In this document: in pieces, positions 1 through 51,747 of the stretch
How positions within the stretch are numbered: position 1 is the first letter of the stretch
Layout: each line of letters opens with the position of its first letter
DNA from: Saprospiraceae bacterium
Lineage (GTDB): Bacteria > Bacteroidota > Bacteroidia > Chitinophagales > Saprospiraceae
Reading direction: 5' to 3'
Assembly (NCBI GenBank): GCA_043764555.1
Contig: JAYUKJ010000441.1
Coordinates: 1 to 51,747 of the forward strand
DNA length: 51,747 bases
Position numbers and translations under genes: made by a program
The notes under the pieces: generated by a model
The model's input: the letters and a program-made list of their open reading frames with translations, nothing else
Told to the model about the DNA's origin: nothing
Database searches by the model: none

Positions 1-91
1 CTCAAAATTTTCGCTCAAAATTTTCGCTCAAAATTTTCGCTCAAAATTTTCGCTCAAAATTTTCGCTCAAAATTTTCGCTCAAAATTTTCG
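1..91 (+). repeat. Perfect tandem repeat, 13-bp unit CTCAAAATTTTCG x7, touching the window edge
   Basis: Seven identical head-to-tail 13-mers read directly at 1-91. The unit length is not a multiple of 3. The array lies in stop-free sequence immediately 5' of the M43 protease ORF. Confidence 0.95.
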
Positions 92-126
92 CTCTTGCAA
101 CCATTGCAATTTTAGCGCACGTTGAG

Positions 127-1947
127 ATGACCGCTCAAGTGCGGCGTTGTAATACTATCTTAGACCCCCAAGAGTTGCGTAAGCAAAACCGTGCAGCATT
201 TGACAGGCTGATGGAATTGGAGCGTTTCACGGAGGCGTATCGTCAAAAGGTTAATAACGCGGATCCCAACGAACGGCTTATCAATGAAAATGGGCTTATC
301 ACGATTCCTGTTGTGGTACACATCGTGCATAACGGCACAGCTATTGGTGTTGGGCGAAACATTCCTGATGCTCAAATCATCAATCAAATCAATATTCTGA
401 ACCAAGATTTTAGGCGGCTCAACCCCGACGCTAATCAAACACCCGCCGCTTTTGCAAACCGTGTGGCCGATGTCAATATTGAGTTTCGGCTTGCTTGTAT
501 CAACCCACAAGGATTAGGTACTAACGGCATTAATAGGATTCAATCGAATGTTAATTCTTTCCTTCCAACTAATCAACAAAATGACAGCCCATTAAAACAC
601 ACCAATCAGGGCGGTGCTGATGCTTGGCCAACGGATAGGTATTTGAATATCTGGGTAAGCCGACTTGGTCTTCTTAGTGGGGGACAACTTTTGGGATTCG
701 CTACCAATCCTTTCAACTATGCAGCTTTTCCCGATATTGATGGTATCGCCGTAGATTTTGAATCTTTCGGCTCTGGAGGAAACACCGTTGCACCATTCGA
801 TCTTGGCAGAACCGCCACTCATGAAATTGGACATTGGTTAAATGCGAGGCATATTTGGGGTGACGGATCAACTAGTTGCAATGACACTGACGAATGTGAC
901 GATACGCCAAATCAATTAGGTTTTACATCGCCAGGCATAACGCCCGTTTTTCCAAACAATGCTAGTTGTGGCAATGGTGGAGATATGTTTATGAACTATA
1001 TGGATTACTCAGCCGATAGGTTCATGAATCTTTTTACAAATGACCAAGCAATCCGCATGCGCGCCGTTTTTCAGTCTGGTGGACCGCGTCGGGGTTTCAT
1101 TGACAATTATTTTAGATTAACACAAGCCTACGCTTCTTGCTCTGGTGCAGGTGGTTTTTACATAGTTCGAACACCATTTTGCGCAGCACAGGGTAATATT
1201 AATTGGAGCATTACGGGACCAGCTACTCTGAATAATCCCAATGGTAATACAGCTACTAACTACGCGTTGCCACAAAACAATGCAAACGGTGTTGCAACCA
1301 TAACGGCTTCTTGGAACAATCTTGCTGCTGATTTTACGATTCCAATTGGTTACGGCGCGGAAAACTCCACTTACAATCCGAATTATTACAACAGTGGCAA
1401 TGTTTCTACAACGACGGGCAGTGTAAATATGACGAGTTATAATAATTGGACTTACGGGCAAGTTTCTTTTACGGGTGCTACGGGACTTGCTAAAAACTGG
1501 CGATTGGTGTCTTGCAATTCCTGCAATCCGCAAACGTATTTTTCAGGTTCGGGCAATTCTTTTGGTGTTTATCTCACGCAGCCTTACGCTTTTGCAACAA
1601 TTCGGGCAGAAATTCCCGCTGCTTGCGGTGATATAACAATTGAATACTCCTTTTTAGGTGGTTATTTGAATCCCGGTTATACGCTTTCACCGAATCCTGC
1701 GAATAATGAAATTACCATTTCAGCATCTTTACCAATTGACCCGAACAATCGAACGAGCAGTTTAAGTACACCCGCCTACGAAGTTCAGATTTTCAACGCT
1801 TACAATCAGTTGATGAAAAAGACGAAAGTAAAAAAAGACGATAGAGACGTTACGATTGATGTGTCTCGTTTTCCATCGAATCAGTTTTATACCGTCAAGT
1901 TGATTTCTGACAATGACGTACAAACCAAGACGTTTTTTAAGCAATAA
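127..1947 (+). CDS. Secreted zinc metalloprotease, MEROPS M43 (cytophagalysin/pappalysin-like) with T9SS C-terminal sorting domain; true start probably upstream of the ATG at 127
   Basis: HEIGHWLNARH zinc motif (HExxHxxxxxH spacing), CNDTDECDDTP and NYMDY regions typical of M43. The C-terminal ~80 aa (LSPNPANNEITIS...YTVKLISDNDVQTKTFFKQ) look like a Por/T9SS CTD. The frame is open back to nt 1, and nt 82-126 encode a signal-peptide-like KIFALATIAILAHVE. Confidence 0.85.
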   Translation: MTAQVRRCNTILDPQELRKQNRAAFDRLMELERFTEAYRQKVNNADPNERLINENGLITIPVVVHIVHNGTAIGVGRNIPDAQIINQINILNQDFRRLNPDANQTPAAFANRVADVNIEFRLACINPQGLGTNGINRIQSNVNSFLPTNQQNDSPLKHTNQGGADAWPTDRYLNIWVSRLGLLSGGQLLGFATNPFNYAAFPDIDGIAVDFESFGSGGNTVAPFDLGRTATHEIGHWLNARHIWGDGSTSCNDTDECDDTPNQLGFTSPGITPVFPNNASCGNGGDMFMNYMDYSADRFMNLFTNDQAIRMRAVFQSGGPRRGFIDNYFRLTQAYASCSGAGGFYIVRTPFCAAQGNINWSITGPATLNNPNGNTATNYALPQNNANGVATITASWNNLAADFTIPIGYGAENSTYNPNYYNSGNVSTTTGSVNMTSYNNWTYGQVSFTGATGLAKNWRLVSCNSCNPQTYFSGSGNSFGVYLTQPYAFATIRAEIPAACGDITIEYSFLGGYLNPGYTLSPNPANNEITISASLPIDPNNRTSSLSTPAYEVQIFNAYNQLMKKTKVKKDDRDVTIDVSRFPSNQFYTVKLISDNDVQTKTFFKQ

Positions 1948-1967
1948 AACGACGTTTTTCTAAAAAA

Positions 1968-2007
1968 TGAAGCCCGATGTTGTTGAAACATCGGGCTTCA
2001 TTTTTTT
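1968..2007 (+). terminator. Rho-independent terminator after the M43 protease gene
   Basis: 13-bp perfect stem TGAAGCCCGATGT / ACATCGGGCTTCA, 7-nt loop, then T7 run. Confidence 0.85.
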
Positions 2008-2012
2008 AGCAC

Positions 2013-2023
2013 CCCCTCAGTAT
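2013..2023 (+). repeat. Dispersed motif copy (core CCCCTCAGTAT)
   Basis: Exact 11-nt core. It lies between the terminator and the stop codon of the convergent DUF1016 gene. Confidence 0.8.
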
Positions 2024-2024
2024 T

Positions 2025-3035
2025 TTACTCAATTTCAAAGTCATCGGTATCTGGAATATTAAAACTTTCGAGTATTTCTGTCCATTTGCGTTGCAACAAG
2101 TCTTTATTTGGGAGTTGTGTTTGATAATCGGCGACTAAGGTTGGTGAAAGGCTACGGCTTAGGGCGTATTCAACAACGGTATCATCTTTTCCTTTGCAGA
2201 GTAAAATGCCAATGCTTGGGTTTTCGGCTTCGGTTTTTATGTCTCTGTCAAGTGCTTCCAAATAAAAATTGAGTTGCCCGAGATGTTTGGGTTTGAAACG
2301 TTCTATTTTTAGTTCAATAGCGACCAAGCACCGTAGTTGTCTATGATAAAATAACAAGTCAATGGCAAAGTCTTGATTGCCCACTTGCAACGGGTATTCT
2401 TCACCCATAAAGGCGAAATCACGCCCAAATTCTAACAAAAACTTCGTAATATTTTGAGCAATGGCTTGTTTCAAGTCTTTTTCACTATGTGGTTCGGGCA
2501 GATTCAACAATTCTAAAACGTAAGAATCTTTGAAGACATTGGTAATATCTTGCGGTAAAACTCTCGACACTGTCGAGAGTTTTGCATTACCGAGCATAAC
2601 GCGCTCAAAGTAAGACGCATCGATTTGTCTTACGAGTTCACGGTAGGACAAACGTTCTTTCAACGAGAGACGAAGATAAAATTCCTTTTCTCTTATGTCA
2701 TTACAAGAGGAGAAAATCAATGTATTGTGCGACCACGATAATTCTCGCACCAGCGGTGCGAGTTCTGGCTCGTCTTTGTAAGTCTCGTAAAATTGCTTCA
2801 TGCGCCAAAGATTTTGCGCTGAAAATCCTTTCACATTCGGCTCATTTTGAGCGATAAACGCGGCCAATTCTTTGATGATGGATTTTCCCCACGTTTTAGC
2901 CGTGATTTGCTGATGCAGATATTCACCGATAGTCCAATACAACAAGACTAATTCGTGATTTACTGCTTGGTATGCCCGTTTTTTAGCTTCGGCAATGAGC
3001 GTTGTGATGTGCGAAAACTGCGTTTGTAATGCCAT
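2025..3035 (-). CDS. PDDEXK nuclease, YhcG / DUF1016 family
   Basis: N-terminus MALQTQFSHITTLIAEAKKRAYQAVNHELVLLYWTIGEYL and the C-terminal ...DLLFYHRQLRCLVAIELK... (D...ExK) are typical of DUF1016. Start trimmed to Met13 of the ORF (ATG at 3035) because the longer ORF overlaps the rsmH end. Confidence 0.8.
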   Translation of the reverse strand: MALQTQFSHITTLIAEAKKRAYQAVNHELVLLYWTIGEYLHQQITAKTWGKSIIKELAAFIAQNEPNVKGFSAQNLWRMKQFYETYKDEPELAPLVRELSWSHNTLIFSSCNDIREKEFYLRLSLKERLSYRELVRQIDASYFERVMLGNAKLSTVSRVLPQDITNVFKDSYVLELLNLPEPHSEKDLKQAIAQNITKFLLEFGRDFAFMGEEYPLQVGNQDFAIDLLFYHRQLRCLVAIELKIERFKPKHLGQLNFYLEALDRDIKTEAENPSIGILLCKGKDDTVVEYALSRSLSPTLVADYQTQLPNKDLLQRKWTEILESFNIPDTDDFEIE

Positions 3036-3054
3036 AGTGATGTAGAATAATAGT

Positions 3055-3954
3055 TTATATTTTCTCCGCAATTCTTAATTTTGCCGACCTTGAACGTGGA
3101 TTCACCCGCGTTTCTTCCGCCGTTGGTTCAATTGGTTTTTTAGTAATCACTTTAAACGGGCGCGTGATATTGCCGTAGAAGTCCGTTTCTAAAGCGCCAT
3201 CAAAATTGCCCGATTTCATAAAATTTTTCACCAAACGGTCTTCAATTGAGTGAAAAGTAATGACCGAAAGGCGTCCGCCGGGCTTCAAAACGGCGAGCGA
3301 TTCTTTCAAAAAATCCTTCAAAGCGCCAATTTCATCGTTCACTTCCATCCGCAAAGCCTGAAAAACTTGCGACCGATAGCGCATTTTTTCGCCCATACTG
3401 AGGGGGTCCATAATTGCCAACAAATCATTGATATTTTTAAAGCGTTTGCCACTGCGGGCCTGCACAATTGCCTGTGCGAGAGTGCGTGAGTTGCGCACTT
3501 CGCCGTATTCGCTGAGGATGCGTTGCAGTTCCTCGGCGGGTTCTTTGTTGAGAATATCGGCGGCCGTTTTGCCCGCACTTTGATTCATCCGCATATCGAG
3601 TGCCGCATCGAAACGGTAAGAAAAACCGCGCTTGGCGTCGTCGAGTTGGTGCGAAGACACGCCTAAATCGGCCAAAATGCCGTCAACTGCGCGGACACCT
3701 TCAAGCCTTAGCAAGCGTTTTATGTCTCTAAAATTATGATTTACGAAGTGAAAACGCGGTTCGTCGGTCGGTAGATTGCGTCGGGCGTCGGCGTCTTGGT
3801 CGAAGCCGTAGAGTTTGCTATCGGCATCTAATTGGTTGAGAATCAAGCGACTGTGGCCGCCGCCGCCAAAAGTGGCATCGACGTAAACGCCAAAGGGTCG
3901 CAGGCTTAACGCCTCGACCGCTTCATTGAGTAAAACTGTTATATGATAATTCAT
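3055..3954 (-). CDS. rsmH: 16S rRNA (cytosine1402-N4)-methyltransferase RsmH (MraW)
   Basis: Full-length similarity to the RsmH family (VDATFGGGGHS SAM motif, ADLGVSSHQLD). Located downstream of mraZ. Confidence 0.95.
   Translation of the reverse strand: MNYHITVLLNEAVEALSLRPFGVYVDATFGGGGHSRLILNQLDADSKLYGFDQDADARRNLPTDEPRFHFVNHNFRDIKRLLRLEGVRAVDGILADLGVSSHQLDDAKRGFSYRFDAALDMRMNQSAGKTAADILNKEPAEELQRILSEYGEVRNSRTLAQAIVQARSGKRFKNINDLLAIMDPLSMGEKMRYRSQVFQALRMEVNDEIGALKDFLKESLAVLKPGGRLSVITFHSIEDRLVKNFMKSGNFDGALETDFYGNITRPFKVITKKPIEPTAEETRVNPRSRSAKLRIAEKI
3395..3409 (-). repeat. Dispersed motif copy inside rsmH coding sequence
   Basis: ATACTGAGGGGGTCC on the + strand. It is read in frame on the minus strand as ..MDPLSMG.. 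Confidence 0.8.
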
Positions 3955-4104
3955 CAGACGAGCGATTCTTTATGTTCCAAATTCTTTTGACCTAAAACTT
4001 TTTTGCAAAAGTCAACAATCAAAAGAACTTGGAACTAAGAAACGAAAAATAATTGTAAGAAATTTTTAAGTGTTTCACCGTGTGAGTGGTGCCGCTAAAT
4101 CGTA

Positions 4105-4240
4105 AGTGTAAGAGAGAACAATTTGTGTGTGTTGTAAAAAAAGAAAATTAGAGTGTAACAGAGCGTAAGGTGTGTGTGTAAAACTGAAAATGTTGTGTGT
4201 GTGTAAGACAAAAAAAACTAATGGTGTGTGTGTAAAAAAT
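4105..4240. repeat. Dispersed (GT)4-5-TAA blocks in the mraZ-rsmH spacer
   Basis: TGTGTGTGTTGTAA (~4124), GGTGTGTGTGTAAAA (~4169), TGTGTGTGTGTAAG (~4194), GTGTGTGTGTAAAA (~4224), plus shorter GTGTAA copies (~4106, ~4152). Confidence 0.85.
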
Positions 4241-4312
4241 TTTGGTTGTAGAATTTTTTGACTGTTGCTTAATCATAATTTATAATTCATAAATCATCAT
4301 TCAAAGAAATAG

Positions 4313-4765
4313 TCATTCGCTTCGGTTGCCCAGAACCCTTTGTGCCAAATTAGTCATTGTCATAGTGTCGTCGTTCATCATACGTTCGTATTCTTCGGCG
4401 TTCCATATTTCTATTTTATCGCCGTAGGCACTCAGTATCACGTCTTTTTCAAGATTGGCGTATTCCGCCAGACGTTTTGGAACAAGTATCCGCGATTGGT
4501 CGTCCAAGTCAATGTCCGTTGTGCCGTTGTGAAATCGGCGGAGGAAATTGCGCGTCTCGTTGTCGTAAGGATTAAGTTTCTCGAATTCTTTTACCGTTGT
4601 CTCCCAAACTTCGGCGGGAAAAAGCGTCAAATGTTTTTCAAAGCCTTTATTCAGAACAAAATTGTACGATTCTCGCTCGCCGAGTCGCTTAATTAAAGCG
4701 CTTGGCAGGCGAATGCGCCCTTTGGCATCCATTGTACAGTCGTATTCTCCGCGCAGGTTGAGCAT
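4313..4765 (-). CDS. mraZ: Transcriptional regulator MraZ
   Basis: Two SpoVT/AbrB-type halves with DAKGRIRLP and DDQSRILVP motifs. Start trimmed to MLNLRGEYDC (ATG at 4765, 150 aa). Located upstream of rsmH. Confidence 0.92.
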   Translation of the reverse strand: MLNLRGEYDCTMDAKGRIRLPSALIKRLGERESYNFVLNKGFEKHLTLFPAEVWETTVKEFEKLNPYDNETRNFLRRFHNGTTDIDLDDQSRILVPKRLAEYANLEKDVILSAYGDKIEIWNAEEYERMMNDDTMTMTNLAQRVLGNRSE

Positions 4766-4836
4766 TTGTTCAAAATTCTGAGATGTGTTGTTGGTTTTGT
4801 TTCTAACTGTTTGATGGGTCAAAAGTAATACATCTC

Positions 4837-4861
4837 GCCACATCTTACCACTTTTTACCAC
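4837..4861 (-). promoter_or_regulatory. Candidate MraZ operator: three GTGG(T/C) boxes at 10-bp phasing
   Basis: The minus strand reads GTGGTaaaaaGTGGTaagatGTGGC, 72-96 nt upstream of the mraZ start. The architecture matches the E. coli MraZ operator (three GTGGG repeats with 5-nt spacers). Confidence 0.6.
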
Positions 4862-4890
4862 TTTTTAGTAAAAAAAGTTTTCCACATTCT

Positions 4891-4925
4891 GAGAAAAGGG
4901 TCGTTGGGGCGAGAAAAGGGTCGTT
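4891..4925. repeat. 15-bp direct repeat GAGAAAAGGGTCGTT x2 with 5-bp spacer
   Basis: Exact copies at 4891-4905 and 4911-4925 in the mraZ upstream region. Confidence 0.9.
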
Positions 4926-5033
4926 TTAGACGCATTTTATAACCTATTTATGGTAGGAATGGTAGAAAGCTGCGCGTGAGCGTTTTTTTTTAATTTGAAA
5001 AAGGGAAAGGATAAAAAAGGTCTCAAAAGGGTT

Positions 5034-5049
5034 TTTATACTGAGGGTCC
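5034..5049 (-). repeat. Dispersed motif copy, degenerate (one G missing)
   Basis: TTTATACTGAGGGTCC, intergenic. Confidence 0.6.
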
Positions 5050-5149
5050 TTCAAAACTTTATTTTTGAAGAAAAATTATTTGAAAATTGGCGGAGGAAGC
5101 GGATTCAAAGCAGTGTTTGAATCGGCAGTGGCTGTTTTTTCAGAAGAGA

Positions 5150-5172
5150 GTGGGGAAGTGGTAAAAAGTGGT
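5150..5172 (+). promoter_or_regulatory. Second GTGG(G/T) box array, inverted relative to the one at 4837-4861
   Basis: The + strand reads GTGGGgaaGTGGTaaaaaGTGGT. The 17-nt stretch AAGTGGTAAAAAGTGGT is shared with the minus-strand array ~300 bp away. Confidence 0.45.
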
Positions 5173-5823
5173 GGACAGTAACGGGGCAAAGTGTTTTTAA
5201 GTAGTAATTCCTAAATAAACGCTGTTATAATATTTTTAAAGCATTGAATTTCAATGACTTGCGTAACCAATAACAAATAACTATTAACCAATAACTACTT
5301 ATGTGTGAATTTATCTTTAAAGGCATAAAAAAAGAGGCAGCGCCACGCACCACCTCCAGCCCTAACCAAATAAAACCAAATTATAAATTTATTTCTAAAA
5401 TGAAATGTCGTGATTGAATAGTGCTTTGTGTTTACATTGTGTTGGGTGCGATAAGATTAATTGATTCTTGTTGAAGACAACGGGTCAAAGATAAGAGTAA
5501 ACTTAGTTTTTAAACTATCCTTTGTGTTTTTTAAACACGAAAGCAATTTCAATGTGCTAAAATCTCAGTAATTCTGCTCGCTTTTGCGAAAGTATGGGGT
5601 TGTTTTAGGCGTTCAAACCTTTGTTAGCAACGTATCTATTTGAAGATTTTAAAATAAAAATAGGTTAATATTTTTTAATTGGATTTTTATTTTGCTAAAG
5701 ATGAGATTCAAAGTTTTATATTTCGTTTCAAAAAAACGTTATTCAATTAGAAAAACTTGCCGCCATTTTGGAAAAAAACGCAACCTTCGCCCCTCAATAA
5801 TTCATGTCTAAAATCAATACAGT

Positions 5824-7224
5824 ATGAAAATCAACATCATCGCGCTTTGCGTCGCAACAATTGCTTTTTTAGGACCCCTCAGTATAAACGCTCAAAATGC
5901 GCCCGTCAAGGACGAAGACGCGCTTTTTATCCGTAAAATTTACGATGTCGCCTTGACTGAAAGCCGCGCTTATCCGTGGTTGTCAACGATGTGTACCGAA
6001 ATTGGCGGTCGTTTGAGTGGTTCCGACGGTGCGGCAAAAGCCGTGGAATGGACTAAGAAAATGCTCGATTCAAGCGGTTTTACGACCCGTTTGCAGCCGT
6101 GTTTGGTGACAAATTGGAAGCGCGGGGAGAAGGAAATTGTCAAAATTAAATCGAAAAAAGGCGATGTGAATTTGCGTTGCCTTGCCATCGGAAATTCGGT
6201 CGGAACGGGCAAAAAAGGCGTGGAAGCGGAGATAATTGAGGTAAAATCGCTCGACGAAGTAGATAATTTAGGCGAAAAAGTGAAAGGCAAAATCGTCTTT
6301 TACAACCGCCCGATGGATAAAAAACAAATCAATACGTTTGCCGCTTACGGTGGTGCGGGCGATCAACGGCGGGCGGGTGCTTCGCGGGCGGCGAAATACG
6401 GTGCTGTTGCCGTTTTGGTACGCTCGCTTTCGACCGAATTAGACGACCGTCCGCATACGGGTTCTTTGGCATATGACGAAAAATATCCGAAAATTGCGGC
6501 GGTTTGCCTCTCCACAAATGACGCCGAAAAGCTCTCAAAAGCGATTTATACTGAGGGGTCCTCTTTGAAAGCGTTTGTCAGAACGACGTGTGAAATGTTG
6601 CCCGATGCACCAAGTTTTAACGTGATTGGCGAGATAAAAGGCTCGGAATTTCCGAATGAAATCATCGTCGTTGGCGGTCATTTGGACAGTTGGGACGTGG
6701 CTCAAGGCGCGCACGACGATGGTGCGGGTTGTGTTCAAAGTATGGATGTTTTGAATTTGATGAAGCAAATGGGTTACAAGCCCAAGCGGACAATTCGCTG
6801 CGTTTTGTTTATGAATGAAGAAAACGGCATGAAAGGCGGCAATAAATACGCGGAAGAAGCGGCAAAATCGACTGAAAAGCACATTTTTGCCATCGAATCC
6901 GACGCGGGCGGTTTCACGCCGCGCGGCATTTCGTTTGAAGCGGACCCCTCAGTATTTGTCGAAAAATTTAAGAAAGTTGGCGCATGGGAAGACTTGCTAA
7001 AACCCTACGGCATCGAATTGAAAAAGGGCAGCAGTGGCGCTGATATTGGACCGATGAAACCGCAAAAATTCTTACTCGGTGGCTTAAATCCCGACTCGCA
7101 ACGCTACTTCGATTTTCACCACACGGAGTTCGATAAAATTGAATACGTCAATCGCCGTGAATTGGAATTAGGCGCTGGTGCAATGGCGTCTTTGGTCTAT
7201 TTAATCGACAAATATGGACTGTGA
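5824..7224 (+). CDS. Secreted M28-family zinc aminopeptidase
   Basis: Signal peptide MKINIIALCVATIAFLGPLSINAQ. M28 metal-ligand motifs GGHLDSWD, GAHDDGAG, FMNEENG. PA-like insert. Confidence 0.88.
   Translation: MKINIIALCVATIAFLGPLSINAQNAPVKDEDALFIRKIYDVALTESRAYPWLSTMCTEIGGRLSGSDGAAKAVEWTKKMLDSSGFTTRLQPCLVTNWKRGEKEIVKIKSKKGDVNLRCLAIGNSVGTGKKGVEAEIIEVKSLDEVDNLGEKVKGKIVFYNRPMDKKQINTFAAYGGAGDQRRAGASRAAKYGAVAVLVRSLSTELDDRPHTGSLAYDEKYPKIAAVCLSTNDAEKLSKAIYTEGSSLKAFVRTTCEMLPDAPSFNVIGEIKGSEFPNEIIVVGGHLDSWDVAQGAHDDGAGCVQSMDVLNLMKQMGYKPKRTIRCVLFMNEENGMKGGNKYAEEAAKSTEKHIFAIESDAGGFTPRGISFEADPSVFVEKFKKVGAWEDLLKPYGIELKKGSSGADIGPMKPQKFLLGGLNPDSQRYFDFHHTEFDKIEYVNRRELELGAGAMASLVYLIDKYGL
5872..5888 (+). repeat. 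Dispersed motif, exact 17-mer, inside the M28 signal-peptide codons
   Basis: GGACCCCTCAGTATAAA, translated as GPLSIN just before the AQ cleavage region. Confidence 0.9.
6545..6561 (-). repeat. Dispersed motif, exact 17-mer (reverse), inside the M28 CDS
   Basis: TTTATACTGAGGGGTCC, translated as IYTEGS. Confidence 0.9.
6942..6955 (+). repeat. Dispersed motif copy inside the M28 CDS
   Basis: GGACCCCTCAGTAT, translated as ADPSVF. The TAA of the full motif is replaced by TAT TTG. Confidence 0.85.
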
Positions 7225-7237
7225 TTTTTTTCAATTA

Positions 7238-7293
7238 AAAAGGCTCAATTAGGGTTTCAAATTGCAGCAACTTGAAACCCTAATTGAGCCTTT
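7238..7293 (+). terminator. Long hairpin downstream of the M28 gene
   Basis: 22-23-bp perfect arms AAAGGCTCAATTAGGGTTTCAA / TTGAAACCCTAATTGAGCCTTT with an 11-nt loop. Confidence 0.6.
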
Positions 7294-7320
7294 AAAAATT
7301 AGAAATTAAGCATTAAAAAA

Positions 7321-7355
7321 GCCGCCTAAACCATTGTGTTTAGGCGGCTTTTTTA
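7321..7355 (+). terminator. Rho-independent terminator
   Basis: GCCGCCTAAAC / GTTTAGGCGGC stem flanked by an A-run and a T-run. Confidence 0.75.
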
Positions 7356-7374
7356 TTTTTTTTTCAGTATAAAA

Positions 7375-7535
7375 CTGTATTAAAAAAACGTGTTAAAACT
7401 GCATTAAAAAACGTGTTAAAACTGCATTAAAAACGTGTTAAAACTGTATTAAAAAACGTGTTAAAACTGTATTAAAAAACGTATTAAAACTGTATTAAAA
7501 AACGTATTAAAACTGTATTAGAAAACGTGTTAAAA
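7375..7535. repeat. Minisatellite, ~23-bp unit CTG(C/T)ATTAAAAAACGT(G/A)TTAAAA x7
   Basis: Seven head-to-tail units (22-24 bp) with a few point differences. Located in a convergent intergenic spacer. Confidence 0.9.
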
Positions 7536-7690
7536 CAATAGTTTTTACAATTAATTAATTTGCTTAATTTTTAAATTATTTAAACAAATTAACCACGCAT
7601 TTTAATCATTATTTTTTTATTAAAAAAGCGCGTTATTACTAATATAACAATTTAATCTCATTATGATTAGTGATAAAATAGCAATTTTTT

Positions 7691-7910
7691 AATTGATTTT
7701 AAACTGCTTAAAATCGTTATTTTTCAATTGATTTAAACTGCTTAAAAACGTTATTTTTTTAATTGATTTTAACGCTGCTGAAACCGTTATTTTTTAATTG
7801 ATTTTAACTGCTTAAAACTGCTTTGTTTAATCGCTTGAAATTGCCTTTAGAAGCGTTGTTTTTTTAGTTGATTTGAACTGCTTAGAATCGCTTTTTTTTA
7901 ATTGATAATT
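7691..7910. repeat. Minisatellite, ~36-38-bp unit AATTGATTTTAAACTGCTTAAAATCGTTATTTTTT, ~6.5 progressively diverged copies
   Basis: Read directly. The unit shares AAACTGC(A)TTAAAA(N)CGT with the 23-bp array. The array ends 6 nt from the stop codon of the 7917-8837 gene. Confidence 0.85.
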
Positions 7911-7916
7911 TACGTT

Positions 7917-8837
7917 TTAATTCGGTTCAACATTAATGATTAACGGCTTAATATCCTTACATTCTTTAGTTGATTTTTTAGCATAAAAAGTCGTTGTTTG
8001 AGTCGGGGCAACGAGCAAATTCGTCATTGGATTTTTGTCATTATTGGCGTCCGACAGTGAGGCATAAAAAGCGATGGGATTGCCCATTTCGCGCGTCAAA
8101 TTATTGTGGTCGAAGGCAAAATGTTCGATAAAGACGGCTTCACCTTTGGCAATTGTTCGCGCCGCCGTAACGACGTTTGGCGCTGAAATGGAATCCAACG
8201 AAATCGGCGCTGAAATCGTTTTCGTCGTGTCTGTAACGACTTGACAATAATAGCTACCCGCCGTTTTTATCGTGTAATTTTGCTTTGTTGCGCCCGCAAT
8301 CGGCTCTCCGTCCCGAAACCATTGGTATTTAGCGTTGATTTGTTGCGCACCGACCATCAAATTCAGCTCGTTGCTGCACATGGTTATCGGCACATTTATC
8401 GTCGCGTTGTCCGAATCATCCTCCGATTTTAGGCTGTTATTGGGCGTCGAATCCGCATCAGGCTCGTTCATCGCCGCAATTTCCGAGTAGCAATAGACGA
8501 CGCCTTCCGTTTTTATTTCAATCGTTAAAGTCAAGCTAACGGAGTCCGTCGTGGCGGGAATTGTGCCGATATACCACATTCCTGCGGTCGGGTCGTAGGC
8601 ATTTGGCGCGTTGTTGGAGACGTAAATTGCGCCATTCGGAATCGGCACATTGACCTTTACACCCGTGATTTTAGTGCGTTTTTGATTGAAAATAGTGATT
8701 TTTATCGCCATTTTATCGGTTCGCTTCGCCGTTTTTTTTGGCGTTGATAGGCGCAGCGAAAGGTCATTTTGAGCAAAAATACTGAGGGGTCCTATGAGGA
8801 AGGCAAGTAATATAAATGAGCTATTTTTTTTAAACAT
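7917..8837 (-). CDS. Secreted hypothetical protein (beta-rich, possible DUF11-like and Ig-like modules)
   Basis: Signal peptide MFKKNSSFILLAFLIGPLSIFAQ and an uninterrupted 306-aa ORF. The domain guess rests on ...VKVNVPIPNGAIYVSN...LTLTIEIK and QWFRDGEPIAGATKQNYTIKTAGSYYCQV. Confidence 0.6.
   Translation of the reverse strand: MFKKNSSFILLAFLIGPLSIFAQNDLSLRLSTPKKTAKRTDKMAIKITIFNQKRTKITGVKVNVPIPNGAIYVSNNAPNAYDPTAGMWYIGTIPATTDSVSLTLTIEIKTEGVVYCYSEIAAMNEPDADSTPNNSLKSEDDSDNATINVPITMCSNELNLMVGAQQINAKYQWFRDGEPIAGATKQNYTIKTAGSYYCQVVTDTTKTISAPISLDSISAPNVVTAARTIAKGEAVFIEHFAFDHNNLTREMGNPIAFYASLSDANNDKNPMTNLLVAPTQTTTFYAKKSTKECKDIKPLIINVEPN
8779..8792 (-). repeat. Dispersed motif copy inside signal-peptide codons
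   Basis: ATACTGAGGGGTCC on the + strand, read on the minus strand as GPLSI just before FAQ. Confidence 0.85.
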
Positions 8838-9001
8838 CGCTGTGAATTTTAGAAGAACAGGTGAAGTAATGTGTTTATTTAAGTCAAATGATGTACCATA
8901 AAAACGGCTTTACATCTTATTGAATGCCACGGTACATTTCGCGCGGCTTAGTCCAATCAGTGGTCTATTTTTGAATTCGTACAGTAATCATATCTTATCG
9001 A

Positions 9002-9823
9002 TTATTTAGCTGCAAAAAACGTCGTTAAGGCTTCCCAATAATCCTTGTAGTCACTCAAATTATTATGTTTTCCGTTGGGAATTGTGGTCAAATGCGCGTT
9101 TTTATGCGACAAACCATCAAATAATTTTTTGGCAGAACTGTAAGGTACTACTTCGTCTTCGGTTCCGTGAAGTATCAAAATGGGGCAATCGACGTTCTGT
9201 AAATACTGAAAACTCGGCAATTTATAGGGCAATTTATGCTCAATTGAAAACAAAGAAAAATAGCTGCGCGCCAAGTCATTCATGCTGTGGTAAGGCGTTT
9301 CTAAAATCAATTTATCGGCTTCAACTTCCGACGCCAAACACGCCGCAATGCCCGTTCCCAACGACCGTCCATAGATGATGATTTCTTTTGGTGTGTATTG
9401 GGCTTTAACGTAATTGTAGCAAAACAAAGCGTCCTGATTCAAGGCATCTTCATTGCGTTTGCCGACGCTTTTTCCGTAGCCGCGATAGTCCATGACGAAG
9501 ACATCGTAATGGGAATAGTCACCTAATTCCGCCGCTATTTTGCTCCACCGTTGCAGGTTGTCCCGATTGCCGTGAAAATAGAGAATAATACCTTTAGGTT
9601 GTTTTGTTTTAAAGTGTAAAGCGTTGATTAACACGTCTTTTTCGGGATTTAGATTGATTTCTTCAAAGTCGTGATTGAATTGAAAAACGTAGTCGCTGCT
9701 CAATTTAGTAGGCTGAAAAAGGATGCGTTCGAGGATAAAATCCAGTTTTATCCAAGCAAAAAATAGGAGAATTGGCAGAACAATAAGGATGTTTACAAGC
9801 ACTTTTTTAAGTTTTCTTTTCAT
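9002..9823 (-). CDS. Alpha/beta hydrolase, Bem46/ABHD13-like, N-terminal membrane anchor
   Basis: GRSLGTG nucleophile elbow, HGTEDEVVP and GKHNN (Asp/His region), N-terminal TM segment. Confidence 0.8.
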   Translation of the reverse strand: MKRKLKKVLVNILIVLPILLFFAWIKLDFILERILFQPTKLSSDYVFQFNHDFEEINLNPEKDVLINALHFKTKQPKGIILYFHGNRDNLQRWSKIAAELGDYSHYDVFVMDYRGYGKSVGKRNEDALNQDALFCYNYVKAQYTPKEIIIYGRSLGTGIAACLASEVEADKLILETPYHSMNDLARSYFSLFSIEHKLPYKLPSFQYLQNVDCPILILHGTEDEVVPYSSAKKLFDGLSHKNAHLTTIPNGKHNNLSDYKDYWEALTTFFAAK

Positions 9824-9854
9824 TGTGTAATCAAAATTTTTGGTAAAAAACGCG

Positions 9855-9871
9855 TTTATACTGAGGGGGTC
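9855..9871 (-). repeat. Dispersed motif copy
   Basis: TTTATACTGAGGGGGTC, 32 nt upstream of the 9002-9823 gene start. Confidence 0.85.
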
Positions 9872-9905
9872 TTTATTTTGAATTTAAAATTAAAAATTAA
9901 CCCGT

Positions 9906-9947
9906 CATAACTCATAACTCATAACTCATAACTCATAACTCATAACT
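9906..9947. repeat. Heptamer microsatellite (CATAACT)x6
   Basis: Six perfect units. The last nt overlaps the stop codon of the upstream hydrolase gene, and the array lies ~85-125 nt upstream of the next gene start. Confidence 0.95.
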
Positions 9948-10828
9948 CACGCTTTTTTCTTACTGAATTCGATGCTGCTTTTTTCTTTGTCAATCACGAT
10001 TTTATCCTTCGTAAATATCTGGCTTAACGTCTCGTGATAGGACTCAAAATTGTGCATATCGTTGTGTCCAGCGCCAATAACGGCGTGCAATCGGGTGATT
10101 TTATCGTTAATTTTGGACAATTTGATGCTTGAGTTGAGTGGTATTAACTTGTCATTTGTTCCGTGAATAATGTGAATTGGACACTTAACGTATTTAATCC
10201 ATTTATAGGTCGGAATCGGAAATTTCAGCAGCCACGACATCGGCATAAAAGGCATATAACGCCCCGTCGTTTTGCTCAAACTGTAATACGGCGCGTCGAG
10301 AATCAGCATTCGCGGATTGTTCGTTGACGCCAATTTTGTTGCAAACCCCGAACCAAGCGAGCGACCGTACAAAACGATGTGTTTTTCGGACACATTTTCC
10401 TTGATTTTGTTGTACACCAATTGCAAATCATTGATAATTTCTTCTTGCGTCCGAATGCCCGTACTTTTGCCAAAGCCGCGATAATCGACCATAATCACGT
10501 CATAATTATAGCGCAAAAAATCAATCGCAAACTTGCCCCAACCCTTAATACTTCGGCTGTTGCCTTTCAAATAAAAGACCATGCCGATGGGTTTTTCGGA
10601 TTTGAAATGAATGCCCGACAGGACAACCCCGGGTTTGATGTCCATTTTATATTCATCGAAATTCAAATTTTCGTAATTAAATTGAAACTCCGACGACAGC
10701 TTTTCAGGTCGAAAAAGGATAACATCTTGCAAAAAATACACTAATACGCTGATAACAACGTAAATCGCCAACACCACCAAGAGTATTGTGCCAACGTGAT
10801 TGCGCGCCCATTCGACTATATTATTCAT
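9947..10828 (-). CDS. Alpha/beta hydrolase, paralog of 9002-9823
   Basis: GRSLGSG, HGTNDKLIP, GAGHND, N-terminal TM. Start trimmed to MNNIVEWARNH (ATG at 10828). The longer ORF extension is Arg-rich, crosses a motif copy and looks non-coding. Confidence 0.8.
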   Translation of the reverse strand: MNNIVEWARNHVGTILLVVLAIYVVISVLVYFLQDVILFRPEKLSSEFQFNYENLNFDEYKMDIKPGVVLSGIHFKSEKPIGMVFYLKGNSRSIKGWGKFAIDFLRYNYDVIMVDYRGFGKSTGIRTQEEIINDLQLVYNKIKENVSEKHIVLYGRSLGSGFATKLASTNNPRMLILDAPYYSLSKTTGRYMPFMPMSWLLKFPIPTYKWIKYVKCPIHIIHGTNDKLIPLNSSIKLSKINDKITRLHAVIGAGHNDMHNFESYHETLSQIFTKDKIVIDKEKSSIEFSKKKA

Positions 10829-11047
10829 TTTTTTCGCTTGTTGAGTGGTTAATAATTCTCGTGTAAAACTATCAAATCTTTTGTGAACGCCCGCTGAATA
10901 ATCACACGCGCATCTTCGGGCAAAATACCGATTAATCCGCCGCGAATGCGCTCGACATCTCTCTCGCCTTCCATCTCGGTGCGCATAAAAACGCCCCGTT
11001 TTGGGCTGCACAAATTCCCTAAAGCGCAAATATAGTCGTTTTTCGGG

Positions 11048-11064
11048 TTTATACTGAGGGGTCC
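11048..11064 (-). repeat. Dispersed motif, exact 17-mer (reverse)
   Basis: TTTATACTGAGGGGTCC, intergenic. Confidence 0.9.
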
Positions 11065-11078
11065 TTCGGGAAATAAAA

Positions 11079-11114
11079 ACGTCTTGGAAGGTGGCTTTCA
11101 AGACGTTTTTTTTT
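11079..11114 (-). terminator. Terminator downstream of the LRR-Roc-COR-TIR gene
   Basis: ACGTCTTG / CAAGACGT stem with T/A runs on both sides, 6 nt after the stop at 11120. Confidence 0.6.
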
Positions 11115-11119
11115 GATTA

Positions 11120-14100
11120 TTATAAAGGTTTTTGAACATCATTAATTACTTTTTCAATACTTTCAACAACTTCTAACCAAGCTGTATCTCTATCGGAAAA
11201 AGTACTAACAGCAACACCTTTTGCGGGTAGTGCTTGTTGCTTAGCAAAATCCAATTTAGTCCATTGACATGGTTTTAAAATAATGGGAATAACCCGTGCT
11301 TTTCCATTTTTACGTTGTTCTTCGGCAAGCGGAATTTCATGATTCCAAATATAATCGGTATTAATAAAATTGGCACTTACTAAAAAAAGGATAATATCTG
11401 CTTCTTTTAACTTTGCTTTAATAGTATCATCCCATAATTCACCACCAATAATATGCCTATCATCCCAATTTGACACAATATTGCGCCTTCTTAAAGGCGA
11501 AAGATGGGTTATTAATTCATCTTTGAGTTCTCTGTCTTTTTTAGAGTAAGAGATAAATATGGATAATGGTTTATTACGTCTCAACATATCTCCTTTTACT
11601 TCAATCTTCTCGACATTAATTGTCGTTATTACCTTGTCATCTACGATAAAATCCAAAAGTGTTAAAATACTTTTATTCACTTTAGCCTTTTGCCTCAACG
11701 CTTTTGAAAAGGATACATTATCAAAATGCTGCTTTATTTTAAGGGTAGATATTTCTGAATTTAGTAGAGCTATATTCTTTTTAAGTGACTCCTGATTATT
11801 TTCGTCTGCCCATTGTGAAACAATATTCACTGCTTCTATGGCTTTATCATTTCCAATTAAAGCACGAACTTTTACTTTGAGTTCATCGAGTGTCATTAAT
11901 ACTTCCATTTTTTGTTTTTGAGAAATGCCTTCAATGTCTAAATTGTACAATTTGGAGAATGATAAGTTTGAATTAACGTTTAAAAGATCTTTAAAATCTT
12001 CGACAAAGAAACGCTTACCGTCGTATGTGAAATTAGTTTCATCTTTATATTTTTCTAATTCTGTTAAAGGTATAAATGTTTTTCCATCAGTAGAAACGGT
12101 AATTTTAGAAGAAGTGTGGTGGTTATTTTTAAATTCATTACGAATAGTATCTAACCATAATTTACGTTTTTTTCCCTTTACTTCTATACGAATAGTTTTA
12201 TTTTTTTCATTGGCTACAATTAAAGCATCAACCTCTTGCCCTTCCAACCAAATACCATAACGCCACATTTGATTAACTTTAGAAAGACTACGAGCACTGA
12301 TAATGAAACTCTGAATAATACCATAGTAGAACCACGTATATTCAAGTTGTAAAAAAATACTATCTTTATTGTCTTTAAAAATACGTAAAACTGGAGGAGG
12401 AGCAGTTTCTGACATTAAAGAAGGGGCAACCCATATTTTTTTATCAAAATCTCCTTGACCAGACTCTGACTCAAAACAAATTCCACATTGCTGCATATAT
12501 TGAATAAAATATTGCTTTTCTTCCAAAGTATAATCCATCCATTTTTCATTCAATTCATTTAAAGAAAAACGACCATCTCCTTTGCTAACGATTTTGTAGA
12601 AAATACTATTTCTATCAAAAAGTGTGTAAACTGCGTCAATCAACCATTCTTGGTCTAATATAATTTGTCCATTAAAAAGCTTTGCATCATAGAAAAAGAC
12701 ACCTGTTTCATGCAAATAATCTAAAAGAGTTAATTTAGAATCGTTATCCAAGTCGTAATGATTACAAAAAGCAAAAAAAACTTCAAGACCTAATTGTTTT
12801 AAACCAGAATTATCTCCTTGCTCTTTATTTTTATTATTAAGTTGTTGTAATTGGTGTATCATATGGCGCACGCTGTGCCAAGATTGAGGAATTAGTGGCT
12901 GTTCTTTTATCGTTTTTTTAGCAAAACCTACCAACTCTTCTTTCAAATAATTAATCCCACGTCCTGTTTTTGAATCAATATGAAATGAATCAAGTAGATT
13001 AAAAACCTTTTTCCACTCTTGATACTGAGGGGGTATCTCTTTTTCATTGCCTTCCTTTTCAATTTTGGATTGGACAAGAAAGATAGGTGACTTTGGATTC
13101 AATTGCTTGATATAAGATAACCAATAGACTTGATCATAATTTATAAACACGTGTTTTTCATTAGTTTCAGGGTTTATTCCAAAAGCTTCATGTTGATTAT
13201 TATTTTCTATATCCCAAACTAAAACAGTTACAGCCTCTGTTTTTAAAAATAAACGATGTGTTTCATGAAACAAATGTTGACCACCGAAATCCCAAATATT
13301 AAAAAGAATATCAGGGTCAGCTTTCCATGCTTTTAAGTAAACTGCGTGTGTTGTTTTCTGTGCCTCATCAAATTCTTCGCCTTGCAAGACACGCATTAAA
13401 CTTGTTTTACCTGCTCGACCATTGCCAACAAAAACAACTTTCAGCGTATCATTGATATGGCTTCCTTTTTTTAAGTCTTTGAAGTAATTGTAAAGATTAA
13501 AACAACAATTTTCCGAAGACTTGTCGTATATCTTTTTAGGTATATTTTTGATTGGATTACCACTTAAAAACAATATTTGCAGGTCTTTTAAATAATCAAA
13601 GATATTACTCGGAAAGTTTGTGATTTTATTGCTGTCTAATGATAGATGATTTAAATGAGGTAAGAATTTTAAAAAGGAGACATCAACTATCTTATTATAA
13701 ACCAACACCAGTCGAGTTAATTTAGTGAAATTTTTCAAAAATGAAGCATCAACAAGGTCAGTATAGCCAAGATTTAACTTAGTTAAATTTGTTAATGATA
13801 ACAAAGGAGTGAAGTCTTTAATTTTATTAACACGCAAGTCAATATCTTCTAATTGGGGAGAATCTTTTAAAAATGAAATATCTTCAATATGATTATCCCA
13901 TAAATTTAAAGTCTTTAATTCTGTTAAATATTTTAAATGGGAAAAATCTTTAAGTCTATTATCCCATAAATTTAATTTTTGTATTTTAGGCAAATGCTCA
14001 AATACAGAAATATCGCTAATTTTATTTCTGCCTAAATCTAATTCTTTTAGGTTCTTTAATGAGCCTAACCAATCAATATTCTCAATTTCATTTTGTTCCA

Positions 14101-14638
14101 AATTTAGATAAGTCAGGTTTGGTAAATCTTTTAAAAATGAAATATCTTTAATTTCATTTACACTCAAATCTAAATGGCTTAGTTGTTTTATTTTTTGCAA
14201 AAAAGAATAATCTTTTGTTTTGTGATTACCTAAAATTAACCTATATAGATTTTGTGTATTACCTAAAAAGCTATAATCCTTAATTGGGTTATACCTCAAA
14301 TCTAAGACTTCTAACTGTGGTAAATCATTTATAAAAGAATAGTCTTCAATTACACTACAACCTATGTCTAAAATTTTCAAATTTCTCAACTCTTTAAAAA
14401 AGGAAAAATCCTTAATTTGACTGTAACGAATATCTAAGTACGTTAGACTATGCAAGTTTTTTAGATTTGAGTAATCTTGAATCTTTGATTTAGACAGATT
14501 TAGTTGATTTAAATAGCGTAATTCAACAATTTCGTCAGGTATTTTTCCAAGTGTTAGTTGGGATAGATTTAGTTCTTTAGCATTGTTTTCTTTGGCATTT
14601 TTAATAAGAACAAGCGCTTTTTGATAATCAGCAGTCAT
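11120..14638 (-). CDS. LRR - Roc (Ras-like GTPase) - COR - coiled coil - TIR multidomain protein (ROCO family with C-terminal TIR)
   Basis: aa ~20-370: ~15 repeats of 22 aa (LxxLxxLDLxxNxIxDxSFL). aa ~400-560: P-loop VVFVGNGRAGKTS, WDFGGQ (DxxG), SKIE. aa 1023-1172: TIR-like SIFISYSKKDRELKDEL...ADIILFLVSANFINTDYIWNHEIPLA with the conserved Glu (E1101, nt 11336-11338). Confidence 0.85.
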   Translation of the reverse strand: MTADYQKALVLIKNAKENNAKELNLSQLTLGKIPDEIVELRYLNQLNLSKSKIQDYSNLKNLHSLTYLDIRYSQIKDFSFFKELRNLKILDIGCSVIEDYSFINDLPQLEVLDLRYNPIKDYSFLGNTQNLYRLILGNHKTKDYSFLQKIKQLSHLDLSVNEIKDISFLKDLPNLTYLNLEQNEIENIDWLGSLKNLKELDLGRNKISDISVFEHLPKIQKLNLWDNRLKDFSHLKYLTELKTLNLWDNHIEDISFLKDSPQLEDIDLRVNKIKDFTPLLSLTNLTKLNLGYTDLVDASFLKNFTKLTRLVLVYNKIVDVSFLKFLPHLNHLSLDSNKITNFPSNIFDYLKDLQILFLSGNPIKNIPKKIYDKSSENCCFNLYNYFKDLKKGSHINDTLKVVFVGNGRAGKTSLMRVLQGEEFDEAQKTTHAVYLKAWKADPDILFNIWDFGGQHLFHETHRLFLKTEAVTVLVWDIENNNQHEAFGINPETNEKHVFINYDQVYWLSYIKQLNPKSPIFLVQSKIEKEGNEKEIPPQYQEWKKVFNLLDSFHIDSKTGRGINYLKEELVGFAKKTIKEQPLIPQSWHSVRHMIHQLQQLNNKNKEQGDNSGLKQLGLEVFFAFCNHYDLDNDSKLTLLDYLHETGVFFYDAKLFNGQIILDQEWLIDAVYTLFDRNSIFYKIVSKGDGRFSLNELNEKWMDYTLEEKQYFIQYMQQCGICFESESGQGDFDKKIWVAPSLMSETAPPPVLRIFKDNKDSIFLQLEYTWFYYGIIQSFIISARSLSKVNQMWRYGIWLEGQEVDALIVANEKNKTIRIEVKGKKRKLWLDTIRNEFKNNHHTSSKITVSTDGKTFIPLTELEKYKDETNFTYDGKRFFVEDFKDLLNVNSNLSFSKLYNLDIEGISQKQKMEVLMTLDELKVKVRALIGNDKAIEAVNIVSQWADENNQESLKKNIALLNSEISTLKIKQHFDNVSFSKALRQKAKVNKSILTLLDFIVDDKVITTINVEKIEVKGDMLRRNKPLSIFISYSKKDRELKDELITHLSPLRRRNIVSNWDDRHIIGGELWDDTIKAKLKEADIILFLVSANFINTDYIWNHEIPLAEEQRKNGKARVIPIILKPCQWTKLDFAKQQALPAKGVAVSTFSDRDTAWLEVVESIEKVINDVQKPL
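13022..13035 (-). repeat. Dispersed motif copy inside the ROCO-TIR CDS
   Basis: ATACTGAGGGGGTA on the + strand, read on the minus strand as IPPQYQ. Confidence 0.8.
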
Positions 14639-14762
14639 GAAGGAAAAGATAGATTTTAAGAATGAGTTACAGAAAAAGGGTGTTGAAATTGATAAAAGAA
14701 TGCGCCTGTTTGTTTTCTGTTAGGTATCTATTTCGTCGCCAAGATATTACCATTTTTTAGGT

Positions 14763-14779
14763 TTTATACTGAGGAGTCC
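14763..14779 (-). repeat. Dispersed motif copy, GGAG variant
   Basis: TTTATACTGAGGAGTCC, intergenic. Confidence 0.8.
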
Positions 14780-14854
14780 TCTTTTTTCAAAAAAAGGCAA
14801 GACTTCTACGGCTTTCGCAGCCAAACGGTTGTCAAACGGCGGTAGGCATCGCTA

Positions 14855-14887
14855 AACGTCGGCGAGGTTTGAAACCTCGCCGACGTT
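14855..14887. repeat. Palindromic hairpin element (15-bp stem AACGTCGGCGAGGTT), copy 1 of 2
   Basis: Perfect 15-bp arms with a 3-nt loop. The same stem sequence recurs at 37540-37572. Confidence 0.9.
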
Positions 14888-14912
14888 ATAATCGGTCGCC
14901 CGCCGAAAAAAA

Positions 14913-14929
14913 GGACCCCTCAGTATAAA
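14913..14929 (+). repeat. Dispersed motif, exact 17-mer
   Basis: GGACCCCTCAGTATAAA, intergenic. Confidence 0.9.
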
Positions 14930-15022
14930 CCCCTAAAAACGCTTGTATTTCAGAAAAAACGACTTACTTTTGTCAAAAAATAAAGCAATACTCCTTATGT
15001 TTAAAATCTAAAAACGATTATA

Positions 15023-15265
15023 ATGGTAGAATTAATTCTTAAATTACCATCACTTAGTGTTCTTGATAAATTATTGCCGCACTTGGAGCGATTAAAAATT
15101 TCTTACCAAACGAGAACTATCGAGCCGCCTGTGGCTGATGTTACAAAGCAAGAGGCTGTGTTCGCAAAAATAAATGCGGGTGTCCTTTCTTTCCCTAACT
15201 TAGAGGAAACAATGCGCGACTTTGAAGAAAGCCGACAGGATAATATATTGTTTGGACGCGACTAA
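15023..15265 (+). CDS. Small hypothetical protein, possible antitoxin of a decayed VapBC-like pair
   Basis: 80-aa ORF directly upstream of a truncated PIN-domain start. No recognisable motif of its own. Confidence 0.3.
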   Translation: MVELILKLPSLSVLDKLLPHLERLKISYQTRTIEPPVADVTKQEAVFAKINAGVLSFPNLEETMRDFEESRQDNILFGRD

Positions 15266-15301
15266 TTATTTCATAAATCAATTAAAAACAACACTTTATC
15301 T

Positions 15302-15349
15302 ATGAAAATTTTAGATAGTAACATCGTTATTTATACTACTCAGGTATAG
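15302..15349 (+). pseudogene. Truncated PIN-domain (VapC-like) toxin remnant, 15 codons
   Basis: MKILDSNIVIYTTQV then stop. (L/I)LD(S/T)N(I/V)xIY is the canonical PIN N-terminus containing the first catalytic Asp. Confidence 0.5.
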
Positions 15350-15388
15350 CTTTGTGAGCAATCTTTAAAATAGGGAAAACAAAAAACG

Positions 15389-15508
15389 ATGCATCAAGAA
15401 AGTCAAAATATAGAATGGAAAGAATCTTGGCGAGATGAATATCTCAAATGGATTTGCGGCTTTGCCGAAGGTGGCGGTAAATTAGGCGTTTGGGAAGTTA
15501 AATCATAA
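15389..15508 (+). pseudogene. N-terminal fragment of an AlbA_2 / Schlafen-like ATP-binding regulator gene
   Basis: MHQESQNIEWKESWRDEYLKWICGFAEGGGKLGVW then stop. ESxxxE(F/W)KESW..D.LK.ICAFAN..GG.L.IG is the hallmark start of AlbA_2-domain proteins, which are normally >400 aa. Confidence 0.55.
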
Positions 15509-15578
15509 ACGAAATCAAAAAAGAAGACTCATAGGTATAAACTCCAAAAAACATCTAAAATTGAATCGAAAGTTTTTT

Positions 15579-15609
15579 TTTGTGTTTTTACAAAAAAGGA
15601 ATAGATTTG
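15579..15609 (+). promoter_or_regulatory. Bacteroidota-type promoter (-33 TTTG, 19-nt spacer, -7 TAGATTTG)
   Basis: Exact match to the TTTG-N19-21-TAnnTTTG consensus, 43 nt upstream of the ATG at 15652. Confidence 0.45.
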
Positions 15610-15651
15610 CAGTCATTAATTGAGAATAACTGACTAAAACAACACACCCTA

Positions 15652-15843
15652 ATGAGTCAAGAAGAGCGTAAAAAAGAGGAACATTATTTAGAAATTCTTT
15701 ACCAATCGCTGCATATCACTACTATTTATGAAGACGATTTTCTAAAGAATTTTCGAGGAAGTCGGAGAACATTATTTGCCTACCGCGATGAAATATTAGA
15801 TAAAATCAACAATAAACGGCGTGTACTTGGGCTAATTATCTAA
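15652..15843 (+). CDS. Small hypothetical protein (63 aa)
   Basis: ORF preceded by a consensus promoter box. No recognisable domain. Confidence 0.35.
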   Translation: MSQEERKKEEHYLEILYQSLHITTIYEDDFLKNFRGSRRTLFAYRDEILDKINNKRRVLGLII

Positions 15844-15855
15844 AAAAATAAAACA

Positions 15856-16125
15856 ATGAAAAAAGTAAATCATAACGCTTTCGTTACAAAATATCAAGCT
15901 GCCGAAACAGCCGAGGCAAAACAGCAGTTGCTCAAAAATTTCATGTTGAGCCTTTCATTTGAAGAGTTGTTAGATTGGAATAATTTCCTTTCTGACAATA
16001 TAGATGTGCTGATTCAAAAAAACATCAAAGAGGGTTTGACAAAAGAAGATAAAGAGTTTTATCGCCAACAATTCGCTCGTTTTGATAATTTATCTGAACA
16101 AATTCAGCAAAAAGCAATGGCTTAA
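15856..16125 (+). CDS. Small hypothetical protein (89 aa)
   Basis: ORF 12 nt after the previous one, followed by a motif copy and a terminator. Confidence 0.4.
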   Translation: MKKVNHNAFVTKYQAAETAEAKQQLLKNFMLSLSFEELLDWNNFLSDNIDVLIQKNIKEGLTKEDKEFYRQQFARFDNLSEQIQQKAMA

Positions 16126-16136
16126 TTTTAAAACGA

Positions 16137-16152
16137 GACCCCTCAGTATAAA
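16137..16152 (+). repeat. Dispersed motif copy
   Basis: GACCCCTCAGTATAAA, 11 nt after a stop codon and 8 nt before a terminator hairpin. Confidence 0.9.
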
Positions 16153-16159
16153 CCCCCAA

Positions 16160-16195
16160 AAAACGCTTACAAACGCTTGTTTGTAAGCGTTTTTA
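16160..16195 (+). terminator. Rho-independent terminator
   Basis: 15-bp stem AAAACGCTTACAAAC / GTTTGTAAGCGTTTT with a 4-nt loop and T-run. Confidence 0.8.
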
Positions 16196-16401
16196 CTACC
16201 CAAACTTTTGTGGGTACTATTATTGATACCCAAAAGGACGCAGCTTTTCCATCACTCAAGACTTATTCGTTAAAAAAACACTATCAAAAATACCCATTTG
16301 AGAGCGTAGCCATCTTTGGCATTATGACTATCTTTGCACCTTATTTTGGGCAATAACATAAAAAGAGAAACAAACATTGCCGCTTTAAAACGTACTTAAT
16401 C

Positions 16402-17898
16402 ATGCTATTAGAAAACGTCATTTCTGTAAAAAACACGGTCAAACAGTGGTTGAAAACCCAGTTTTTGAGCCAAAAACTCAACAATCCACTCGGCTTTTTG
16501 CTCCTCACAACATTCGGTTTGGTTCTCGGCAGCCTCATTCCCTACATGGGCATTGGGGTTAGCAGCCTCCTGATTGTCGGAATTGTTGCCTTGCCGCTCA
16601 TCTTCGCCTGTATGTTTTATCACCAATTTGGCGTTGGTTTCACGCTGATTGTGGCGTTTTTGGTCAATTTTATCGCTCGCATAAAAGAAGCACCGCTCGG
16701 AACGGCAATTGACGGACTTTTGGTCTTGATGATTTTCGGCATTCTGATTGGTCAAATCGTCAAAAAAAATTGGGCGTTTGCCAAAGACCCGATTTCGACT
16801 TGGTTGCTGATTTGGGTCTATTACAACCTCTTTCAAGTCCTCAATCCTGCTGCCGAGTCCAAAATGGCGTGGCTTTTTACCGTCCGCAGTTTGGCGATTC
16901 TAAACCTCTTGTATTTCATCGCTTGCTACGCTTTTACGTCGCTCGACAAGATAAAACAGATGCTGCACGTCATCATAGGTTTGGCGTTTTTTACCGCACT
17001 TTATGGCTTAAAACAAGAATTTATGGGCATGACGACGTTTGAAAAAGCGTGGTTGTACGCCGACCCCGAACGGTTTCAATTGTTTTTTCAATGGGGACGA
17101 ATGCGCGTTTTTTCGATATTGTCCGATGCCATGACCTTCGGTATTATGATGGCTTATATGGGTATTTTTTGTTTTATCTACGCCACAGCACCCATGAAAG
17201 CGGCGGGACGAGCATTCTTGATTTTTGCGGGCATTATCATGTTTTGGGTGTCGGCTTACAGCGGCACGCGGACGTGTTTTGCCTTGATTCCGTTGGGTTT
17301 TGTCTTTTATGCCCTCATGACATTGAGCCGAAATGTGGCAATTATTAGTGCCATTTTTATCCTGATGGGAACGGGTTTGATGCTCAAATCCACGGGAAAT
17401 GCCGTAATTTATCGCATTCAATCGTCTTTCAAACCGACTGAGGATGCGTCCGTTCAGATTCGATATTTCAATCAACAACGGATTCGTCCGCATATTTATT
17501 CGCACCCGATTGGCTTCGGACCGGGCAGCACGGGTTTGTGGGCGAGACGCTTTACGCCCAATTCTTTTTTGGCGGGTTTTGCCCACGATAGTTATTACGT
17601 TCGATTAGCGGTCGAAGAAGGTTGGATAGGCATGGCTTTGTATATGTTTTTTTTATTTACAGTTTTGAGGCGTGCTTTATATTTCTATTTACGAACGAAA
17701 GACCCAACGATAAAAGCGCTGTATCTTGCCATAATGACCGCATTGTTCATGCTTTCAGTCGCCAATTATCCGCAAGAAGCGATTGTGCAATTGCCGACAA
17801 GTTTGGTCGTTTACGTCTTTTTTGCGGCAATAGTTCGCCTAAAAGACTACGACGAAGGCTATCAAACGCGGTTGAAAGAATTGGAAACGGCGCGTTGA
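16402..17898 (+). CDS. O-antigen ligase / Wzy-like polytopic membrane protein
   Basis: ~11 predicted TM segments and a central loop with SGTRTCFALIP..., typical of the O-antigen ligase (Wzy_C) family. The start could be a downstream Met. Confidence 0.6.
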   Translation: MLLENVISVKNTVKQWLKTQFLSQKLNNPLGFLLLTTFGLVLGSLIPYMGIGVSSLLIVGIVALPLIFACMFYHQFGVGFTLIVAFLVNFIARIKEAPLGTAIDGLLVLMIFGILIGQIVKKNWAFAKDPISTWLLIWVYYNLFQVLNPAAESKMAWLFTVRSLAILNLLYFIACYAFTSLDKIKQMLHVIIGLAFFTALYGLKQEFMGMTTFEKAWLYADPERFQLFFQWGRMRVFSILSDAMTFGIMMAYMGIFCFIYATAPMKAAGRAFLIFAGIIMFWVSAYSGTRTCFALIPLGFVFYALMTLSRNVAIISAIFILMGTGLMLKSTGNAVIYRIQSSFKPTEDASVQIRYFNQQRIRPHIYSHPIGFGPGSTGLWARRFTPNSFLAGFAHDSYYVRLAVEEGWIGMALYMFFLFTVLRRALYFYLRTKDPTIKALYLAIMTALFMLSVANYPQEAIVQLPTSLVVYVFFAAIVRLKDYDEGYQTRLKELETAR

Positions 17899-18010
17899 GG
17901 ACCCCTCAGTATTTTTACATTTTTTCATTAAAAAAGCCTTTCAAACGTTCGTGTTTGAAAGGCTTTTTTAATGAAAAAATACCTAAAAAAGGCATTCATA
18001 CTGAGGGGTC
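17899..18010. mobile_element. MITE-like palindromic element (112 bp) bounded by inverted motif copies
   Basis: Left end GGACCCCTCAGTAT (17899-17912), right end CATACTGAGGGGTC (17997-18010). The interior is a ~30-bp-arm palindrome ...TTTTTTCATTAAAAAAGCCTTTCAAAC / GTTTGAAAGGCTTTTTTAATGAAAAAA. The element starts at the first nt after the TGA stop. Confidence 0.75.
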
Positions 18011-18112
18011 TTATTTTTATGAAAATAAAAGTAAAATACTTTATTTTTATTAAAGTAACTTGTACATTTGTAACATTAAGTAAAAATTATTTACAATTTC
18101 AAACCGAATCTG

Positions 18113-18292
18113 ATGAAGAAAACCACAAAACAAGCCTTAATTGCGCGTTATGTACAAGAATTAGATTTTTTAGATGTTGTCATTGACCTCAATATTCACA
18201 ATGCTGAAACGGTCAAACAATTTCAAAAGCAATACCGACAAATAACGCAATTGCTCACTGAACTCGTTAATACGAAGGCAGATGACGAGTAA
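18113..18292 (+). CDS. Small hypothetical protein (59 aa, below the ORF-track cutoff)
   Basis: MKKTTKQALIARYVQELDFLDVVIDLNIHNAETVKQFQKQYRQITQLLTELVNTKADDE. No homology recognised. Confidence 0.3.
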   Translation: MKKTTKQALIARYVQELDFLDVVIDLNIHNAETVKQFQKQYRQITQLLTELVNTKADDE

Positions 18293-18345
18293 AAAATGAT
18301 AATAATTGGTCACTATTCATTCATCACTTTTAAATTATTAGTAAA

Positions 18346-18798
18346 ATGCTCACAACAATAGCTGATTATTGCCAACAACGCGGCGTAACAAAACAATTCG
18401 TCTATGAATATGTCCGCAAACAGAAATTTGAATTGATAGAATTGCCCGTTTTTGCAGAAATTAATGGGCAAAAAATTAGCGGTGGGACTCAAAAATTTTT
18501 GAGCGTTCCCGAAGCTTTTGAACCTGAATTGGATTTTCAAACATTCGATTCTGCCGCCGCTTTTGTGGATTATTTGACAGATTATCCAGAACTTGCGGAA
18601 CGCAATAAAGCCTATTTTCAATTGACAAATAAGGAGGAAAAGGCAGCTTTCAAAGCGACAATGTATGCCGAATTAGCCACGCGACCAGAAGCTGAAAGAA
18701 CTGCTTTCATGGATGCACAAGCGCGTTTGGCGGAAGCGACGTACAACCACATGAATGAAATGCAAAAACGGTTGAAAAGGGTTTTGAAAAAGGCTTAA
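18346..18798 (+). CDS. Hypothetical protein, possible N-terminal HTH
   Basis: 150-aa ORF. The N-terminus TIADYCQQRGVTKQFVYEYVRK resembles a short helix-turn-helix. Confidence 0.45.
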   Translation: MLTTIADYCQQRGVTKQFVYEYVRKQKFELIELPVFAEINGQKISGGTQKFLSVPEAFEPELDFQTFDSAAAFVDYLTDYPELAERNKAYFQLTNKEEKAAFKATMYAELATRPEAERTAFMDAQARLAEATYNHMNEMQKRLKRVLKKA

Positions 18799-18818
18799 AG
18801 AGCAGGAAATAGCGCATT

Positions 18819-18964
18819 GAGGAATCCTCCGCATTTCTAATTTTTTCATCAAAAAGCCTTTCAAACGAACGTTTGAAAGGCTTTTTTAGTGAAAAAATGC
18901 CGAAAAAAGTCATTTCCCGAAGAAGAATCGGGATGCCGTGAAAACGTCATATACTGAGGGGTCC
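18819..18964. mobile_element. Second copy of the 17899-type MITE-like element, decayed left end plus ~38-bp internal insertion
   Basis: GAGGAATCCTCCGCATTTCTAATTTTTTCATCAAAAAGCCTTTCAAACGAACGTTTGAAAGGCTTTTTTAGTGAAAAAATGCCGAAAAAAGTCAT ... TATACTGAGGGGTCC aligns over ~95 bp with 17899-18010. Confidence 0.7.
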
Positions 18965-18966
18965 TT

Positions 18967-19938
18967 TCAGACCAAACCTTCCTTCAATAAATCATGCAAA
19001 TGCACCATGCCGACGTATTTTTGGTTGTCCAAAACGATTAATTGCGAAATACTCAACTCGCGCATAATTTGCAAGGCTTCGACGGCTAAAATATCGGCTT
19101 CGATGGTTTTCGGATTGCGCGACATCATATCGGACGCTTTGATTGTCTTTAAGTCCACGTCGCGTTGCAGCAAACGCCGCAAATCGCCATCCGTAATGAC
19201 GCCAATTAAGGTGTTTGAATCGTCCAAAACGGCGGTTGCTCCCAAGCGTTTTGTGGTCATTTCGATAATCGTTTTTTGCAAATTATCGAGACCAAATACA
19301 GCGGGAACTTCATGCTGCGGATAAATGTCTCGGACGCGCAAATACAACTGTTTGCCCAACGCACCACCCGGGTGAAATTGAGCAAAATCGGCGGAAGTGA
19401 AGCCGCGCAACGCCAATAAACTCGTCGCCAAAGCATCGCCCATGACCATTTGTGCGGTCGTGGAAGCGGTCGGTGCGAGGTTGTTTGGGTCGGCTTCTTT
19501 CGCAATCGGCGTGTGCAATATATACGTCGCATTTTTGCCAAGATACGAATCGCGGTTCGATACCATCGCCACGAGCGGGTTGCCAAAATTTTTCAACAAC
19601 GGAACCAATGCCTTAATTTCGGGTGTATCGCCGCTTTTTGACAGACAAATCACGACATCTTCGGGCTGAACGATGCCCAAATCGCCGTGAATTGCATCCG
19701 CCGCGTGCATAAATACGGAAGGCGTTCCCGTAGAATTGAGCGTCGCGGCAATTTTTTGAGCCACAATCGCCGACTTGCCAATGCCCGTCAAAATCGTCCG
19801 ACCTTTAGACCCATAAATCGTTTCGACGGTCTTAACAAAGTCGCCGTCTAAAGAATCGCGCAGGGCTTCGACTGCCGCGAGTTCGATGTCAATCGTTTCT
19901 TTGGCAGTCGTGAGAATGATATGTTTCATATATTTCAA
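18967..19938 (-). CDS. kdsD: Arabinose-5-phosphate isomerase, KpsF/GutQ family (SIS + tandem CBS)
   Basis: SIS motifs GIGKSAIVAQKIAATL and SKSGDTPE, with a C-terminal CBS pair. Confidence 0.85.
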   Translation of the reverse strand: MKYMKHIILTTAKETIDIELAAVEALRDSLDGDFVKTVETIYGSKGRTILTGIGKSAIVAQKIAATLNSTGTPSVFMHAADAIHGDLGIVQPEDVVICLSKSGDTPEIKALVPLLKNFGNPLVAMVSNRDSYLGKNATYILHTPIAKEADPNNLAPTASTTAQMVMGDALATSLLALRGFTSADFAQFHPGGALGKQLYLRVRDIYPQHEVPAVFGLDNLQKTIIEMTTKRLGATAVLDDSNTLIGVITDGDLRRLLQRDVDLKTIKASDMMSRNPKTIEADILAVEALQIMRELSISQLIVLDNQKYVGMVHLHDLLKEGLV

Positions 19939-19987
19939 AAAGTGAATGGATACTTTAATTGCGCCGCAAAGATGTTACGTTTTAAAT

Positions 19988-20028
19988 AAAAAAGCCTATT
20001 TTTCCCGAAGGACAAAATAGGCTTTTTT
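19988..20028 (-). terminator. Bidirectional-type terminator hairpin
   Basis: GCCTATTTT / AAAATAGGC stem flanked by an A7 and a T6 run. Downstream of the 20114-20758 gene. Confidence 0.65.
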
Positions 20029-20067
20029 GATGCGGTGCATATTTTAGGCGGACTTGAAGTTGCGAAG

Positions 20068-20082
20068 AGACCCCCTCAGTAT
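20068..20082 (+). repeat. Dispersed motif copy
   Basis: AGACCCCCTCAGTAT, intergenic. Confidence 0.85.
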
Positions 20083-20113
20083 TTCTCCGTTTTTTTAATA
20101 GAATACGCGTTGG

Positions 20114-20758
20114 TTACTTTTTTTGAGCATGAGCATCTACCAATAGTTTACATTTTTTCATAATAGCGAAGATTTTGTAAATATTCTCATCCGATGCGTT
20201 GTGTGCATTGCTTATGCAATATTTATCGCCTTCAAGTAAGACAAAAAACCAGTTGCGTCCAGAGACATAGCAACCGTAAATCGGCAATTCGGAGGTATTT
20301 TTAGCGTGTGCAGCCACCATCCCGATGAGTAATTGCCCCAAAGGATCATTATCTCGACGGTTTTCTTGCTTGTATTCGTGGAGACAGAAATAAGGTAGTT
20401 TGGGCAAAACCTTACCTTTTGCCAACATGAAATCCACTTTTCCTGATGCTGAAACGGTCTCTGTTTCTATCGTCAACGTGCGTTGAGTGAATGCCTTAAA
20501 ATTTGGCGTGTTAAAATCAACCAAAGCCAAGACGGGACCGATGAAGAATAGTTTTAGCTCATCTTCATTCCAGTTTTTAGCTTCCTTGAGTAATAATTTT
20601 CGATAATGCTCGAGCATAACCGACTCTATCTCATTCGGTTCGCAGTTATCGGCTTTGAGCCAGTCTTCATATTTGGGAAGACTATCGACGGGAGAAATGC
20701 CAAAAGCATCTTCTACTTCTTCGTAATTCCAAGTTTCAAATGACCTCATTTTTATCAA
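20114..20758 (-). CDS. Hypothetical protein, PD-(D/E)XK-like; paralog of 34417-35097
   Basis: Blocks shared with the paralog: WNE(D/E)(E/D)LK, GxVDxxL, (H/Q)EYK, DPLGQLL, (I/L)YGCYV.GR.W.FV.L. The D...E-x-K arrangement suggests a restriction-endonuclease-like fold. Confidence 0.55.
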   Translation of the reverse strand: MIKMRSFETWNYEEVEDAFGISPVDSLPKYEDWLKADNCEPNEIESVMLEHYRKLLLKEAKNWNEDELKLFFIGPVLALVDFNTPNFKAFTQRTLTIETETVSASGKVDFMLAKGKVLPKLPYFCLHEYKQENRRDNDPLGQLLIGMVAAHAKNTSELPIYGCYVSGRNWFFVLLEGDKYCISNAHNASDENIYKIFAIMKKCKLLVDAHAQKK

Positions 20759-20823
20759 TTTTGGGGCAAAGTTAAAGGAAAATTAATTAATTCATACCTT
20801 TTTTCAAAAGGGAATTCAAAAAG

Positions 20824-20840
20824 GGACCCCTCAGTATAAA
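20824..20840 (+). repeat. Dispersed motif, exact 17-mer
   Basis: GGACCCCTCAGTATAAA, immediately followed by a hairpin. Confidence 0.9.
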
Positions 20841-20841
20841 A

Positions 20842-20880
20842 GCCGTTTTTCACTTCAAAACAAGTGAAAAACGGCATTTT
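20842..20880. terminator. Terminator-like hairpin
   Basis: 14-bp stem GCCGTTTTTCACTT / AAGTGAAAAACGGC with a 6-nt loop. Confidence 0.5.
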
Positions 20881-20940
20881 TATTTGTGGAAAATATATCT
20901 TTGTGCTTGTTGAAATCAAGGCATTTCAAGTGGCGTCGAA

Positions 20941-20998
20941 CCCGCTCGCGCTATATCTTGAAAGTGTGTAAATCATTAACAATCAATCCACTACACCC
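20941..20998. repeat. 58-bp conserved non-coding block, copy 1 (CCCGCTCGC...AATCAATCCACTACACCC)
   Basis: Ungapped ~42/58 identity with 21208-21265, with identical 9-nt start and 11-nt end. Confidence 0.6.
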
Positions 20999-21091
20999 AA
21001 TAACGGGCGTGCTTGTGAGGATTTTTAGTCCGATACATACTATGCTGCTCGTCTCCGACGAGCGTAAACTGTACCACTTGAATCCCCAACG

Positions 21092-21170
21092 GGACCCCTC
21101 AGTATAAACGCTCAAAAAGCCCTGCAAAAGTAAATTTTGCAAGGCTTTTCGGCATTTATACTGAGGGGTC
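21092..21170. mobile_element. MITE-like element (79 bp) bounded by inverted motif copies
   Basis: GGACCCCTCAGTATAAA (exact) ... imperfect hairpin GCCCTGCAAAAG/ATTTTGCAAGGC ... TTTATACTGAGGGGTC. Confidence 0.7.
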
Positions 21171-21207
21171 TTATTTTTTATGCGGCGACGCTTTGCGGCA
21201 TATTTTG

Positions 21208-21265
21208 CCCGCTCGCACCATGACCTTCAAGTACATAATTCCTTTAAAATCAACCCACTACACCC
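21208..21265. repeat. 58-bp conserved non-coding block, copy 2
   Basis: See 20941-20998. CCCGCTCGC occurs a third time at 21263-21271. Confidence 0.6.
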
Positions 21266-21410
21266 GCTCGCAGTAGCTCTTAATTTCGACTTCCGATTGC
21301 CAAACAAACGCAACTCGCGCGCTTTTTCAAAAGCGATGCGTACTATCAAAAGGCATCTCCGAGGCGCGTAAAATGCTGTAAAGTGTTGGCAATCAACAAA
21401 ATAGGCTCAA

Positions 21411-21423
21411 ATACTGAGGGGTC
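21411..21423 (-). repeat. Dispersed motif copy
   Basis: ATACTGAGGGGTC, intergenic. Confidence 0.85.
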
Positions 21424-21462
21424 TTATCCGCGCAACGTCAATATCGTTGCCAAAACGTCGTC

Positions 21463-22545
21463 TTAAAATGGGCTTTTAAATTTTGGATTATTGGCAAAGC
21501 TTGTGTCCGTCAATGTCTTCAAAAAAGCGATAATTTGGCGTTTTTGCCGCGCCGTCATATTGATTAATTTTATTTGAGGAATAAATGGGTCCACATTGTC
21601 CGCATAATGACCGCCCGAGGCGTAATGATTTATCACTTCTTCCAAGGTTTTGAAGCGACCATCGTGCATATAAGGCGCCGTTAATTCGATATTTCGGAGG
21701 CTTGGTGCGCGAAATTTGCCATTATCCGTCGGATTTTTAGTCACGCGACCGCGCCCTAAATCTCGAAAATCAGTGGGCGTTGCGGCGCTGTCTAATCCAT
21801 TGTTAAAATAATCATTTGAATCGTAAAAAATCGAGGAATGACAATGCCCGCATTGCGCATCAGGCACGCCCGCCGCGTTGAAAAACAATTGATAACCGTC
21901 TAATTCATCGGATGTGAAATCAGAAAAAGTCTTAATATTATCAATTTTTGCGTTGTCGCTAATCAGCGTCCGTTCAAATTGCGCGATAGCTTTTATGGCC
22001 AATTCTTTGGTGATAGCGGTGGTGTTCTGAATGCCGAAAGCTTTTCTGAATCGGGTAGGGTAGTCGGGATGCGTTTTTAGTTTTTCGACCACTTTCGACC
22101 AATTATTGTGCAGTTCAATCGGGTCTTCGACGGGCAAAAAAGCCTGTTCTTCCAACGTCTGTACGCGCCCGTCCCAGAGCAATCCTGCGTTGACAAAACC
22201 GACATTTGCCAACGACATAGCGCTTCTTTTTCCCGAAATCCCGTCGATGCCTTTACTCGTTGCTTGGTTGTCTGTAAAGCCGCCTTCGGGCAAATGACAG
22301 CTTGCACAAGCCATCGTGCCGTTCGCCGAAAGGAGTTTGTCGTAGAATAAAAAACGCCCCAATTCGACGCCCTCAGTAGTCAAAGGATTATCGGCAGGAA
22401 TAACCATTTTGGGAAAGTTGGCGCTGTATTTTAATGCGTAAGTTGTTGGACTGTAGGTAATTGCCGATAATCCGTCGTCATTTTTATCTTGACAACTTAG
22501 GGCGAACACGGCTAAAAAAAAAGCAGATATAATCGTTTTTTTCAT
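21463..22545 (-). CDS. Di-haem cytochrome c peroxidase family protein (CCP/MauG/MbnH-like)
   Basis: Two CxxCH haem motifs (CASCH, CGHCH), a lipoprotein-type signal (..ALSCQD), and the conserved PSLRN and PYMHDG blocks. Confidence 0.88.
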   Translation of the reverse strand: MKKTIISAFFLAVFALSCQDKNDDGLSAITYSPTTYALKYSANFPKMVIPADNPLTTEGVELGRFLFYDKLLSANGTMACASCHLPEGGFTDNQATSKGIDGISGKRSAMSLANVGFVNAGLLWDGRVQTLEEQAFLPVEDPIELHNNWSKVVEKLKTHPDYPTRFRKAFGIQNTTAITKELAIKAIAQFERTLISDNAKIDNIKTFSDFTSDELDGYQLFFNAAGVPDAQCGHCHSSIFYDSNDYFNNGLDSAATPTDFRDLGRGRVTKNPTDNGKFRAPSLRNIELTAPYMHDGRFKTLEEVINHYASGGHYADNVDPFIPQIKLINMTARQKRQIIAFLKTLTDTSFANNPKFKSPF

Positions 22546-22583
22546 GCGAATTGAGTTTGAAATGATACGCGTTTTGAAAATAA

Positions 22584-22600
22584 GGACCCCTCAGTATAAA
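22584..22600 (+). repeat. Dispersed motif, exact 17-mer
   Basis: GGACCCCTCAGTATAAA between the two genes of the peroxidase pair. Confidence 0.9.
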
Positions 22601-22624
22601 ACGAAAAATGGGGTCTAAATTGGT

Positions 22625-23392
22625 TTATTTTAAGGTCAAAGCGGTGGTGAAATTGCCCATCATAATCTTCATAATCGGCGAAGCACCCACTTGGTGCGTT
22701 GAGCTAACGGTCGCCAAATCGATACCTTTCACGAGTTCATTGACGTTCAATTCAAAATTAACATTTGTGGTTTTTAACTCTTGAATCGTATAATTTTTAT
22801 CAAATTTCATGGTTGCCAAAGCCTCGTCTCCGCCCGTGTGCAGCGTGATGCCCGTTTCAAAGCGTCCGTCGCCGTCTTTATCCATTAAGCCTTCGAGTTT
22901 TACAAATATAAAACTTTTCCAGTCTGTCCAATAATTGCCACCGTCCGACATGGGTTCTGCGGGCGTGAAATCTTTAGGTAATTTAGCATTCAAAGTTTTA
23001 GAAACGCCCAAATCGAAATTCATGGACGTGTAATTACCGCTGCCCATATTTAACTTTAATGTAATACCATTTGCCGCTTTCAGCGAATCATTAGCGTCGG
23101 TGAAATTAACCAAATTTGCAATCGGCACGCGGCTTAATTGCCCCGTTGGCTTGGCGTCGCCAAAGTAATTAATGTCCGAAGTTAGAAAAAATTGGAATCT
23201 TGTAAACCTGATTTTTTTGCCTTCGTAATCGTATATCTTGTTGATAACCAACGGTTTATTGGCATAAGTAGCTTTGAAATTCAGGTCTAAAATGCCAATA
23301 GGATATTCGCAACACAACGGTTCTTTTCTATTGCAATTTGAAGCCAAGGAAACAATGGCAATGGCGAGTAAAATCGGCAATGTTTTTTTCAT
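22625..23392 (-). CDS. Lipoprotein, putative MbnP-like partner of the di-haem peroxidase
   Basis: Lipoprotein signal (..LASNCN) and a 255-aa beta-rich protein immediately upstream of the peroxidase, which is the arrangement known for MbnP/MbnH pairs. Sequence-level assignment is tentative. Confidence 0.45.
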   Translation of the reverse strand: MKKTLPILLAIAIVSLASNCNRKEPLCCEYPIGILDLNFKATYANKPLVINKIYDYEGKKIRFTRFQFFLTSDINYFGDAKPTGQLSRVPIANLVNFTDANDSLKAANGITLKLNMGSGNYTSMNFDLGVSKTLNAKLPKDFTPAEPMSDGGNYWTDWKSFIFVKLEGLMDKDGDGRFETGITLHTGGDEALATMKFDKNYTIQELKTTNVNFELNVNELVKGIDLATVSSTHQVGASPIMKIMMGNFTTALTLK

Positions 23393-23543
23393 TTTAAAAT
23401 AGATTTTAATGGTTTAGTAATCAACGAATTTGTAAAATTTTCGTCAGTGAATTTCTTAGATAACAAATTGATTAGTAATAAGTTACGGACTATTCGGAAA
23501 CGATTTGAACCTGAAAAAGTTGTTCAAAACACAAAAAAAGCGT

Positions 23544-23560
23544 TTTATACTGAGGGGTCC
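23544..23560 (-). repeat. Dispersed motif, exact 17-mer (reverse), sitting in the loop of a hairpin
   Basis: AAAAAGCGTTTT-ATACTGAGGGGTCCTCT-AAAACGCTTTTT. Confidence 0.9.
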
Positions 23561-23590
23561 TCTAAAACGCTTTTTAAGATTTTTAACGCT

Positions 23591-23650
23591 TGGAATTTGA
23601 AATCTTGGAATTTGAAATCTTGGAACTTGAAATCTTGGAATTTGAAATCT
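23591..23650. repeat. Tandem repeat, 15-bp unit TGGAATTTGAAATCT x4 (GGAATTTGAAAT satellite family, locus 1)
   Basis: Four units with one T>C difference. The array ends 3 nt from the lipA stop codon. Confidence 0.95.
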
Positions 23651-23653
23651 CTT

Positions 23654-24526
23654 CTAAATATGTTTTTCTGCGTGATAACTCGACCGAACAAGCGGACCCG
23701 ATTCGACATATTTGAAGCCTTTTGCCAAGCCAATTTCTTTGTATTCGGCGAAGACATCGGGATGAATAAATTCAGCGACTTCGATGTGCATTTTCGTTGG
23801 TTGCAAATATTGACCGAGTGTCAAAACGTCGCAACCGTTTTCGACTAAATCGTCCATAGCCTTCAAAAGTTCGTCTTTTTGCTCGCCCAATCCGAGCATA
23901 ATGCCCGTTTTAGTGCGTTTTCCAAAGTCTTTCGTCCGCTGAATTTGTTCCAAACTCCGCTCGTAACGCGCTTGCGGACGGACTTTTCGGTACAATCGAC
24001 CGACCGTTTCCATATTGTGCGACACGACTTCTTGACCGCCCGAAATCATCCGTTCCAACGCTTCCCAATTTGCTTTTACGTCGGGAATCAAGGTTTCTAT
24101 GGTCGTTTTTGGACTAAAAGCCTTGACATTGACGACGGTTTGATACCAAATTTCGGCGCCTCGGTCTTTCAATTCATCGCGATTGACGGACGTAATAACG
24201 GCGTGTTTGACTTGCATCAATTGAATCGCTTCCGCAACACGGCGCGGCTCATCGGTGTCATATTCGTTCGGGCGACCCGTTTTGACGGCGCAAAATGAGC
24301 AGGAACGCGTGCAAGTATTGCCCAAAATCATGAAAGTTGCCGTGCCTTCGCCCCAACATTCGCCCATGTTTGGACAGTTGCCGCTTTGGCAAATTGTGTG
24401 CAGTTTGTATTCGTCAACGAGCTTCCGAACGCGCTTGTAGTCTTCGCCAATCGGCAATTTTACGCGCAACCAATCGGGGCGTGCTTGACGTTGCGGTTTG
24501 GATTCAGCTATCGGTAAATCTATCAT
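23654..24526 (-). CDS. lipA: Lipoyl synthase
   Basis: Radical-SAM CTRSCSFC motif, N-terminal CxxxxCxxxxxC cluster ([12 protein letters not shown]), full-length family similarity. Confidence 0.95.
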
Positions 24527-24570
24527 TTCTATAATTAAAAATTAAAAATTCAAAATTAAAATTAGGCAAA

Positions 24571-24584
24571 ATACTGAGGGGGTC
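24571..24584 (-). repeat. Dispersed motif copy
   Basis: ATACTGAGGGGGTC, 45 nt upstream of the lipA start. Confidence 0.85.
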
Positions 24585-24679
24585 TTAATTCGTTATTGGA
24601 TAATTGTTATTAGTGAAGGGTTTTATAAATTGCTGATAATCAGTGTCTTGCGTTGGAATTTATCGTGCTTTTTTTATTT

Positions 24680-25243
24680 TCAGGCAAAAACTTTAGCCAT
24701 GTCAATTTTTATATCGGTTAGTATTTTTGAGCCGAAGTTGGCACATTCGATGTCAAAACAATCCATTGTGTAAGCATTATTTTCTAAAGAATAAACGTCG
24801 ATAATTTTATATTCTGGGTCGGCAATCCAATATTCAGGAACACCAAATTTGCGGTATAATTCTATTTTTTCATAGCGGTCTTGCTTGTAAGTTGATTTTG
24901 ACAAAACCTCAACAATCAAGTCGGGATGCCCTTCGATGCCGTGTTCGGTGACGATAAAAAGCCGCTCTTTTTTGATAAACAGAATATCTGGCTGTGTGTT
25001 GTTGTATTTATCGAAAAAAACGTCAATTGGCGACGTATAGACTTTGCCCAAATCGTGTTCTCGGACAAAATTGTTTAAAAACCAATTAAGGTTTGAGACA
25101 GCTTCTTGGTGCTGCGGTGATGGTGCTTGTTTTTTTACAATATGTCCGTTTAAAAGTTCATAATAGTAACCTTCTTCGAGTTCCATTTGAAACAACTCGG
25201 CGACGGTTATTAGCTGCTCTTCTTTCTCTTTTGTTAATAGCAT
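24680..25243 (-). CDS. Uma2-family (DUF820) PD-(D/E)XK endonuclease
   Basis: ELLNGHIV...SPQH, PDILFI, PDLIVEVLS.ST...D...K...Y...GV.EYWI.DP: the canonical Uma2 layout. Confidence 0.8.
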   Translation of the reverse strand: MLLTKEKEEQLITVAELFQMELEEGYYYELLNGHIVKKQAPSPQHQEAVSNLNWFLNNFVREHDLGKVYTSPIDVFFDKYNNTQPDILFIKKERLFIVTEHGIEGHPDLIVEVLSKSTYKQDRYEKIELYRKFGVPEYWIADPEYKIIDVYSLENNAYTMDCFDIECANFGSKILTDIKIDMAKVFA

Positions 25244-25375
25244 TACGTTAGTTTTTTTCTTTTATCAAAAGATATTTTACCGACTGAAATAGTTTACAAG
25301 ACCTTGATTATCAGTGATTTAATTCTGAATCCATGTTAAATAAATGCGCTTTAAAATCCATGAATTAGAAAAATA

Positions 25376-25392
25376 GGACCCCTCAGTATAAA
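25376..25392 (+). repeat. Dispersed motif, exact 17-mer
   Basis: GGACCCCTCAGTATAAA, intergenic. Confidence 0.9.
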
Positions 25393-25415
25393 CGTGAAAA
25401 TTACGCAATTGACGC

Positions 25416-25457
25416 CCATTAATCATTTACCATTAATCATTTACCATTAATCATTCA
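25416..25457. repeat. Tandem repeat, 14-bp unit CCATTAATCATTTA x3
   Basis: Three units (the last has T>C), ending 4 nt from the stop of the 25462 gene. Confidence 0.9.
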
Positions 25458-25461
25458 CCCT

Positions 25462-26244
25462 TTAATTCCTTTTTCCGAGCTGCAAAGATAGGTAAAGATT
25501 GAGGAAATACGGGCGATTTAGGACGGTTGCCGACGGCACGATAATCGGCAAAGGTTTGGCGAAAATATCGAGTTGAATCCCGATTTCGGCGGCGCGTAAA
25601 AACTCGTCAAAAGCGCCCCAATCGAGTTGAACGGCGGCTTGTCCGTAAATGCCAGGAATGACTTTGGTTTCACCGATGCCTCTGAAAAAACCCGATTTTC
25701 CGCGAATTTGGTAGTAGTCGAGGAACGTTTTTTCATTCTCTGGCGAATATTTAGTGGCGACAACTTTCGTCAAATCGGTTCTCGAAACGCCAATTTCCAA
25801 GTAGTAAGGCACCATCAAAGCGATGCTTGCACCGCCCGCGAAATTGACGCCCAGAGCAACGCCGTTTTTCGACGCTTTTTCCGAAAAATACCGCTTAACG
25901 CCGTACCCCAAACGGGTCGATACGGCGTAATTTTGCTTGCCATACGTATATTTGCTAAAACCTGAACTTCCAGTCGATGCCGTGAAATCGGGGCTTTTTG
26001 CCACTTCTTTCGGGTGTTTTAGGTCAAAACCCAAGCCGACGGTGTAATAAGTCGTCTTGTTGTACGTCTTTACGGTGCCAAACAAAGCGTTTGCCGACCA
26101 ACCCCAACCGAAGGAATAAAGCCGCAAATCGAGCGCTTTTTCGGTGTTGTACAGGATGCCTTTATTGTCGTTTTTAAAACGATTTTGGCTAAAAATACTG
26201 CTTGAAATGAGCAGCAAAGTGGCAAGTAGGATTGTTTTTTTCAT
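25462..26244 (-). CDS. Hypothetical outer-membrane (beta-barrel-like) protein
   Basis: Start trimmed to MKKTILLATLLLISSSIFSQ (signal peptide). Alternating Gly/aromatic-rich beta-strand pattern. Confidence 0.5.
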   Translation of the reverse strand: MKKTILLATLLLISSSIFSQNRFKNDNKGILYNTEKALDLRLYSFGWGWSANALFGTVKTYNKTTYYTVGLGFDLKHPKEVAKSPDFTASTGSSGFSKYTYGKQNYAVSTRLGYGVKRYFSEKASKNGVALGVNFAGGASIALMVPYYLEIGVSRTDLTKVVATKYSPENEKTFLDYYQIRGKSGFFRGIGETKVIPGIYGQAAVQLDWGAFDEFLRAAEIGIQLDIFAKPLPIIVPSATVLNRPYFLNLYLSLQLGKRN

Positions 26245-26398
26245 CGTAGAGATTCTGTTTTGAATAACGAATTGAAGACGTATTTTTAGAGATTTGACAA
26301 CTTTTTGAAAAACTGTCAAATATAAACCATCCTATATGTGTAAAGCGTAGGAATGTCCAAATATACGACGCTTGCATTTGACTAACAAATCAAAAATA

Positions 26399-26412
26399 GG
26401 ACCCCTCAGTAT
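26399..26412 (+). repeat. Dispersed motif copy
   Basis: GGACCCCTCAGTAT, intergenic, next to a terminator. Confidence 0.85.
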
Positions 26413-26431
26413 TTTTACTAAAAAACGATAA

Positions 26432-26464
26432 AAAAGCCTCAATTGTTTTGCAATTGAGGCTTTT
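26432..26464 (-). terminator. Terminator after the two-component operon
   Basis: GCCTCAATTG / CAATTGAGGC stem with flanking A/T runs, 26 nt after the stop at 26490. Confidence 0.7.
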
Positions 26465-26489
26465 AAGTGCGGGAAAAACGGGGTTCCGA

Positions 26490-27203
26490 TTATATGGCAG
26501 CGGCGACCAATTTCACCACATTCATCTTGTAATTCCGTCCAATTGGAATTTCTTTATCCTTAATTTTCACGGAATTTGACGCCAACGACGCCACTTTGTC
26601 AATCGCCACGATGAACGATTTATGGACGCGCAAAAACTTATCTTCGGGCAGTTTTTCTTCCAAATAACTGATGCGTTGGTACGTGATAAGCGACTCTTTG
26701 TCGGTCTTGATGCGGACGTAATCCTTCAAACTTTCTATGTACAAAATGTCTTTCAAATACACTTTTTTCATCTCGCGATTGACTTTGAAATATTTGTAAG
26801 ACTGCTCATAACTGTCTGATAACGAAGGCGGTATCTCAATCGGCATCGTGCGCCGTTGGTGATATTTTTCGATGCCTTTCCGAAAACGCTCGAAGTTAAT
26901 GGGCTTCAAAAGAAAGTCCAAAACGTCAAATTCGTAGCTCTCGAGGGCGTAGTCTCGGTAGGCGGTTGTGATGACAATCAAGGGGCGAACGGGCAGCGTT
27001 TTGAGCAGCTCCCAACCCGTCATACGGGGCATTTGAATGTCCAAAAACAGCAAATCAATTTGCTCGCGTTGCAAAACGGCGGAGGCTTCAAAAGCGTTGC
27101 AGCAAGTGGCAACGAGTTCCAATTCGGGCATTTTGACGACGTGCGTTGCGACCAATTCGGCGGCAAGCGGTTCATCGTCAACAACAAGGCATTTAATTTT
27201 CAT
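26490..27203 (-). CDS. LytTR-family response regulator
   Basis: REC domain (VVDDEP, LLFLDIQMP) plus a C-terminal LytTR DNA-binding domain (..YIES..DYV.I.T......LR.HKSF.V). Confidence 0.9.
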   Translation of the reverse strand: MKIKCLVVDDEPLAAELVATHVVKMPELELVATCCNAFEASAVLQREQIDLLFLDIQMPRMTGWELLKTLPVRPLIVITTAYRDYALESYEFDVLDFLLKPINFERFRKGIEKYHQRRTMPIEIPPSLSDSYEQSYKYFKVNREMKKVYLKDILYIESLKDYVRIKTDKESLITYQRISYLEEKLPEDKFLRVHKSFIVAIDKVASLASNSVKIKDKEIPIGRNYKMNVVKLVAAAI

Positions 27204-27426
27204 GACATTAGTGATTTTAGTTAGAAATTAGGCAAAGATTTTATTGAACAATCGTCGTATTTAATGTTAATTACGAACAAAATGAGCTGATGGTTTTAAT
27301 TGTTTTAGATTGACAGTCAATGTTTTGCAAAAAAAAACAGCTTTACATTGATTGGGTAAAACGGATACGCTTGATGGATTTATTTACAAATTTGACTTTA
27401 ATTTATCCGCAATTTATCACGATTTC

Positions 27427-28590
27427 TTAGAATTTGAACAATAAAAACAAACTTTTAAGCGCCATCATAGCACCTGATAAAGGAGACGTTTTTTCTCTAC
27501 TTTGGGTTGCCGCCGTTTTGGTTTTTTCTTGGAAAAAGGACTCCTCAGTATTGTCGTTAAAATTGAGTTTCAAAACGGCTAAATGCGAGTCTTCATCCTT
27601 CAAAATCTTCAATTCAAAGCTGTCGGGGTACAAAATTTCAAGCCGTTTTCTAAGATTATCCAAGCCTAAGCCGTTGCCAAATCCGTTTGTTTTAACTTTT
27701 TCATCGCACAAACTGTTTTCAATTTTGAAGGTTAAAACCTGTTTTTTCAGCGACATATCAATGTGGATCCACGAATCTTCGACGGCATTTGACACGCCAT
27801 GTTTGAACGCATTTTCAACCAAAGGTAGAAAAAAAAGCGGTGGAACCTGCACGCCCCGCACGTCATTCACGCCGCAGATTTGGATGTCAAGCCGATTGCC
27901 ATAACGGATTTTTTCTAAATTAATATAATTTTTAACATAATCTATTTCTTTTTCAACTTCAATCAGCGACCGTTTGGAATCGTACAACATATAGCTCAAC
28001 AAGGACGACAGACGGTGAATCATATCGCTCGTCAAAGGCGAGTTTTTGAGCGATAGCATATAGATATTATTCAATGTGTTAAAAATGAAATGCGGTTGCA
28101 CTTGTGACCGCAACAAAGCGAGTTCGGCGGCTACTTTTTCACGCATCAAAGTTTCATTGACGCGTTGTTGCTCCATCCACTTCCTTATGACATAAATCAT
28201 TGAACCTAAGCCTGCTATCAATTGCACATAAACTGCATCTATCATTATTTTGGGGAATATGAAAAGGATTTTAGCGCGTTCAGGATATAGGACTTTGTAG
28301 ATAATATCGAAGGTGATGATACGGCGAAGAACGCCCGCAAACACCATGCTTGCAAGTAAACAACCGACAAAAGGTAGGTATTTTTTTTGTAATAAAAACC
28401 GTTCAACGGTTATGAAAATAGTGAAATATGTCACGAGCATAATGACAGGCACATTGAGCAATGCCGCTCGAAATGACACATCATAACAGTCGTTCAGACT
28501 GCCTTGCAAGAGCCATTCATAGAGAAAAAGACACGTCCAAAAGAGGAGATGCCACGCCCACATTCGTGAATTAATCAGAAAGGTTTTCAT
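27427..28590 (-). CDS. Sensor histidine kinase, LytS/YehU-type
   Basis: Multi-TM N-terminus, His_kinase block QVQPHFIFNTLNNI, HATPase block LVENAFKHG. The unusual ~45-aa C-terminal tail contains a motif variant. Confidence 0.88.
   Translation of the reverse strand: MKTFLINSRMWAWHLLFWTCLFLYEWLLQGSLNDCYDVSFRAALLNVPVIMLVTYFTIFITVERFLLQKKYLPFVGCLLASMVFAGVLRRIITFDIIYKVLYPERAKILFIFPKIMIDAVYVQLIAGLGSMIYVIRKWMEQQRVNETLMREKVAAELALLRSQVQPHFIFNTLNNIYMLSLKNSPLTSDMIHRLSSLLSYMLYDSKRSLIEVEKEIDYVKNYINLEKIRYGNRLDIQICGVNDVRGVQVPPLFFLPLVENAFKHGVSNAVEDSWIHIDMSLKKQVLTFKIENSLCDEKVKTNGFGNGLGLDNLRKRLEILYPDSFELKILKDEDSHLAVLKLNFNDNTEESFFQEKTKTAATQSREKTSPLSGAMMALKSLFLLFKF
27538..27551 (+). repeat. Dispersed motif copy, CTCC variant, inside the kinase C-terminal tail
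   Basis: GGACTCCTCAGTAT, read on the minus strand as NTEESF. Confidence 0.7.
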
Positions 28591-28723
28591 TGCGCCAAAT
28601 TTTATTTTATTGAATTATTTTATTGACGTAAAACTATGTTAAAAAAAGAATTATTTCCTCTTTTTTTTCCAAAACGTGGTCTTTACTCGTCGTAATTATA
28701 ATTTTTTTTTACAAATATAATTA

Positions 28724-28736
28724 AATACTGAGGGGT
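28724..28736 (-). repeat. Dispersed motif copy
   Basis: AATACTGAGGGGT, intergenic. Confidence 0.8.
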
Positions 28737-28851
28737 AGGTTTTTGAAAAAAATAAAGATGAAAAACGGCGCAAATTGACTAATTCATTTACTTTTGACCT
28801 TCGATTTATTAGAAAAAACAAGCATTATTGAACTAAAACAGAACGTACATT

Positions 28852-31041
28852 GTGAAAAAAATACACTTATTATTACTCATTTTCTTTGCGGTAAATTCCC
28901 TTTTCGCCCAAACAATTCTCGACTTAAATTTTGCTAAAGCCGTTCAAAACCAATGCGCTGATTGCCTCAACGACAGGAATCAGTTGCAGCCGTCTGCGCG
29001 AAAAATTGCGCATTTGAACCTCAATTACAAGGAAATTAGCGATTTGTCGGGCATCGAAGGCTTTACGAGTTTGATTACTTTGGATTGCTCGAACAATAAA
29101 TTGACCAATCTGCCTTATCTGCCAAACCCCTATTTGAAACAAATTCGGTGTGTTAACAATCAGTTGACGAGCCTTCCTTTGTTCCCCGAATCGCTGTTGT
29201 TTCTCGATTGCAGCGGCAACAAAATTAGATTTATTACGGGTTTTCCGAAAGCCTTGCAAGAATTGACGCTGAACAGCAATCCGATTCGACGTTTGCCGCA
29301 GTTGCCGATTCATTTGCAAAAATTGTCCTGCGTTAATGACAGTTTGTTCGCCTTACCCACGCTTCCCGACGACATTACGTTTTTGGATTGTAGCAATAAT
29401 ATGCTGTTGAAATTGCCGAAATTGCCCGCTCAATTGTCCAAAATGATATTTGACAACAATCGGCTTTTTCGCCTACCGCAGCTCCCTTATTTGCTTGCTG
29501 AATGCTCCGTTGCGGGCAACAATATAAGCATATTGCCAAATATGCCAGAATATTTGCAAGTGTTGGATGTGAGCAACAATCAACTTGACAGTTTGCCGAC
29601 CTTGCCGCCGCGTTTGTCGGTGCTTCATTTCGCGGATAACAAAGTGACGCAGGTCTTCGCTTTTCCCGCGTCTTTGACGGAAATAGATTGTCGGAGAAAC
29701 CTTTTGGCGGACTTTCCTAAATTGCCACGCCGCTTGGCAATTTTGAAAATGAAGGGCAATTCCGTGCCTTGTCTCGCAAATATGCCTGAAAAATTGACTC
29801 AGATTGACGAAGAAGGGATGTCGGAATGTATGCGGCCGCATTTTGGTTTGGTTGAAAAAACGGTTGAATCAAATGCTAAGAAAACGGCATTTCAATCGAG
29901 CATGGTGACGGCTAAAGAGGAGCAACTCGTCCCGTATCGCAAGGGCGAGAGGTGGGGATATTCCAACGCACGCGGCGAAATTATGATAGCGCCGCAGTAC
30001 GATTCTGCCACTTTATTTGATAAAAATCCGCGTTTTAGTTACTCTTTTTCGATTGTTTCGACGGGCGGTTATAAAGGCGTTATTGACGTCGAAGGTGAGT
30101 ATATTGTGCGACCAGATTATCAAAAAGTGTATGCCCTCAATCGCGGTGGTTTCATCGGTCAAAAATCGCTAAACGACAATTGGACTTTCATCAGTGAGGA
30201 TGCCATAGTGGAAGAGAAATTTCCCGTTGAAGCCACCAAAGACCCCGTTTTTAAACGGTACGCCGAGGGTAAAGCGGTGACAAAAGCAACGGGTGCTATG
30301 GTTTTTAATGAATTTATGATTCCTCAATTTTTCAAAAATGACAGTGCGCAATATGGCTACGTATTAAGGAAAAAGACAATTGCTGATAAATTAACGGGCG
30401 CTTTAAAGTACGAAACGCTCGACTCGATACCCCCTCAGTATAGTGAGCTAAAATTCTTAATACCGATGAGTTTTGACACAATTTTGGCAAAAGGGAAGGA
30501 TGGAAAATGGGGCATCATCAACGCTAAAAATGACACGATTGCGGCTTTTGTTCACGATGAAATCAAGAACCAAATTTTGACGGTCATTGACAGAGATTCC
30601 GTGAAAACGCCTTATTTTACGGCCAAAAAGAACGGAAAATGGGGGGTCAGTTCCTTGAAAGATTCAAGTTTGGTTTTAGATTATGATTTTGACGAAGTGG
30701 AGATTATGTGGCTAAAACCTTTAAATATCGTTGATGGCGACAGCAATCGGTTGTTTCTCAAAGTTCGGCGCGACGACAAATGGGGCATCATGGGCGAGCG
30801 CTTATGGCAGTGGGTTGTGCCGACCGAATTTGACGACGTGCGCTTGGATGTTGATACCGAAAATGGTTTTCAGTTGATTCGTGGGCAGCAAATGGGGTAC
30901 TACATTATTCCTGCGGAAAAAATAATTCCGCCGCTCTATCGAGAAGTTAAATATTTCAAATATGGCTTTGCGGAAGTCGTTACAACGCAAAATAAAATTG
31001 GTTTTATTAACGAAAATGGTGACGAATATTTTTTAGAATAA
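28852..31041 (+). CDS. Secreted LRR protein with C-terminal WG-containing (KWG) repeats; GTG start
   Basis: Signal peptide ..NSLFAQ. ~12 LRRs of the LxxLxCxxNxLxxLPxLP type. C-terminal half has repeated (G/E/D)(K/R)WG(I/V/Y) motifs. Confidence 0.8.
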   Translation: MKKIHLLLLIFFAVNSLFAQTILDLNFAKAVQNQCADCLNDRNQLQPSARKIAHLNLNYKEISDLSGIEGFTSLITLDCSNNKLTNLPYLPNPYLKQIRCVNNQLTSLPLFPESLLFLDCSGNKIRFITGFPKALQELTLNSNPIRRLPQLPIHLQKLSCVNDSLFALPTLPDDITFLDCSNNMLLKLPKLPAQLSKMIFDNNRLFRLPQLPYLLAECSVAGNNISILPNMPEYLQVLDVSNNQLDSLPTLPPRLSVLHFADNKVTQVFAFPASLTEIDCRRNLLADFPKLPRRLAILKMKGNSVPCLANMPEKLTQIDEEGMSECMRPHFGLVEKTVESNAKKTAFQSSMVTAKEEQLVPYRKGERWGYSNARGEIMIAPQYDSATLFDKNPRFSYSFSIVSTGGYKGVIDVEGEYIVRPDYQKVYALNRGGFIGQKSLNDNWTFISEDAIVEEKFPVEATKDPVFKRYAEGKAVTKATGAMVFNEFMIPQFFKNDSAQYGYVLRKKTIADKLTGALKYETLDSIPPQYSELKFLIPMSFDTILAKGKDGKWGIINAKNDTIAAFVHDEIKNQILTVIDRDSVKTPYFTAKKNGKWGVSSLKDSSLVLDYDFDEVEIMWLKPLNIVDGDSNRLFLKVRRDDKWGIMGERLWQWVVPTEFDDVRLDVDTENGFQLIRGQQMGYYIIPAEKIIPPLYREVKYFKYGFAEVVTTQNKIGFINENGDEYFLE
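30429..30442 (+). repeat. Dispersed motif copy inside the LRR/WG CDS
   Basis: ACCCCCTCAGTATA, translated as IPPQYS. Confidence 0.8.
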
Positions 31042-31057
31042 GGAAAACGATTCAGAG

Positions 31058-31074
31058 GGACCCCTCAGTATAAA
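31058..31074 (+). repeat. Dispersed motif, exact 17-mer
   Basis: GGACCCCTCAGTATAAA, 17 nt after the stop at 31041. Confidence 0.9.
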
Positions 31075-31113
31075 ACGTGTTTTTATCATATTTTAGCGTT
31101 TTTCGACCTAAAA

Positions 31114-31147
31114 ACAAAGCCGCTTCGACGAATCGAAGCAGCTTTGT
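31114..31147. terminator. Hairpin between convergent genes
   Basis: ACAAAGCCGCTTCGA / TCGAAGCAGCTTTGT, 15-bp stem with one mismatch. Confidence 0.6.
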
Positions 31148-31174
31148 TCATTGGAGAATTTAGGGAACTAACGC

Positions 31175-31699
31175 TTAGAATTTAAGTGCTAAACCCAATT
31201 TTAACGTAGAAACACCGTAACCGAGTTCCGCAAATCCGCCGAAGTTATTGCTAAAATAGTAGCGCGCGCCTGCGTGAAGATTGAGGAAAACGCGGTTTGA
31301 ATAACCGCCGTAGCCTGTTCCGAAGTTATCGCCTGAGCTGAAAGTTTGAAAGCCCAATCCAGCGCCCCCATAGACGTCAAGTTTTTCATTATCGAGACTC
31401 AACAGCTCGTTGAAGTGATAAGAGCCTCTTGCGGCGAAATACATGATTCTCCAAGTGTATTTGGACCCAAAATACGAATCCGACCAGCTAAGATAGTCGA
31501 ATGACCCGCCCGCACTAATGTCTTTAGTGAAGCCATGCTCGAATGATGCGCCAATTGGCAGACCGCCATAGTTTAAAACGCCCAAGCCGATACCTAAATT
31601 CAAGAGGTTATCGCCCTTTTGATATTGAGCATTGGCGTTGGTGTGCGTGAAAATGCAAAGTGCTGCAACTGCAAGGCATGAATAAAAGATTTTTGACAT
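31175..31699 (-). CDS. Small outer-membrane beta-barrel protein (OmpW/porin-like)
   Basis: Signal peptide ..TNANAQ, Gly/Tyr-rich alternating strands, C-terminal ..LKLGLALKF. Confidence 0.65.
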   Translation of the reverse strand: MSKIFYSCLAVAALCIFTHTNANAQYQKGDNLLNLGIGLGVLNYGGLPIGASFEHGFTKDISAGGSFDYLSWSDSYFGSKYTWRIMYFAARGSYHFNELLSLDNEKLDVYGGAGLGFQTFSSGDNFGTGYGGYSNRVFLNLHAGARYYFSNNFGGFAELGYGVSTLKLGLALKF

Positions 31700-32070
31700 G
31701 GTTTGCTAAATTTAAAAAATGTTAAAAAATAGGTTTTATAATACTTTTGAAAAAGTTAATAGGTGTCTAAAGCCTAATTTTCGAAAGAAAAATTAAACTT
31801 AAAATATTTGATAACAGAATAGGGAAAATTGTGGGATGTGGAATCGAATGATACTATAAAAGGAATTTTTTTTGGAATAAATACAGATTTGTTTCTCATG
31901 AAAAAGATGTAATGCTTGTCTGTGATTGTTATAATTTTCTACCTAACATAATGCAAGATTAAAGGAGTTTATTTTAATTTCAAAATTTATGAAGGGTAGA
32001 AAACGCATATTTTTTATTCATAAATGTGTATTTGTGTTGTTATTTTGACAAATTAGCACTTTTTTGCCTA

Positions 32071-32108
32071 AAAAAAAGCCATTTTCGTTTATCGAAATGG
32101 CTTTTTTT
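32071..32108 (-). terminator. Terminator after the DUF2752 gene
   Basis: GCCATTTTCG / CGAAATGGC stem flanked by A7/T7 runs. Confidence 0.65.
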
Positions 32109-32118
32109 ATCTTTTTTT

Positions 32119-32430
32119 TTATACTTTTAATAAATCTACTTGACGCGCCGCTTTAATTGTCCAAACAAACCAGACCAAAATGAGCGCTGGATAAACAAAT
32201 AAACTGCCTTTATTGAAATAAATTGCGTCGTCAAAATCAAAGTGATGCACGTGCATGATGGCGCGCGTCATGCCGCAACCGTAACATTCTATATCAAAAA
32301 AAAGGCGTGAAGGGCAGAGAATTGTATCTCCTTCATCGAAGAAGTTAGCGGGCAATAGCCACAAGACAAAAGGCGTGGCGAGGAGTGCAATGAGCCATAA
32401 CCAAATGTATTTTTTCTGATTTTTAAACAT
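32119..32430 (-). CDS. DUF2752-domain membrane protein
   Basis: CPSRLFFDIECYGCGMTRA motif plus two TM segments. Confidence 0.7.
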   Translation of the reverse strand: MFKNQKKYIWLWLIALLATPFVLWLLPANFFDEGDTILCPSRLFFDIECYGCGMTRAIMHVHHFDFDDAIYFNKGSLFVYPALILVWFVWTIKAARQVDLLKV

Positions 32431-32459
32431 ATTCTAAGGTGCGATTAGTTTTAAAAAAG

Positions 32460-32497
32460 ACGGCGTAGTGAGGAACAAAATGCTCTCACTACGCCGT
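32460..32497 (-). terminator. Rho-independent terminator after the 32519 gene
   Basis: 13-bp perfect stem ACGGCGTAGTGAG / CTCACTACGCCGT followed on the minus strand by a T-run. Confidence 0.8.
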
Positions 32498-32518
32498 AAT
32501 TTGTTGACTACTAAGTTT

Positions 32519-33004
32519 TTATGAGTAGTAGTTTTTCATTTTAACAAAAGCGTAAATGACGCCAGGAAGCCAACACAAGACACCCAAAAGCAAGGCGTAC
32601 AACCAATCATTACCTTTCCAATCTGTCATGAGACCAACGCCCACAAAGCCTAAACCCAAGATAGCCAAAAGAATGTAAATACCTTTTGATAATTCAGGTT
32701 CGCCGCCAGCGACTTTGCTTTTCATGACTTTTTGAGCCGCTTTCAAAGCAAGTGATTTTCGCAATCCCAAACGCTTACCCGTCATCTCTTTGTATTTAGA
32801 TGGTGTAAGTGTTAAGAATTTGTTCAAACTCATTTGAAGCATTTCAGGAGAAAGCGCTTGAGCATTAGGGTCAACATTGGTTACTGAAGTCCATTGTGCC
32901 ACTGTTGATTCGCCGTTCATTGCTGAAGTAATGGCGAAAGAAGGAGAAATCGTAGCGCAGCAGAATGCACAAACGAGCGAAAAAAGTACAGTTTTCATTT
33001 TCAT
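32519..33004 (-). CDS. Membrane protein with C-terminal YqaE/Pmp3-like segment
   Basis: Signal peptide, then two C-terminal TM helices with LCWLPGVIYAF resembling the Pmp3/UPF0057 signature. Confidence 0.45.
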   Translation of the reverse strand: MKMKTVLFSLVCAFCCATISPSFAITSAMNGESTVAQWTSVTNVDPNAQALSPEMLQMSLNKFLTLTPSKYKEMTGKRLGLRKSLALKAAQKVMKSKVAGGEPELSKGIYILLAILGLGFVGVGLMTDWKGNDWLYALLLGVLCWLPGVIYAFVKMKNYYS

Positions 33005-33112
33005 ATCTAGAAACGAATTTTGTAGTGAAAAAAATTAGGTTTACAATAATAGGCTGCAAAGTAACCCTGTTTTTTTTATTGACAAATAAATTGACCAAAA
33101 CTTATACATAAA

Positions 33113-33508
33113 TTATTTTTCAATCTTATAAACCGACCAAGCAAGTAGCAGCCAACCGTAAATAAATAAAAGACCGCCAATCGGTGTCACAACGCCGAGC
33201 CAGCCCGCGCCTTCTACGTGTGCAATTTCGGCAAAAGTCAATCCGTAAAGAGAGCCTGAAAAAAGAATAATTCCCTCCATAAATAGCAGAATAACGCGGT
33301 TAACGCGCTTATCGTCCGTGAATTGCGAGACAATCACCGCCAAAGCTATCGCAAAAGCATGGTAGAAGTGGTACTGAACACCCGTTTTAAATGTTTCAAT
33401 TTGGAGTGGTGAAACGAGTCGTTTTAGGCCGTGCGCGCCGAAAGCCCCGAGCGCGACTGCCAAGCCACACAATATAAAAGCGGTCACTAACCAGTTCCTA
33501 TTTTTCAT
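33113..33508 (-). CDS. DUF423-domain membrane protein (YgdD-like)
   Basis: Four TM helices and the GAFGAHGLK motif. Confidence 0.7.
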   Translation of the reverse strand: MKNRNWLVTAFILCGLAVALGAFGAHGLKRLVSPLQIETFKTGVQYHFYHAFAIALAVIVSQFTDDKRVNRVILLFMEGIILFSGSLYGLTFAEIAHVEGAGWLGVVTPIGGLLFIYGWLLLAWSVYKIEK

Positions 33509-33526
33509 TTTTCCTATTTTTTATGC

Positions 33527-33542
33527 TTTACACTGAGGGGTC
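33527..33542 (-). repeat. Dispersed motif copy, CAC variant
   Basis: TTTACACTGAGGGGTC, 19 nt upstream of the DUF423 gene start. Confidence 0.7.
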
Positions 33543-33549
33543 TTTATTG

Positions 33550-33703
33550 GATTCCAAATTTCAAATTTCAAATTCCAAATTTCAAATTTCAAATTTCAAA
33601 TTTCAAATTTCAAATTTCAAATTTCAAATTCCAAATTCCAAAGATTCCAAATTCCAAGGATTTGAAATCCTTGGAATTTTTGGAATTTGGAATTTTTGGA
33701 ATT
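33550..33703. repeat. Satellite block: (CAAATTT)~8 with CAAATTC variants, then palindromic GGAATTT/AAATTCC units (family locus 2)
   Basis: Heptamer run ~33576-33630, perfect palindrome CCAAGGATTTGAAATCCTTGG (~33654-33674), then TGGAATTTTTGGAATTTGGAATTTTTGGAATT up to the ung stop. Confidence 0.9.
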
Positions 33704-34376
33704 AAAGAACCCGCCAATCAATCGGCGCAATCCCGTGTTTTTTCAAATAATCATTTGCTTGCGAAAAATGGCGCGAACCTGAAAACGCATTGCCCGCCAG
33801 AGGCGAAGGGTGCGCCGCTTCTAAAATCAGATGCTTCGATTTGTCGATAAATACGCGTTTATTCCGCGCAAAATTGCCCCAAAGCATGAAAACTAAGTGT
33901 TCGCGTTCATCAGAAAGCCGTTTGATAACGGCGTCCGTGAAAAATTGCCAACCGCTTTTCTGATGCGAACCAGCAATGCCCGCTTCGACCGTCAAAATGG
34001 CATTGAGCAAGAAAACGCCTTGTTGCGCCCAAGCCGTGAGGTCGCCATGCGCGGGAATCGGCAAGTCCAAATCGGCTTTAATTTCTTTGTAAACATTGAC
34101 CAACGAAGGCGGTGCTTTCACTTCTTTCGGCACGCTAAACGACAAACCCATTGCCTGTCCCGCGTTGTGGTACGGGTCTTGACCGAGAATCACGACTTTC
34201 ACTTTGTCGAAAGGCGTTTGTGCGAAAGCATTGAACATCAATGGTCCGGGTGGAAAAAGAGTTTTGCCAGCCGCCATTTCTTTACGAACGAAAGTGGTGA
34301 TGACTTGAAAATAAGGCTGCTCAAATTCGGCAGCGAGGGTGCGTTTCCAGCTTTCTTCAATTTTTACGTTACTCAT
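33702..34376 (-). CDS. ung: Uracil-DNA glycosylase, family 1
   Basis: VILGQDPYH water-activating loop, HPSPLA, full-length similarity. Confidence 0.95.
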   Translation of the reverse strand: MSNVKIEESWKRTLAAEFEQPYFQVITTFVRKEMAAGKTLFPPGPLMFNAFAQTPFDKVKVVILGQDPYHNAGQAMGLSFSVPKEVKAPPSLVNVYKEIKADLDLPIPAHGDLTAWAQQGVFLLNAILTVEAGIAGSHQKSGWQFFTDAVIKRLSDEREHLVFMLWGNFARNKRVFIDKSKHLILEAAHPSPLAGNAFSGSRHFSQANDYLKKHGIAPIDWRVL

Positions 34377-34394
34377 TTTTTATCTTAAAATTTT

Positions 34395-34417
34395 AGACTT
34401 TCAGACTTTCAGACTTT
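34395..34417. repeat. Octamer microsatellite (AGACTTTC) x~3
   Basis: AGACTTTCAGACTTTCAGACTTT between the ung start and the stop of the upstream gene. Confidence 0.9.
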
Positions 34418-35097
34418 TAAAGCCCCAAATACTGAGGGGGCATATTGGCGAGTTTTTCTTCGTAAATTAACCGTATTTTTTTCAAAACGCCGATTAACTT
34501 TTGTAACTGCGCTTTATTAGCGACATCAAAAGCATGACTAACTATGTATTCTTTTTGTTGTAAAACCACGAATAACCAAAGTCGCCCGATGACGTAACAG
34601 CCATAAAGTGGACTTTCGGAATCATTATTGATTTTTTGACAACTCAACATTGCTGCTAATAATTGTCCAAGTGGGTCGCCGCTTGGATTTTTTTGAGGCT
34701 TATATTCTTGGAGAAAAAACAGTGGATTTTGAGGAAATTGGCTGCCCCGCCCAAGCACACAATCAACCTGCCCTGCTATGGATTTACCCGCCAGTTCAGT
34801 CTTCAGATAACTATCAAAAAAAGCGCGGTAGGTCAATTGATGAAACTCAACAAGATCAATCAATTTTGATATAAAATACATTTTAAGGTCTTCTTCATTC
34901 CAACTGTCAACGAATAATTCAAGACGTTTTTGCCATTTATCCACAACTGCTTGCTCGCTTATCGAGAGTGAAGGCAGATTACTAAACAGTGCGTCTAATT
35001 CAAGATGTTCTTGAATCCTTTTAATACCGAATGTATTTTCTATTTCTTGATGCTGCCATTGCTCAAATGGCTTCCATCTTTTTCGTTCTTTTGACAT
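34417..35097 (-). CDS. Hypothetical protein, PD-(D/E)XK-like; paralog of 20114-20758
   Basis: See 20114-20758. The last 9 codons (NMPPQYLGL) are encoded by a motif copy. Confidence 0.55.
   Translation of the reverse strand: MSKERKRWKPFEQWQHQEIENTFGIKRIQEHLELDALFSNLPSLSISEQAVVDKWQKRLELFVDSWNEEDLKMYFISKLIDLVEFHQLTYRAFFDSYLKTELAGKSIAGQVDCVLGRGSQFPQNPLFFLQEYKPQKNPSGDPLGQLLAAMLSCQKINNDSESPLYGCYVIGRLWLFVVLQQKEYIVSHAFDVANKAQLQKLIGVLKKIRLIYEEKLANMPPQYLGL
34428..34440 (-). repeat. Dispersed motif copy forming the C-terminal codons of the 34417 gene
   Basis: AATACTGAGGGGG, read on the minus strand as PPQYL. Confidence 0.8.
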
Positions 35098-35099
35098 TA

Positions 35100-35717
35100 T
35101 TAATTTTTTAAATTTGATTCGGTATTTTTCTGCAAATCTAACAAAAAATCCAACAATTTGACCGTCGCTTTTCCTCGGTGTGAAACACGTCCTTTTGTCG
35201 TATTGTTCATTTCTGCGAAGGTTATTCTAAAACCTTTTGGTTGAAAAATTGGGTCGTAACCGAACCCCTCAGTACCAGAAGGTTTTACGCGAATTGTGCC
35301 TTCGCAAATCCCTTCAAAAAGGTGTTGTTTGCCGTCCAAAATCAAACAAATAATGGTGCGAAAACGGGCAGTTCTAACTTTAGAATCACTCATGTTTTTC
35401 AAAACAAAAGCAATATTCGCCAGTGGGTCGCGCGAACCTGAATAATGCGCAGTGTGAACACCCGGCTTGCCATCAAGTGCGTCAATTTCCAAGCCTGTAT
35501 CTTCCGAAAAACACGATTTACCGTAGGTTTTGTAGAGAAATTCGGCTTTTTCAATCGCATTCTCGACGATTGTTTCGTGCGTTTCTGGCAAATCGGTCGT
35601 GTGATTGACGGCGTCGCGCATCGTCGAAACTTGGATGTTGCCAAGGTTAGAATGTTTCAATACTTCGTTGATTTCGAGGACTTTGTGCGGATTGTTAGTT
35701 GCGAGTATGAGTTGCAT
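35100..35717 (-). CDS. rdgB: Non-canonical purine NTP pyrophosphatase (RdgB/HAM1 family)
   Basis: LATNNPHKVLE, ETG.T..ENA, GFGYDPIF, SHRG motifs. Confidence 0.92.
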   Translation of the reverse strand: MQLILATNNPHKVLEINEVLKHSNLGNIQVSTMRDAVNHTTDLPETHETIVENAIEKAEFLYKTYGKSCFSEDTGLEIDALDGKPGVHTAHYSGSRDPLANIAFVLKNMSDSKVRTARFRTIICLILDGKQHLFEGICEGTIRVKPSGTEGFGYDPIFQPKGFRITFAEMNNTTKGRVSHRGKATVKLLDFLLDLQKNTESNLKN

Positions 35718-35785
35718 TTTTTAATGGAGAATGATGAGTTTTGAATGTTAAATTTTATGAATTTATCATATCGCCAAACCATCTG

Positions 35786-36463
35786 TTAGAGAAATTTTGA
35801 AAGAAGATTTTTGAGCGTTGCTTTATTAATTTCAGCATCAAAAATAGCCGCAACGGGAATTTTAAAGCCCGTCATAACGATGCTTTCGATGTAGTCGCCA
35901 ACGCTTACTTTTTTCAGTAATTCATATTCGGCGCTGTTTTTTTCTGTTAAAATATATTGTTCAACTGTTTGCTTTCGCGGGTCAACAATCCAATATTCTT
36001 TGACGCCATGTGCGGCATAATCGCGGAATTTGACGCCTTTATCCCGACTTGCTGTTCCCTTTGACAATACTTCGCAAATCCAATCGGGCGCAGGATAATG
36101 CGTTTGCTCCAATTCAAAAGTGTCGGCAATTTCCTTACGCCAAAACGCCACATCGGGTTCGTAATCGTTGCGGGTTAGGCTCACCATTGCTTTCTTACTT
36201 TTGACTTTTCCTGTTCCTTCAAAATTGGTTTGATACATCGAAAGCCCGTGCAAATGCCCCACAGCATCCGTGTGTTCATCGGCGGCGGGTGAATTTTCGA
36301 TGATAACGCCATTGATAAATTCAACTTTCTGGTCGGCTTCCGCCCATTCGTAAAACGCCAAACGACGGCGGTGTTCGTCGTTTAGTGATGTTTGCAATTC
36401 GCCGATAAGTTGTTGTAAATCAGACAGTTGCAAGAGCTCTTCCTTAATCGCTATATTCGACAT
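35786..36463 (-). CDS. Uma2-family (DUF820) PD-(D/E)XK endonuclease
   Basis: EFINGVII..SPA...H, EPDVAFW, PDWICEVLSKGT...D...K...Y...GVKEYWIVDP. Start trimmed to MSNIAIKEE (ATG at 36463). Confidence 0.8.
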   Translation of the reverse strand: MSNIAIKEELLQLSDLQQLIGELQTSLNDEHRRRLAFYEWAEADQKVEFINGVIIENSPAADEHTDAVGHLHGLSMYQTNFEGTGKVKSKKAMVSLTRNDYEPDVAFWRKEIADTFELEQTHYPAPDWICEVLSKGTASRDKGVKFRDYAAHGVKEYWIVDPRKQTVEQYILTEKNSAEYELLKKVSVGDYIESIVMTGFKIPVAAIFDAEINKATLKNLLSKFL

Positions 36464-36540
36464 TTGACTTAAATTTATGACAAAGTTAAGACTATTTTTG
36501 AAACAATAAAACAAAACAAAAAGTTTTTTATTGGAAAATA

Positions 36541-36557
36541 GGACCCCTCAGTATAAA
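36541..36557 (+). repeat. Dispersed motif, exact 17-mer
   Basis: GGACCCCTCAGTATAAA followed by a hairpin. Confidence 0.9.
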
Positions 36558-36561
36558 ACGC

Positions 36562-36598
36562 AAAAAAGCCGTTTCGACCCGCTCGAAGCGGCTTTTTT
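36562..36598. terminator. Terminator-like hairpin
   Basis: GCCGTTTCGA / TCGAAGCGGC stem with A6/T6 flanks. Confidence 0.55.
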
Positions 36599-36602
36599 CA
36601 TG

Positions 36603-36692
36603 AAGGTAGCCACGGTGCTTGCGCCGTAGGCATTTTTTTAACACAATTTTATCCGACTTTTCTGCCTACGGAGCAAGCTCCGTGGCTACCTT
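36603..36692. promoter_or_regulatory. 30-bp inverted repeat with 30-nt AT-rich spacer, 25 nt upstream of the exonuclease start
   Basis: AAGGTAGCCACGGTGCTTGCGCCGTAGGCA (36603-36632) against TGCCTACGGAGCAAGCTCCGTGGCTACCTT (36663-36692). 28 of 30 positions are complementary. Confidence 0.7.
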
Positions 36693-36716
36693 TACGGCGA
36701 ACAATAAATTAAAATT

Positions 36717-37529
36717 ATGGCAACAGAACTCAATTTAACCCGCGACCTCGTGTTTTTCGACGTCGAAACGACGGGATTAAACGTCCTCCGCGACCGAATC
36801 CTACAAATTGCACTCATCAAATATCCAAAAGGCGGTGGCGAACCGATTGAGCTGTCGATGCTCATCAATCCGAGTATGCCGATTGCACCCGATGCGATGG
36901 CGATTCACGGGATTACGCCGAAGGATTTGGCAAATAAACCGACTTTCGCGCAAGTCGGACAGCAAATATTCGATTTTATTGGCAATGCTGATTTGGGTGG
37001 CTACAACGCTGCTCGGTTCGATATTCCGATGTTGATGGAAGAATTTGCGCGCGTCGGCTTAGAACTCGACGTGACAAATCGCCGAATTATTGATGCCCAA
37101 CGCATTTTTTACAAAATGGAACCGCGCACTTTGAAGGCGGCTTTGCGGTTTTATTGCCAAAAAGATTTGGAAGATGCCCACGATGCATTGGCAGATGTGC
37201 GCGCAACGGTCGAAGTTTTTAAAGGACAATTGGCGCATTACGAAGGAAAAGATTTGTACCAAGAAGAAGGAAAAGTCATCGAAACGCCTATCAAAAACGA
37301 TATGCAAGTGATTCACGATTTTACGAATGATTTGAACACCGTTGACGTGACAAATCGCTTAAAATATGACCACAAAGGCGGCATTGTCTTCAATTTCGGC
37401 AAATATTCAGGTCAATTGGTCTCCGAAGTTTTGCAAAAAGACAAGCAATATTACCATTGGATTCAGGAAAAAGAGTTCTCGGCTCAGGTAAAGCAGATTG
37501 TGAAACGGATTATGAAGGAGATAAAATAA
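36717..37529 (+). CDS. DEDDh 3'-5' exonuclease (DnaQ / Pol III epsilon-like) with C-terminal extension
   Basis: ExoI FFDVETTGL, ExoII IHGI..D, ExoIII HDALADV. Confidence 0.85.
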   Translation: MATELNLTRDLVFFDVETTGLNVLRDRILQIALIKYPKGGGEPIELSMLINPSMPIAPDAMAIHGITPKDLANKPTFAQVGQQIFDFIGNADLGGYNAARFDIPMLMEEFARVGLELDVTNRRIIDAQRIFYKMEPRTLKAALRFYCQKDLEDAHDALADVRATVEVFKGQLAHYEGKDLYQEEGKVIETPIKNDMQVIHDFTNDLNTVDVTNRLKYDHKGGIVFNFGKYSGQLVSEVLQKDKQYYHWIQEKEFSAQVKQIVKRIMKEIK

Positions 37530-37539
37530 ACGTAAATCC

Positions 37540-37575
37540 AACGTCGGCGAGGTTCAAAACCTCGCCGACGTTTTT
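37540..37575 (+). terminator. Terminator; copy 2 of the AACGTCGGCGAGGTT hairpin element
   Basis: Same 15-bp stem as 14855-14887, 3-nt loop, followed by T5. Lies 11 nt after the exonuclease stop. Confidence 0.85.
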
Positions 37576-37587
37576 ACTAAAAAACAA

Positions 37588-37600
37588 GACCCCTCAGTAT
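37588..37600 (+). repeat. Dispersed motif copy
   Basis: GACCCCTCAGTAT between two hairpins. Confidence 0.85.
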
Positions 37601-37608
37601 TTGAGCAT

Positions 37609-37655
37609 AAAAACGCCGCTTTTTGCTTGTTTCGAAGCTGAAAGCGGCGTTTTTA
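37609..37655. terminator. Second hairpin (14-bp stem, 18-nt loop)
   Basis: AAAAACGCCGCTTT / AAAGCGGCGTTTTT. Confidence 0.55.
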
Positions 37656-37732
37656 TCCTTTTGTACTGCCCAAAGTTGTTGCAAAACATTTTGGACAATT
37701 CGCATACATCGGGGAGTTGTACTTAATTGTCT

Positions 37733-37912
37733 TTATTCCTTTTTTCTGTCTGAAAGCCAAGGCGTTATTGGCGTTGGCTTTGCATTCGGGTCAAGACTTT
37801 TTCTATTTTCTTTGTCCACCGTATCCGAAAAAATTAGGAAGGTTCTGCCTATTAATGTAGCAAACAGACCTACTACCACGAAAGTAAGCAATATAACGTC
37901 TAAATTTTCCAT
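37733..37912 (-). CDS. Small single-TM protein (59 aa), below the ORF-track cutoff
   Basis: MENLDVILLTFVVVGLFATLIGRTFLIFSDTVDKENRKSLDPNAKPTPITPWLSDRKKE. The ATG lies 1 nt after the stop of the upstream small ORF. Confidence 0.4.
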   Translation of the reverse strand: MENLDVILLTFVVVGLFATLIGRTFLIFSDTVDKENRKSLDPNAKPTPITPWLSDRKKE

Positions 37913-37913
37913 G

Positions 37914-38093
37914 TCAATCTATTTTTTTTGAATTAATGTACATTAATAGAATCAGCATTGTGGGCGGCCAAAGCCCGATAAAAATGGCGCGGTCATGGTC
38001 TTTCACAACGAAATAGTAATATTCTGAAATGAAGATGATGACAATTGAAGTGATGAGAATAAGTAATTCTACAATATCAAATTTTTTATACAT
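37914..38093 (-). CDS. Small two-TM protein (59 aa), below the ORF-track cutoff
   Basis: MYKKFDIVELLILITSIVIIFISEYYYFVVKDHDRAIFIGLWPPTMLILLMYINSKKID. Translationally coupled (TGAcATG) to the next small ORF. Confidence 0.4.
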   Translation of the reverse strand: MYKKFDIVELLILITSIVIIFISEYYYFVVKDHDRAIFIGLWPPTMLILLMYINSKKID

Positions 38094-38280
38094 AATTATT
38101 TTTTTAGATAAGTATGAGCGTCTTAGGACTCATAATATTTTTGAATGTATTAAATAGAGAACATAAAACATGGAAAAATAAATAAAGTTGCAAAATATTT
38201 ATTTAAGAATGCGCAAGATGAGAAATAAAAATTTTGTTTTCAGAATAAATTTTTTAGACAAGTGTTCAGTTTTTTTTACA

Positions 38281-38293
38281 AGACTCCTCAGTA
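38281..38293 (+). repeat. Dispersed motif copy, degenerate CTCC variant
   Basis: GACTCCTCAGTAG. Confidence 0.5.
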
Positions 38294-38379
38294 GTGCGCT
38301 CTTTCTAATCCATTAAAATGCCTAGCGAGGGCTTAAAAGCCGCTATGCATTAAGTTTTGCGTCTCCAAGAACTGAAGGC

Positions 38380-38468
38380 TACCCCTCAGTATTTTGGGCG
38401 TTTCAAGCGCAAAAAATTTCGCTTTTTCTTTCTTTTGGAGGAAAAAGCGGCTGGTATACTGAGGGGGT
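38380..38468. mobile_element. MITE-like element (89 bp) bounded by inverted motif copies
   Basis: TACCCCTCAGTAT ... GCGTTTCAAGCGC ... TATACTGAGGGGGT. Lies inside the spurious 38333-38599 ORF. Confidence 0.6.
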
Positions 38469-38672
38469 GCCGTCAAAAATTTTAGGACTTCTAAAAGGCG
38501 TCTGAGACTGTCGACGAGCGAAAGTAAATCGGACGCGTTCGATAAATACAAAGTATTCTTTAGGTAATTAAGAGTGTTTTTCGCAACAATCGGTGACAAT
38601 TGAGGTAAACTATCGTACGCAAAAAGCTTTAATACTGAAATTTAATTCACTAATCTACTAAATTCGTTGCAA

Positions 38673-40004
38673 ATGACACGTTCTTCAGGTCTGTTTTTCT
38701 TTTTTCTTTTTATCTGCACGCCTTTATTGGCTCAAAAAAACTACCAACCAGCTTTTATTGTTAGCAACAATGGCGATACAGTGAAAGGGTTTATTGATTA
38801 TCGTGAGTGGTACGTTAGTCCCAAACAGATTAAATTTAAGGACGTTAATGGCGGGTCAGTTAAGGACTTTACGTCACGCGACATTCGTGCTTTCAAGGTA
38901 GCCAATGAGTTATACCTATCAAAAATTATTGATATTGAATTTGACAGTACGGCAAATGCTTATCGTTGGATACCTTATGAAGGTAATGCTGTGCATAAGG
39001 ATTCTTCTGTATTTTTATTGAGTCTTGTCCAAGGAAGGGGCAGTTTGTTTCAGTTTACACATCCAACGAGGCGGGTGAGTTATTATTTGCAAAAAGAGGC
39101 GCTTAAACCGATTTTATTGGTGAATAGACCCACGTTGACTTCTATTTATTTAGACACGATTGAAGAAAAATCATTCAACAGATATGACTGGAATTGGAAT
39201 TTTACGGCGTCTGATTTAGAAAAGAGCAAGTCGGGCGTATTTGGGATTCAAATTACCTATTTATTGAATGATGTCCCGCCTAAATCGTCAGAAATAAATG
39301 ATTTGTCTTACAAATCAAAGTCTCTTTCGAGAATTGTAAATGCCTATAATGCGCATTTTAAAGGCAGTGAAATGAGTATGGTTGACGGTGCGAATCTCAA
39401 CAAAATTAAAGTTAAATTTGGCGTTAACGCCACTTACATGACTTCCAATTTGAATGCTTCGGTGGTGGGGTCTTTTTACAATGATTTGTTTGCAATGACG
39501 GGCAGTGGCTATGGAATTGGTGTAACAAGTCAATATTTATTACCGCGAACGCTTAAAAAATGGATGATTTTTAATGATTTTACCTATAATTCGTACAAAT
39601 TTAGTGGACAAGATGAAAGTGATGTCAATAATTTAACGATTTCAAAGTACAGATTTGACTTATCTAATTTTAGGATTTATACCCAAGCACGTTACAGATT
39701 AGTACAGTCGAGTAAACTCAACGTTTTTGTGAATGCGGGCATTTTTTATTCTTTTATTTTGAAGACGGATAACTATTTTGAGGTAAAATCCGCTGATTTT
39801 CCATTAAGCAATCGGAGTGGTGCCATTATTGACAAGGAGAATTTGAGCCCCGTTCGATTCGGCATTGTTGCTGGTTTTGGGGTCAATTTTGCCCACCATT
39901 TTCAATTAGAATGTCGGGTAGATAGGCAGTTAAGTATGTCTCAAGGAATTGGCACTTCTTCCTCATTGACAAATATTGGGATTATGGGCAGCTATTTTTT
40001 CTGA
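38673..40004 (+). CDS. Hypothetical outer-membrane protein (C-terminal beta-barrel-like)
   Basis: Signal peptide MTRSSGLFFFFLFICTPLLAQ, C-terminal alternating-strand region ending ..IGIMGSYFF. Confidence 0.55.
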   Translation: MTRSSGLFFFFLFICTPLLAQKNYQPAFIVSNNGDTVKGFIDYREWYVSPKQIKFKDVNGGSVKDFTSRDIRAFKVANELYLSKIIDIEFDSTANAYRWIPYEGNAVHKDSSVFLLSLVQGRGSLFQFTHPTRRVSYYLQKEALKPILLVNRPTLTSIYLDTIEEKSFNRYDWNWNFTASDLEKSKSGVFGIQITYLLNDVPPKSSEINDLSYKSKSLSRIVNAYNAHFKGSEMSMVDGANLNKIKVKFGVNATYMTSNLNASVVGSFYNDLFAMTGSGYGIGVTSQYLLPRTLKKWMIFNDFTYNSYKFSGQDESDVNNLTISKYRFDLSNFRIYTQARYRLVQSSKLNVFVNAGIFYSFILKTDNYFEVKSADFPLSNRSGAIIDKENLSPVRFGIVAGFGVNFAHHFQLECRVDRQLSMSQGIGTSSSLTNIGIMGSYFF

Positions 40005-40015
40005 TATGCTTTTTT

Positions 40016-40028
40016 ACCCCCTCAGTAT
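40016..40028 (+). repeat. Dispersed motif copy
   Basis: ACCCCCTCAGTAT, 12 nt after the stop at 40004. Confidence 0.85.
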
Positions 40029-40232
40029 TCTGCGCATTTTTACGCGTTTCCAAGCGGAAATGAGTAATTTTGTTGAGAAATAAAAGAAAGCCGTTCGCAC
40101 TGAAGGGGTGTTGTGCCAATTGTTTGAAAAACGTGCTGCAAATAAACCTTACAAACCCTATTCAGCGTACATCTGTCTTATCAATCCAAATCAGTAGTCA
40201 AATCTTTTTTGACAAAATTTCAGTCAAAAAAC

Positions 40233-40248
40233 ACCCCCCTCAGTATAA
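40233..40248 (+). repeat. Dispersed motif copy
   Basis: CACCCCCCTCAGTATAA. Confidence 0.8.
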
Positions 40249-40317
40249 TTGCTACTTTTGCCGACTTTTTTGTCAAATCAACTGACATTTTGTCACTAAA
40301 ACTCGGTTGGTACAATT

Positions 40318-40391
40318 TTAATGGACAATGGATAATATACAATGGATAATAACCCAAGACTGTCCATTATCCATTATCCATTATCCATTAA
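40318..40391. promoter_or_regulatory. Imperfect 74-bp palindrome built from AATGGATAAT / ATTATCCATT units, 35 nt upstream of groES
   Basis: TTAATGGACAATGGATAATATACAATGGATAAT-aacccaagac-TGTCCATTATCCATTATCCATTATCCATTAA. Confidence 0.6.
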
Positions 40392-40425
40392 TTTTTAGTT
40401 AACTAATAAAAAAATCTGCAACGTT

Positions 40426-40689
40426 ATGAAGCCGATAAACGACAGAGTAGTTGTAAAACCTGCTCCAGCCGAAGAGAAAACCAAAGGCGGTTTAATTATT
40501 CCAGACACAGCCAAAGAAAAACCACAACGCGGTGAAGTTATCGCCGTAGGCCCGGGTAAAGACGACAAAAAAATGAGCGTCAAAAAAGGCGACATCGTAT
40601 TGTACGGCAAATACGCAGGTCAAGAATTGTCTTACGAAGGCAACGACTACCTCATTATGCGCGAAGACGATATTCTCGTTATTCTTTAA
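40426..40689 (+). CDS. groES: Co-chaperonin GroES
   Basis: [41 protein letters not shown], full-length family match. Confidence 0.97.
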
Positions 40690-40781
40690 TTGTAGTTTAA
40701 TTGTGGCGCGACTTTAAAGTCGCGTGTGCCAATCTCCGCGGCTTAAAAGTCGCGTTACGTACTTTTTCAATCAAAAAATAA

Positions 40782-42437
<1,656 letters not shown>

Positions 42438-42457
42438 TTTACTGTTTTGTTGGTTAT

Positions 42458-42493
42458 AAAAAAAGCCGTTTCGACTTGTCGAGACGGCTTTTT
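42458..42493 (+). terminator. groESL terminator
   Basis: GCCGTTTCGA / TCGAGACGGC stem (one G-U pair) with an A-run and a T5 run. Confidence 0.85.
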
Positions 42494-42504
42494 ATGTTTT
42501 GGAA

Positions 42505-42572
42505 GGACCCCTCAGTATAAATGGGTTTTTTGCTCGTTTTTGAGTGGAAATGGGCGTTTATACTGAGGGGTC
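42505..42572 (+). mobile_element. 68-bp element bounded by inverted motif copies (left flank of the 42579-42941 gene)
   Basis: GGACCCCTCAGTATAAATGGGTTTTTTGCTCGTTTTTGAGTGGAAATGGGCGTTTATACTGAGGGGTC. Its interior is the reverse complement (a few mismatches) of the interior of 43104-43171. Confidence 0.8.
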
Positions 42573-42578
42573 TTATTT

Positions 42579-42941
42579 TTAATTTCGAGACGACAGATTC
42601 TGTTCCCTTTTTAAGAGGGCAAAATGACCCATCAAAGCAATGCGTTCATCTATCGTCAGGATCTCCATTAATAATGTCTCTAATTGTTTAGACGTCGGTG
42701 GTTTTCCACCCGTGAAAGCCATAAATTTTGCGAGTGCGACCTTTGCCAATTTTTCATCATACCATTCAATCGCTTTGTCAGCCATGCCGTTCAACAAAAC
42801 AAGCTGTTCTTCAGGTGTCAAAAAGGTCTTATAATTTTCTGCGCCGTGGATGTCTTTCAAAGCGTCAAATTTTCGGAGAACGCGCTCGCGTTCAGATTGA
42901 GCGCGTGGACTATTGTCGAGTGGGTCAGTTATTTCTGGCAT
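42579..42941 (-). CDS. Hypothetical protein (120 aa)
   Basis: Clean ORF with no recognisable domain, flanked on both sides by the 68-bp element. Confidence 0.5.
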   Translation of the reverse strand: MPEITDPLDNSPRAQSERERVLRKFDALKDIHGAENYKTFLTPEEQLVLLNGMADKAIEWYDEKLAKVALAKFMAFTGGKPPTSKQLETLLMEILTIDERIALMGHFALLKREQNLSSRN

Positions 42942-43103
42942 TTTTACGCTATTTTTTAGTAAAATAAAACATTTGATAAGTAAAGTTGAATAGCACTATA
43001 AAGCACAAATGTAAACTCTTGTGTGGTAATACAAACTTTTTAAACGCTTTTAAAAACTTGAAACCCAATTATAATCTGGAAAGGTCGAGCTTAGGGATAA
43101 ATA

Positions 43104-43171
43104 GGACCCCTCTGTATAAACGCCCTTTTTCACTCAAATCGAGCAAAAAAGGGCGTTTATACTGAGGGGTC
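43104..43171 (-). mobile_element. 68-bp element, inverted copy (right flank of the 42579-42941 gene)
   Basis: GGACCCCTCTGTATAAACGCCCTTTTTCACTCAAATCGAGCAAAAAAGGGCGTTTATACTGAGGGGTC. The interior forms the ACGCCCTTTTT / AAAAAGGGCGT hairpin. Confidence 0.8.
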
Positions 43172-43201
43172 TCTCATTTTGAAACACAATCGTTTCAACG
43201 T

Positions 43202-44593
43202 TTATTCAACCGCCAAAACCTTGATTTCTACCCGACGGTTCAATTCTTCTTGGTGTTCGTTGATGGGTTCAGGATATTTCATTTGCGAATTGCCGTAGCC
43301 TTTGCTTGTGATTTGGGTTTCCGAAAAACCATTTTTAATCAAAAACTTACGAATCGTCAAAGCGCGTTTTGTGGAAATCAAAAACTCGTCTTTTGGCAAT
43401 TTTTTAGGCTCAACGCCCGGTGCATTCACGTGTCCCGCAATCTCAATTGTGATGGTGTTGTTGAGTTCCATAAAACGCAAAATTTTCGCCATTTCTGTAT
43501 CCGAAGACTTCAATAAAGTCGCTTCGTTGCCCACAAAATACAAGTTCGTAATCGTTGCCACGCTGCCGACTTTCAACGGTTGAAGGTCAACCCGTTGCGC
43601 CAAATTGGGCTTAATCACCACATCTTGCGAATTGTAGAAATAGCCTTTTGCAAACACATCCATCGTGACAATTTCGTCAAAAGAACACAACAACTTATAC
43701 GTCCCGTCTTCTTCCGTTGTCATCGAATCGACTTTGCCATTGAGGTGTTTTACGAAGATTGTGGCAGGAATACCCGCTTTTGAGTCTCTATTCTGAATCA
43801 CACCTTGCAAAAAAGGCTTGGCGTCGGGTGCAACTTTTGGTGTTTCCACAACGGCTTTTTTGGAAGATTCGCCACCATTATTTGTGAACATTTTTTCAAA
43901 TGAAGACGACTCATTAAATGGCTTTTCATCACGATTTCCTACAGTCTGAATGGAGACAACAGGCTTTTCGACAATCACTCGTTTTTCAATAATGACGGGT
44001 TTTTCGACGATTTTTTCCACCGTTTGAATCTGAATGACAGGCTTTTCGACAATCACTTGCTTTTCAACAATGACTGGTTTTTCAACGATGCGTTCAACCG
44101 TCTGAATCTGAATCACAGGCTTTTCGACAATCACTTGTTTTTCAACAATTTTGATGTTCTCAGGCGCGGGTTCATATACTTCTACGGACGCACGGCGGTT
44201 CATTTTACGCCCCGTTTCCGTGTAATTTTCCGCCAAAGGCTTGTCTTTTCCGAAAGTTGACGCCATCAAAGCGTCGGGCGAAACGCCTTTAGATATGAAA
44301 AAGTATTTTACAGCATTGGCACGTTTATCCGACAAAATATAGTTGTCTTGTTGGCTGCCGTTGCCGTCAGTGTGCGCCGTAATGCGGATTTTCAGACGGT
44401 CGTTTTGCTTGTATTTAGCAACGATTTGCTGAAGCTGATGGCTAACATCGGGTGTCAAATTAGCTTTTGAAGACTCAAAATAGATGTCCATTTTGTCGGC
44501 TAACCTAAGGTTGTCGAGGACATTTTGAGCGTAAGTGGACACCGTGAAGGTGAAGAAGAAAAGGAGTGTGAACAGTTTATCTATTTTTCTCAT
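43202..44593 (-). CDS. OmpA-family protein with two OmpA_C-like domains and an internal VEKPVI-rich repeat region
   Basis: N-terminal OmpA_C-like block (ITAHTDGNGSQQDNYILSDKRANAV...NRRASVEVY), C-terminal block (IAGHVN...STKRALTIRKFL...NRRVEIKVL), signal peptide. Confidence 0.8.
   Translation of the reverse strand: MRKIDKLFTLLFFFTFTVSTYAQNVLDNLRLADKMDIYFESSKANLTPDVSHQLQQIVAKYKQNDRLKIRITAHTDGNGSQQDNYILSDKRANAVKYFFISKGVSPDALMASTFGKDKPLAENYTETGRKMNRRASVEVYEPAPENIKIVEKQVIVEKPVIQIQTVERIVEKPVIVEKQVIVEKPVIQIQTVEKIVEKPVIIEKRVIVEKPVVSIQTVGNRDEKPFNESSSFEKMFTNNGGESSKKAVVETPKVAPDAKPFLQGVIQNRDSKAGIPATIFVKHLNGKVDSMTTEEDGTYKLLCSFDEIVTMDVFAKGYFYNSQDVVIKPNLAQRVDLQPLKVGSVATITNLYFVGNEATLLKSSDTEMAKILRFMELNNTITIEIAGHVNAPGVEPKKLPKDEFLISTKRALTIRKFLIKNGFSETQITSKGYGNSQMKYPEPINEHQEELNRRVEIKVLAVE
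43946..44160. repeat. In-frame 78-bp (26-aa) tandem repeat x~2.7 inside the OmpA-family CDS
   Basis: CTGAAT(C/G)(T/G)(G/A)A..ACAGGCTTTTCGACAATCAC recurs at ~43946, ~44024, ~44103. The protein repeat is VEKQVIVEKPVIQIQTVE(R/K)IVEKPVI. Confidence 0.85.
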
Positions 44594-44688
44594 AATTACC
44601 GGTTTTAAATTTCATGTAAATTTTTTTATAGCAGTAATTTTGTATAACAAATAAAAAGCCAGTTTATGATTTCGTTTTCTGAAAAAAG

Positions 44689-44705
44689 GGACCCCTCAGT
44701 ATAAA
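44689..44705 (+). repeat. Dispersed motif, exact 17-mer
   Basis: GGACCCCTCAGTATAAA, intergenic. Confidence 0.9.
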
Positions 44706-44891
44706 GCCATTCAAAGGGCGTTTTTTAACATTTTTTTAGCTTTTATTTCTAAATAATTCGTTCTTTTGGACTTTATAAATTGATAGCATCCTTGTAAATC
44801 ATTTTAAAAACGCGGCTAAATGGGGGACTACATTTTTTCTTTTGGCATTGATGCCAAAAAAGTCAAATCGGCTAACTTTAATGAAAATTTA

Positions 44892-44907
44892 GGACCCCTC
44901 AGTATAA
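44892..44907 (+). repeat. Dispersed motif copy
   Basis: GGACCCCTCAGTATAA, same orientation as the copy 203 bp upstream. Confidence 0.9.
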
Positions 44908-44981
44908 CGACTCAAAAAATCGTTTTACATTTGTAAACTGAAAATTCTACACAATTTTAATCATCAAAAATCCATTTACTC

Positions 44982-45410
44982 ATGGAAAAACATACTATCG
45001 GAGGATTGAAAAAAATCCTCGTCGCTTCGTCGAATTTCTACGACATTGCCGACTATTTTCTCATCATCACCGAGACCAATATAGATGCGCTTGATGGAAA
45101 ACCGGGTAAAAATAAGCCCTTGCGTGAACTTATCGGCGCCACGGTCACCCAAATCTGTCACAGCCAAGGCATTACCAAAAAAAGCGAGACAATCGTATTG
45201 GTAGGTTTTATGATGATAGAAGTGAAGCAACGCTACTTTTGGCACGGTTCGGGTCTGATTAATGGCAAAGACATTATGTCATTTTTCTATTTCGCCGATT
45301 TAGACAAGGGCTTAATTTCTGTCTCCAAAGGCAGTAATAACTTTTTCGCCCGAGTAACGGTCAAAGGGCTGCCAACGACTAATCCTTTGGAGGATTTTAG
45401 CGACAATTGA
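44982..45410 (+). CDS. Hypothetical protein (142 aa)
   Basis: Clean ORF followed by a motif copy and a strong terminator. No domain recognised. Confidence 0.5.
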   Translation: MEKHTIGGLKKILVASSNFYDIADYFLIITETNIDALDGKPGKNKPLRELIGATVTQICHSQGITKKSETIVLVGFMMIEVKQRYFWHGSGLINGKDIMSFFYFADLDKGLISVSKGSNNFFARVTVKGLPTTNPLEDFSDN

Positions 45411-45411
45411 G

Positions 45412-45428
45412 GGACTCCTCAGTATAAA
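45412..45428 (+). repeat. Dispersed motif copy, CTCC variant
   Basis: GGACTCCTCAGTATAAA, starting 2 nt after the TGA stop. Confidence 0.85.
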
Positions 45429-45437
45429 ATCGAAAAA

Positions 45438-45477
45438 ACCGCTTTGCAAAACGAATGTTTGCAAAGCGGTTTTTTTG
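45438..45477. terminator. Bidirectional terminator between convergent genes
   Basis: 13-bp stem ACCGCTTTGCAAA / TTTGCAAAGCGGT with A6 and T7 flanks. Confidence 0.85.
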
Positions 45478-45480
45478 ATT

Positions 45481-46287
45481 TTATTTTGACACATCCGCTG
45501 CTTGTTTTTGATAGGGATGATTGGGCGTATTTTTGATTTTTTCAAACAATAAACGCGCTTTGTCGCCTTGTTTTTCGGACAGTGCCAAAGCCAAATACCA
45601 TTCTGCTTTTGGTTGCCATTCTGTGTCCCTCAACTGGCTCAATTGGGTGAGAATAGGGACGGCTTTTTCCGCTTGTTCGGTCGCCAAATAGGCATTTGCT
45701 TGAAAAAATAGGGCATCATACTGAGGGGTCCTAATTTTTTCAAAATAGACCAACGCGGCTTCATATTCGCCGTTATCGTAGAGCGAAAATGCTTTTTCAA
45801 TATCACTTTTTTGGGTATTTTCACGCACCGTCGGCTGGGCATAGTTGCGATAAGGTCTGAATGTAGCGGCATAAGTACGCTCCGTTTCTGCCGTTTTTTT
45901 CTGCCGAATAAAATACATGGTTGCGCCACAAATGCCGAGTAATAAAGTTGCCGCAATTGCCAACTGTTGCATGAAAGAAACACCCTTTGGCGCTTTAGAC
46001 CTAAGGGGTCTTTTTGAGACAAATGGCGTTTTAGTATCGATTGATTTAACCGCTGATTTAATCACTTTTCCTGCTTGCAATGTCGCTTCTTCTGCCTGCA
46101 ACAAGGTTTTTAAGTTGCCGTCGCCGAAGGCTTTTATCGCCACAACTGCTGCTTCATACCGCTTCACTTCGGCTGCAAAATCGGCATCCGAAAGGCGTTG
46201 ATTGAAGGTCATTAACTCGCTGGTTGTCAATGTGTTATCGAGTTTTTTCTCAATCAGCAATTGGTCTATTTCCGTTAGCTTGTACAT
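45481..46287 (-). CDS. Putative anti-sigma factor: N-terminal cytoplasmic domain, one TM, TPR-like outer domain
   Basis: Starts 13 nt after the ECF sigma gene. TM segment LAIAATLLLGICGATMYFI. C-terminal TPR-like helices (YDNGEYEAALVYFEKI..., ANAYLATEQAEKAVPIL). Confidence 0.55.
   Translation of the reverse strand: MYKLTEIDQLLIEKKLDNTLTTSELMTFNQRLSDADFAAEVKRYEAAVVAIKAFGDGNLKTLLQAEEATLQAGKVIKSAVKSIDTKTPFVSKRPLRSKAPKGVSFMQQLAIAATLLLGICGATMYFIRQKKTAETERTYAATFRPYRNYAQPTVRENTQKSDIEKAFSLYDNGEYEAALVYFEKIRTPQYDALFFQANAYLATEQAEKAVPILTQLSQLRDTEWQPKAEWYLALALSEKQGDKARLLFEKIKNTPNHPYQKQAADVSK
45718..45731 (-). repeat. Dispersed motif copy inside the anti-sigma CDS
   Basis: ATACTGAGGGGTCC, read on the minus strand as RTPQYD. 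Confidence 0.85.
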
Positions 46288-46300
46288 TATTTTAAATGAA

Positions 46301-46876
46301 TTAATGGTTTTCTAAAATTTCTTTCAAAGCTTTCAAACACCTTGATTTTTGAACACTCACACTATTTTCGGATTGATAGTTCAGTTGCTCCTTAATTTGA
46401 GGGATGGAATAGCCTTGATAAAAGAACAATTCCAACACTTTTTGGCACGACGGCGGCAACTGTTCGAGCGCGTGACCGACGTGTTGTTTTTGAATTTGAT
46501 ACGTTTCTTCCTCAATGAGCAATTGCAGAAAATGCGGGTCTTGGGGCAAGTCTGCTTCGCTTGGTTCAGCAACTAATTGTACTTTATGTTGCTGCAACAT
46601 TTGGCGCTTCAATTGTCGATAGCCGATGGCAAAAATGTACGTTTTTGCGGACGAAGTAAGGTTTTGGAGGCGTCCTGAGACGATATTCCGATAAAAAGCG
46701 ACCAAGGCATCTTGGTAGGCATCGGCGGCGTCGGCCTCCGAACACGATACAAAACGCCTCACCCACACCTTGAATTCGGCCGCGTAGAGCGGATAAATAC
46801 GGCGCAATGTGGTCTCTCTGCCTTCGAGAATTTCGGCGATTATGTTGTTGTCTGCGTGGCTGTTCGTCGTTGTCAC
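46301..46876 (-). CDS. ECF-type RNA polymerase sigma-70 family factor
   Basis: Region 2 (DAYQDALVAFYRNI...YIFAIGYRQ) and region 4 HTH (LELFFYQGYSIPQIKEQLNYQSENSVSVQKSRCLKALKE). Confidence 0.85.
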   Translation of the reverse strand: MTTTNSHADNNIIAEILEGRETTLRRIYPLYAAEFKVWVRRFVSCSEADAADAYQDALVAFYRNIVSGRLQNLTSSAKTYIFAIGYRQLKRQMLQQHKVQLVAEPSEADLPQDPHFLQLLIEEETYQIQKQHVGHALEQLPPSCQKVLELFFYQGYSIPQIKEQLNYQSENSVSVQKSRCLKALKEILENH

Positions 46877-47233
46877 AAGCTGTTTGTTTAAAATGTAGCG
46901 GCTGCAATATTCGACGAAATTAGGAAAAAAACGATTAATGGTATTAAAAATGAAATAAAAAATTTTGACATAAAGTGAAAAGGGCTGTCAGCCGTTGGCT
47001 TTTAGCTTTTGAAATAATGTGAACAAATGATTCTTGTTTGTAAAAGTTGACAGCTAATTACGGATGGTTTTCAGCTTTTTTCTACCACTTAATGGTTAAA
47101 TTGCGTTGAACCTTAGCAGTTTTTTGAAAAAAAAATAATTATTTTATACACGGTGTATCAAGTTTGTTAACTTTGGGTTTATCAAATCAGAAACAGTTCC
47201 ACCACCAAATCAAAGAACAACACACGCTTTTTT

Positions 47234-47300
47234 ATTCCAAATTCCAGATTCCAAATTCCAGATTCCGCATTTGAAATTTGGCATCTGAAATCTGGAATTC
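47234..47300. repeat. GGAATTTGAAAT-family satellite, locus 3: direct TTCCAAATTCCAGA x2 followed by inverted ...GAAATTTGG..GAAATCTGGAATT
   Basis: Read directly. Lies in the divergent ECF-sigma / S8-peptidase intergenic region. Confidence 0.85.
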
Positions 47301-47386
47301 TCCTTATCCCATGATTTATTCTAAAAAACAATTCAAATACTGCTAAGATTCACGTCGTAGCGGGTATTAATGTGTTTAAAATGCCC

Positions 47387-47402
47387 TTTATACTGAGGGG
47401 TC
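47387..47402 (-). repeat. Dispersed motif copy
   Basis: TTTATACTGAGGGGTC, 58 nt upstream of the S8 peptidase start. Confidence 0.9.
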
Positions 47403-47460
47403 TTAAAAATCACTTATTTTATTCAATCTATTTTCTAACAAAACTTAAAACAAAGTACAG

Positions 47461-48867
47461 ATGAAAAAACTACTTTTATTTCTGCTCTTTTTGCTTTTGC
47501 TCCTTTTGGCTGTTTTTATCTGCAGATATTGTACTTCCCCCGTTGTTGACAATAAACCGCATGTTCCAACCACTGTTTGTAACGAAATGGGTGTAAAAAA
47601 CACATCAAAGTCCTCATTTAAACAATGCTTTCGGCAAAATGAATTCGTTGTTACTTTCCCCGATAACGCGGACAGTATTGTTATGCGTGATTACTTACTC
47701 AGAAGAGGTTTGAAGTATATGTCAACTTGCCCATGTTCCAAATTGCTTCAATTGTGGGGAGGCACGCAGTTAATTCCTGATGGTAAAGAGCCGCCGCCGC
47801 CGCCAATACCGAGTGGGGGTAATGTTGTCAAAAATTTTATAGTTATGGAGATAGATTCCTTGCTTAAATCGGGATTTGATACGCTCCGACGCGCCATCCA
47901 ACCTGTGCTTAATGCTGGTACGCCTCAAGTAACCATTGGTATTGTGGATTCTGGTGTGGACCCAAGTGAGGATGAATCGAGTCCTTTTCACTTTTTATTT
48001 AAGCAGGTGGGGAATCCATTTATGTGCTTATCGGATATTTTAAAAGAGGGGAATTATGGGGCAAATCTTATCAATAGAACGGGCAATCCCACTGAATTGG
48101 AGCCACTTGATACTGATGGACATGGTACTTTTATTAACGGTATTCTCGCGCACAAAGAAAAACCTCCAATGGGTTATACTGGTACTAATAGCTATACTGG
48201 TGAAAATGAAGGCGTCTATTTAAGACTTCTGCACGCGCGTTTTGTGAAAGATAGAAGGACAGAAGCGACACTTTTTGACGCGCTGTGTGGCGTGCATTAT
48301 GTGTTGAGTAAAGGCGCAAAAGTCGTCAATGCAAGCTGGCGTTCTTTGGCAAACAATGCTAATCGGGATTCCATGAGAAAAGCTTTTTTGCCAACTTTAC
48401 AGGCAATTAAAGATGCGAATGCAATCTTAGTCACGGGAGCAGGGAATGATGCATTAACTGACCCAACGAATGATTTTGACGTAAATGTTTTTCCTGCTTC
48501 ATTTTCGGCAGACCCTACTTTTGGCAAATACGTTATTGCGGTAGGTGCATGGGATTTGAACGCCAATAAAGTAGCCGCGTTCTCAAACCAAGGTAAATTT
48601 GTGGACATTTATGCGCCCGGAGTGGACATCGCAAGCACTGGGTTAGGTAGTGCTAAGTTGTTAGGTTCTGGTACATCCTATGCCACACCTTTTGTCAGCC
48701 GACTCGTAGCAATTACTTTAGGGAAAGGCGTGCCTTTTGATAAAGTAAAAAAAGTTATTATGGATAATGCTCTGAATACAAGTGTTGTACCCAGTTACAG
48801 TTCCAATCCGTTAAAAATGTTGAGTCATCAAAATAGCTTAATTGCAGTACAGGCTGGGATTTTCTGA
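47461..48867 (+). CDS. Subtilisin-like serine peptidase (S8) with N-terminal membrane anchor and Pro-rich linker
   Basis: Catalytic triad contexts IGIVDSGVD, DGHGTFINGIL, GSGTSYATPFVS. N-terminus MKKLLLFLLFLLLLLLAVFIC. Linker EPPPPPIPSG. Confidence 0.88.
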   Translation: MKKLLLFLLFLLLLLLAVFICRYCTSPVVDNKPHVPTTVCNEMGVKNTSKSSFKQCFRQNEFVVTFPDNADSIVMRDYLLRRGLKYMSTCPCSKLLQLWGGTQLIPDGKEPPPPPIPSGGNVVKNFIVMEIDSLLKSGFDTLRRAIQPVLNAGTPQVTIGIVDSGVDPSEDESSPFHFLFKQVGNPFMCLSDILKEGNYGANLINRTGNPTELEPLDTDGHGTFINGILAHKEKPPMGYTGTNSYTGENEGVYLRLLHARFVKDRRTEATLFDALCGVHYVLSKGAKVVNASWRSLANNANRDSMRKAFLPTLQAIKDANAILVTGAGNDALTDPTNDFDVNVFPASFSADPTFGKYVIAVGAWDLNANKVAAFSNQGKFVDIYAPGVDIASTGLGSAKLLGSGTSYATPFVSRLVAITLGKGVPFDKVKKVIMDNALNTSVVPSYSSNPLKMLSHQNSLIAVQAGIF

Positions 48868-48918
48868 AAAAGTCGAATACAGTTTCTTAGAGATGTGTCA
48901 TAAAATTAGAACAACCGC

Positions 48919-48948
48919 AAGGGTTATTTTCATCTGAGAATAACCCTT
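48919..48948 (+). other. Hairpin between the S8 and TPR-CHAT genes
   Basis: 10-bp perfect stem AAGGGTTATT / AATAACCCTT with a 10-nt loop and no clear T-run. Confidence 0.5.
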
Positions 48949-48965
48949 AATTACTTTCTTAAAAA

Positions 48966-51747
48966 ATGCGATATTTTACTATTATTCTATTAATTATTGT
49001 CATGTCTGCTTGCTCAAATCAAAGCAGTACACTTAGTAATGATATACGCCTTGATGAGTCCATCCAAAGGCTCAGTGAACTTAGTCTTAAACAATCTAAA
49101 GACACCTTACTGCTTAATTTTGCTTTGACGGAGGCTTATCAAGTTGCTGATAAATATAAACATCGAACGCATGATTCTTTAATCGCCATAACAACACGTC
49201 TTTTAGGTAATGCTTATTTAGCTACGAAGCCTCAAATAGCGCGTTTTCATTACGAAAAAGGTTTGCGGTTTGGCACAAGGTATTTGAGCCTAAATGAAGA
49301 TATAATAACCCGTTTATATCGGAATATGGCACTAACATATTACATTAATCAAGACTACAAAACGGCATTAATCTATTATGATTCCGTTAAAATTACGAAG
49401 GATGATAGCACGGCGCAAGTCATGAAAATTAGTACTTTAATGGACGTGGCAGAATGTTACAAAAATATCAATGACTACAAATCAGCTGAAAAACTTTTTA
49501 AAGAAGCAGAGCCGTTAGCAGAAAAATGGCAGAAAAATACGTCTTTAGCCAGTTTTTATAACCAATATTCAAGTTGCCTTAGAAAATTAAAAAAGTTTCA
49601 AAATGCCCTCCAAAAGGCTCAAAAAGGCATGGTTGTCTTACAAAAAGGGGCAGTTAAGACATCTTTTTCTAAATATGATTCGCTTATTTTTGCCAATATT
49701 TTGTACAGTATGGGCTATACTTTAAATGATTCAGGTGCTTACGAGGCAGCTGAACCTTACTATATCAAAGCTATGTCCATCTATCGAAAACAAAATAATT
49801 GGGATAATTATAAAAGAGGACTTACCAATTTAGGATTCTTGTACCGCTTTAATAAAAAATTTGGAGAAGCTGAAAGCGTTTTAACCGAAGGCATTAATCT
49901 GTCGAGTCAATCGGCATTAGATGATAAAAGCATTGATTTAAAAGCCAGTTTTTACGTCAATCGAAGCGAGGTTTATTTGGAAACAAAACAATATAAAAAA
50001 GCCATTGCCGACCACGATTCAGCGATTCATTTTTTTACGCTTTACGGGAAAAAACCGTCATTAACTGCCATAATGATGCAAGCGCGACCCGTTTTGCTGT
50101 CTGTTTTAAGCGATAAAGCAAAAGCGTCTATTGCTTTAGCCGAAAATGGCTCTGATACTGAGGGGTATCAAAAAGCTTTAAAACTAACCCAACAAAGCAT
50201 ACAATTAGCCGATGATATTCGCGCCGATTATTTCTCCGATGAGGCTAAATTGACTTTGGCCAATGACATCAAACCCGCGCTGGAAAAAGCAATTTCGGTC
50301 TGTCAAAAATTGTATCAAAAGACCAACGATAAACAATATTTAGAACAAGCGTTTGGCTTTGTGGAATACAGCCGAAGCATGGTTTTATATGAAAATGCCC
50401 GACTCGACAATCAATTACCATCGAATTTAAAGGCAGAAAATGAAGCATTGAAGAAGAAGGAAGCGGCTCTGATTGCTAATAATAACGTCGAAGATTTGCA
50501 AAATTATTTGCGCTTAAAAAGGCAATTTAGAGAAAAAATAAAAGCCTTAAATCGCAATCAATTAGCCACCATTTCTGAATTGAAAACCGCCTTAATTAAA
50601 GACGATAAAACGGCGTTAATTGAGTTTTTTGTGGGCGATTCAGCCGTTTTTGTTTTTACTTTAGTCAAAAATGATTTGACATTAATCGAATTAAAAAAGC
50701 AAAAAGATTTTGATAAACAAATAGAAAATTTGCGTCAACACATTACGCAAGCCAATCCTGTACGTAATGCGGAAGTATTTGAAAAACAAGCGAAAAATCT
50801 TTACAACACGTTGTTAATCAACACTATAGCGCAATTGCCAACGACCGTCAATCAATTAATTATGGCGCCCGACGGTGTTTTAAATTATTTACCTTTTGAA
50901 ATTCTAATAAAAGAGGACCCCTCAGTATATTTGAAGAATTCCCAAAATTTTAAGGATTCCAATGGAGGAAAACCGTCAAAAGATTCATCATTCATCGTTC
51001 ATCACTCATCATTCCAAAAAGTAGATTTTTTAATTAAAAACTATCAAATTTCTTACGCTTATTCTGCCAATTTATTGTTGGAACAAAAGCGGATTAAAAC
51101 GGAATCGGCGCCCAAATTATTCGCAGGTTTTGCGGCAAAATATGAGAATAAAGACACGACTTACGCTTACGCCGACGTAAGCCGTGCCGTCCTCACGCGA
51201 GACGGGGCGTATGAGTTGAAAGGGGCAACGGAAGAAGTAAAAACCATCAGCGATTTGGTCGGCGGACAAGCCTTCGTCAACGAGTTCGCTACTGAGGAGT
51301 CCTTTAAAAAAGAAGCCAATCAGTACCGAATTTTGCACTTCGCTATGCACTCCTTGACGGACGATAAAGACCCGTCGTTAAGCAAATTGCTCTTCACGCT
51401 CACGCCAAAAGACACCACAAACGACAACGATTTGACTGCCGCCGAACTCTACGCCACGTCCTTAAAGGCCGACCTCGCCGTCCTAAGTGCTTGTAACACA
51501 GGCTTTGGTACATTAAATAAAGGGGAAGGTGTGATGAGTCTCGCTCGTGCTTTCACCTACGCGGGCGTCCCGTCAACGGTCACGAGTCTTTGGAAAGTTC
51601 CTGATAGGGAGACGCGTGAAATCATGGTGGACTTCTACAAAAACCTAAAATCAGGCATGACTAAAGACGCCGCCTTGCGCCAAGCAAAACTCACTTATTT
51701 GGAAAATACGCCTGAATCCATAGCTGCAAATCCCTATTTTTGGGCAG
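48966..51747 (+). CDS. Lipoprotein TPR-repeat / CHAT-domain (caspase-like) protein, 3'-truncated by the window edge; absent from the ORF track
   Basis: Hand translation gives MRYFTIILLIIVMSACSNQ (lipobox-like), ~8 TPR-like helical pairs, then CHAT hallmarks: LIMAPDGVLNYLPFE, ILHFAMHS (His) and ADLAVLSACNTG (Cys), SLWKV.D. No stop codon from 48966 to 51747. Confidence 0.85.
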   Translation, partial: MRYFTIILLIIVMSACSNQSSTLSNDIRLDESIQRLSELSLKQSKDTLLLNFALTEAYQVADKYKHRTHDSLIAITTRLLGNAYLATKPQIARFHYEKGLRFGTRYLSLNEDIITRLYRNMALTYYINQDYKTALIYYDSVKITKDDSTAQVMKISTLMDVAECYKNINDYKSAEKLFKEAEPLAEKWQKNTSLASFYNQYSSCLRKLKKFQNALQKAQKGMVVLQKGAVKTSFSKYDSLIFANILYSMGYTLNDSGAYEAAEPYYIKAMSIYRKQNNWDNYKRGLTNLGFLYRFNKKFGEAESVLTEGINLSSQSALDDKSIDLKASFYVNRSEVYLETKQYKKAIADHDSAIHFFTLYGKKPSLTAIMMQARPVLLSVLSDKAKASIALAENGSDTEGYQKALKLTQQSIQLADDIRADYFSDEAKLTLANDIKPALEKAISVCQKLYQKTNDKQYLEQAFGFVEYSRSMVLYENARLDNQLPSNLKAENEALKKKEAALIANNNVEDLQNYLRLKRQFREKIKALNRNQLATISELKTALIKDDKTALIEFFVGDSAVFVFTLVKNDLTLIELKKQKDFDKQIENLRQHITQANPVRNAEVFEKQAKNLYNTLLINTIAQLPTTVNQLIMAPDGVLNYLPFEILIKEDPSVYLKNSQNFKDSNGGKPSKDSSFIVHHSSFQKVDFLIKNYQISYAYSANLLLEQKRIKTESAPKLFAGFAAKYENKDTTYAYADVSRAVLTRDGAYELKGATEEVKTISDLVGGQAFVNEFATEESFKKEANQYRILHFAMHSLTDDKDPSLSKLLFTLTPKDTTNDNDLTAAELYATSLKADLAVLSACNTGFGTLNKGEGVMSLARAFTYAGVPSTVTSLWKVPDRETREIMVDFYKNLKSGMTKDAALRQAKLTYLENTPESIAANPYFWA
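50155..50166 (-). repeat. Dispersed motif copy inside the TPR-CHAT CDS
   Basis: ATACTGAGGGGT, translated as DTEGY. Confidence 0.75.
50915..50929 (+). repeat. Dispersed motif copy inside the TPR-CHAT CDS
   Basis: GGACCCCTCAGTATA, translated as EDPSVY. It opens a ~110-nt low-complexity in-frame stretch. Confidence 0.85.
51290..51302 (-). repeat. Dispersed motif copy, GGAG variant, inside the TPR-CHAT CDS
   Basis: TACTGAGGAGTCC, translated as ATEESF. Confidence 0.65.

Follow-up and report, generated by a model that had tools for sequence, protein, structure and literature searches.

A frequent non-palindromic 11-bp word on a Saprospiraceae chromosome as a candidate DNA uptake signal

Results

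The word and its copies

The window, by which is meant the whole stretch of 51,747 nucleotides that was analysed (contig JAYUKJ010000441.1), is ordinary Saprospiraceae (Bacteroidota) chromosome, with genes such as rsmH, lipA, groES and groEL; no competence genes lie within it. The host clade is one of uncultured freshwater Bacteroidota, derived from metagenomes only. The 11-mer CCCCTCAGTAT/ATACTGAGGGG, here called the core, occurs in 43 exact copies in 51.7 kb (22 on the plus and 21 on the minus strand), and the exact 17-mer GGACCCCTCAGTATAAA occurs in 13 copies when both strands are searched, numbers that are identical to those of the first-pass annotation. With at most one mismatch there are 50 core copies, and two more copies of the form CTCCTCAGTA (38284 on the plus and 51290 on the minus strand) bring the total to 52, where about 51 had been counted before. 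The coordinates given earlier are right to within 3 nt, the starts being those of the 17-mer for some copies and of the 11-mer for others, and the sites listed then all stand, with the addition of one overlooked variant, CCCCTCAGTAC at 35265 (+) in the Ham1 gene. The sub-family of five copies, also described there, is real and consists of four exact copies of GGACTCCTCAGTA and one AGACTCCTCAGTA. The copies are as follows, where L numbers denote loci of relatives.

2013..2023, +, core CCCCTCAGTAT, intergenic, convergent M43 peptidase/YhcG; terminator hairpin immediately before
3395..3405, -, core in rsmH, sense, D-P-L-S-M; orthologous copy in L007, L011 and L012, while L008 has synonymous codons that lack the motif
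5037..5047, -, variant ACCCTCAGTAT upstream of mraZ; perfect orthologous copy in L009, spacer otherwise diverged
5875..5885, +, full 17-mer, M28 peptidase signal-peptide region, G-P-L-S-I-N
6548..6558, -, full 17-mer in M28 peptidase, antisense, I-Y-T-E-G-S
6945..6955, +, core in M28 peptidase domain, sense, D-P-S-V-F
8779..8789, -, core, 5' end of DUF11 ORF
9858..9868, -, core, spacer between two hydrolase genes
11051..11061, -, 17-mer, 5' end of hydrolase ORF; adjoins terminator-like hairpin 11075-11110
13022..13032, -, core in LRR-Roc-COR-TIR gene, sole copy in that 3.5 kb low-GC gene
14766..14776, -, variant CTCCTCAGTAT, divergent intergenic
14916..14926, +, 17-mer, divergent intergenic
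16139..16149, +, core, intergenic, then strong hairpin
17902..17912, +, core abutting Wzy_C stop codon; inverted partner 17998, strong hairpin between
17998..18008, -, core, inverted partner of 17902
18951..18961, -, core, 6 nt from end of KpsF-like gene
20072..20082, +, core, intergenic
20827..20837, +, 17-mer, 5 nt from bidirectional terminator-like hairpin 20842-20875
21095..21105, +, 17-mer, left arm of inverted pair 21092-21171 round hairpin
21158..21168, -, core, right arm of inverted pair 21092-21171
21411..21421, -, core, intergenic upstream of CCP_MauG gene end
22587..22597, +, 17-mer, intergenic
23547..23557, -, 17-mer, MbnP/LipA spacer
24571..24581, -, core, LipA/Uma2 spacer
25379..25389, +, 17-mer, intergenic
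26402..26412, +, core, intergenic, 20 nt from terminator-like hairpin 26432-26464
27541..27551, +, variant CTCCTCAGTAT in histidine-kinase gene, antisense
28725..28735, -, core, divergent intergenic
30431..30441, +, core in LRR-WG gene; L099 has orthologous/paralogous copies (279, 2704)
31061..31071, +, 17-mer, convergent intergenic
33530..33540, -, variant CCCCTCAGTGT, DUF423/UDG spacer, in 44-bp segment missing from L099
34429..34439, -, core, 3' end of 226-aa ORF; L099 has the orthologous copy (7273)
35265..35275, +, variant CCCCTCAGTAC in Ham1/RdgB gene, antisense; same variant at orthologous L099 site (7650)
36544..36554, +, 17-mer, divergent intergenic, then hairpin
37590..37600, +, core after RNaseT/ExoX gene, strong hairpins either side
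38284..38293, +, variant CTCCTCAGTA (AGACTCCTCAGTA)
38382..38392, +, core, left arm of inverted pair 38379-38469
38456..38466, -, core, right arm of inverted pair 38379-38469
40018..40028, +, core, 14 nt past OMP beta-barrel gene
40236..40246, +, core upstream of groES; orthologous copy, flanks conserved, in L099 (9200)
42505..42573, ~70-bp inverted doublet, cores 42508+/42560-, 52-nt offset, downstream of groEL terminator; long hairpin
43104..43172, second ~70-bp inverted doublet, variant CCCCTCTGTAT 43107+/core 43159-, 52-nt offset
44692..44702, +, 17-mer, divergent intergenic
44895..44905, +, core, divergent intergenic
45415..45425, +, variant CTCCTCAGTAT, 5 nt past stop codon, 6 nt before bidirectional terminator-like hairpin 45431-45477 (20-bp stem)
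45718..45728, -, core in 268-aa ORF, sense
47390..47400, -, core, divergent intergenic upstream of S8 peptidase
50155..50165, -, core, un-annotated right end of window
50918..50928, +, core, un-annotated right end of window
51290..51299, -, variant CTCCTCAGTA (GGACTCCTCAGTA)

Under Markov models of orders 1 to 4, between 0.004 and 0.12 copies of the 11-mer are expected on both strands, versus the 43 observed, so that the excess over composition claimed at first pass holds, and dinucleotide-preserving shuffles of the window contain neither the 11-mer nor the 17-mer. Cores are present at about one per kb in the window and are spaced more evenly than random (CV 0.73 versus 0.97 ± 0.13, P ~0.01). 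The word appears to be spread over the whole chromosome at this density of about one copy per kb.

The copies are found in convergent, divergent and tandem spacers and in either orientation relative to the adjoining genes. In the polarity count, 24 copies are on the plus and 20 on the minus strand, in agreement with the earlier statement that the word is not polar in the manner of Chi or KOPS, and this balance is seen in a window across which the cumulative GC skew climbs steadily. From the independence of strand and of the direction of transcription follows that the word acts at the level of DNA.

Copies within genes

The earlier description of the word as residing in both intergenic and coding DNA requires correction as to the latter, since some 12-15 of the window's copies are truly coding, for instance those read as GPLSIN, IYTEGS and DPSVF (M28 peptidase) or DPLSM (RsmH). 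The share of the copies that lies in ORFs is about 25-30%, and about 70% are extragenic, in about 22% of the DNA. In three relatives about 90% of the copies are within genes (23 of 26 in L011, 18 of 21 in L012 and 11 of 12 in L007). Their coding copies use five out of six reading frames, with the unused one, TAC TGA GGG, containing a stop codon, and genes on the plus strand of L011 carry the word in both orientations.

To see how copies arise, consider orthologous codons. The window, L007 and L011 encode the DPLSM of rsmH as GAC CCC CTC AGT ATG. In L012 the same site reads TPLSI and the word is retained (ACC CCC CTC AGT ATT), and in L008 DPLSM is encoded without the word (GAC CCG CTT AGC ATG). 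In ftsI, PSV is encoded by CCC TCA GTA in L011, CCT TCG GTT in L012 and CCG TCG GTG in L014, and murE has two word sites that are common to L011 and L012 and missing from the outgroup. In all three genes the word is gained or lost by point changes, often synonymous, and with no insertion. At the level of sequence comparison, new copies are thus shown to come from ordinary point substitutions where these are tolerated, whether in intergenic spacers or signal peptides, at synonymous codons or in variable stretches of proteins. Between genes, orthologous copies are retained amid spacer divergence upstream of mraZ (window versus L009) and upstream of groES (window 40236 versus L099 9200).

Architecture of the unit

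The unit is the non-palindromic 11-bp core, which in the lineage of the window is extended to AAAAA-GGA-core-AAA, and its conserved length is only about 17-27 bp. On the 3' side of the core, and there only, A/T tracts recur with a phase of about 10.5 bp over roughly 50-60 bp. The A/T power at 10.5 bp is 0.098 for the extended copies, which are mainly intergenic, and 0.043 when only coding copies are taken, so that the phasing persists around copies inside genes; the control maxima are 0.029 and 0.025. Extended intergenic copies have a loose common 3' pattern (SSC, WWWW, often GCTCAAAA), which in singlet copies reaches to about +27.

A hairpin of -19 kcal/mol or stronger is present within 60 nt on the 3' side of about 12 of 50 copies and on the 5' side of 5 of 50. 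The claim of a terminator-type hairpin at a typical distance of 5-25 nt from the copies was therefore overstated, being true of about a quarter to a third of them, and some inverted pairs of the word themselves form terminator-like hairpins. Two genomes contain four inverted doublets of about 70 bp, at 42505 and 43104 in the window and at 1515/1567 and 8811/8862 in L008, with an offset of 52 nt (51-52) and similar interiors (TTTTTTGCTC.TTTTGA); the interior of 43104..43172 is similar to that of 42505-42573 and to those of the L008 doublets. These doublets and the common 3' pattern resemble a small repeated element more than they do copies that arose independently by point mutation.

Distribution in relatives

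The same core occurs at 0.5-1.3 per kb in loci from relatives, which, ordered by RsmH identity to the window, are L008 (95%), L007 (91%), L011 (76%), L012 (72%) and L096 (~68%). L099, with a GroEL that is 97% identical, carries it at a density in the same range. More distant relatives have no copy, the core being absent from L013, L095, L097 and L098 and from 941 kb of LipA-anchored Bacteroidota loci. The sister lineage L014 has a dialect of its own, in that it carries only CCCCCCAGTAT, with T changed to C at core position 5; it has 17 copies of CCCCCCAGTA and zero of CCCCTCAGTA, and in all other carriers this is reversed. L014 shares the extended flank style with the window. The style is otherwise split, with bare and mostly coding cores in L007 and L099 and extended, mostly intergenic motifs in the window and L008.

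Discussion

Neisseria and Haemophilus recognise their own DNA through DNA uptake signals, and the word is probably an analogous DNA uptake signal of an uncultured Saprospiraceae clade, or else a signal for recognition of self-DNA that serves an equivalent function. The tests of density, orientation balance, even spacing, synonymous coding copies and stop-frame avoidance all support this, as do those of clade conservation with dialect, one-sided A/T phasing and inverted pairs at terminators. The first-pass annotation had left the choice between three options open; every genomic test run favours its uptake-sequence option, and its terminal repeat of a MITE/Correia-like family fails as a general explanation, with only ~17-27 bp conserved, no target-site duplication and many in-frame copies in conserved proteins. 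A layer of the latter kind is possible for a few of the ~70-bp inverted doublets only. Its remark that it did not recognise the word as a known repeat family agrees with the literature, in which no bacterial match was found.

If the word is an uptake signal, a surface or periplasmic component of the DNA uptake machine would bind the core, and the phased A/T tracts would aid bending or kinking of the duplex at the start of uptake. Fragments with the word would be imported preferentially and then recombine, and biased uptake and recombination together would constitute a molecular drive, by which mutations that create the word are fixed and those that destroy it are removed. A shift of receptor specificity in one lineage could have led to re-writing of its genome to the dialect CCCCCCAGTAT, and some inverted pairs may secondarily have been turned into terminator hairpins, as for DUS and USS.

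It is unlikely that the word instead is bound by a chromosomal protein that is abundant and sequence-specific, for example one that is nucleoid-associated, loads condensin, or serves repair or self-marking, where a cytoplasmic function, and not uptake bias, selects for the sites, the A/T tracts reflect wrapping or bending of DNA by the protein, and the dialect reflects co-evolution of protein and site. Such a protein would fit a DNA-level signal that is orientation-free, evenly spaced and clade-specific with a dialect, and one-sided, helically phased tracts over ~50-60 bp suggest bending or wrapping. Selection would, however, have to operate site by site at ~1 per kb, synonymous positions in housekeeping genes included, a density for which genome-wide drive accounts more easily, and the features listed are all published diagnostic features of DUS and USS. 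It also counts against a protein site that we know of no nucleoid protein with an exact 11-bp non-palindromic site in thousands per genome.

Quite improbable is a mobile origin, in which REP/REPIN-like or miniature MITE-like units account for the extended intergenic copies, with the ~70-bp inverted doublet as the replicative form, the singlets as its decayed halves, and the gene for the RAYT or other transposase that spreads them lying elsewhere in the genome. The extragenic majority in the window, the four doublets with matching offset in two genomes, the 3' pattern of the singlets and the one copy within an indel relative to L099 are what such units would leave. Against them stand a non-palindromic unit with its short conserved length, at least 12 window copies and ~90% of those in L011, L012 and L007 that are in frame and come from point or synonymous substitutions with no indels, the A/T phasing around coding copies, and a single match among 2.9 million viral contigs. 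No target-site duplication was seen at the copies, and neither the window nor ~190 kb of loci with the motif contains a transposase or RAYT gene. Very improbable is a footprint of context-specific repair or gene-conversion bias (VSP-like) or a Chi-like recombination nuclease signal, either of which predicts genome-wide and possibly clade-specific build-up by point mutation in coding as well as non-coding DNA, but known VSP-type biases have short, usually palindromic methylation contexts and known Chi sites have 5-8 nt and are strongly strand-polar along the replichore, whereas the word has an 11-nt core, phased flanks and balanced strands under a steadily rising cumulative GC skew.

Some observations count against an uptake signal, among them the doublets and the common 3' pattern of the extended copies, and the window has no competence gene. 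The sharp differences in style between close relatives require rapid turnover, and copy 33530 lies inside the 44-bp indel relative to L099. There are five phased A/T tracts here and two described for USS. The ORF share of ~25-30% in the window, comparable to the 34.5% reported for N. meningitidis DUS (PMC2817400), speaks for an uptake signal, and the intergenic enrichment, which is stronger in the lineage of the window than in Neisseria, speaks against it.

To our knowledge, DNA uptake sequences have so far been found only in Neisseriaceae and Pasteurellaceae, and if the word is an uptake signal, it may be the third such system and the first outside Proteobacteria. In the same phylum, Riemerella columbina is transformed preferentially with DNA of its own, and no motif was found there (PMC7965970). 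Inverted pairs and adjacency to terminators, described for both DUS and USS (PMC2817400; bioRxiv 10.1101/2025.10.24.684340), are common to these and to the present word, which matches the genomic signature of Neisseria DUS and Pasteurellaceae USS.

Results

Abundance, strand balance and spacing of the word

The exact 11-mer CCCCTCAGTAT occurs 43 times in the window, 22 times on the forward and 21 times on the reverse strand, and its extended form, the 17-mer GGACCCCTCAGTATAAA, occurs 13 times; both counts are those that the first-pass annotation had obtained by direct reading. When one mismatch is allowed the number of copies becomes 50, and two additional copies of CTCCTCAGTA, a sub-variant rightly noted to recur five times, bring the total to 52. 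The positions in the earlier list are correct to within 3 nt, and one variant, CCCCTCAGTAC at 35265 on the forward strand, had been overlooked. The comparison with Markov models that had been proposed at the same time sets the 43 observed copies in the window against 0.004-0.12 expected (models of order 1-4), and dinucleotide-preserving shuffles contain no copy of either the 11-mer or the 17-mer.

The two strands carry 24 and 20 copies (forward and reverse), while the cumulative GC skew climbs monotonically through the window. From this balance in spite of a steadily rising skew follows that the word is not a polar signal of the Chi/KOPS type, which was also the opinion of the first reading; since no strand bias along the replichore is seen, a motif of this type is ruled out. 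The intervals between copies are more even than random placement predicts, with a coefficient of variation of 0.73 compared to 0.97 +/- 0.13 in simulations (P ~0.01).

Motif anatomy and the phased A/T flank

When all copies are aligned, the 11-bp core is nearly invariant and is preceded by an upstream flank with the consensus AAAA.AGGA. Directly 3' of the core follows AAA (or TTT), then an S-rich triplet at positions +15 to +17 and a tetranucleotide of A/T exclusively at +19 to +22, with more A/T-rich positions at about +30-33, +39-42, +51-54 and +63, while conservation is at background level beyond about -9 and +27. The 17-mer has no internal dyad, so that hairpins arise from doublets only.

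The A/T profile 3' of the core has, for the extended copies, a Fourier peak at 10.5 bp with a power of 0.098, where the maximum among 300 control sets is 0.029. For copies that lie wholly inside genes the power at 10.5 bp is 0.043 (control mean 0.012, maximum 0.025). The periodicity is thus present also around wholly coding copies, and from this follows that, in every lineage, one and the same constraint at the DNA level includes the flank signal.

Distribution among relatives

Loci from increasingly distant relatives, anchored on homologues of RsmH and GroEL, were searched for the word and for a dialect, CCCCCCAGTAT, that differs from it by a T to C change at core position 5.

Copies of the word and its dialect in relatives' loci (locus; anchor; copies)
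L008; RsmH 95%; 9 CCCCTCAGTA in 11.5 kb
L007; RsmH 91%; 12 in 20.9 kb
L099; GroEL 97%; 20 in 21.6 kb
L011; RsmH 76%; 26 in 19.7 kb
L012; RsmH 72%; 21 in 20.9 kb
L096; RsmH ~68%; 7 in 12.4 kb
L014; RsmH 71%; 0 CCCCTCAGTA, 17 CCCCCCAGTA
L013, L095, L097, L098; more distant RsmH; 0 of both words

The density in the related carrier loci is 0.5-1.3 per kb, and the main word has been seen in eight independent loci or genomes. Neither word occurs in 80 metagenome loci anchored on LipA (65-84% identity, 941 kb), which serve as negative control. Since near relatives are carriers and distant loci are not, the word is a property of a clade. The closest RsmH and GroEL homologues are annotated as Saprospiraceae metagenome-assembled genomes (MAGs); among the matches listed, one with the 17-mer is a MAG of Saprospiraceae that comes from glacier-fed streams. 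MAGs with the word include GCA_034520175.1, GCA_016787525.1 and JAYSRS01. The dialect is restricted to L014, with zero copies in any other carrier compared, and its flanks there are of the window's style, A-rich upstream and with an AAA/S/T-tract downstream. The clade accordingly has at least one mutually exclusive dialect, which differs at a single core position.

The word is used in two styles. An extended, mainly intergenic style is found in the window, in L008-L010, in the glacier-stream MAG loci and in the dialect lineage L014, and a mainly intragenic style, in which a bare (A/C)CCCCCTCAGTAT predominates, in L007, L099, L011, L012 and L096. The two styles parallel the published spread in the share of uptake sequences that lie in ORFs, which is 65% for the USS of H. 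influenzae, 49% for that of A. pleuropneumoniae and 34.5% for the DUS of N. meningitidis (PMC2817400). L008, L009 and L010 are mutually 99.9% identical, so that a comparison among them carries no polymorphism information.

Several observations were made along with this search. Three contigs of about 1 kb (L001, L002 and L005; JAYTMF01, 'Flavobacteriales bacterium GFS_3499') have been binned as Flavobacteriales, yet carry the Saprospiraceae word with typical extended flanks and are probably mis-binned. A locus of 20.9 kb (L070, Ga0163151_10000477) has 11 copies, with about 0.2 expected, of another word, the 9-mer CTGAACCAA, after which T or A usually comes, dispersed in both orientations and with unrelated flanks; it may be a further uptake-signal-like word from a different Bacteroidota lineage. 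In L098 (20.9 kb) the 8-mer CATTGCCA occurs 11 times, dispersed, mainly in genes and in weaker excess. Unrelated to the word are GAGCGCAGCGAGCAAACACAGA, a tandem repeat of 22 bp with about 12 copies at 7224-7480 of L050, and two clusters, local and palindromic, of AATCCGTA repeats at 1941-2057 and 11133-11217 of L097.

Gene context

According to its Pfam annotation the window is an ordinary stretch of Bacteroidota chromosome, with genes for proteins with T9SS sorting domains, MraZ-RsmH, a KpsF-like gene, LipA, UDG, RdgB/Ham1, GroES/GroEL, OmpA-like proteins, a LytTR two-component pair and peptidases; the same annotation gives no transposase, integrase or competence gene in the window, and Rfam families have zero matches across it. 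Non-coding DNA, ~22% of the window, contains about 70% of the copies, and ~25-30% of them lie in ORFs, compared to 77% coding DNA. The spacers with copies are convergent, divergent and tandem, and the copies point either way with respect to the genes beside them.

At least 12 of the window copies are truly coding. To exemplify, consider the M28 peptidase ORF, which by codon-usage scoring is coding along its full length: a full 17-mer in the signal peptide is read as GPLSIN, a full 17-mer on the opposite strand of the gene gives IYTEGS, and a third copy gives DPSVF. With regard to depletion of the word in recently acquired DNA, the low-GC LRR-Roc-COR-TIR gene of 3.5 kb, with a single copy, and the Uma2 gene missing from L099, with none, give numbers too small for a judgement. 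The following features of the window were observed in passing.

~4870-4960, minus strand: direct repeats GTGGTAAAAAGTGGTAAGATGTGG upstream of mraZ, similar in appearance to the MraZ operator and conserved in both L007 and L009
11120-14638, minus strand: LRR-Roc-COR-TIR protein, 1172 aa, GC 0.30, a ROCO-type GTPase with a C-terminal TIR domain; possibly a gene for defence or signalling that was gained by horizontal transfer
24680-25243: putative endonuclease gene, Uma2 family (PF05685)
35786-36514: second putative Uma2 endonuclease gene, missing in L099, where the Ham1/RNaseT spacer is syntenic; a gene-sized indel
~33550-33700 and 34390-34420: AT-rich short tandem arrays around DUF423 and UDG (ATTTCAA / AAATTCC heptamers, GTCTGAAA repeats), with counterparts at ~6470-6550 of L099, where the copy number differs

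L008 likewise terminates in a Uma2 gene. In the mraZ-rsmH spacer lie a long block rich in ACACAC and a segment of about 45 nt, ACCACTCACACGGTGAAACACTTAAAAATTTCTTACAATTATTTT, that is invariant and common to the window and L007-L010.

How copies arise and persist

In three of the loci with the intragenic style nearly all copies are inside called genes (23 of 26 in L011, 18 of 21 in L012 and 11 of 12 in L007), with both orientations and five out of six frames represented; the absent one, TAC TGA GGG, contains a stop codon. Orthologous sites were compared by codon alignment of rsmH, ftsI and murE. In rsmH, the window, L007 and L011 encode the peptide DPLSM by GAC CCC CTC AGT ATG, while the closest relative L008 encodes the same peptide as GAC CCG CTT AGC ATG and lacks the word; in L012 the peptide at this site is TPLSI and the word is kept (ACC CCC CTC AGT ATT). 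In ftsI, a conserved PSV is written CCC TCA GTA in L011, CCT TCG GTT in L012 and CCG TCG GTG in L014. In murE, two sites are common to L011 and L012, and a motif-free outgroup has other residues there. At none of these orthologous coding positions are there indels. Copies are gained and lost by ordinary, often synonymous, substitutions, and from this follows that transposition is excluded for the copies in rsmH, ftsI and murE.

Intergenic copies can also be kept while their surroundings change. The copy upstream of mraZ is retained in the window and L009, and that upstream of groES in the window (40236) and L099 (9200), in both cases within a spacer that has diverged. One intergenic copy lies within a 44-bp indel between the window and L099; at this sole candidate a target-site duplication is absent. 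On point-mutation origin, the intergenic copies thus give mixed evidence. Downstream of groEL the synteny between the window and L099 is lost directly after a shared terminator, and the alignment there is therefore uninformative.

The best-surviving alternative is that an abundant protein of the chromosome has its DNA-binding site in the word. The bending flank agrees with such a protein, which would require selection site by site at thousands of positions, synonymous codons included, and we regard this alternative as unlikely.

Hairpins and inverted pairs

The first-pass annotation had described copies as typically adjacent to terminator-type hairpins. The association is real and is not typical, since it concerns about a quarter to a third of the copies: approximately one third of those in the window are at most 60 nt from a strong hairpin, and on the 3' side ~12 of 50 copies have a hairpin of -19 kcal/mol or lower no farther than 60 nt away, as have 5 of 50 on the 5' side. 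Several adjoining hairpins are predicted to be terminator-like and bidirectional. Most copies are singlets. There are five inverted pairs in the window, two of which bracket a small ORF.

42505-42573: inverted pair, 52-nt offset, perfect-looking hairpin of ~70 bp
42579-42941, minus strand: ORF of 120 aa without Pfam match, between the two doublets
43104-43172: inverted pair, 52-nt offset, perfect-looking hairpin of ~70 bp

The interiors of these two doublets are reverse complements of each other, and together with the ORF they make up a small-cassette-like arrangement. In two genomes, four doublets have an offset of 51-52 nt and similar interiors; the remaining pairs are offset by 63, 74 and 96.

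A REP/REPIN or MITE origin for the extended intergenic subset only is somewhat less likely still than a site for a DNA-binding protein. The four doublets with their shared offset and interiors fit a REPIN, as does the copy in the 44-bp indel, and the extended-style singlets have a loose common 3' pattern, often GCTCAAAA. Such an origin fails on palindromy, on extragenic location and on insertion as the mode of origin: at least 12 window copies are coding, as are ~90% of those in L011, L012 and L007. Neither Y1_Tnp nor any other transposase was found among Pfam hits in the window and the called genes of the motif-bearing loci (~190 kb); a single-copy gene may lie elsewhere in the genome. A small REPIN-like amplification layer might nevertheless lie on top of the point-mutation process. 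As a general explanation, the MITE/Correia-like element suggested at first reading is rejected, because conservation ends at about -9/+27, coding copies are without indels and no target-site duplication is seen at the one candidate indel.

The footprint of a repair bias, or a Chi-like signal, fails on motif length and on polarity and is very improbable. An RNA element or terminator motif is ruled out by copies that face both ways with respect to genes and that lie within genes on either strand, and a promoter by copies in convergent spacers and coding DNA. For a phage-borne repeat there is a single match among 2.9 million IMG/VR viral contigs.

Discussion

That the word is a genome-wide, DNA-level recognition word, driven by point mutation and not a mobile element, we hold with high confidence. 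It combines a short non-palindromic core at about 1 per kb, in both orientations, with even spacing, occurrence in coding and non-coding DNA, avoidance of the stop frame, point-mutation origin, family-wide conservation with dialects, inverted pairs at putative terminators and one-sided, phased A/T tracts, and we know of no other process that yields this combination. Together these properties are the diagnostic signature that has been published for DNA uptake sequences (PMC2817400; PMC3458573; bioRxiv 10.1101/2025.10.24.684340). The uptake-like option of the first-pass annotation is the one with which density, orientation, coding copies, clade sharing, flank and spacing all agree, and the word is, judged from sequence, probably an uptake-type signal. 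In such a mechanism a DNA uptake machine would preferentially bind the core, with the A/T tracts easing bending or kinking, and homologous recombination of the imported DNA would then drive accumulation of the word.

Natural transformation exists in Bacteroidota, where Riemerella columbina prefers its own DNA, and a k-mer search in that species gave A-rich low-complexity words only (PMC7965970). Literature searches on uptake sequences in Bacteroidetes or Saprospiraceae gave no described motif, and the word itself, on either strand, appears in the searchable literature in no bacterial context, only as coincidences in eukaryotic primers, in keeping with the earlier remark that it is not a described repeat family. 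Sequence-specific uptake is known from two proteobacterial families only, and as late as the end of 2025 the literature limits uptake sequences to Neisseriaceae and Pasteurellaceae (bioRxiv 10.1101/2025.10.24.684340). From the absence of the word in the bacterial literature, and from this two-family description, follows its filing as a probable third family. The core of the candidate family is 11 bp long, its phased A/T flank is unusually long, and its dialects, at least two in number, exclude each other. With slightly less assurance than for the uptake mechanism as such, we favour the reading that the Saprospiraceae word is a third, independently evolved uptake-signal family and the first outside Proteobacteria, and that uncultured freshwater and glacier-stream members would have sequence-selective transformation with a receptor.

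If this is true, self-preferring transformation evolves repeatedly, with a third case in a different phylum, and receptor-based, sequence-selective transformation is implied in a phylum where no uptake signal had been found. The word would then provide comparative material for the debate on drive versus selection in the origin of such signals, natural transformation in environmental Bacteroidota would become predictable from sequence alone, and genetic tools for the clade could gain from transforming DNA to which the word has been added. The dialect pair CCCCTCAGTAT and CCCCCCAGTAT is a handle for a receptor search by phylogenetic profiling of co-varying proteins. The word could also be used as a taxon-specific marker in the binning of metagenomic contigs, where it has already flagged probable mis-binned ones.

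Comparison with known systems

The USS of Haemophilus and other Pasteurellaceae (Hin-type AAGTGCGGT, Apl-type ACAAGCGGT) share with the word a short non-palindromic core that is found about once per kb and in both orientations, A/T-rich tracts in helical phase that flank the core on one side, use of many gene frames with avoidance of those that create stops, point-mutation origin, sub-types within the family, and pairs of which some are terminators (here terminator-like). Unlike USS, the word has an unrelated and longer core (11 nt), about five phased tracts instead of two and, in the window's lineage, copies that are far more intergenic, and it belongs to Bacteroidota and not to Gammaproteobacteria.

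The DUS of Neisseriaceae (GCCGTCTGAA / AT-DUS), whose receptor is the minor pilin ComP, resembles the word in its density of about 1 per kb, its mainly intergenic location with approximately a third of copies in ORFs, its frequent inverted repeats in or beside terminators (again terminator-like here) and its single-base dialects, mutually exclusive between lineages. The sequences are unrelated, however, the phased A/T flank is absent from DUS, and the DUS hosts are Betaproteobacteria, not Bacteroidota.

With REP/REPIN elements the word has in common that it is short, very abundant, mainly extragenic in the window's lineage and present in both orientations, and that it forms inverted doublets of fixed spacing with long hairpins. 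It differs from them in that the single unit is non-palindromic, that many coding copies come from synonymous substitutions, that the same core is mainly intragenic in sister lineages and that no RAYT (REP-associated transposase) is found in the ~190 kb examined. HIP1 of cyanobacteria (GCGATCGC) is an 8-bp palindrome linked to methylation. Like HIP1, the word is clade-specific, short, hugely over-represented in coding and non-coding DNA alike and of point-mutation origin; unlike HIP1, it is 11 bp long and non-palindromic, and its phased flanks are asymmetric.

Follow-up and report, generated by a model that had tools for sequence, protein, structure and literature searches.

In one group of Saprospiraceae, a short DNA word recurs on both strands at about 0.6-1.2 copies per kb. 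The copies found inside genes are a lineage-specific iterated word that arose by same-length replacement at permissive sites and was then held at the DNA level. They are not inserted elements, a conclusion of which we are close to certain. The window, i.e., the whole stretch of 51,747 nucleotides analyzed here, contains 44 matches to its local form of the word, RGACCCCTCAGTAT, at two mismatches or fewer, against a mean of 0.02 in shuffled sequences (at three mismatches or fewer, 52 matches are present). Its consensus, (A/G)GACCCCTCAGTAT, in most cases runs on into AAA, and its core is CCCCTCAGTAT; the conserved word has 11 invariant nucleotides in a consensus of 14-17 nt. Non-coding DNA makes up 23% of the window and carries 73% of the copies (2.7 per kb versus 0.30 per kb in coding DNA, where 12 of the 44 are located), and nearly every intergenic region has one. 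Between the window and the related locus L081, the positions of the word, both intergenic and coding, are kept at about 70-74% nucleotide identity. A search of the published literature returned no paper with this word.

Copies inside genes

The original prediction placed the word in at least nine protein-coding genes. This is borne out: all copies that it listed were recovered in genes, each at its place and with its peptide, and Pfam upholds the gene identities. Its further observations, that coding copies always use a stop-free frame and that the TAA is mutated where DPSV is read, are true yet uninformative, because they necessarily hold inside any intact gene. The word can be read without a stop in five of its six frames, and in related genomes each of these, and both orientations, are in use; 44% of the coding copies are antisense and no less conserved than the sense copies, with frame and site counts that take in orthologous copies and are thus not independent.

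What did not survive is the proposal that the word entered genes as an in-frame inserted element in the manner of Rickettsia palindromic elements. The comparison with orthologues, which the prediction had itself named as a possible refutation, came out against insertion: all testable sites are free of indels relative to word-less orthologues, and similar residues often occur in word-less taxa. For rsmH, FtsI, MurE and one further gene, compared between clade loci and 69 outgroup loci, 23 of the 24 site alignments are ungapped and none has an insertion at the word. Native residues are replaced by word-bearing ones (DPLIRG by DPLSMG, MVEAGC by MITEGC, LRTERY by LRTPQY and D(A/E)SVF by DPSVF). 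The sites are permissive and poorly conserved, comprising signal peptides, loops, linkers and tails, and their native residues were already near GPLS, DPSV, TPQY, TEGS or ILRG, the five stop-free translations. Rickettsia palindromic elements also lie within intact genes and are translated in the protein, but they measure about 100-150 bp and add residues relative to orthologues, whereas the word adds none; only the unrelated heptanucleotide array of the CHAT gene, discussed below, adds any.

In rsmH, the copy (3395-3408, - strand) reads GAC CCC CTC AGT ATG, encoding DPLSM, with no indel relative to three solved RsmH structures. The site is (D/E)P(L/V)IRG in 17 outgroup orthologues, again without an indel, and outgroups with a similar peptide use other codons. 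The word codons are identical in nine species, with all four degenerate codons invariant, while gene-wide only 31 of 186 degenerate columns and 6 of 103 (6%) four- or six-fold columns are invariant. As these codons are frozen against 6% of comparable ones, the word is constrained as DNA, with synonymous sites that are frozen inside it and drift around it.

The three copies in the M28 peptidase gene occupy sites whose outgroup conservation ranks at percentiles 1.7, 5.6 and 13.9. In its signal peptide (5872-5885, + strand), GPLSI precedes NAQ; most clade orthologues have xPLSI at the same column, and the outgroup residues there are hydrophobic and unrelated but equal in length. An antisense copy (6548-6561, - strand) encodes YTEGS. 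The closest relative, L086, has the same length here but differs at 12 of 15 nucleotides, though the gene is 87% identical, while TEG is present in more distant orthologues. This distribution of alleles, which disagrees with overall similarity, points to patch replacement. The third copy (6942-6955, + strand) encodes DPSV without an indel, where outgroups have D(A/E/S)SVF or similar. GPLSI also occurs before FAQ in the signal peptide of a DUF11/Ig protein (8779-8792, - strand), of which the L086 orthologue has the same nucleotides and no indel.

A five-C variant, TACCCCCTCAGTAT, encodes IPPQY in a ROCO-TIR protein (13022-13035, - strand), within the Roc/COR-A interdomain linker, and a five-C variant likewise gives IPPQY in an LRR/WG-repeat protein (30428-30441, + strand). 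The final codons of gene 34417-35097 hold a variant copy (34429-34442, - strand) that reads MPPQYLGL followed by the stop codon, MPPQY being residues 219-223 of 226; C-terminal tails in this family span 0 to 10 residues, and that of the window is inside this range. The anti-sigma/TPR protein has RTPQY (45718-45731, - strand), where its L081 orthologue has KTPIPY without an indel and a copy of its own at another point in the gene. A LytS-type histidine kinase has an antisense copy with one mismatch, encoding TEES (27538-27551, + strand), in its C-terminal tail. This tail, which ends in ...FFKF, is conserved in the family, and the column holds TEG(S/A/G/V) in clade orthologues and SDTT or SESK in distant ones, with no indel. 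Two matches were absent from the original list. A di-haem cytochrome c peroxidase carries the core CCCTCAGTA in antisense, encoding TTEGV (22370-22378, + strand), and a Ham1/ITPase gene has an antisense match with two mismatches, encoding GTEGFGY (35262-35275, + strand). The latter falls on native codons, since GFGYDP is a conserved motif of the Ham1/ITPase family. In the TPR-CHAT gene, an antisense copy encoding DTEGY (50155-50168, - strand) is GAT ACT GAG GGG TA in the window and in both L081 and L082, amid flanking synonymous sites that vary. Another antisense match there, with two mismatches, encodes ATEES (51289-51302, - strand), where all homologues natively have A(T/S)E and no indel is present.

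The CHAT insertion

One low-complexity stretch in the CHAT domain (50929-51020, + strand) is, as predicted, a true lineage-specific insertion, giving the window about 29 residues beyond most homologues. In the structure model it falls in a low-confidence loop (pLDDT 58-65 versus a mean of 87.5), and a DPSV copy of the word (50915-50928, + strand) lies at the start of this loop. The core of the insert (50983-51014) is an imperfect heptanucleotide repeat according to TRF (ATTCATC, 4.6 copies, 84% matches). Its predicted resemblance to intergenic repeat DNA is confirmed by matching heptanucleotide arrays in the intergenic DNA of L086, L088 and the window. A 12-residue unit, KDSSFxVHHSSx, is present once in the window and twice each in L081 and L085. 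The suggestion that the word opens the insert as one unit does not hold, as L082 has the word without the insert, and in L081 the insert is accompanied by a word that has decayed; the word core is further present in L085 and absent in L083. The insert is therefore independent of the word. It is a separate event in which a heptanucleotide microsatellite typical of intergenic DNA here expanded in frame, and is tolerated because of its placement in a disordered surface loop. Like simple-sequence contingency repeats, it consists of a 7-nt tandem unit in a coding region that varies in copy number among relatives. Unlike them, it is imperfect and in frame in the window, L081 and L085, with no frameshifted variant seen.

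Maintenance and spread of the word

Related lineages carry dialects of the word, namely GACCCCCTCAGTAT, GGGGCCCCTCAGTATTTT and CCCCCCCCAGTATAAA. The window has GGACCCC-, loci L005-L008 have GACCCCC-, L238 has GGGGCCCCTCAGTATTTT and L239 has CCCCCCTCAGTA(A/T). The sister locus L011 has 10 copies of CCCCCCCCAGTATAAA and none of the T-type, and neither the word nor a dialect is found in L237 or 68 other loci; Saprospiraceae outside these lineages lack it. Recognition by a co-evolving protein would explain these dialects. We tentatively propose that a protein recognizing the double-stranded word and co-evolving with it makes and keeps the word, with the DNA uptake signal as the best-fitting known model. 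Word-bearing fragments would be preferentially taken up and recombined, short-patch homologous replacement would spread the word, and copies would accumulate where tolerated, chiefly between genes beside hairpins and secondarily inside genes. Patchwise gain and loss at odds with overall similarity make recombinational spread the simpler explanation. The account as a whole, i.e., an overprinted word maintained at the DNA level together with an uptake-type mechanism, has in our estimate slightly less than an even chance of being correct.

To our knowledge, Proteobacteria are the only bacteria with known uptake sequences, and a word of this kind in Bacteroidota would represent a signal hitherto unknown in that phylum. 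The extended USS has AT-rich flanks. Like the DUS of Neisseriaceae and the USS of Pasteurellaceae, the word is short, non-palindromic and present about once per kb on both strands; indel-free coding copies at poorly conserved sites, patch replacement, inverted doublets, dialects and AT-rich flanks add to the likeness. Coding USS copies show no indels and occupy poorly conserved positions (Findlay & Redfield, PMC2817400). Neisseria DUS occur in permissive regions, with patchwise recombination favored over stepwise mutation, and terminator-like hairpins arise from inverted DUS pairs (Treangen et al., PMC2397512). Lineage-specific DUS dialects are described by Frye et al. (PMC3630211). The word differs in its host (Saprospiraceae), its longer conserved length and its much stronger intergenic enrichment in the window. 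This enrichment, which exceeds that reported for USS or DUS, is a counterpoint to the uptake model, as is the fact that direct selection for any DNA-binding function would also yield dialects and frozen synonymous sites. Many intergenic copies have a semi-conserved wider context (A-run, word, TAAA, CGCC, A/T-run, hairpin), which, together with 40 nt common to two doublets, suggests that part of the intergenic population could derive from a longer element.

HIP1 of cyanobacteria (GCGATCGC) is similarly highly iterated inside and outside genes and conserved, and has been described as substitution-spread. It is, however, an 8-nt palindrome recognized by methyltransferases, whereas the Saprospiraceae word is longer, non-palindromic and without a known methylase link. 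The function of HIP1 is still debated (bioRxiv 10.64898/2026.06.24.733823).

A serious though unlikely alternative is that the word is the site of an abundant chromosomal protein, such as a nucleoid-associated or chromosome-organizing factor, or is recognized by a repair or defense system as a mark of 'self', with each copy kept by direct selection and no drive from uptake or recombination. This would put the word on a par with HIP1. Frozen synonymous sites, conserved orthologous positions, a copy in nearly every intergenic region, A/T tracts in the flanks with a phasing of about 10 nt and dialects implying a co-evolving reader protein all agree with it. Yet a 14-nt protein site would not usually occur about once per kb, inside essential genes and at the expense of altered amino acids, and multi-nucleotide gain and loss in patches incongruent with similarity fits recombinational spread more simply. 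Among the genes of the window, no obvious candidate reader protein was seen.

The intergenic setting bears on two further readings. Many copies lie 1-100 nt past a stop codon, in sense orientation and directly 5' of an A-tract, a hairpin and a T-tract, and terminator-like sites are modestly enriched (35 versus 24.4), as expected if the word acted in RNA as a 3'-UTR/terminator-associated signal or the target of an RNA-binding factor, with coding copies as by-products. This is improbable: orientation relative to transcription in tandem intergenic regions is not significantly biased (15 same versus 9 opposite, p = 0.31), antisense coding copies are equally well conserved, divergent promoter regions also contain copies and Rfam gives no match.

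Even more improbable is a small mobile element of the REP/REPIN, MITE or RPE type that has the word as its conserved end, in which case coding copies would be in-frame insertions or remnants. An inverted doublet at 43104-43172 (I25) folds into a hairpin whose stem is 31 bp long and another at 42505-42573 also forms a long hairpin, with further doublets at 21092-21171 and 17899-18011; moreover, two doublets (I6, D16) have 40 nt in common beyond the word, and the inserted repeat of the CHAT gene adjoins a copy. Like RAYT-mobilised REP/REPIN sequences, the word is abundant between genes, forms hairpins as inverted doublets and varies among lineages, but its unit is non-palindromic, at least a quarter of its copies are in genes and only the short word is shared. 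Most single intergenic copies have only 14-17 nt in common, and their adjoining hairpins differ in sequence. In addition, 14 nt is not divisible by three, the CHAT insert occurs independently of the word, neither a transposase nor a RAYT gene was seen in the window, and no viral contig has more than one copy. For the coding copies, the indel-free alignments refute the mobile-element reading. Finally, chance or codon and peptide usage, with GPLS, TEG and PQY merely common, has virtually no probability: the weak matches at 35262 and 51289 do fall on natively conserved residues, but this reading is refuted by 44 matches against 0.02 expected per window, by exact conservation of nucleotides including synonymous positions and by the other codons that encode similar peptides in outgroups.

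Form and placement of the word

At the coordinates cited in the original prediction, the word reads (A/G)GACCCCTCAGTAT, usually followed by AAA, and its invariant part is CCCCTCAGTAT. Most variation falls on the first three bases (GGAC, AGAC, GACC, TACC), while a few copies deviate at position 4 (GGACTCC). At up to two mismatches, the 51.7-kb window contains 44 copies, compared to a mean of 0.02 in dinucleotide shuffles. Relaxing the threshold to three mismatches gives 52 copies, which are spread evenly over the + (n = 27) and − (n = 25) strands, with no clear GC-skew reversal over the 52 kb. Twelve of the 44 copies are located in well-supported genes (0.30 per kb), against 32 in non-coding DNA, which makes up 23% of the window (2.7 per kb; p = 4e-12). 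Nearly all intergenic regions contain a copy, be they tandem, convergent or divergent. In tandem regions, 15 copies have the same orientation as transcription and nine the opposite one (p = 0.31). An A-run typically precedes a copy; downstream come TAAA, a short stretch of G+C and then a run of A or T. This downstream run often starts a hairpin, the sequence of which varies between copies.

Two genes are poor in the word. The Cpn60 (GroEL-like) gene (40797-42437, 1.6 kb) has no copy at all, and the ROCO-TIR gene (11120-14638), which has a low GC content (33%), carries a single weak variant across 3.5 kb. Such sparsity fits a limit set by strong protein constraint or a recent acquisition. Other repeats are found in the window as well. 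A perfect 34-nt palindrome, AACGTCGGCGAGGTTYRAAACCTCGCCGACGTT, occurs at 14854-14887 and 37540-37573, in both cases with a copy of the word 14-26 nt away. Together with further long palindromes that lack the word (7227-7305, 36603-36692), it may represent a second repeat family. Intergenic tandem arrays with units of 13, 23, 35/70 and 15 nt are present at 1-94, 7370-7536, 7674-7906 and 23589-23650, respectively. The 690-nt gap at 7225-7916 consists of repeats almost throughout; the related locus L086 has an ORF of 520 amino acids at the corresponding place. In-frame tandem repeats of 78 nt (26 residues; 2.4 copies, 89% identity) are found at 43959-44149 in an OmpA-family gene (43202-44593).

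Coding copies and their alignment with orthologues

Gene identities were assigned with a simple gene model and Pfam, and these agree with the names originally given to the RsmH, M28 peptidase, DUF11/Ig, ROCO-TIR, LytS-type histidine kinase, LRR/WG, TPR anti-sigma-like and TPR-CHAT proteins. The earlier observation on the coding copies is confirmed: every listed copy is found with the stated position and peptide, and two more can be added, in Ham1 (35262) and cytochrome c peroxidase (22370). It is also true that coding copies always use a stop-free frame and that the TAA is mutated where the DPSV frame is used, but both are uninformative, as they are necessary for anything that lies within an intact gene. 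Of the six frames of the word, five are open, and the window and its relatives make use of every one of these (TEG: 36; PLS: 33; ILRG: 23; PSV: 23; PQY: 18; orthologous copies included).

The coding copies had been likened to Rickettsia palindromic elements (RPEs), i.e., to in-frame insertions into existing genes. This interpretation is not supported, save for one stretch in the CHAT domain that is a genuine insertion but unrelated to the word. The comparison with orthologues, which the original prediction had itself proposed as a check, speaks clearly against insertion. Orthologues without the word align without indel at the tested sites, and not a single extra residue is found in rsmH, at the three M28 sites, in the histidine kinase, in the anti-sigma factor, at CHAT positions 50155 and 51289, in the DUF11 signal peptide or in the tail of gene 34417. 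Moreover, an RPE-like element would measure at least ~100 bp and contain an internal palindrome, whereas the sequence common to the copies is 14-17 nt long and lacks self-complementarity. In-frame insertion of a miniature element would have amounted to a novel mode of protein remodelling, but it does not take place here.

The alignments instead reveal replacement at equal length. No gap appears at the rsmH site when it is aligned with three solved structures or with 17 orthologues from outgroups, with (D/E)P(L/V)IRG in the latter versus DPLSMG in the clade that has the word. None of the three M28 sites has a word-sized indel in an alignment of 35 sequences. The signal-peptide copy occupies the place of unrelated, equally long hydrophobic residues, DPSV stands where outgroups read DASV, DESV or DSSx, and TEG where they read xE(A/x)x, within a loop whose length differs by one residue. 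The tail of the histidine kinase is a conserved part of its family, with TEG(S) in the same column as SDTT or SESK. Likewise, the anti-sigma factor, both CHAT sites (50155 and 51289) and the DUF11 signal peptide are free of indels when compared to the related loci L081-L086, and the length of the gene 34417 tail is inside the normal range of its family. Copies in the RsmH, FtsI, MurE and one further gene of relatives were compared with 69 outgroup loci. Out of 24 site alignments, representing seven distinct sites, 23 are ungapped and none contains an insertion. The residues change from MVEAGC to MITEGC, EDP(D/E)AI to EDPLSI, LRTERY to LRTPQY and EILAGI to QILRGI. Among all five-residue windows of the outgroup orthologues, the M28 sites rank at percentiles 1.7, 5.6 and 13.9 for conservation. 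They are thus among the least conserved windows, and the word has been written over positions that tolerate change and were already similar to one of its translations.

The coding copies follow in the ordinary way from a word that pervades the genome, and it is this word that deserves interest. They clearly show how a pressure on the DNA overrides protein sequence: a single word dictates GPLS, DPSV, PQY, TEG or ILRG at positions that tolerate it, signal-peptide ends among them. For annotation purposes, recurrent peptides encoded by the word should not be taken for homology.

Conservation, dialects and possible origin

Across the RsmH proteins of nine species, 186 columns have an invariant, degenerately coded amino acid, and 31 of these keep one codon throughout. 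For residues with four- or six-fold degeneracy, the codon is invariant in merely six of 103 columns. Within the word, none of the four degenerate codons (GAC CCC CTC AGT) varies, and three of those six columns belong to it. CHAT position 50155 behaves like rsmH, as the codons of the word are kept while others vary (three species). An intergenic copy that precedes the S8 peptidase gene by 58 nt also has an orthologous counterpart at the equivalent position of L081, in a region of 74% identity. These comparisons show that the word is maintained at the DNA level and not at the peptide level, with synonymous sites frozen across species.

At M28 position 6548, 12 out of 15 nucleotides differ between the window and its closest relative here, L086, in a gene of equal length and 87% identity. 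The non-word allele of L086 is also found in the more distant L088, while TEG is present in L087 and still more distant orthologues. Because this multi-nucleotide patch is at odds with overall relatedness, it argues for short-patch recombination rather than stepwise mutation. The distribution of the 6548-6561 alleles among the three loci thereby suggests that short patches have been exchanged between lineages. A recombinational origin of the Neisseria DUS has been argued from like patch evidence (Treangen et al., PMC2397512).

In a scan of species-representative genomes, the RsmH of the window falls within Saprospiraceae, and its closest match (91% identity) belongs to a Salar de Ascotan MAG. 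At 0.6-1.2 copies per kb, the core is present in eleven loci with an RsmH of at least 72% identity (for one of them, L055, this is a partial match of 79% over the aligned part) and is absent from the other 69 loci. The same density range holds over 19 clade loci. A k-mer census of all fetched loci, followed by alignment of the copies, shows that the word exists in dialects. In the window it reads GGACCCCTCAGTAT(AAA), at 0.89 per kb. Five related loci (L001, L002, L086-L088) have the CCCCTCAGTAT core at the same density of 0.89 per kb, preceded by A or C (22:20) and a weakly conserved upstream flank, while seven others (L003, L005-L009, L055) have GACCCCCTCAGTAT (0.92 per kb). In L238, of which the kinase is 56% identical, the form is GGGGCCCCTCAGTATTTT (18 copies in 21 kb), and in L239 it is CCCCCCTCAGTA(A/T) (14 in 17.8 kb). 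Finally, L011, from a sister lineage (71% RsmH identity), has AAAAA..CCCCCCCCAGTATAAA (10 in 13.6 kb). Four variants differ in the flank and one, L011, in the core, where T is replaced by C. L011 contains no T-type copies and the eleven T-type rsmH loci contain no C-type copies; L237 lacks both types, as do a further 68 loci of Saprospiraceae or Chitinophagales. In practice, the word is a sharp taxonomic marker for binning MAGs of these Saprospiraceae. A scan of viral contigs yielded 28 contigs with one copy each and none with more, so that no phage or mobile element proved rich in the word. In a metagenome scan for the 14-mer, each of the matches listed is a single one, indistinguishable from a chance match in an unrelated contig.

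Taken together, we consider this an undescribed, dialect-bearing, uptake-sequence-like word in Bacteroidota. The literature searched contains no description of uptake-type signals or of a highly iterated, dialect-bearing word in this phylum, and nothing relevant was found on this word or on repeats or competence in Saprospiraceae or Bacteroidetes. Like DUS and USS, the word is short, non-palindromic, hundreds-fold over-represented, present about once per kb and even on both strands. The coding copies compared with orthologues are free of indels, fall on positions of low conservation and persist at orthologous sites; USS coding copies likewise lack indels and occupy poorly conserved positions (PMC2817400), and the Neisseria DUS is known for permissive locations and inverted pairs in addition to its recombinational origin (PMC2397512). 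Dialects occur in related lineages and not in unrelated neighbours, as reportedly also for DUS (PMC3630211). Its intergenic enrichment, however, is stronger than in known uptake-sequence systems, and no gene for DNA-uptake machinery or a sequence-specific receptor is present in the window. Since its behaviour matches that described for DUS and USS point by point, we tentatively favour a drive of recognition plus recombination that would create and keep the word. An unchanged architecture with unchanged flanks around a shifted core points to a reader protein that co-evolves with the word. A more specific proposal, which we regard as rather doubtful, is that one group of freshwater and glacier-stream Saprospiraceae uses CCCC(T/C)CAGTAT, in dialects that differ by lineage, for uptake-sequence-like self-recognition, with a co-evolving DNA receptor as reader and spread by recombination. 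If true, Proteobacteria would no longer be the only group with a DUS/USS-type system, and the word would have reshaped hundreds of proteins in their signal peptides, loops and tails.

The main rival to such a drive is direct selection for binding by an abundant DNA-binding protein, as is debated for HIP1, and we hold it possible but on balance unlikely. HIP1, which has cognate methyltransferases, is palindromic, whereas GGACCCCTCAGTAT is not. Transposition of the REP, MITE or RPE type is excluded for the coding copies and unlikely for most intergenic ones. Some copies do form inverted doublets with long stems (e.g., 43104-43172, with 31-nt arms), amounting to four or five doublets among approximately 32 intergenic copies, and many single copies adjoin hairpins. 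Nevertheless, REP/REPIN elements are imperfect palindromes and exclusively extragenic, whereas the unit here is non-palindromic, 12 of the 44 window copies are in real genes, and many copies reside inside genes of relatives, including those of the dcw cluster. The window contains no RAYT (IS200/IS605-like) transposase, nor any other transposase or competence gene. An RNA-level role is unlikely and a terminator role was set aside, as the copies show no orientation bias and those antisense within genes are conserved. Rfam gives no match across the window, and a sigma-70 promoter scan shows no enrichment (45 versus 46.4). A polar motif of the Chi or KOPS type was set aside because strand bias is absent.

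Two observations concern the surroundings of the compared loci. The closest genome, L001, has a second family of inverted doublets, rich in G+C (GCGCTCGCTTCGCTCG ... CGAGCGAAGCGAGC; 16 matches in 21 kb, at 4951-20692), which looks REPIN-like and is missing from the abundant k-mers of the window. Around rsmH, synteny reaches mraZ only. It breaks in the window where a YhcG nuclease gene directly follows rsmH in place of the next dcw-cluster genes of relatives. This YhcG/DUF1016 gene (2025-3071) and two Uma2 genes (24680-25243, 35786-36514) make up three PDDEXK-type nuclease-like genes in 52 kb.

The CHAT insert and heptanucleotide arrays

A low-complexity stretch in the TPR-CHAT gene (insert at 50929-51020) had been read as an insertion of intergenic-type repeat DNA opened by the word. 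The insertion is genuine and its DNA is indeed of the intergenic repeat type, but its link to the word does not hold. Compared with 30 homologues, the window protein has ~29 extra residues between YLPFE and ISYAYS. At this site, L083 has neither insert nor word and L082 has the core without insert, while longer inserts are found in L081 (~42 residues), with a decayed word (CCCCCTTCCGTA), and in L085 (~62 residues), with the core. As the two occur separately, word and insert are independent. The core of the insert is a heptanucleotide repeat, ATTCATC, with 4.6 copies in the window (84% matches) and ten in L085, which results in a 7-residue periodicity, SSF(I/V)VHH. Its copy number varies between relatives, always in frame. 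This repeat matches intergenic heptamer arrays of L086 and L088, and parts of the L081 insert match intergenic arrays of the window (9905-9949, 33634-33651). The CHAT domain was modelled with AlphaFold, confidently overall (pLDDT 87.5) but at 58-65 across DPSV and the insert, which indicates that this region is a flexible loop. In L081, the TPR-CHAT orthologue is called as two genes (TPR: 5570-6649; CHAT: 6688-8532), which may reflect a gene disruption, a frameshift or a difference in assembly.

Intergenic heptanucleotide arrays in the window comprise TCATAAC (6.4 perfect copies, 9905-9949), AATTAAA (four copies, 24533-24561), ATTTCAA (13 copies, 33551-33642), TCCATTA (four copies, 40363-40390) and ATTCCAA (4.7 copies, 47234-47266). 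Several of them lie 10-200 nt upstream of start codons and might vary promoter spacing. One array is positioned 36 nt before the ORF at 40426, which precedes the Cpn60 gene.

Follow-up and report, generated by a model that had tools for sequence, protein, structure and literature searches.

The closest described systems are prokaryotic proteins in which leucine-rich repeats (LRRs) precede an AP-GTPase (Roc) and a COR domain, and which end in variable effectors. Kaur, Iyer, Burroughs and Aravind predicted in 2021 that they are counter-invader systems (eLife, PMC8195603, Fig. 6D), and named TIR, caspase and effector-associated domains (EADs) among their C-terminal effectors. The 'EAD principle' of the same authors predicts free-standing EAD-effector proteins, and the class was found to be enriched in filamentous Bacteroidota relatives, e.g. 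Haliscomenobacter, and was linked to multicellular bacteria (PMC8195603). The physiological role of the structurally characterized Chlorobium tepidum protein CtRoco, as of prokaryotic Roco proteins generally, is unknown, and a review of the family lists LRR-RocCOR forms only (PMC6337361). The literature yielded no experimental study of a prokaryotic ROCO acting in defence.

The protein analysed here, from a member of the Saprospiraceae, has the same LRR and Roc-COR core followed by a variable effector. Nothing essential separates it from the AP-GTPase(Roc)-COR class; it carries an EAD11 and a ThsB-like TIR in cis. It is a specific instance of a known, computationally predicted class, and the gap left is experimental. 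The preliminary description, which held that this combination had not been characterised as a defence system, overstated its novelty: the class was already predicted in 2021, and about 45 of 145 close ROCO representatives (roughly a third) end in a TIR domain. The value lies with the class, catalogued computationally with hundreds of members, rather than with the single gene.

Table 1. Features of the ROCO-TIR locus; positions refer to the window, i.e. the whole 51.7-kb stretch of DNA that was analysed.
Feature	Position	Strand	Evidence
Complete gene, 1172-aa LRR-Roc-COR-EAD11-TIR protein	11120..14638	-	ORF listing, Pfam, AF2 model; stop codon 11120-11122
16 internalin-like 22-residue leucine-rich repeats, aa 19-370	13529..14584	-	Register perfect at 22 aa; LRR_4, LRR_8; strand/helix alternation in model
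Roc (Ras-of-complex) GTPase, aa 398-553	12980..13447	-	Pfam Roc 4.5e-20 (aa 400-526); CtRoco 3dpu alignment 2.5e-25; motif counts
COR-A, aa ~562-741	12416..12955	-	Pfam COR-A 3.4e-20 (aa 584-741); helical in model; aligns with CtRoco COR
COR-B, aa ~742-890	11969..12415	-	Pfam COR-B 1.2e-11 (aa 763-859); beta-rich aa 735-886 in model
EAD11 (effector-associated domain 11), four-helix bundle, aa 917-999	11642..11890	-	Pfam weak; identity to EAD11 proteins; local profile; AF2
ThsB-like TIR, aa 1025-1169	11132..11566	-	TIR_2 1.8e-12 (aa 1027-1132); PADLOC ThsB1 8.5e-40; Foldseek; residue conservation
Terminator-like hairpin	11075..11110	-	16-bp stem, A- and T-runs flanking; 9 nt past stop codon
Low-GC segment with ROCO-TIR gene and four small unannotatable ORFs	11100..16400	.	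Composition profiles: 24-36% vs 40-46% in flanks

The gene is intact, as first described. Its ATG is the first start past an in-frame stop in the ORF listing, and the consensus of homologues has the same N-terminus. The profile searches proposed earlier as a check were run with the Pfam gathering threshold as the criterion for domain calls. The 16 LRRs, Roc, COR-A, COR-B and TIR_2 all score above it, bearing out the order LRR-Roc-COR-(helical)-TIR. The repeat region (LRR_4 1.8e-48, LRR_8 1.8e-36) lies where the preliminary description put it, although the count is 16 rather than about 15. The array is the presumed sensor of a ligand or invader.

The Roc domain retains an intact P-loop (GNGRAGKTS, aa 405-413, nt 13400-13426) and switch II (WDFGGQ 449-454, with DFGGQ at 450-454), both at the positions given earlier, and motif counts among relatives identify the P-loop and DFGGQ as typical of the family. 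The G4 motif reads SKIE (524-527) and departs from the canonical [NT]KxD by S in place of N/T and E in place of D. Among 179 relatives the final G4 position is D in 81, E in 28 and G in 26, so that E in this place is, in sequence terms, a recurrent variant within the ROCO family. Roc is followed directly by COR-A and COR-B, the arrangement that defines ROCO proteins, and the Roc-COR region both aligns with CtRoco and adopts the 3dpu fold (TM 0.77). No STAND, AAA_16, NACHT or NB-ARC match was obtained for the 1172-aa protein in Pfam, NCBIfam or PADLOC. The Ras-like Roc is its sole NTPase, and the switch is a Roc GTPase, not a STAND ATPase.

CtRoco (6hlu, 8r4b, 3dpu) shares the LRR-Roc-COR body, with sequence similarity of ~1e-69 over aa 138-869, and COR-B is its dimerisation element. 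It has the same P-loop and switch II (GDGMAGKTS and WDFGGQ in 3dpu), whereas its G4 is NKID and it carries neither TIR nor EAD11. In the full-length AF2 model of the 1172-aa protein (pLDDT 86.3, pTM 0.68), the best structural match is CtRoco 6hlu (E=9e-45), followed by LRRK2/LRRK1. The human proteins LRRK2, LRRK1 and DAPK1 (structural matches ~1e-24) likewise place the Roc-COR tandem after LRRs and ahead of an enzymatic output. That output is a kinase rather than a TIR, and the bacterial protein is without ARM, ANK or WD40.

Plant TNLs, Avs-TIR and bNACHT-TIR follow the same logic, combining in a single chain a sensor made of repeats, a nucleotide switch and a TIR that acts as executioner. Their switch is a STAND (NB-ARC/NACHT) ATPase, in contrast to the Ras-like GTPase with COR found here. 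The order also differs, being sensor-switch-effector in this protein and effector-switch-sensor in TNLs. No PADLOC-DB v2.0.0 model covers the sensor/switch core, for which a LeoA P-loop match at 2e-4 is the only hit; the TIR matches ThsB.

Between COR-B and the TIR lies a segment that had been described as helical or coiled. It is helical; rather than a generic coiled coil, it is on sequence and model grounds an EAD11 adaptor, a small helical domain adjoining the effector. The match to Pfam EAD11 (PF19964) is weak and below threshold (1.8e-3; 18.7 bits where 26 are required). The region is nevertheless 55-64% identical to proteins annotated as EAD11, and a local EAD11 family profile matches the query at 5.7e-23. 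AF2 predicts helices at 917-929, 933-946, 950-971 and 977-999 and disordered tethers on either side (aa 901-914 and 1000-1021). In the model of the cassette, the helices exceed a pLDDT of 90.

On sequence comparison, the EAD11-TIR portion forms a mobile cassette. It shares 55-64% identity with proteins that stand alone, while nothing exceeds 49% identity to the chassis. At one locus (L007) the cassette is encoded separately, 52 nt past a COR gene, and the break matches the disordered tether of the query. EAD11 directly follows COR-B in 34 of 185 relatives, is the terminal domain of many effector-less ROCOs, and also occurs in free-standing EAD11-effector proteins.

The preliminary description had also pointed to a C-terminal TIR with a retained glutamate, and this holds. 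The putative catalytic E1101 (IWNHEIPLA; codon nt 11336-11338) is the counterpart of Cat1 E74, and in a 25-sequence alignment at least 90% of TIR family members share it. Among solved TIRs, Cat1 is closest both in sequence (2.6e-6) and in fold. Its pocket residues S7, D33, S68 and E74 align with S1030, D1060, T1094 and E1101, so that the S, D, S/T, E set is common to both; counterparts of the Cat1 second-subunit residues K121/Y122 could not be mapped in the query. The NAD pocket residues of Cat1 have been defined, and its E74A mutant is inactive (PMC12162218). The flavodoxin-like TIR fold is modelled at a pLDDT of about 95 over aa 1025-1169. Foldseek matches it with probability 1.00 to Cat1, AbTir (TM 0.74), SPARTA, SARM1 and plant TIRs, with resemblance to RPS4, RPP1 and RUN1. 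Together, fold and retained pocket residues predict a TIR of the NAD-cleaving type. In the group of Cat1, SARM1, AbTir and SPARTA, TIR NADases that oligomerisation activates, the activation module is CARF/cA4, SAM-ARM or Argonaute; here it would be Roc-COR.

The 145 close representatives differ in what follows their conserved Roc-COR core, carrying two TIR types, CHAT, HNH, SEFIR, DUF4062 and RNxxAH (HEPN-like) tails at the C-terminus. The CMYEL-type TIR is found in 28 of them and the query-type TIR in 12 by BLAST cluster (about 17 by profile); the cluster that includes the CHAT proteins has 27 members. The AP-GTPase/ROCO conflict systems are characterized by an N-terminal LRR, a central AP-GTPase-COR and, at the C-terminus, an effector or EAD that varies, and the query has all three. 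Such swapping past Roc-COR, as read from the sequences, is a conflict-system signature and supports an immune role.

Genomic contexts of relatives lend further support to this role, namely defence islands and prophages. One homologue lies alongside type I R-M and TraG. Another is next to a fused PARIS AriAB (1.7e-133), with an OLD/AriA-like ATPase and an integrase also present. A third occupies the lysogeny module of a prophage, with cI on one side and int on the other (cI-WYL-ROCO-TIR-x-int), and a further one sits in a tandem TIR-gene cluster with PDC-M50 candidates. A genome holding multiple paralogues that differ in their effectors is another trait of the AP-GTPase/ROCO class, and tandem ROCO paralogues occur at L004. 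The 117 neighbour ORFs of relatives include R-M, PARIS, MADS, PDC-S08 and phage CI/CII/Int/gpA. These contexts come from 16 loci, with defence neighbours recorded as individual occurrences, and the phage context is partly by construction because 10 of the 16 derive from a viral-contig collection. Two other homologues (P0002 and P0009) lie among housekeeping genes. Effector swapping and these contexts uphold the earlier reading of the protein as an NLR-like immune sensor.

With moderate confidence, the gene product is interpreted as a cytoplasmic, single-polypeptide, NLR-like counter-invader sensor of the prokaryotic ROCO ('AP-GTPase') class, whose TIR would consume NAD+ and bring about abortive infection; it is probably a single-gene anti-phage sensor. 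The 16 LRRs would bind a protein that stems from the invader, probably a phage, or sense what that protein does. This would release a compact autoinhibited state in which the LRRs pack on Roc-COR, and change the nucleotide and oligomeric state of Roc-COR. The EAD11-TIR cassette, on its two flexible tethers, could then self-associate through homotypic EAD11 contacts and/or COR-mediated assembly. Composite NADase sites would arise around E1101 where TIRs adjoin, NAD+ would be consumed, and the infected cell would be arrested or killed. CtRoco is a dimer when nucleotide-free and a monomer when GTP-bound (PMC5714945, PMC11052575), a cycle that is not easily reconciled with a TIR dependent on oligomerisation and that counts against the scheme. 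A wider proposal, for which the chances seem evenly balanced, is that ROCO-TIRs of this kind are single-gene anti-phage pattern-recognition receptors in which the Roc-COR GTPase gates assembly of the TIR NADase and EAD11 serves as a death-domain-like homotypic nucleator.

Prokaryotic Rocos serve as structural models for the Parkinson's-disease kinase LRRK2, for which control of the output domain by the Roc-COR GTP cycle is an open question. A bacterial ROCO with a TIR output would turn the Roc-COR switch into a simple read-out of NAD+ consumption or cell death. If phage protection were shown, a GTPase-gated class would be added to a bacterial NLR-like immunity now dominated by STAND ATPases. 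Should the pattern-recognition-receptor proposal be true, it would define a GTPase-based NLR-like branch and provide the first physiological function for prokaryotic LRRK2 homologues.

The likeness of the TIR to ThsB leads to another mechanism, which is unlikely. Here the TIR would be a signal generator rather than an executioner and would, in the manner of ThsB, produce a messenger derived from ADPR (of the gcADPR or His-ADPR type) to activate an effector encoded elsewhere, or else EAD11 would recruit EAD11-bearing effectors in trans. ThsB1 is the best defence-database match of the TIR, small ThsB-like TIR genes accompany the ROCO-TIR genes at L004 and L021, and the coexistence of effector-less ROCOs ending in EAD11 with free-standing EAD11-effectors is what the 'EAD principle' predicts (PMC8195603). 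However, Thoeris is recognized by ThsB beside ThsA, whereas here the TIR is fused to a sensor and a switch; no ThsA-type (SIR2/SLOG/Macro) gene is present within 10 kb on either side or in the window, which also holds no second TIR, EAD11 or Roc-COR ORF. Moreover, many single-polypeptide sensor-TIR fusions work by NAD+ depletion, as TIR fusions do in SARM1, SPARTA, Cat1 and bacterial Avs/bNACHT-TIR.

The immediate surroundings differ from those of the relatives in defence islands. The confirmed neighbours in the window are housekeeping genes, namely alpha/beta hydrolases and a Wzy_C-like membrane protein, and no confirmed defence gene in the window adjoins the ROCO-TIR gene. The claim of neighbours typical of a defence island is not supported in the window. 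The supposed decayed toxin-antitoxin and AlbA_2 genes amount to an 80-aa ORF, a 15-codon 'MKILDSNIVIY' stub and a 39-aa 'AlbA_2' fragment with no Pfam match, and the 80-aa ORF has no BLAST similarity to the intact antitoxin beside a PIN gene at a homologue's locus. Housekeeping neighbours here and around P0002 and P0009, together with a G4 of SKIE and not NKID, count against the immune reading.

This setting bears on a distinctly unlikely reading in which the protein is not anti-phage at all. It would instead serve a filamentous, multicellular-type Saprospiraceae bacterium as a switch for regulated cell death or physiology, for example in kin or developmental death or in stress-linked NAD control, with the GTP level as its input. 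The isolation of the gene among housekeeping genes in the window, and that of two relatives at their own loci, would fit, as would the multicellular-bacteria link of the class (PMC8195603) and Roco affinities that fall within the cellular GTP range and suggest a possible GTP-sensor role (PMC6337361). On the other hand, effector swapping, a mobile cassette and placement with prophage lysogeny, R-M and PARIS genes are traits of immunity genes and not of housekeeping regulators. The low GC of the segment around the gene suggests accessory DNA, which was possibly acquired horizontally.

It is very unlikely that the gene is an inactive relic, acquired within a decaying low-GC islet and since deprived of function. 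The small neighbouring ORFs do look like fragments and G4 departs from the canonical NKxD, but the 3.5 kb frame is uninterrupted, every catalytic motif is kept, the structure models are confident and E at G4 recurs in the family. A secreted virulence or host-interaction factor is barely credible. In that reading an internalin-like LRR protein would deliver a TIR to subvert TLR signalling or NAD metabolism in eukaryotes, as TcpB, TcpC and TirS do. Relatives are labelled 'internalin A' in databases, and the best partial NCBIfam matches, to internalins and type III LRR effectors, all fall far short of their cutoffs, but the N-terminus forms an amphipathic helix and lacks a signal peptide, no Por_Secre_tail/T9SS domain is present although neighbouring genes carry one, the central Roc-COR GTPase is a cytoplasmic switch, and relatives occur in prophage and defence contexts.

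The 62-kb metagenomic contig carries a single ROCO copy. The gene had been called monocistronic, with its own terminator at 11079-11114. A terminator-like hairpin is indeed present, at slightly different coordinates (Table 1), while the transcriptional claim is more safely put as a plausible one: divergent upstream neighbours and a TAtaTTTG -7-like box belonging to the next gene downstream make independent transcription of the ROCO-TIR gene plausible.

Profile searches against Pfam, with the gathering score as cut-off, recovered each of the domains that the preliminary description had assigned by eye: LRR, Roc, COR-A, COR-B and TIR_2 all exceed it, and the positions given for the P-loop, switch II and E1101, the putative TIR catalytic glutamate, are correct. 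The LRR region is real but comprises 16 repeats instead of about 15, all keeping a strict 22-residue register. Residues 138-869 match the crystal and cryo-EM structures of Chlorobium tepidum Roco (CtRoco), an LRR-Roc-COR protein without a TIR domain, at about 1e-69. The segment described as helical or coiled is helical, and is identified by sequence as effector-associated domain 11 (EAD11), a four-helix bundle. The Pfam score of the query itself is sub-threshold (1.8e-3); proteins that do score as EAD11 share 55-64% identity with the region, which also matches a family profile at 5.7e-23.

Features of the ROCO protein and of its locus (nucleotide positions in the window unless marked aa)
Feature	Position	Strand	Remark
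ROCO gene	11120..14638	-	1172 aa (ORF listing)
LRRs	aa 19-370		LRR_4 1.8e-48, LRR_8 1.8e-36 (Pfam)
Roc	aa 400-526		4.5e-20 (Pfam)
P-loop	aa 405-413		GNGRAGKTS
Switch II	aa 449-454		WDFGGQ
G4	13061-13069 (aa 524-527)		SKIE
COR-A	aa 584-741		3.4e-20 (Pfam)
COR-B	aa 763-859		1.2e-11 (Pfam)
First tether	aa 901-914		model, disordered
EAD11 (by sequence)	aa 917-999		model, four-helix bundle
Second tether	aa 1000-1021		model, disordered
TIR domain	aa 1025-1169		model
TIR_2	aa 1027-1132		1.8e-12 (Pfam)
Putative catalytic glutamate	aa 1101		in IWNHEIPLA
Terminator-like hairpin	11075-11110		after the ROCO stop codon
Hairpin GTCGGCGAGGTTTGAAACCTCGCCGAC	14858-14886		perfect, GC-rich
Four small ORFs	15023-16125	+	within the low-GC segment
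80-aa ORF	within 15023-16125	+	no Pfam hit
PIN-like stub	15303-15350	+	15 codons; no Pfam hit
39-aa fragment	15390-15509	+	no Pfam hit
63-aa and 89-aa pair	15652-16125	+	no Pfam hit, no known family
DUF1016_N/YhcG_C gene	2025-3071	-	L001 (the window's own locus) 21833-22843
Intergenic repeat	9852-9868	-	example
Intergenic repeat	11045-11061	-	example
Intergenic repeat	14916-14932	+	example
Intergenic repeat	16139-16155	+	example
Intergenic repeat	21095/21168, 42508/42570, 43107/43169		further examples

An AlphaFold2 model of the whole protein was built from 30 homologues (pLDDT 86.3, pTM 0.68). Its closest structures are CtRoco (6hlu, E=9e-45), followed by LRRK2 and LRRK1, and it lies nearer to compact, nucleotide-free CtRoco (TM 0.54) than to the open, GTP-bound form (8r4b, TM 0.37). 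LRR, Roc, COR-A and COR-B pack as one compact body to about residue 890, beyond which the EAD11 bundle and the TIR domain each sit on a disordered tether.

The G1 and G3 motifs are canonical in an alignment with CtRoco, and G4 reads SKIE against NKID in CtRoco and the canonical NKxD. The final residue of G4 is D in 81 of 179 ROCO relatives, E in 28 and G in 26. Because Glu recurs there in 28/179, SKIE is best read from the alignment as a recurrent family variant and not as a sign of decay. Replacement of Asp by Glu (28/179) or Gly (26/179) suggests that a considerable subset of bacterial ROCO proteins has relaxed or changed nucleotide specificity.

The TIR domain matches the PADLOC ThsB1 profile strongly (8.5e-40), and the nearest solved TIR by sequence is Cat1, a CRISPR-associated NADase TIR (2.6e-6). 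A separate model of residues 898-1172 (pLDDT 88) matches the folds of Cat1, RPS4, AbTir (TM 0.74), SPARTA and SARM1. The catalytic-type glutamate said to be retained is indeed present: E1101 is conserved at 90% or above across 25 aligned family members. The Cat1 pocket is lined by S7, H8, N9, N10, D33, S68 and E74, and the E74A mutant has no activity (PMC12162218); in a HMMER alignment, Cat1 S7, D33, S68 and E74 correspond to S1030, D1060, T1094 and E1101. Given the fold matches, this conservation and the pocket mapping, the domain appears equipped as a catalytic TIR on the primary-subunit side, and activity is predicted.

The best-supported reading makes the protein an NLR-like sensor for abortive infection, contained in a single polypeptide. 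The LRRs would recognise an invader, the presumed ligand; the state of the Roc-COR GTPase would change; the tethered EAD11-TIR cassette would self-associate; and composite TIR sites would hydrolyse NAD+. TIR enzymes require assembly. CtRoco is a dimer when nucleotide-free and a monomer with GTP (PMC5714945, PMC11052575). A tension remains between the two, and assembly would have to come from EAD11 or from clustering that the ligand induces.

In the main rival explanation, the ThsB-like TIR would signal as in Thoeris, or other EAD11 effectors would be recruited in trans. Membership of Thoeris was rejected because the 10 kb to either side of the gene contain no ThsA-like gene; the 51.7-kb window holds no second TIR, EAD11 or Roc-COR ORF. 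A non-immune role in cell death or GTP sensing is less likely; two other homologues do sit among housekeeping genes. A secreted virulence factor is also a less likely reading, since the protein carries neither a signal peptide nor a T9SS tail, and so is a dead relic, the ORF being uninterrupted.

The sensor reading is further addressed by the wider family, in which effectors are exchanged on a conserved chassis. The Roc-COR core (aa 391-870) retrieves at least 700 representative clusters at E<=1e-30 from a library of 1.84 billion proteins, the nearest being only 49% identical. The sequence following a complete core was extracted from 145 relatives. 'CMYEL'-type TIRs account for 28/145 tails and the query's ThsB-like TIR for 12/145 by blast cluster (about 17 by profile); a cluster that includes CHAT proteins has 27 members. 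Small clusters comprise DUF4062 and tails ending in RNxxAH (HEPN-like by eye), SEFIR and HNH occur as single cases, and many tails are short. EAD11 directly follows COR-B in 34/185 ROCOs and is the last domain in about half of them. The chassis with EAD11 and a ThsB-like TIR in cis is uncommon but not unique, being found also in the fragments P0044, P0045 and P0047. Crude per-domain identities (median 32% for LRR, 35% for Roc, 27% for COR-B) do not support a view of the LRRs as evolving faster than the rest of the protein.

The EAD11-TIR cassette is, judging from its distribution, a mobile unit. Free-standing versions of 230-280 aa share 55-64% identity with the query; EAD11 precedes the TIR in some of them and follows it in others. 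In the related locus L007 (1-2070), a COR-A/COR-B gene ends and a separate EAD11-TIR gene starts 52 nt on, with several stop codons between; the break coincides with the first disordered tether of the query. The L007 cassette is 61% identical to the query, whereas the whole COR-to-TIR alignment averages only 34%. L007 and the query form a natural split-versus-fused pair for asking whether EAD11 mediates docking. A conserved switch, exchangeable effectors and split and fused variants are together the signature of a biological-conflict system.

Two tail types, one of them the RNxxAH tails above, were noted. Three ROCO proteins (P0166, P0173 and P0228) have tails of 270-370 aa without Pfam placement, ending in RNKSAH, RNIAAH and RNSAAH. 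This ending resembles the HEPN RNase signature Rx4-6H, and the ROCO chassis may here carry a HEPN-like effector family that has not been described before. Prophage-borne ROCO proteins of about 1100 aa (L023 7569-10889, L025 7371-10673) share a conserved C-terminal region of ~250 aa without a recognised domain, with a hydrophobic GLPxVPExLL at the end, which could act on membranes or be a novel effector of another kind.

The genomic contexts of relatives are more telling about the protein's role than that of the window. In Paraflavisolibacter, a complete type I R-M system adjoins an LRR-Roc-COR-TIR gene in a TraG-bearing element. In L028, an OLD/AriA-like ATPase and a fused PARIS AriAB (PADLOC 1.7e-133) are followed by a ROCO-TIR gene and an integrase, and L024 is a prophage lysogeny module with the order CII <- -> CI, WYL, ROCO-TIR, one ORF, integrase. 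A same-strand cluster in L004 (7802-18063), also seen in L005 and in at least 24 metagenome contigs, contains tandem LRR-Roc-TIR paralogues (1030 and 1251 aa), 213-aa and 387-aa proteins, a 139-aa ThsB_TIR matching the PADLOC candidate PDC-M50B, and a 391-aa TIR protein; it may be a multi-TIR ROCO system. Among 117 neighbour ORFs from 16 loci, 10 of them from a viral-contig collection, PADLOC found R-M, PARIS, MADS, PDC-S08 and one match to PDC-M50A, and Pfam gave several hits apiece to phage CI, CII, Int and gpA, all as raw counts.

The architecture and the immune logic of the preliminary description thus stand, and its claims of novelty and about neighbours were overstated. The combination is uncharacterised in the experimental sense only, because Kaur, Iyer, Burroughs and Aravind (eLife 2021) had already described the class and counted 11 paralogues in Haliscomenobacter hydrossis, a filamentous member of the Bacteroidota (PMC8195603). 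The protein is a further instance of a class predicted from genomes, which would not surprise comparative genomicists. A literature search found no experimental work on ROCO, AP-GTPase or COR proteins in phage defence, and the Roc-COR core is not modelled in PADLOC v2. A Nature 2026 survey of bacterial pattern-recognition receptors is confined to STAND NTPases; membership of STAND/NLR was rejected because the protein has no STAND module. A Roco-field review lists prokaryotic forms as LRR-RocCOR only, with no known function (PMC6337361). The protein is a good experimental entry to the role of prokaryotic LRRK2 homologues and to Roc-COR control of an output domain.

GC content in the window falls to 24-36% between about 11.1 and 16.4 kb, against 40-46% in the flanks; the ROCO gene is inside this low-GC segment, flanked by two alpha/beta-hydrolase genes and a Wzy_C-like gene. 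The organism is placed in Saprospiraceae by relatives of the Wzy-like gene, and the source is metagenomic. In an empty-site check for horizontal acquisition, run with that gene against 185k species genomes, the closest genome shares it alone (90% aa, 79.5% nt) and synteny with the nearest genomes is lost, and no relative found has a hydrolase or ROCO gene next to it. The decayed toxin-antitoxin and AlbA_2 genes claimed as neighbours are present as short ORFs, which the searches do not confirm as such: Pfam is silent at E<=1, the 80-aa ORF has no BLAST similarity to the antitoxin that accompanies an intact PIN in the locus of a homologue, and the PIN-like stub shares 9/15 residues by eye only. 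The 63-aa and 89-aa pair might be an uncharacterised two-gene module. Next to the cell-division genes mraZ/rsmH is a PDDEXK nuclease-like DUF1016 gene; a DUF1016 fragment near the Paraflavisolibacter ROCO-TIR gene (L002) is probably a coincidence.

The gene had been called monocistronic with its own terminator. The terminator-like hairpin is there, and independent transcription is plausible from the sequence, since the ORFs upstream run divergently and a -7-like box precedes the hydrolase gene downstream; in the 300 nt preceding the ROCO gene itself no Bacteroidota -7 box (TAnnTTTG) was found. The hairpin GTCGGCGAGGTTTGAAACCTCGCCGAC, in the 385-nt intergenic region on that side, sits between two copies of the intergenic repeat and may be a regulatory element or a terminator for the divergent side.

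The motif CCCCTCAGTATAAAC around the gene was considered as an insertion boundary or island marker and dropped because it is a genome-wide intergenic repeat, with 28 copies in 51.7 kb against 0.02 expected. The repeat, specific to this genome, has the core GGACCCCTCAGTATAAA preceded by an A-rich run and occurs on both strands. Some copies form inverted pairs with a spacer of about 30 nt, often beside terminator hairpins or -7-like boxes, and AAATACTGAGGGGGG, a motif resembling it, is found in the gap between the L007 genes.
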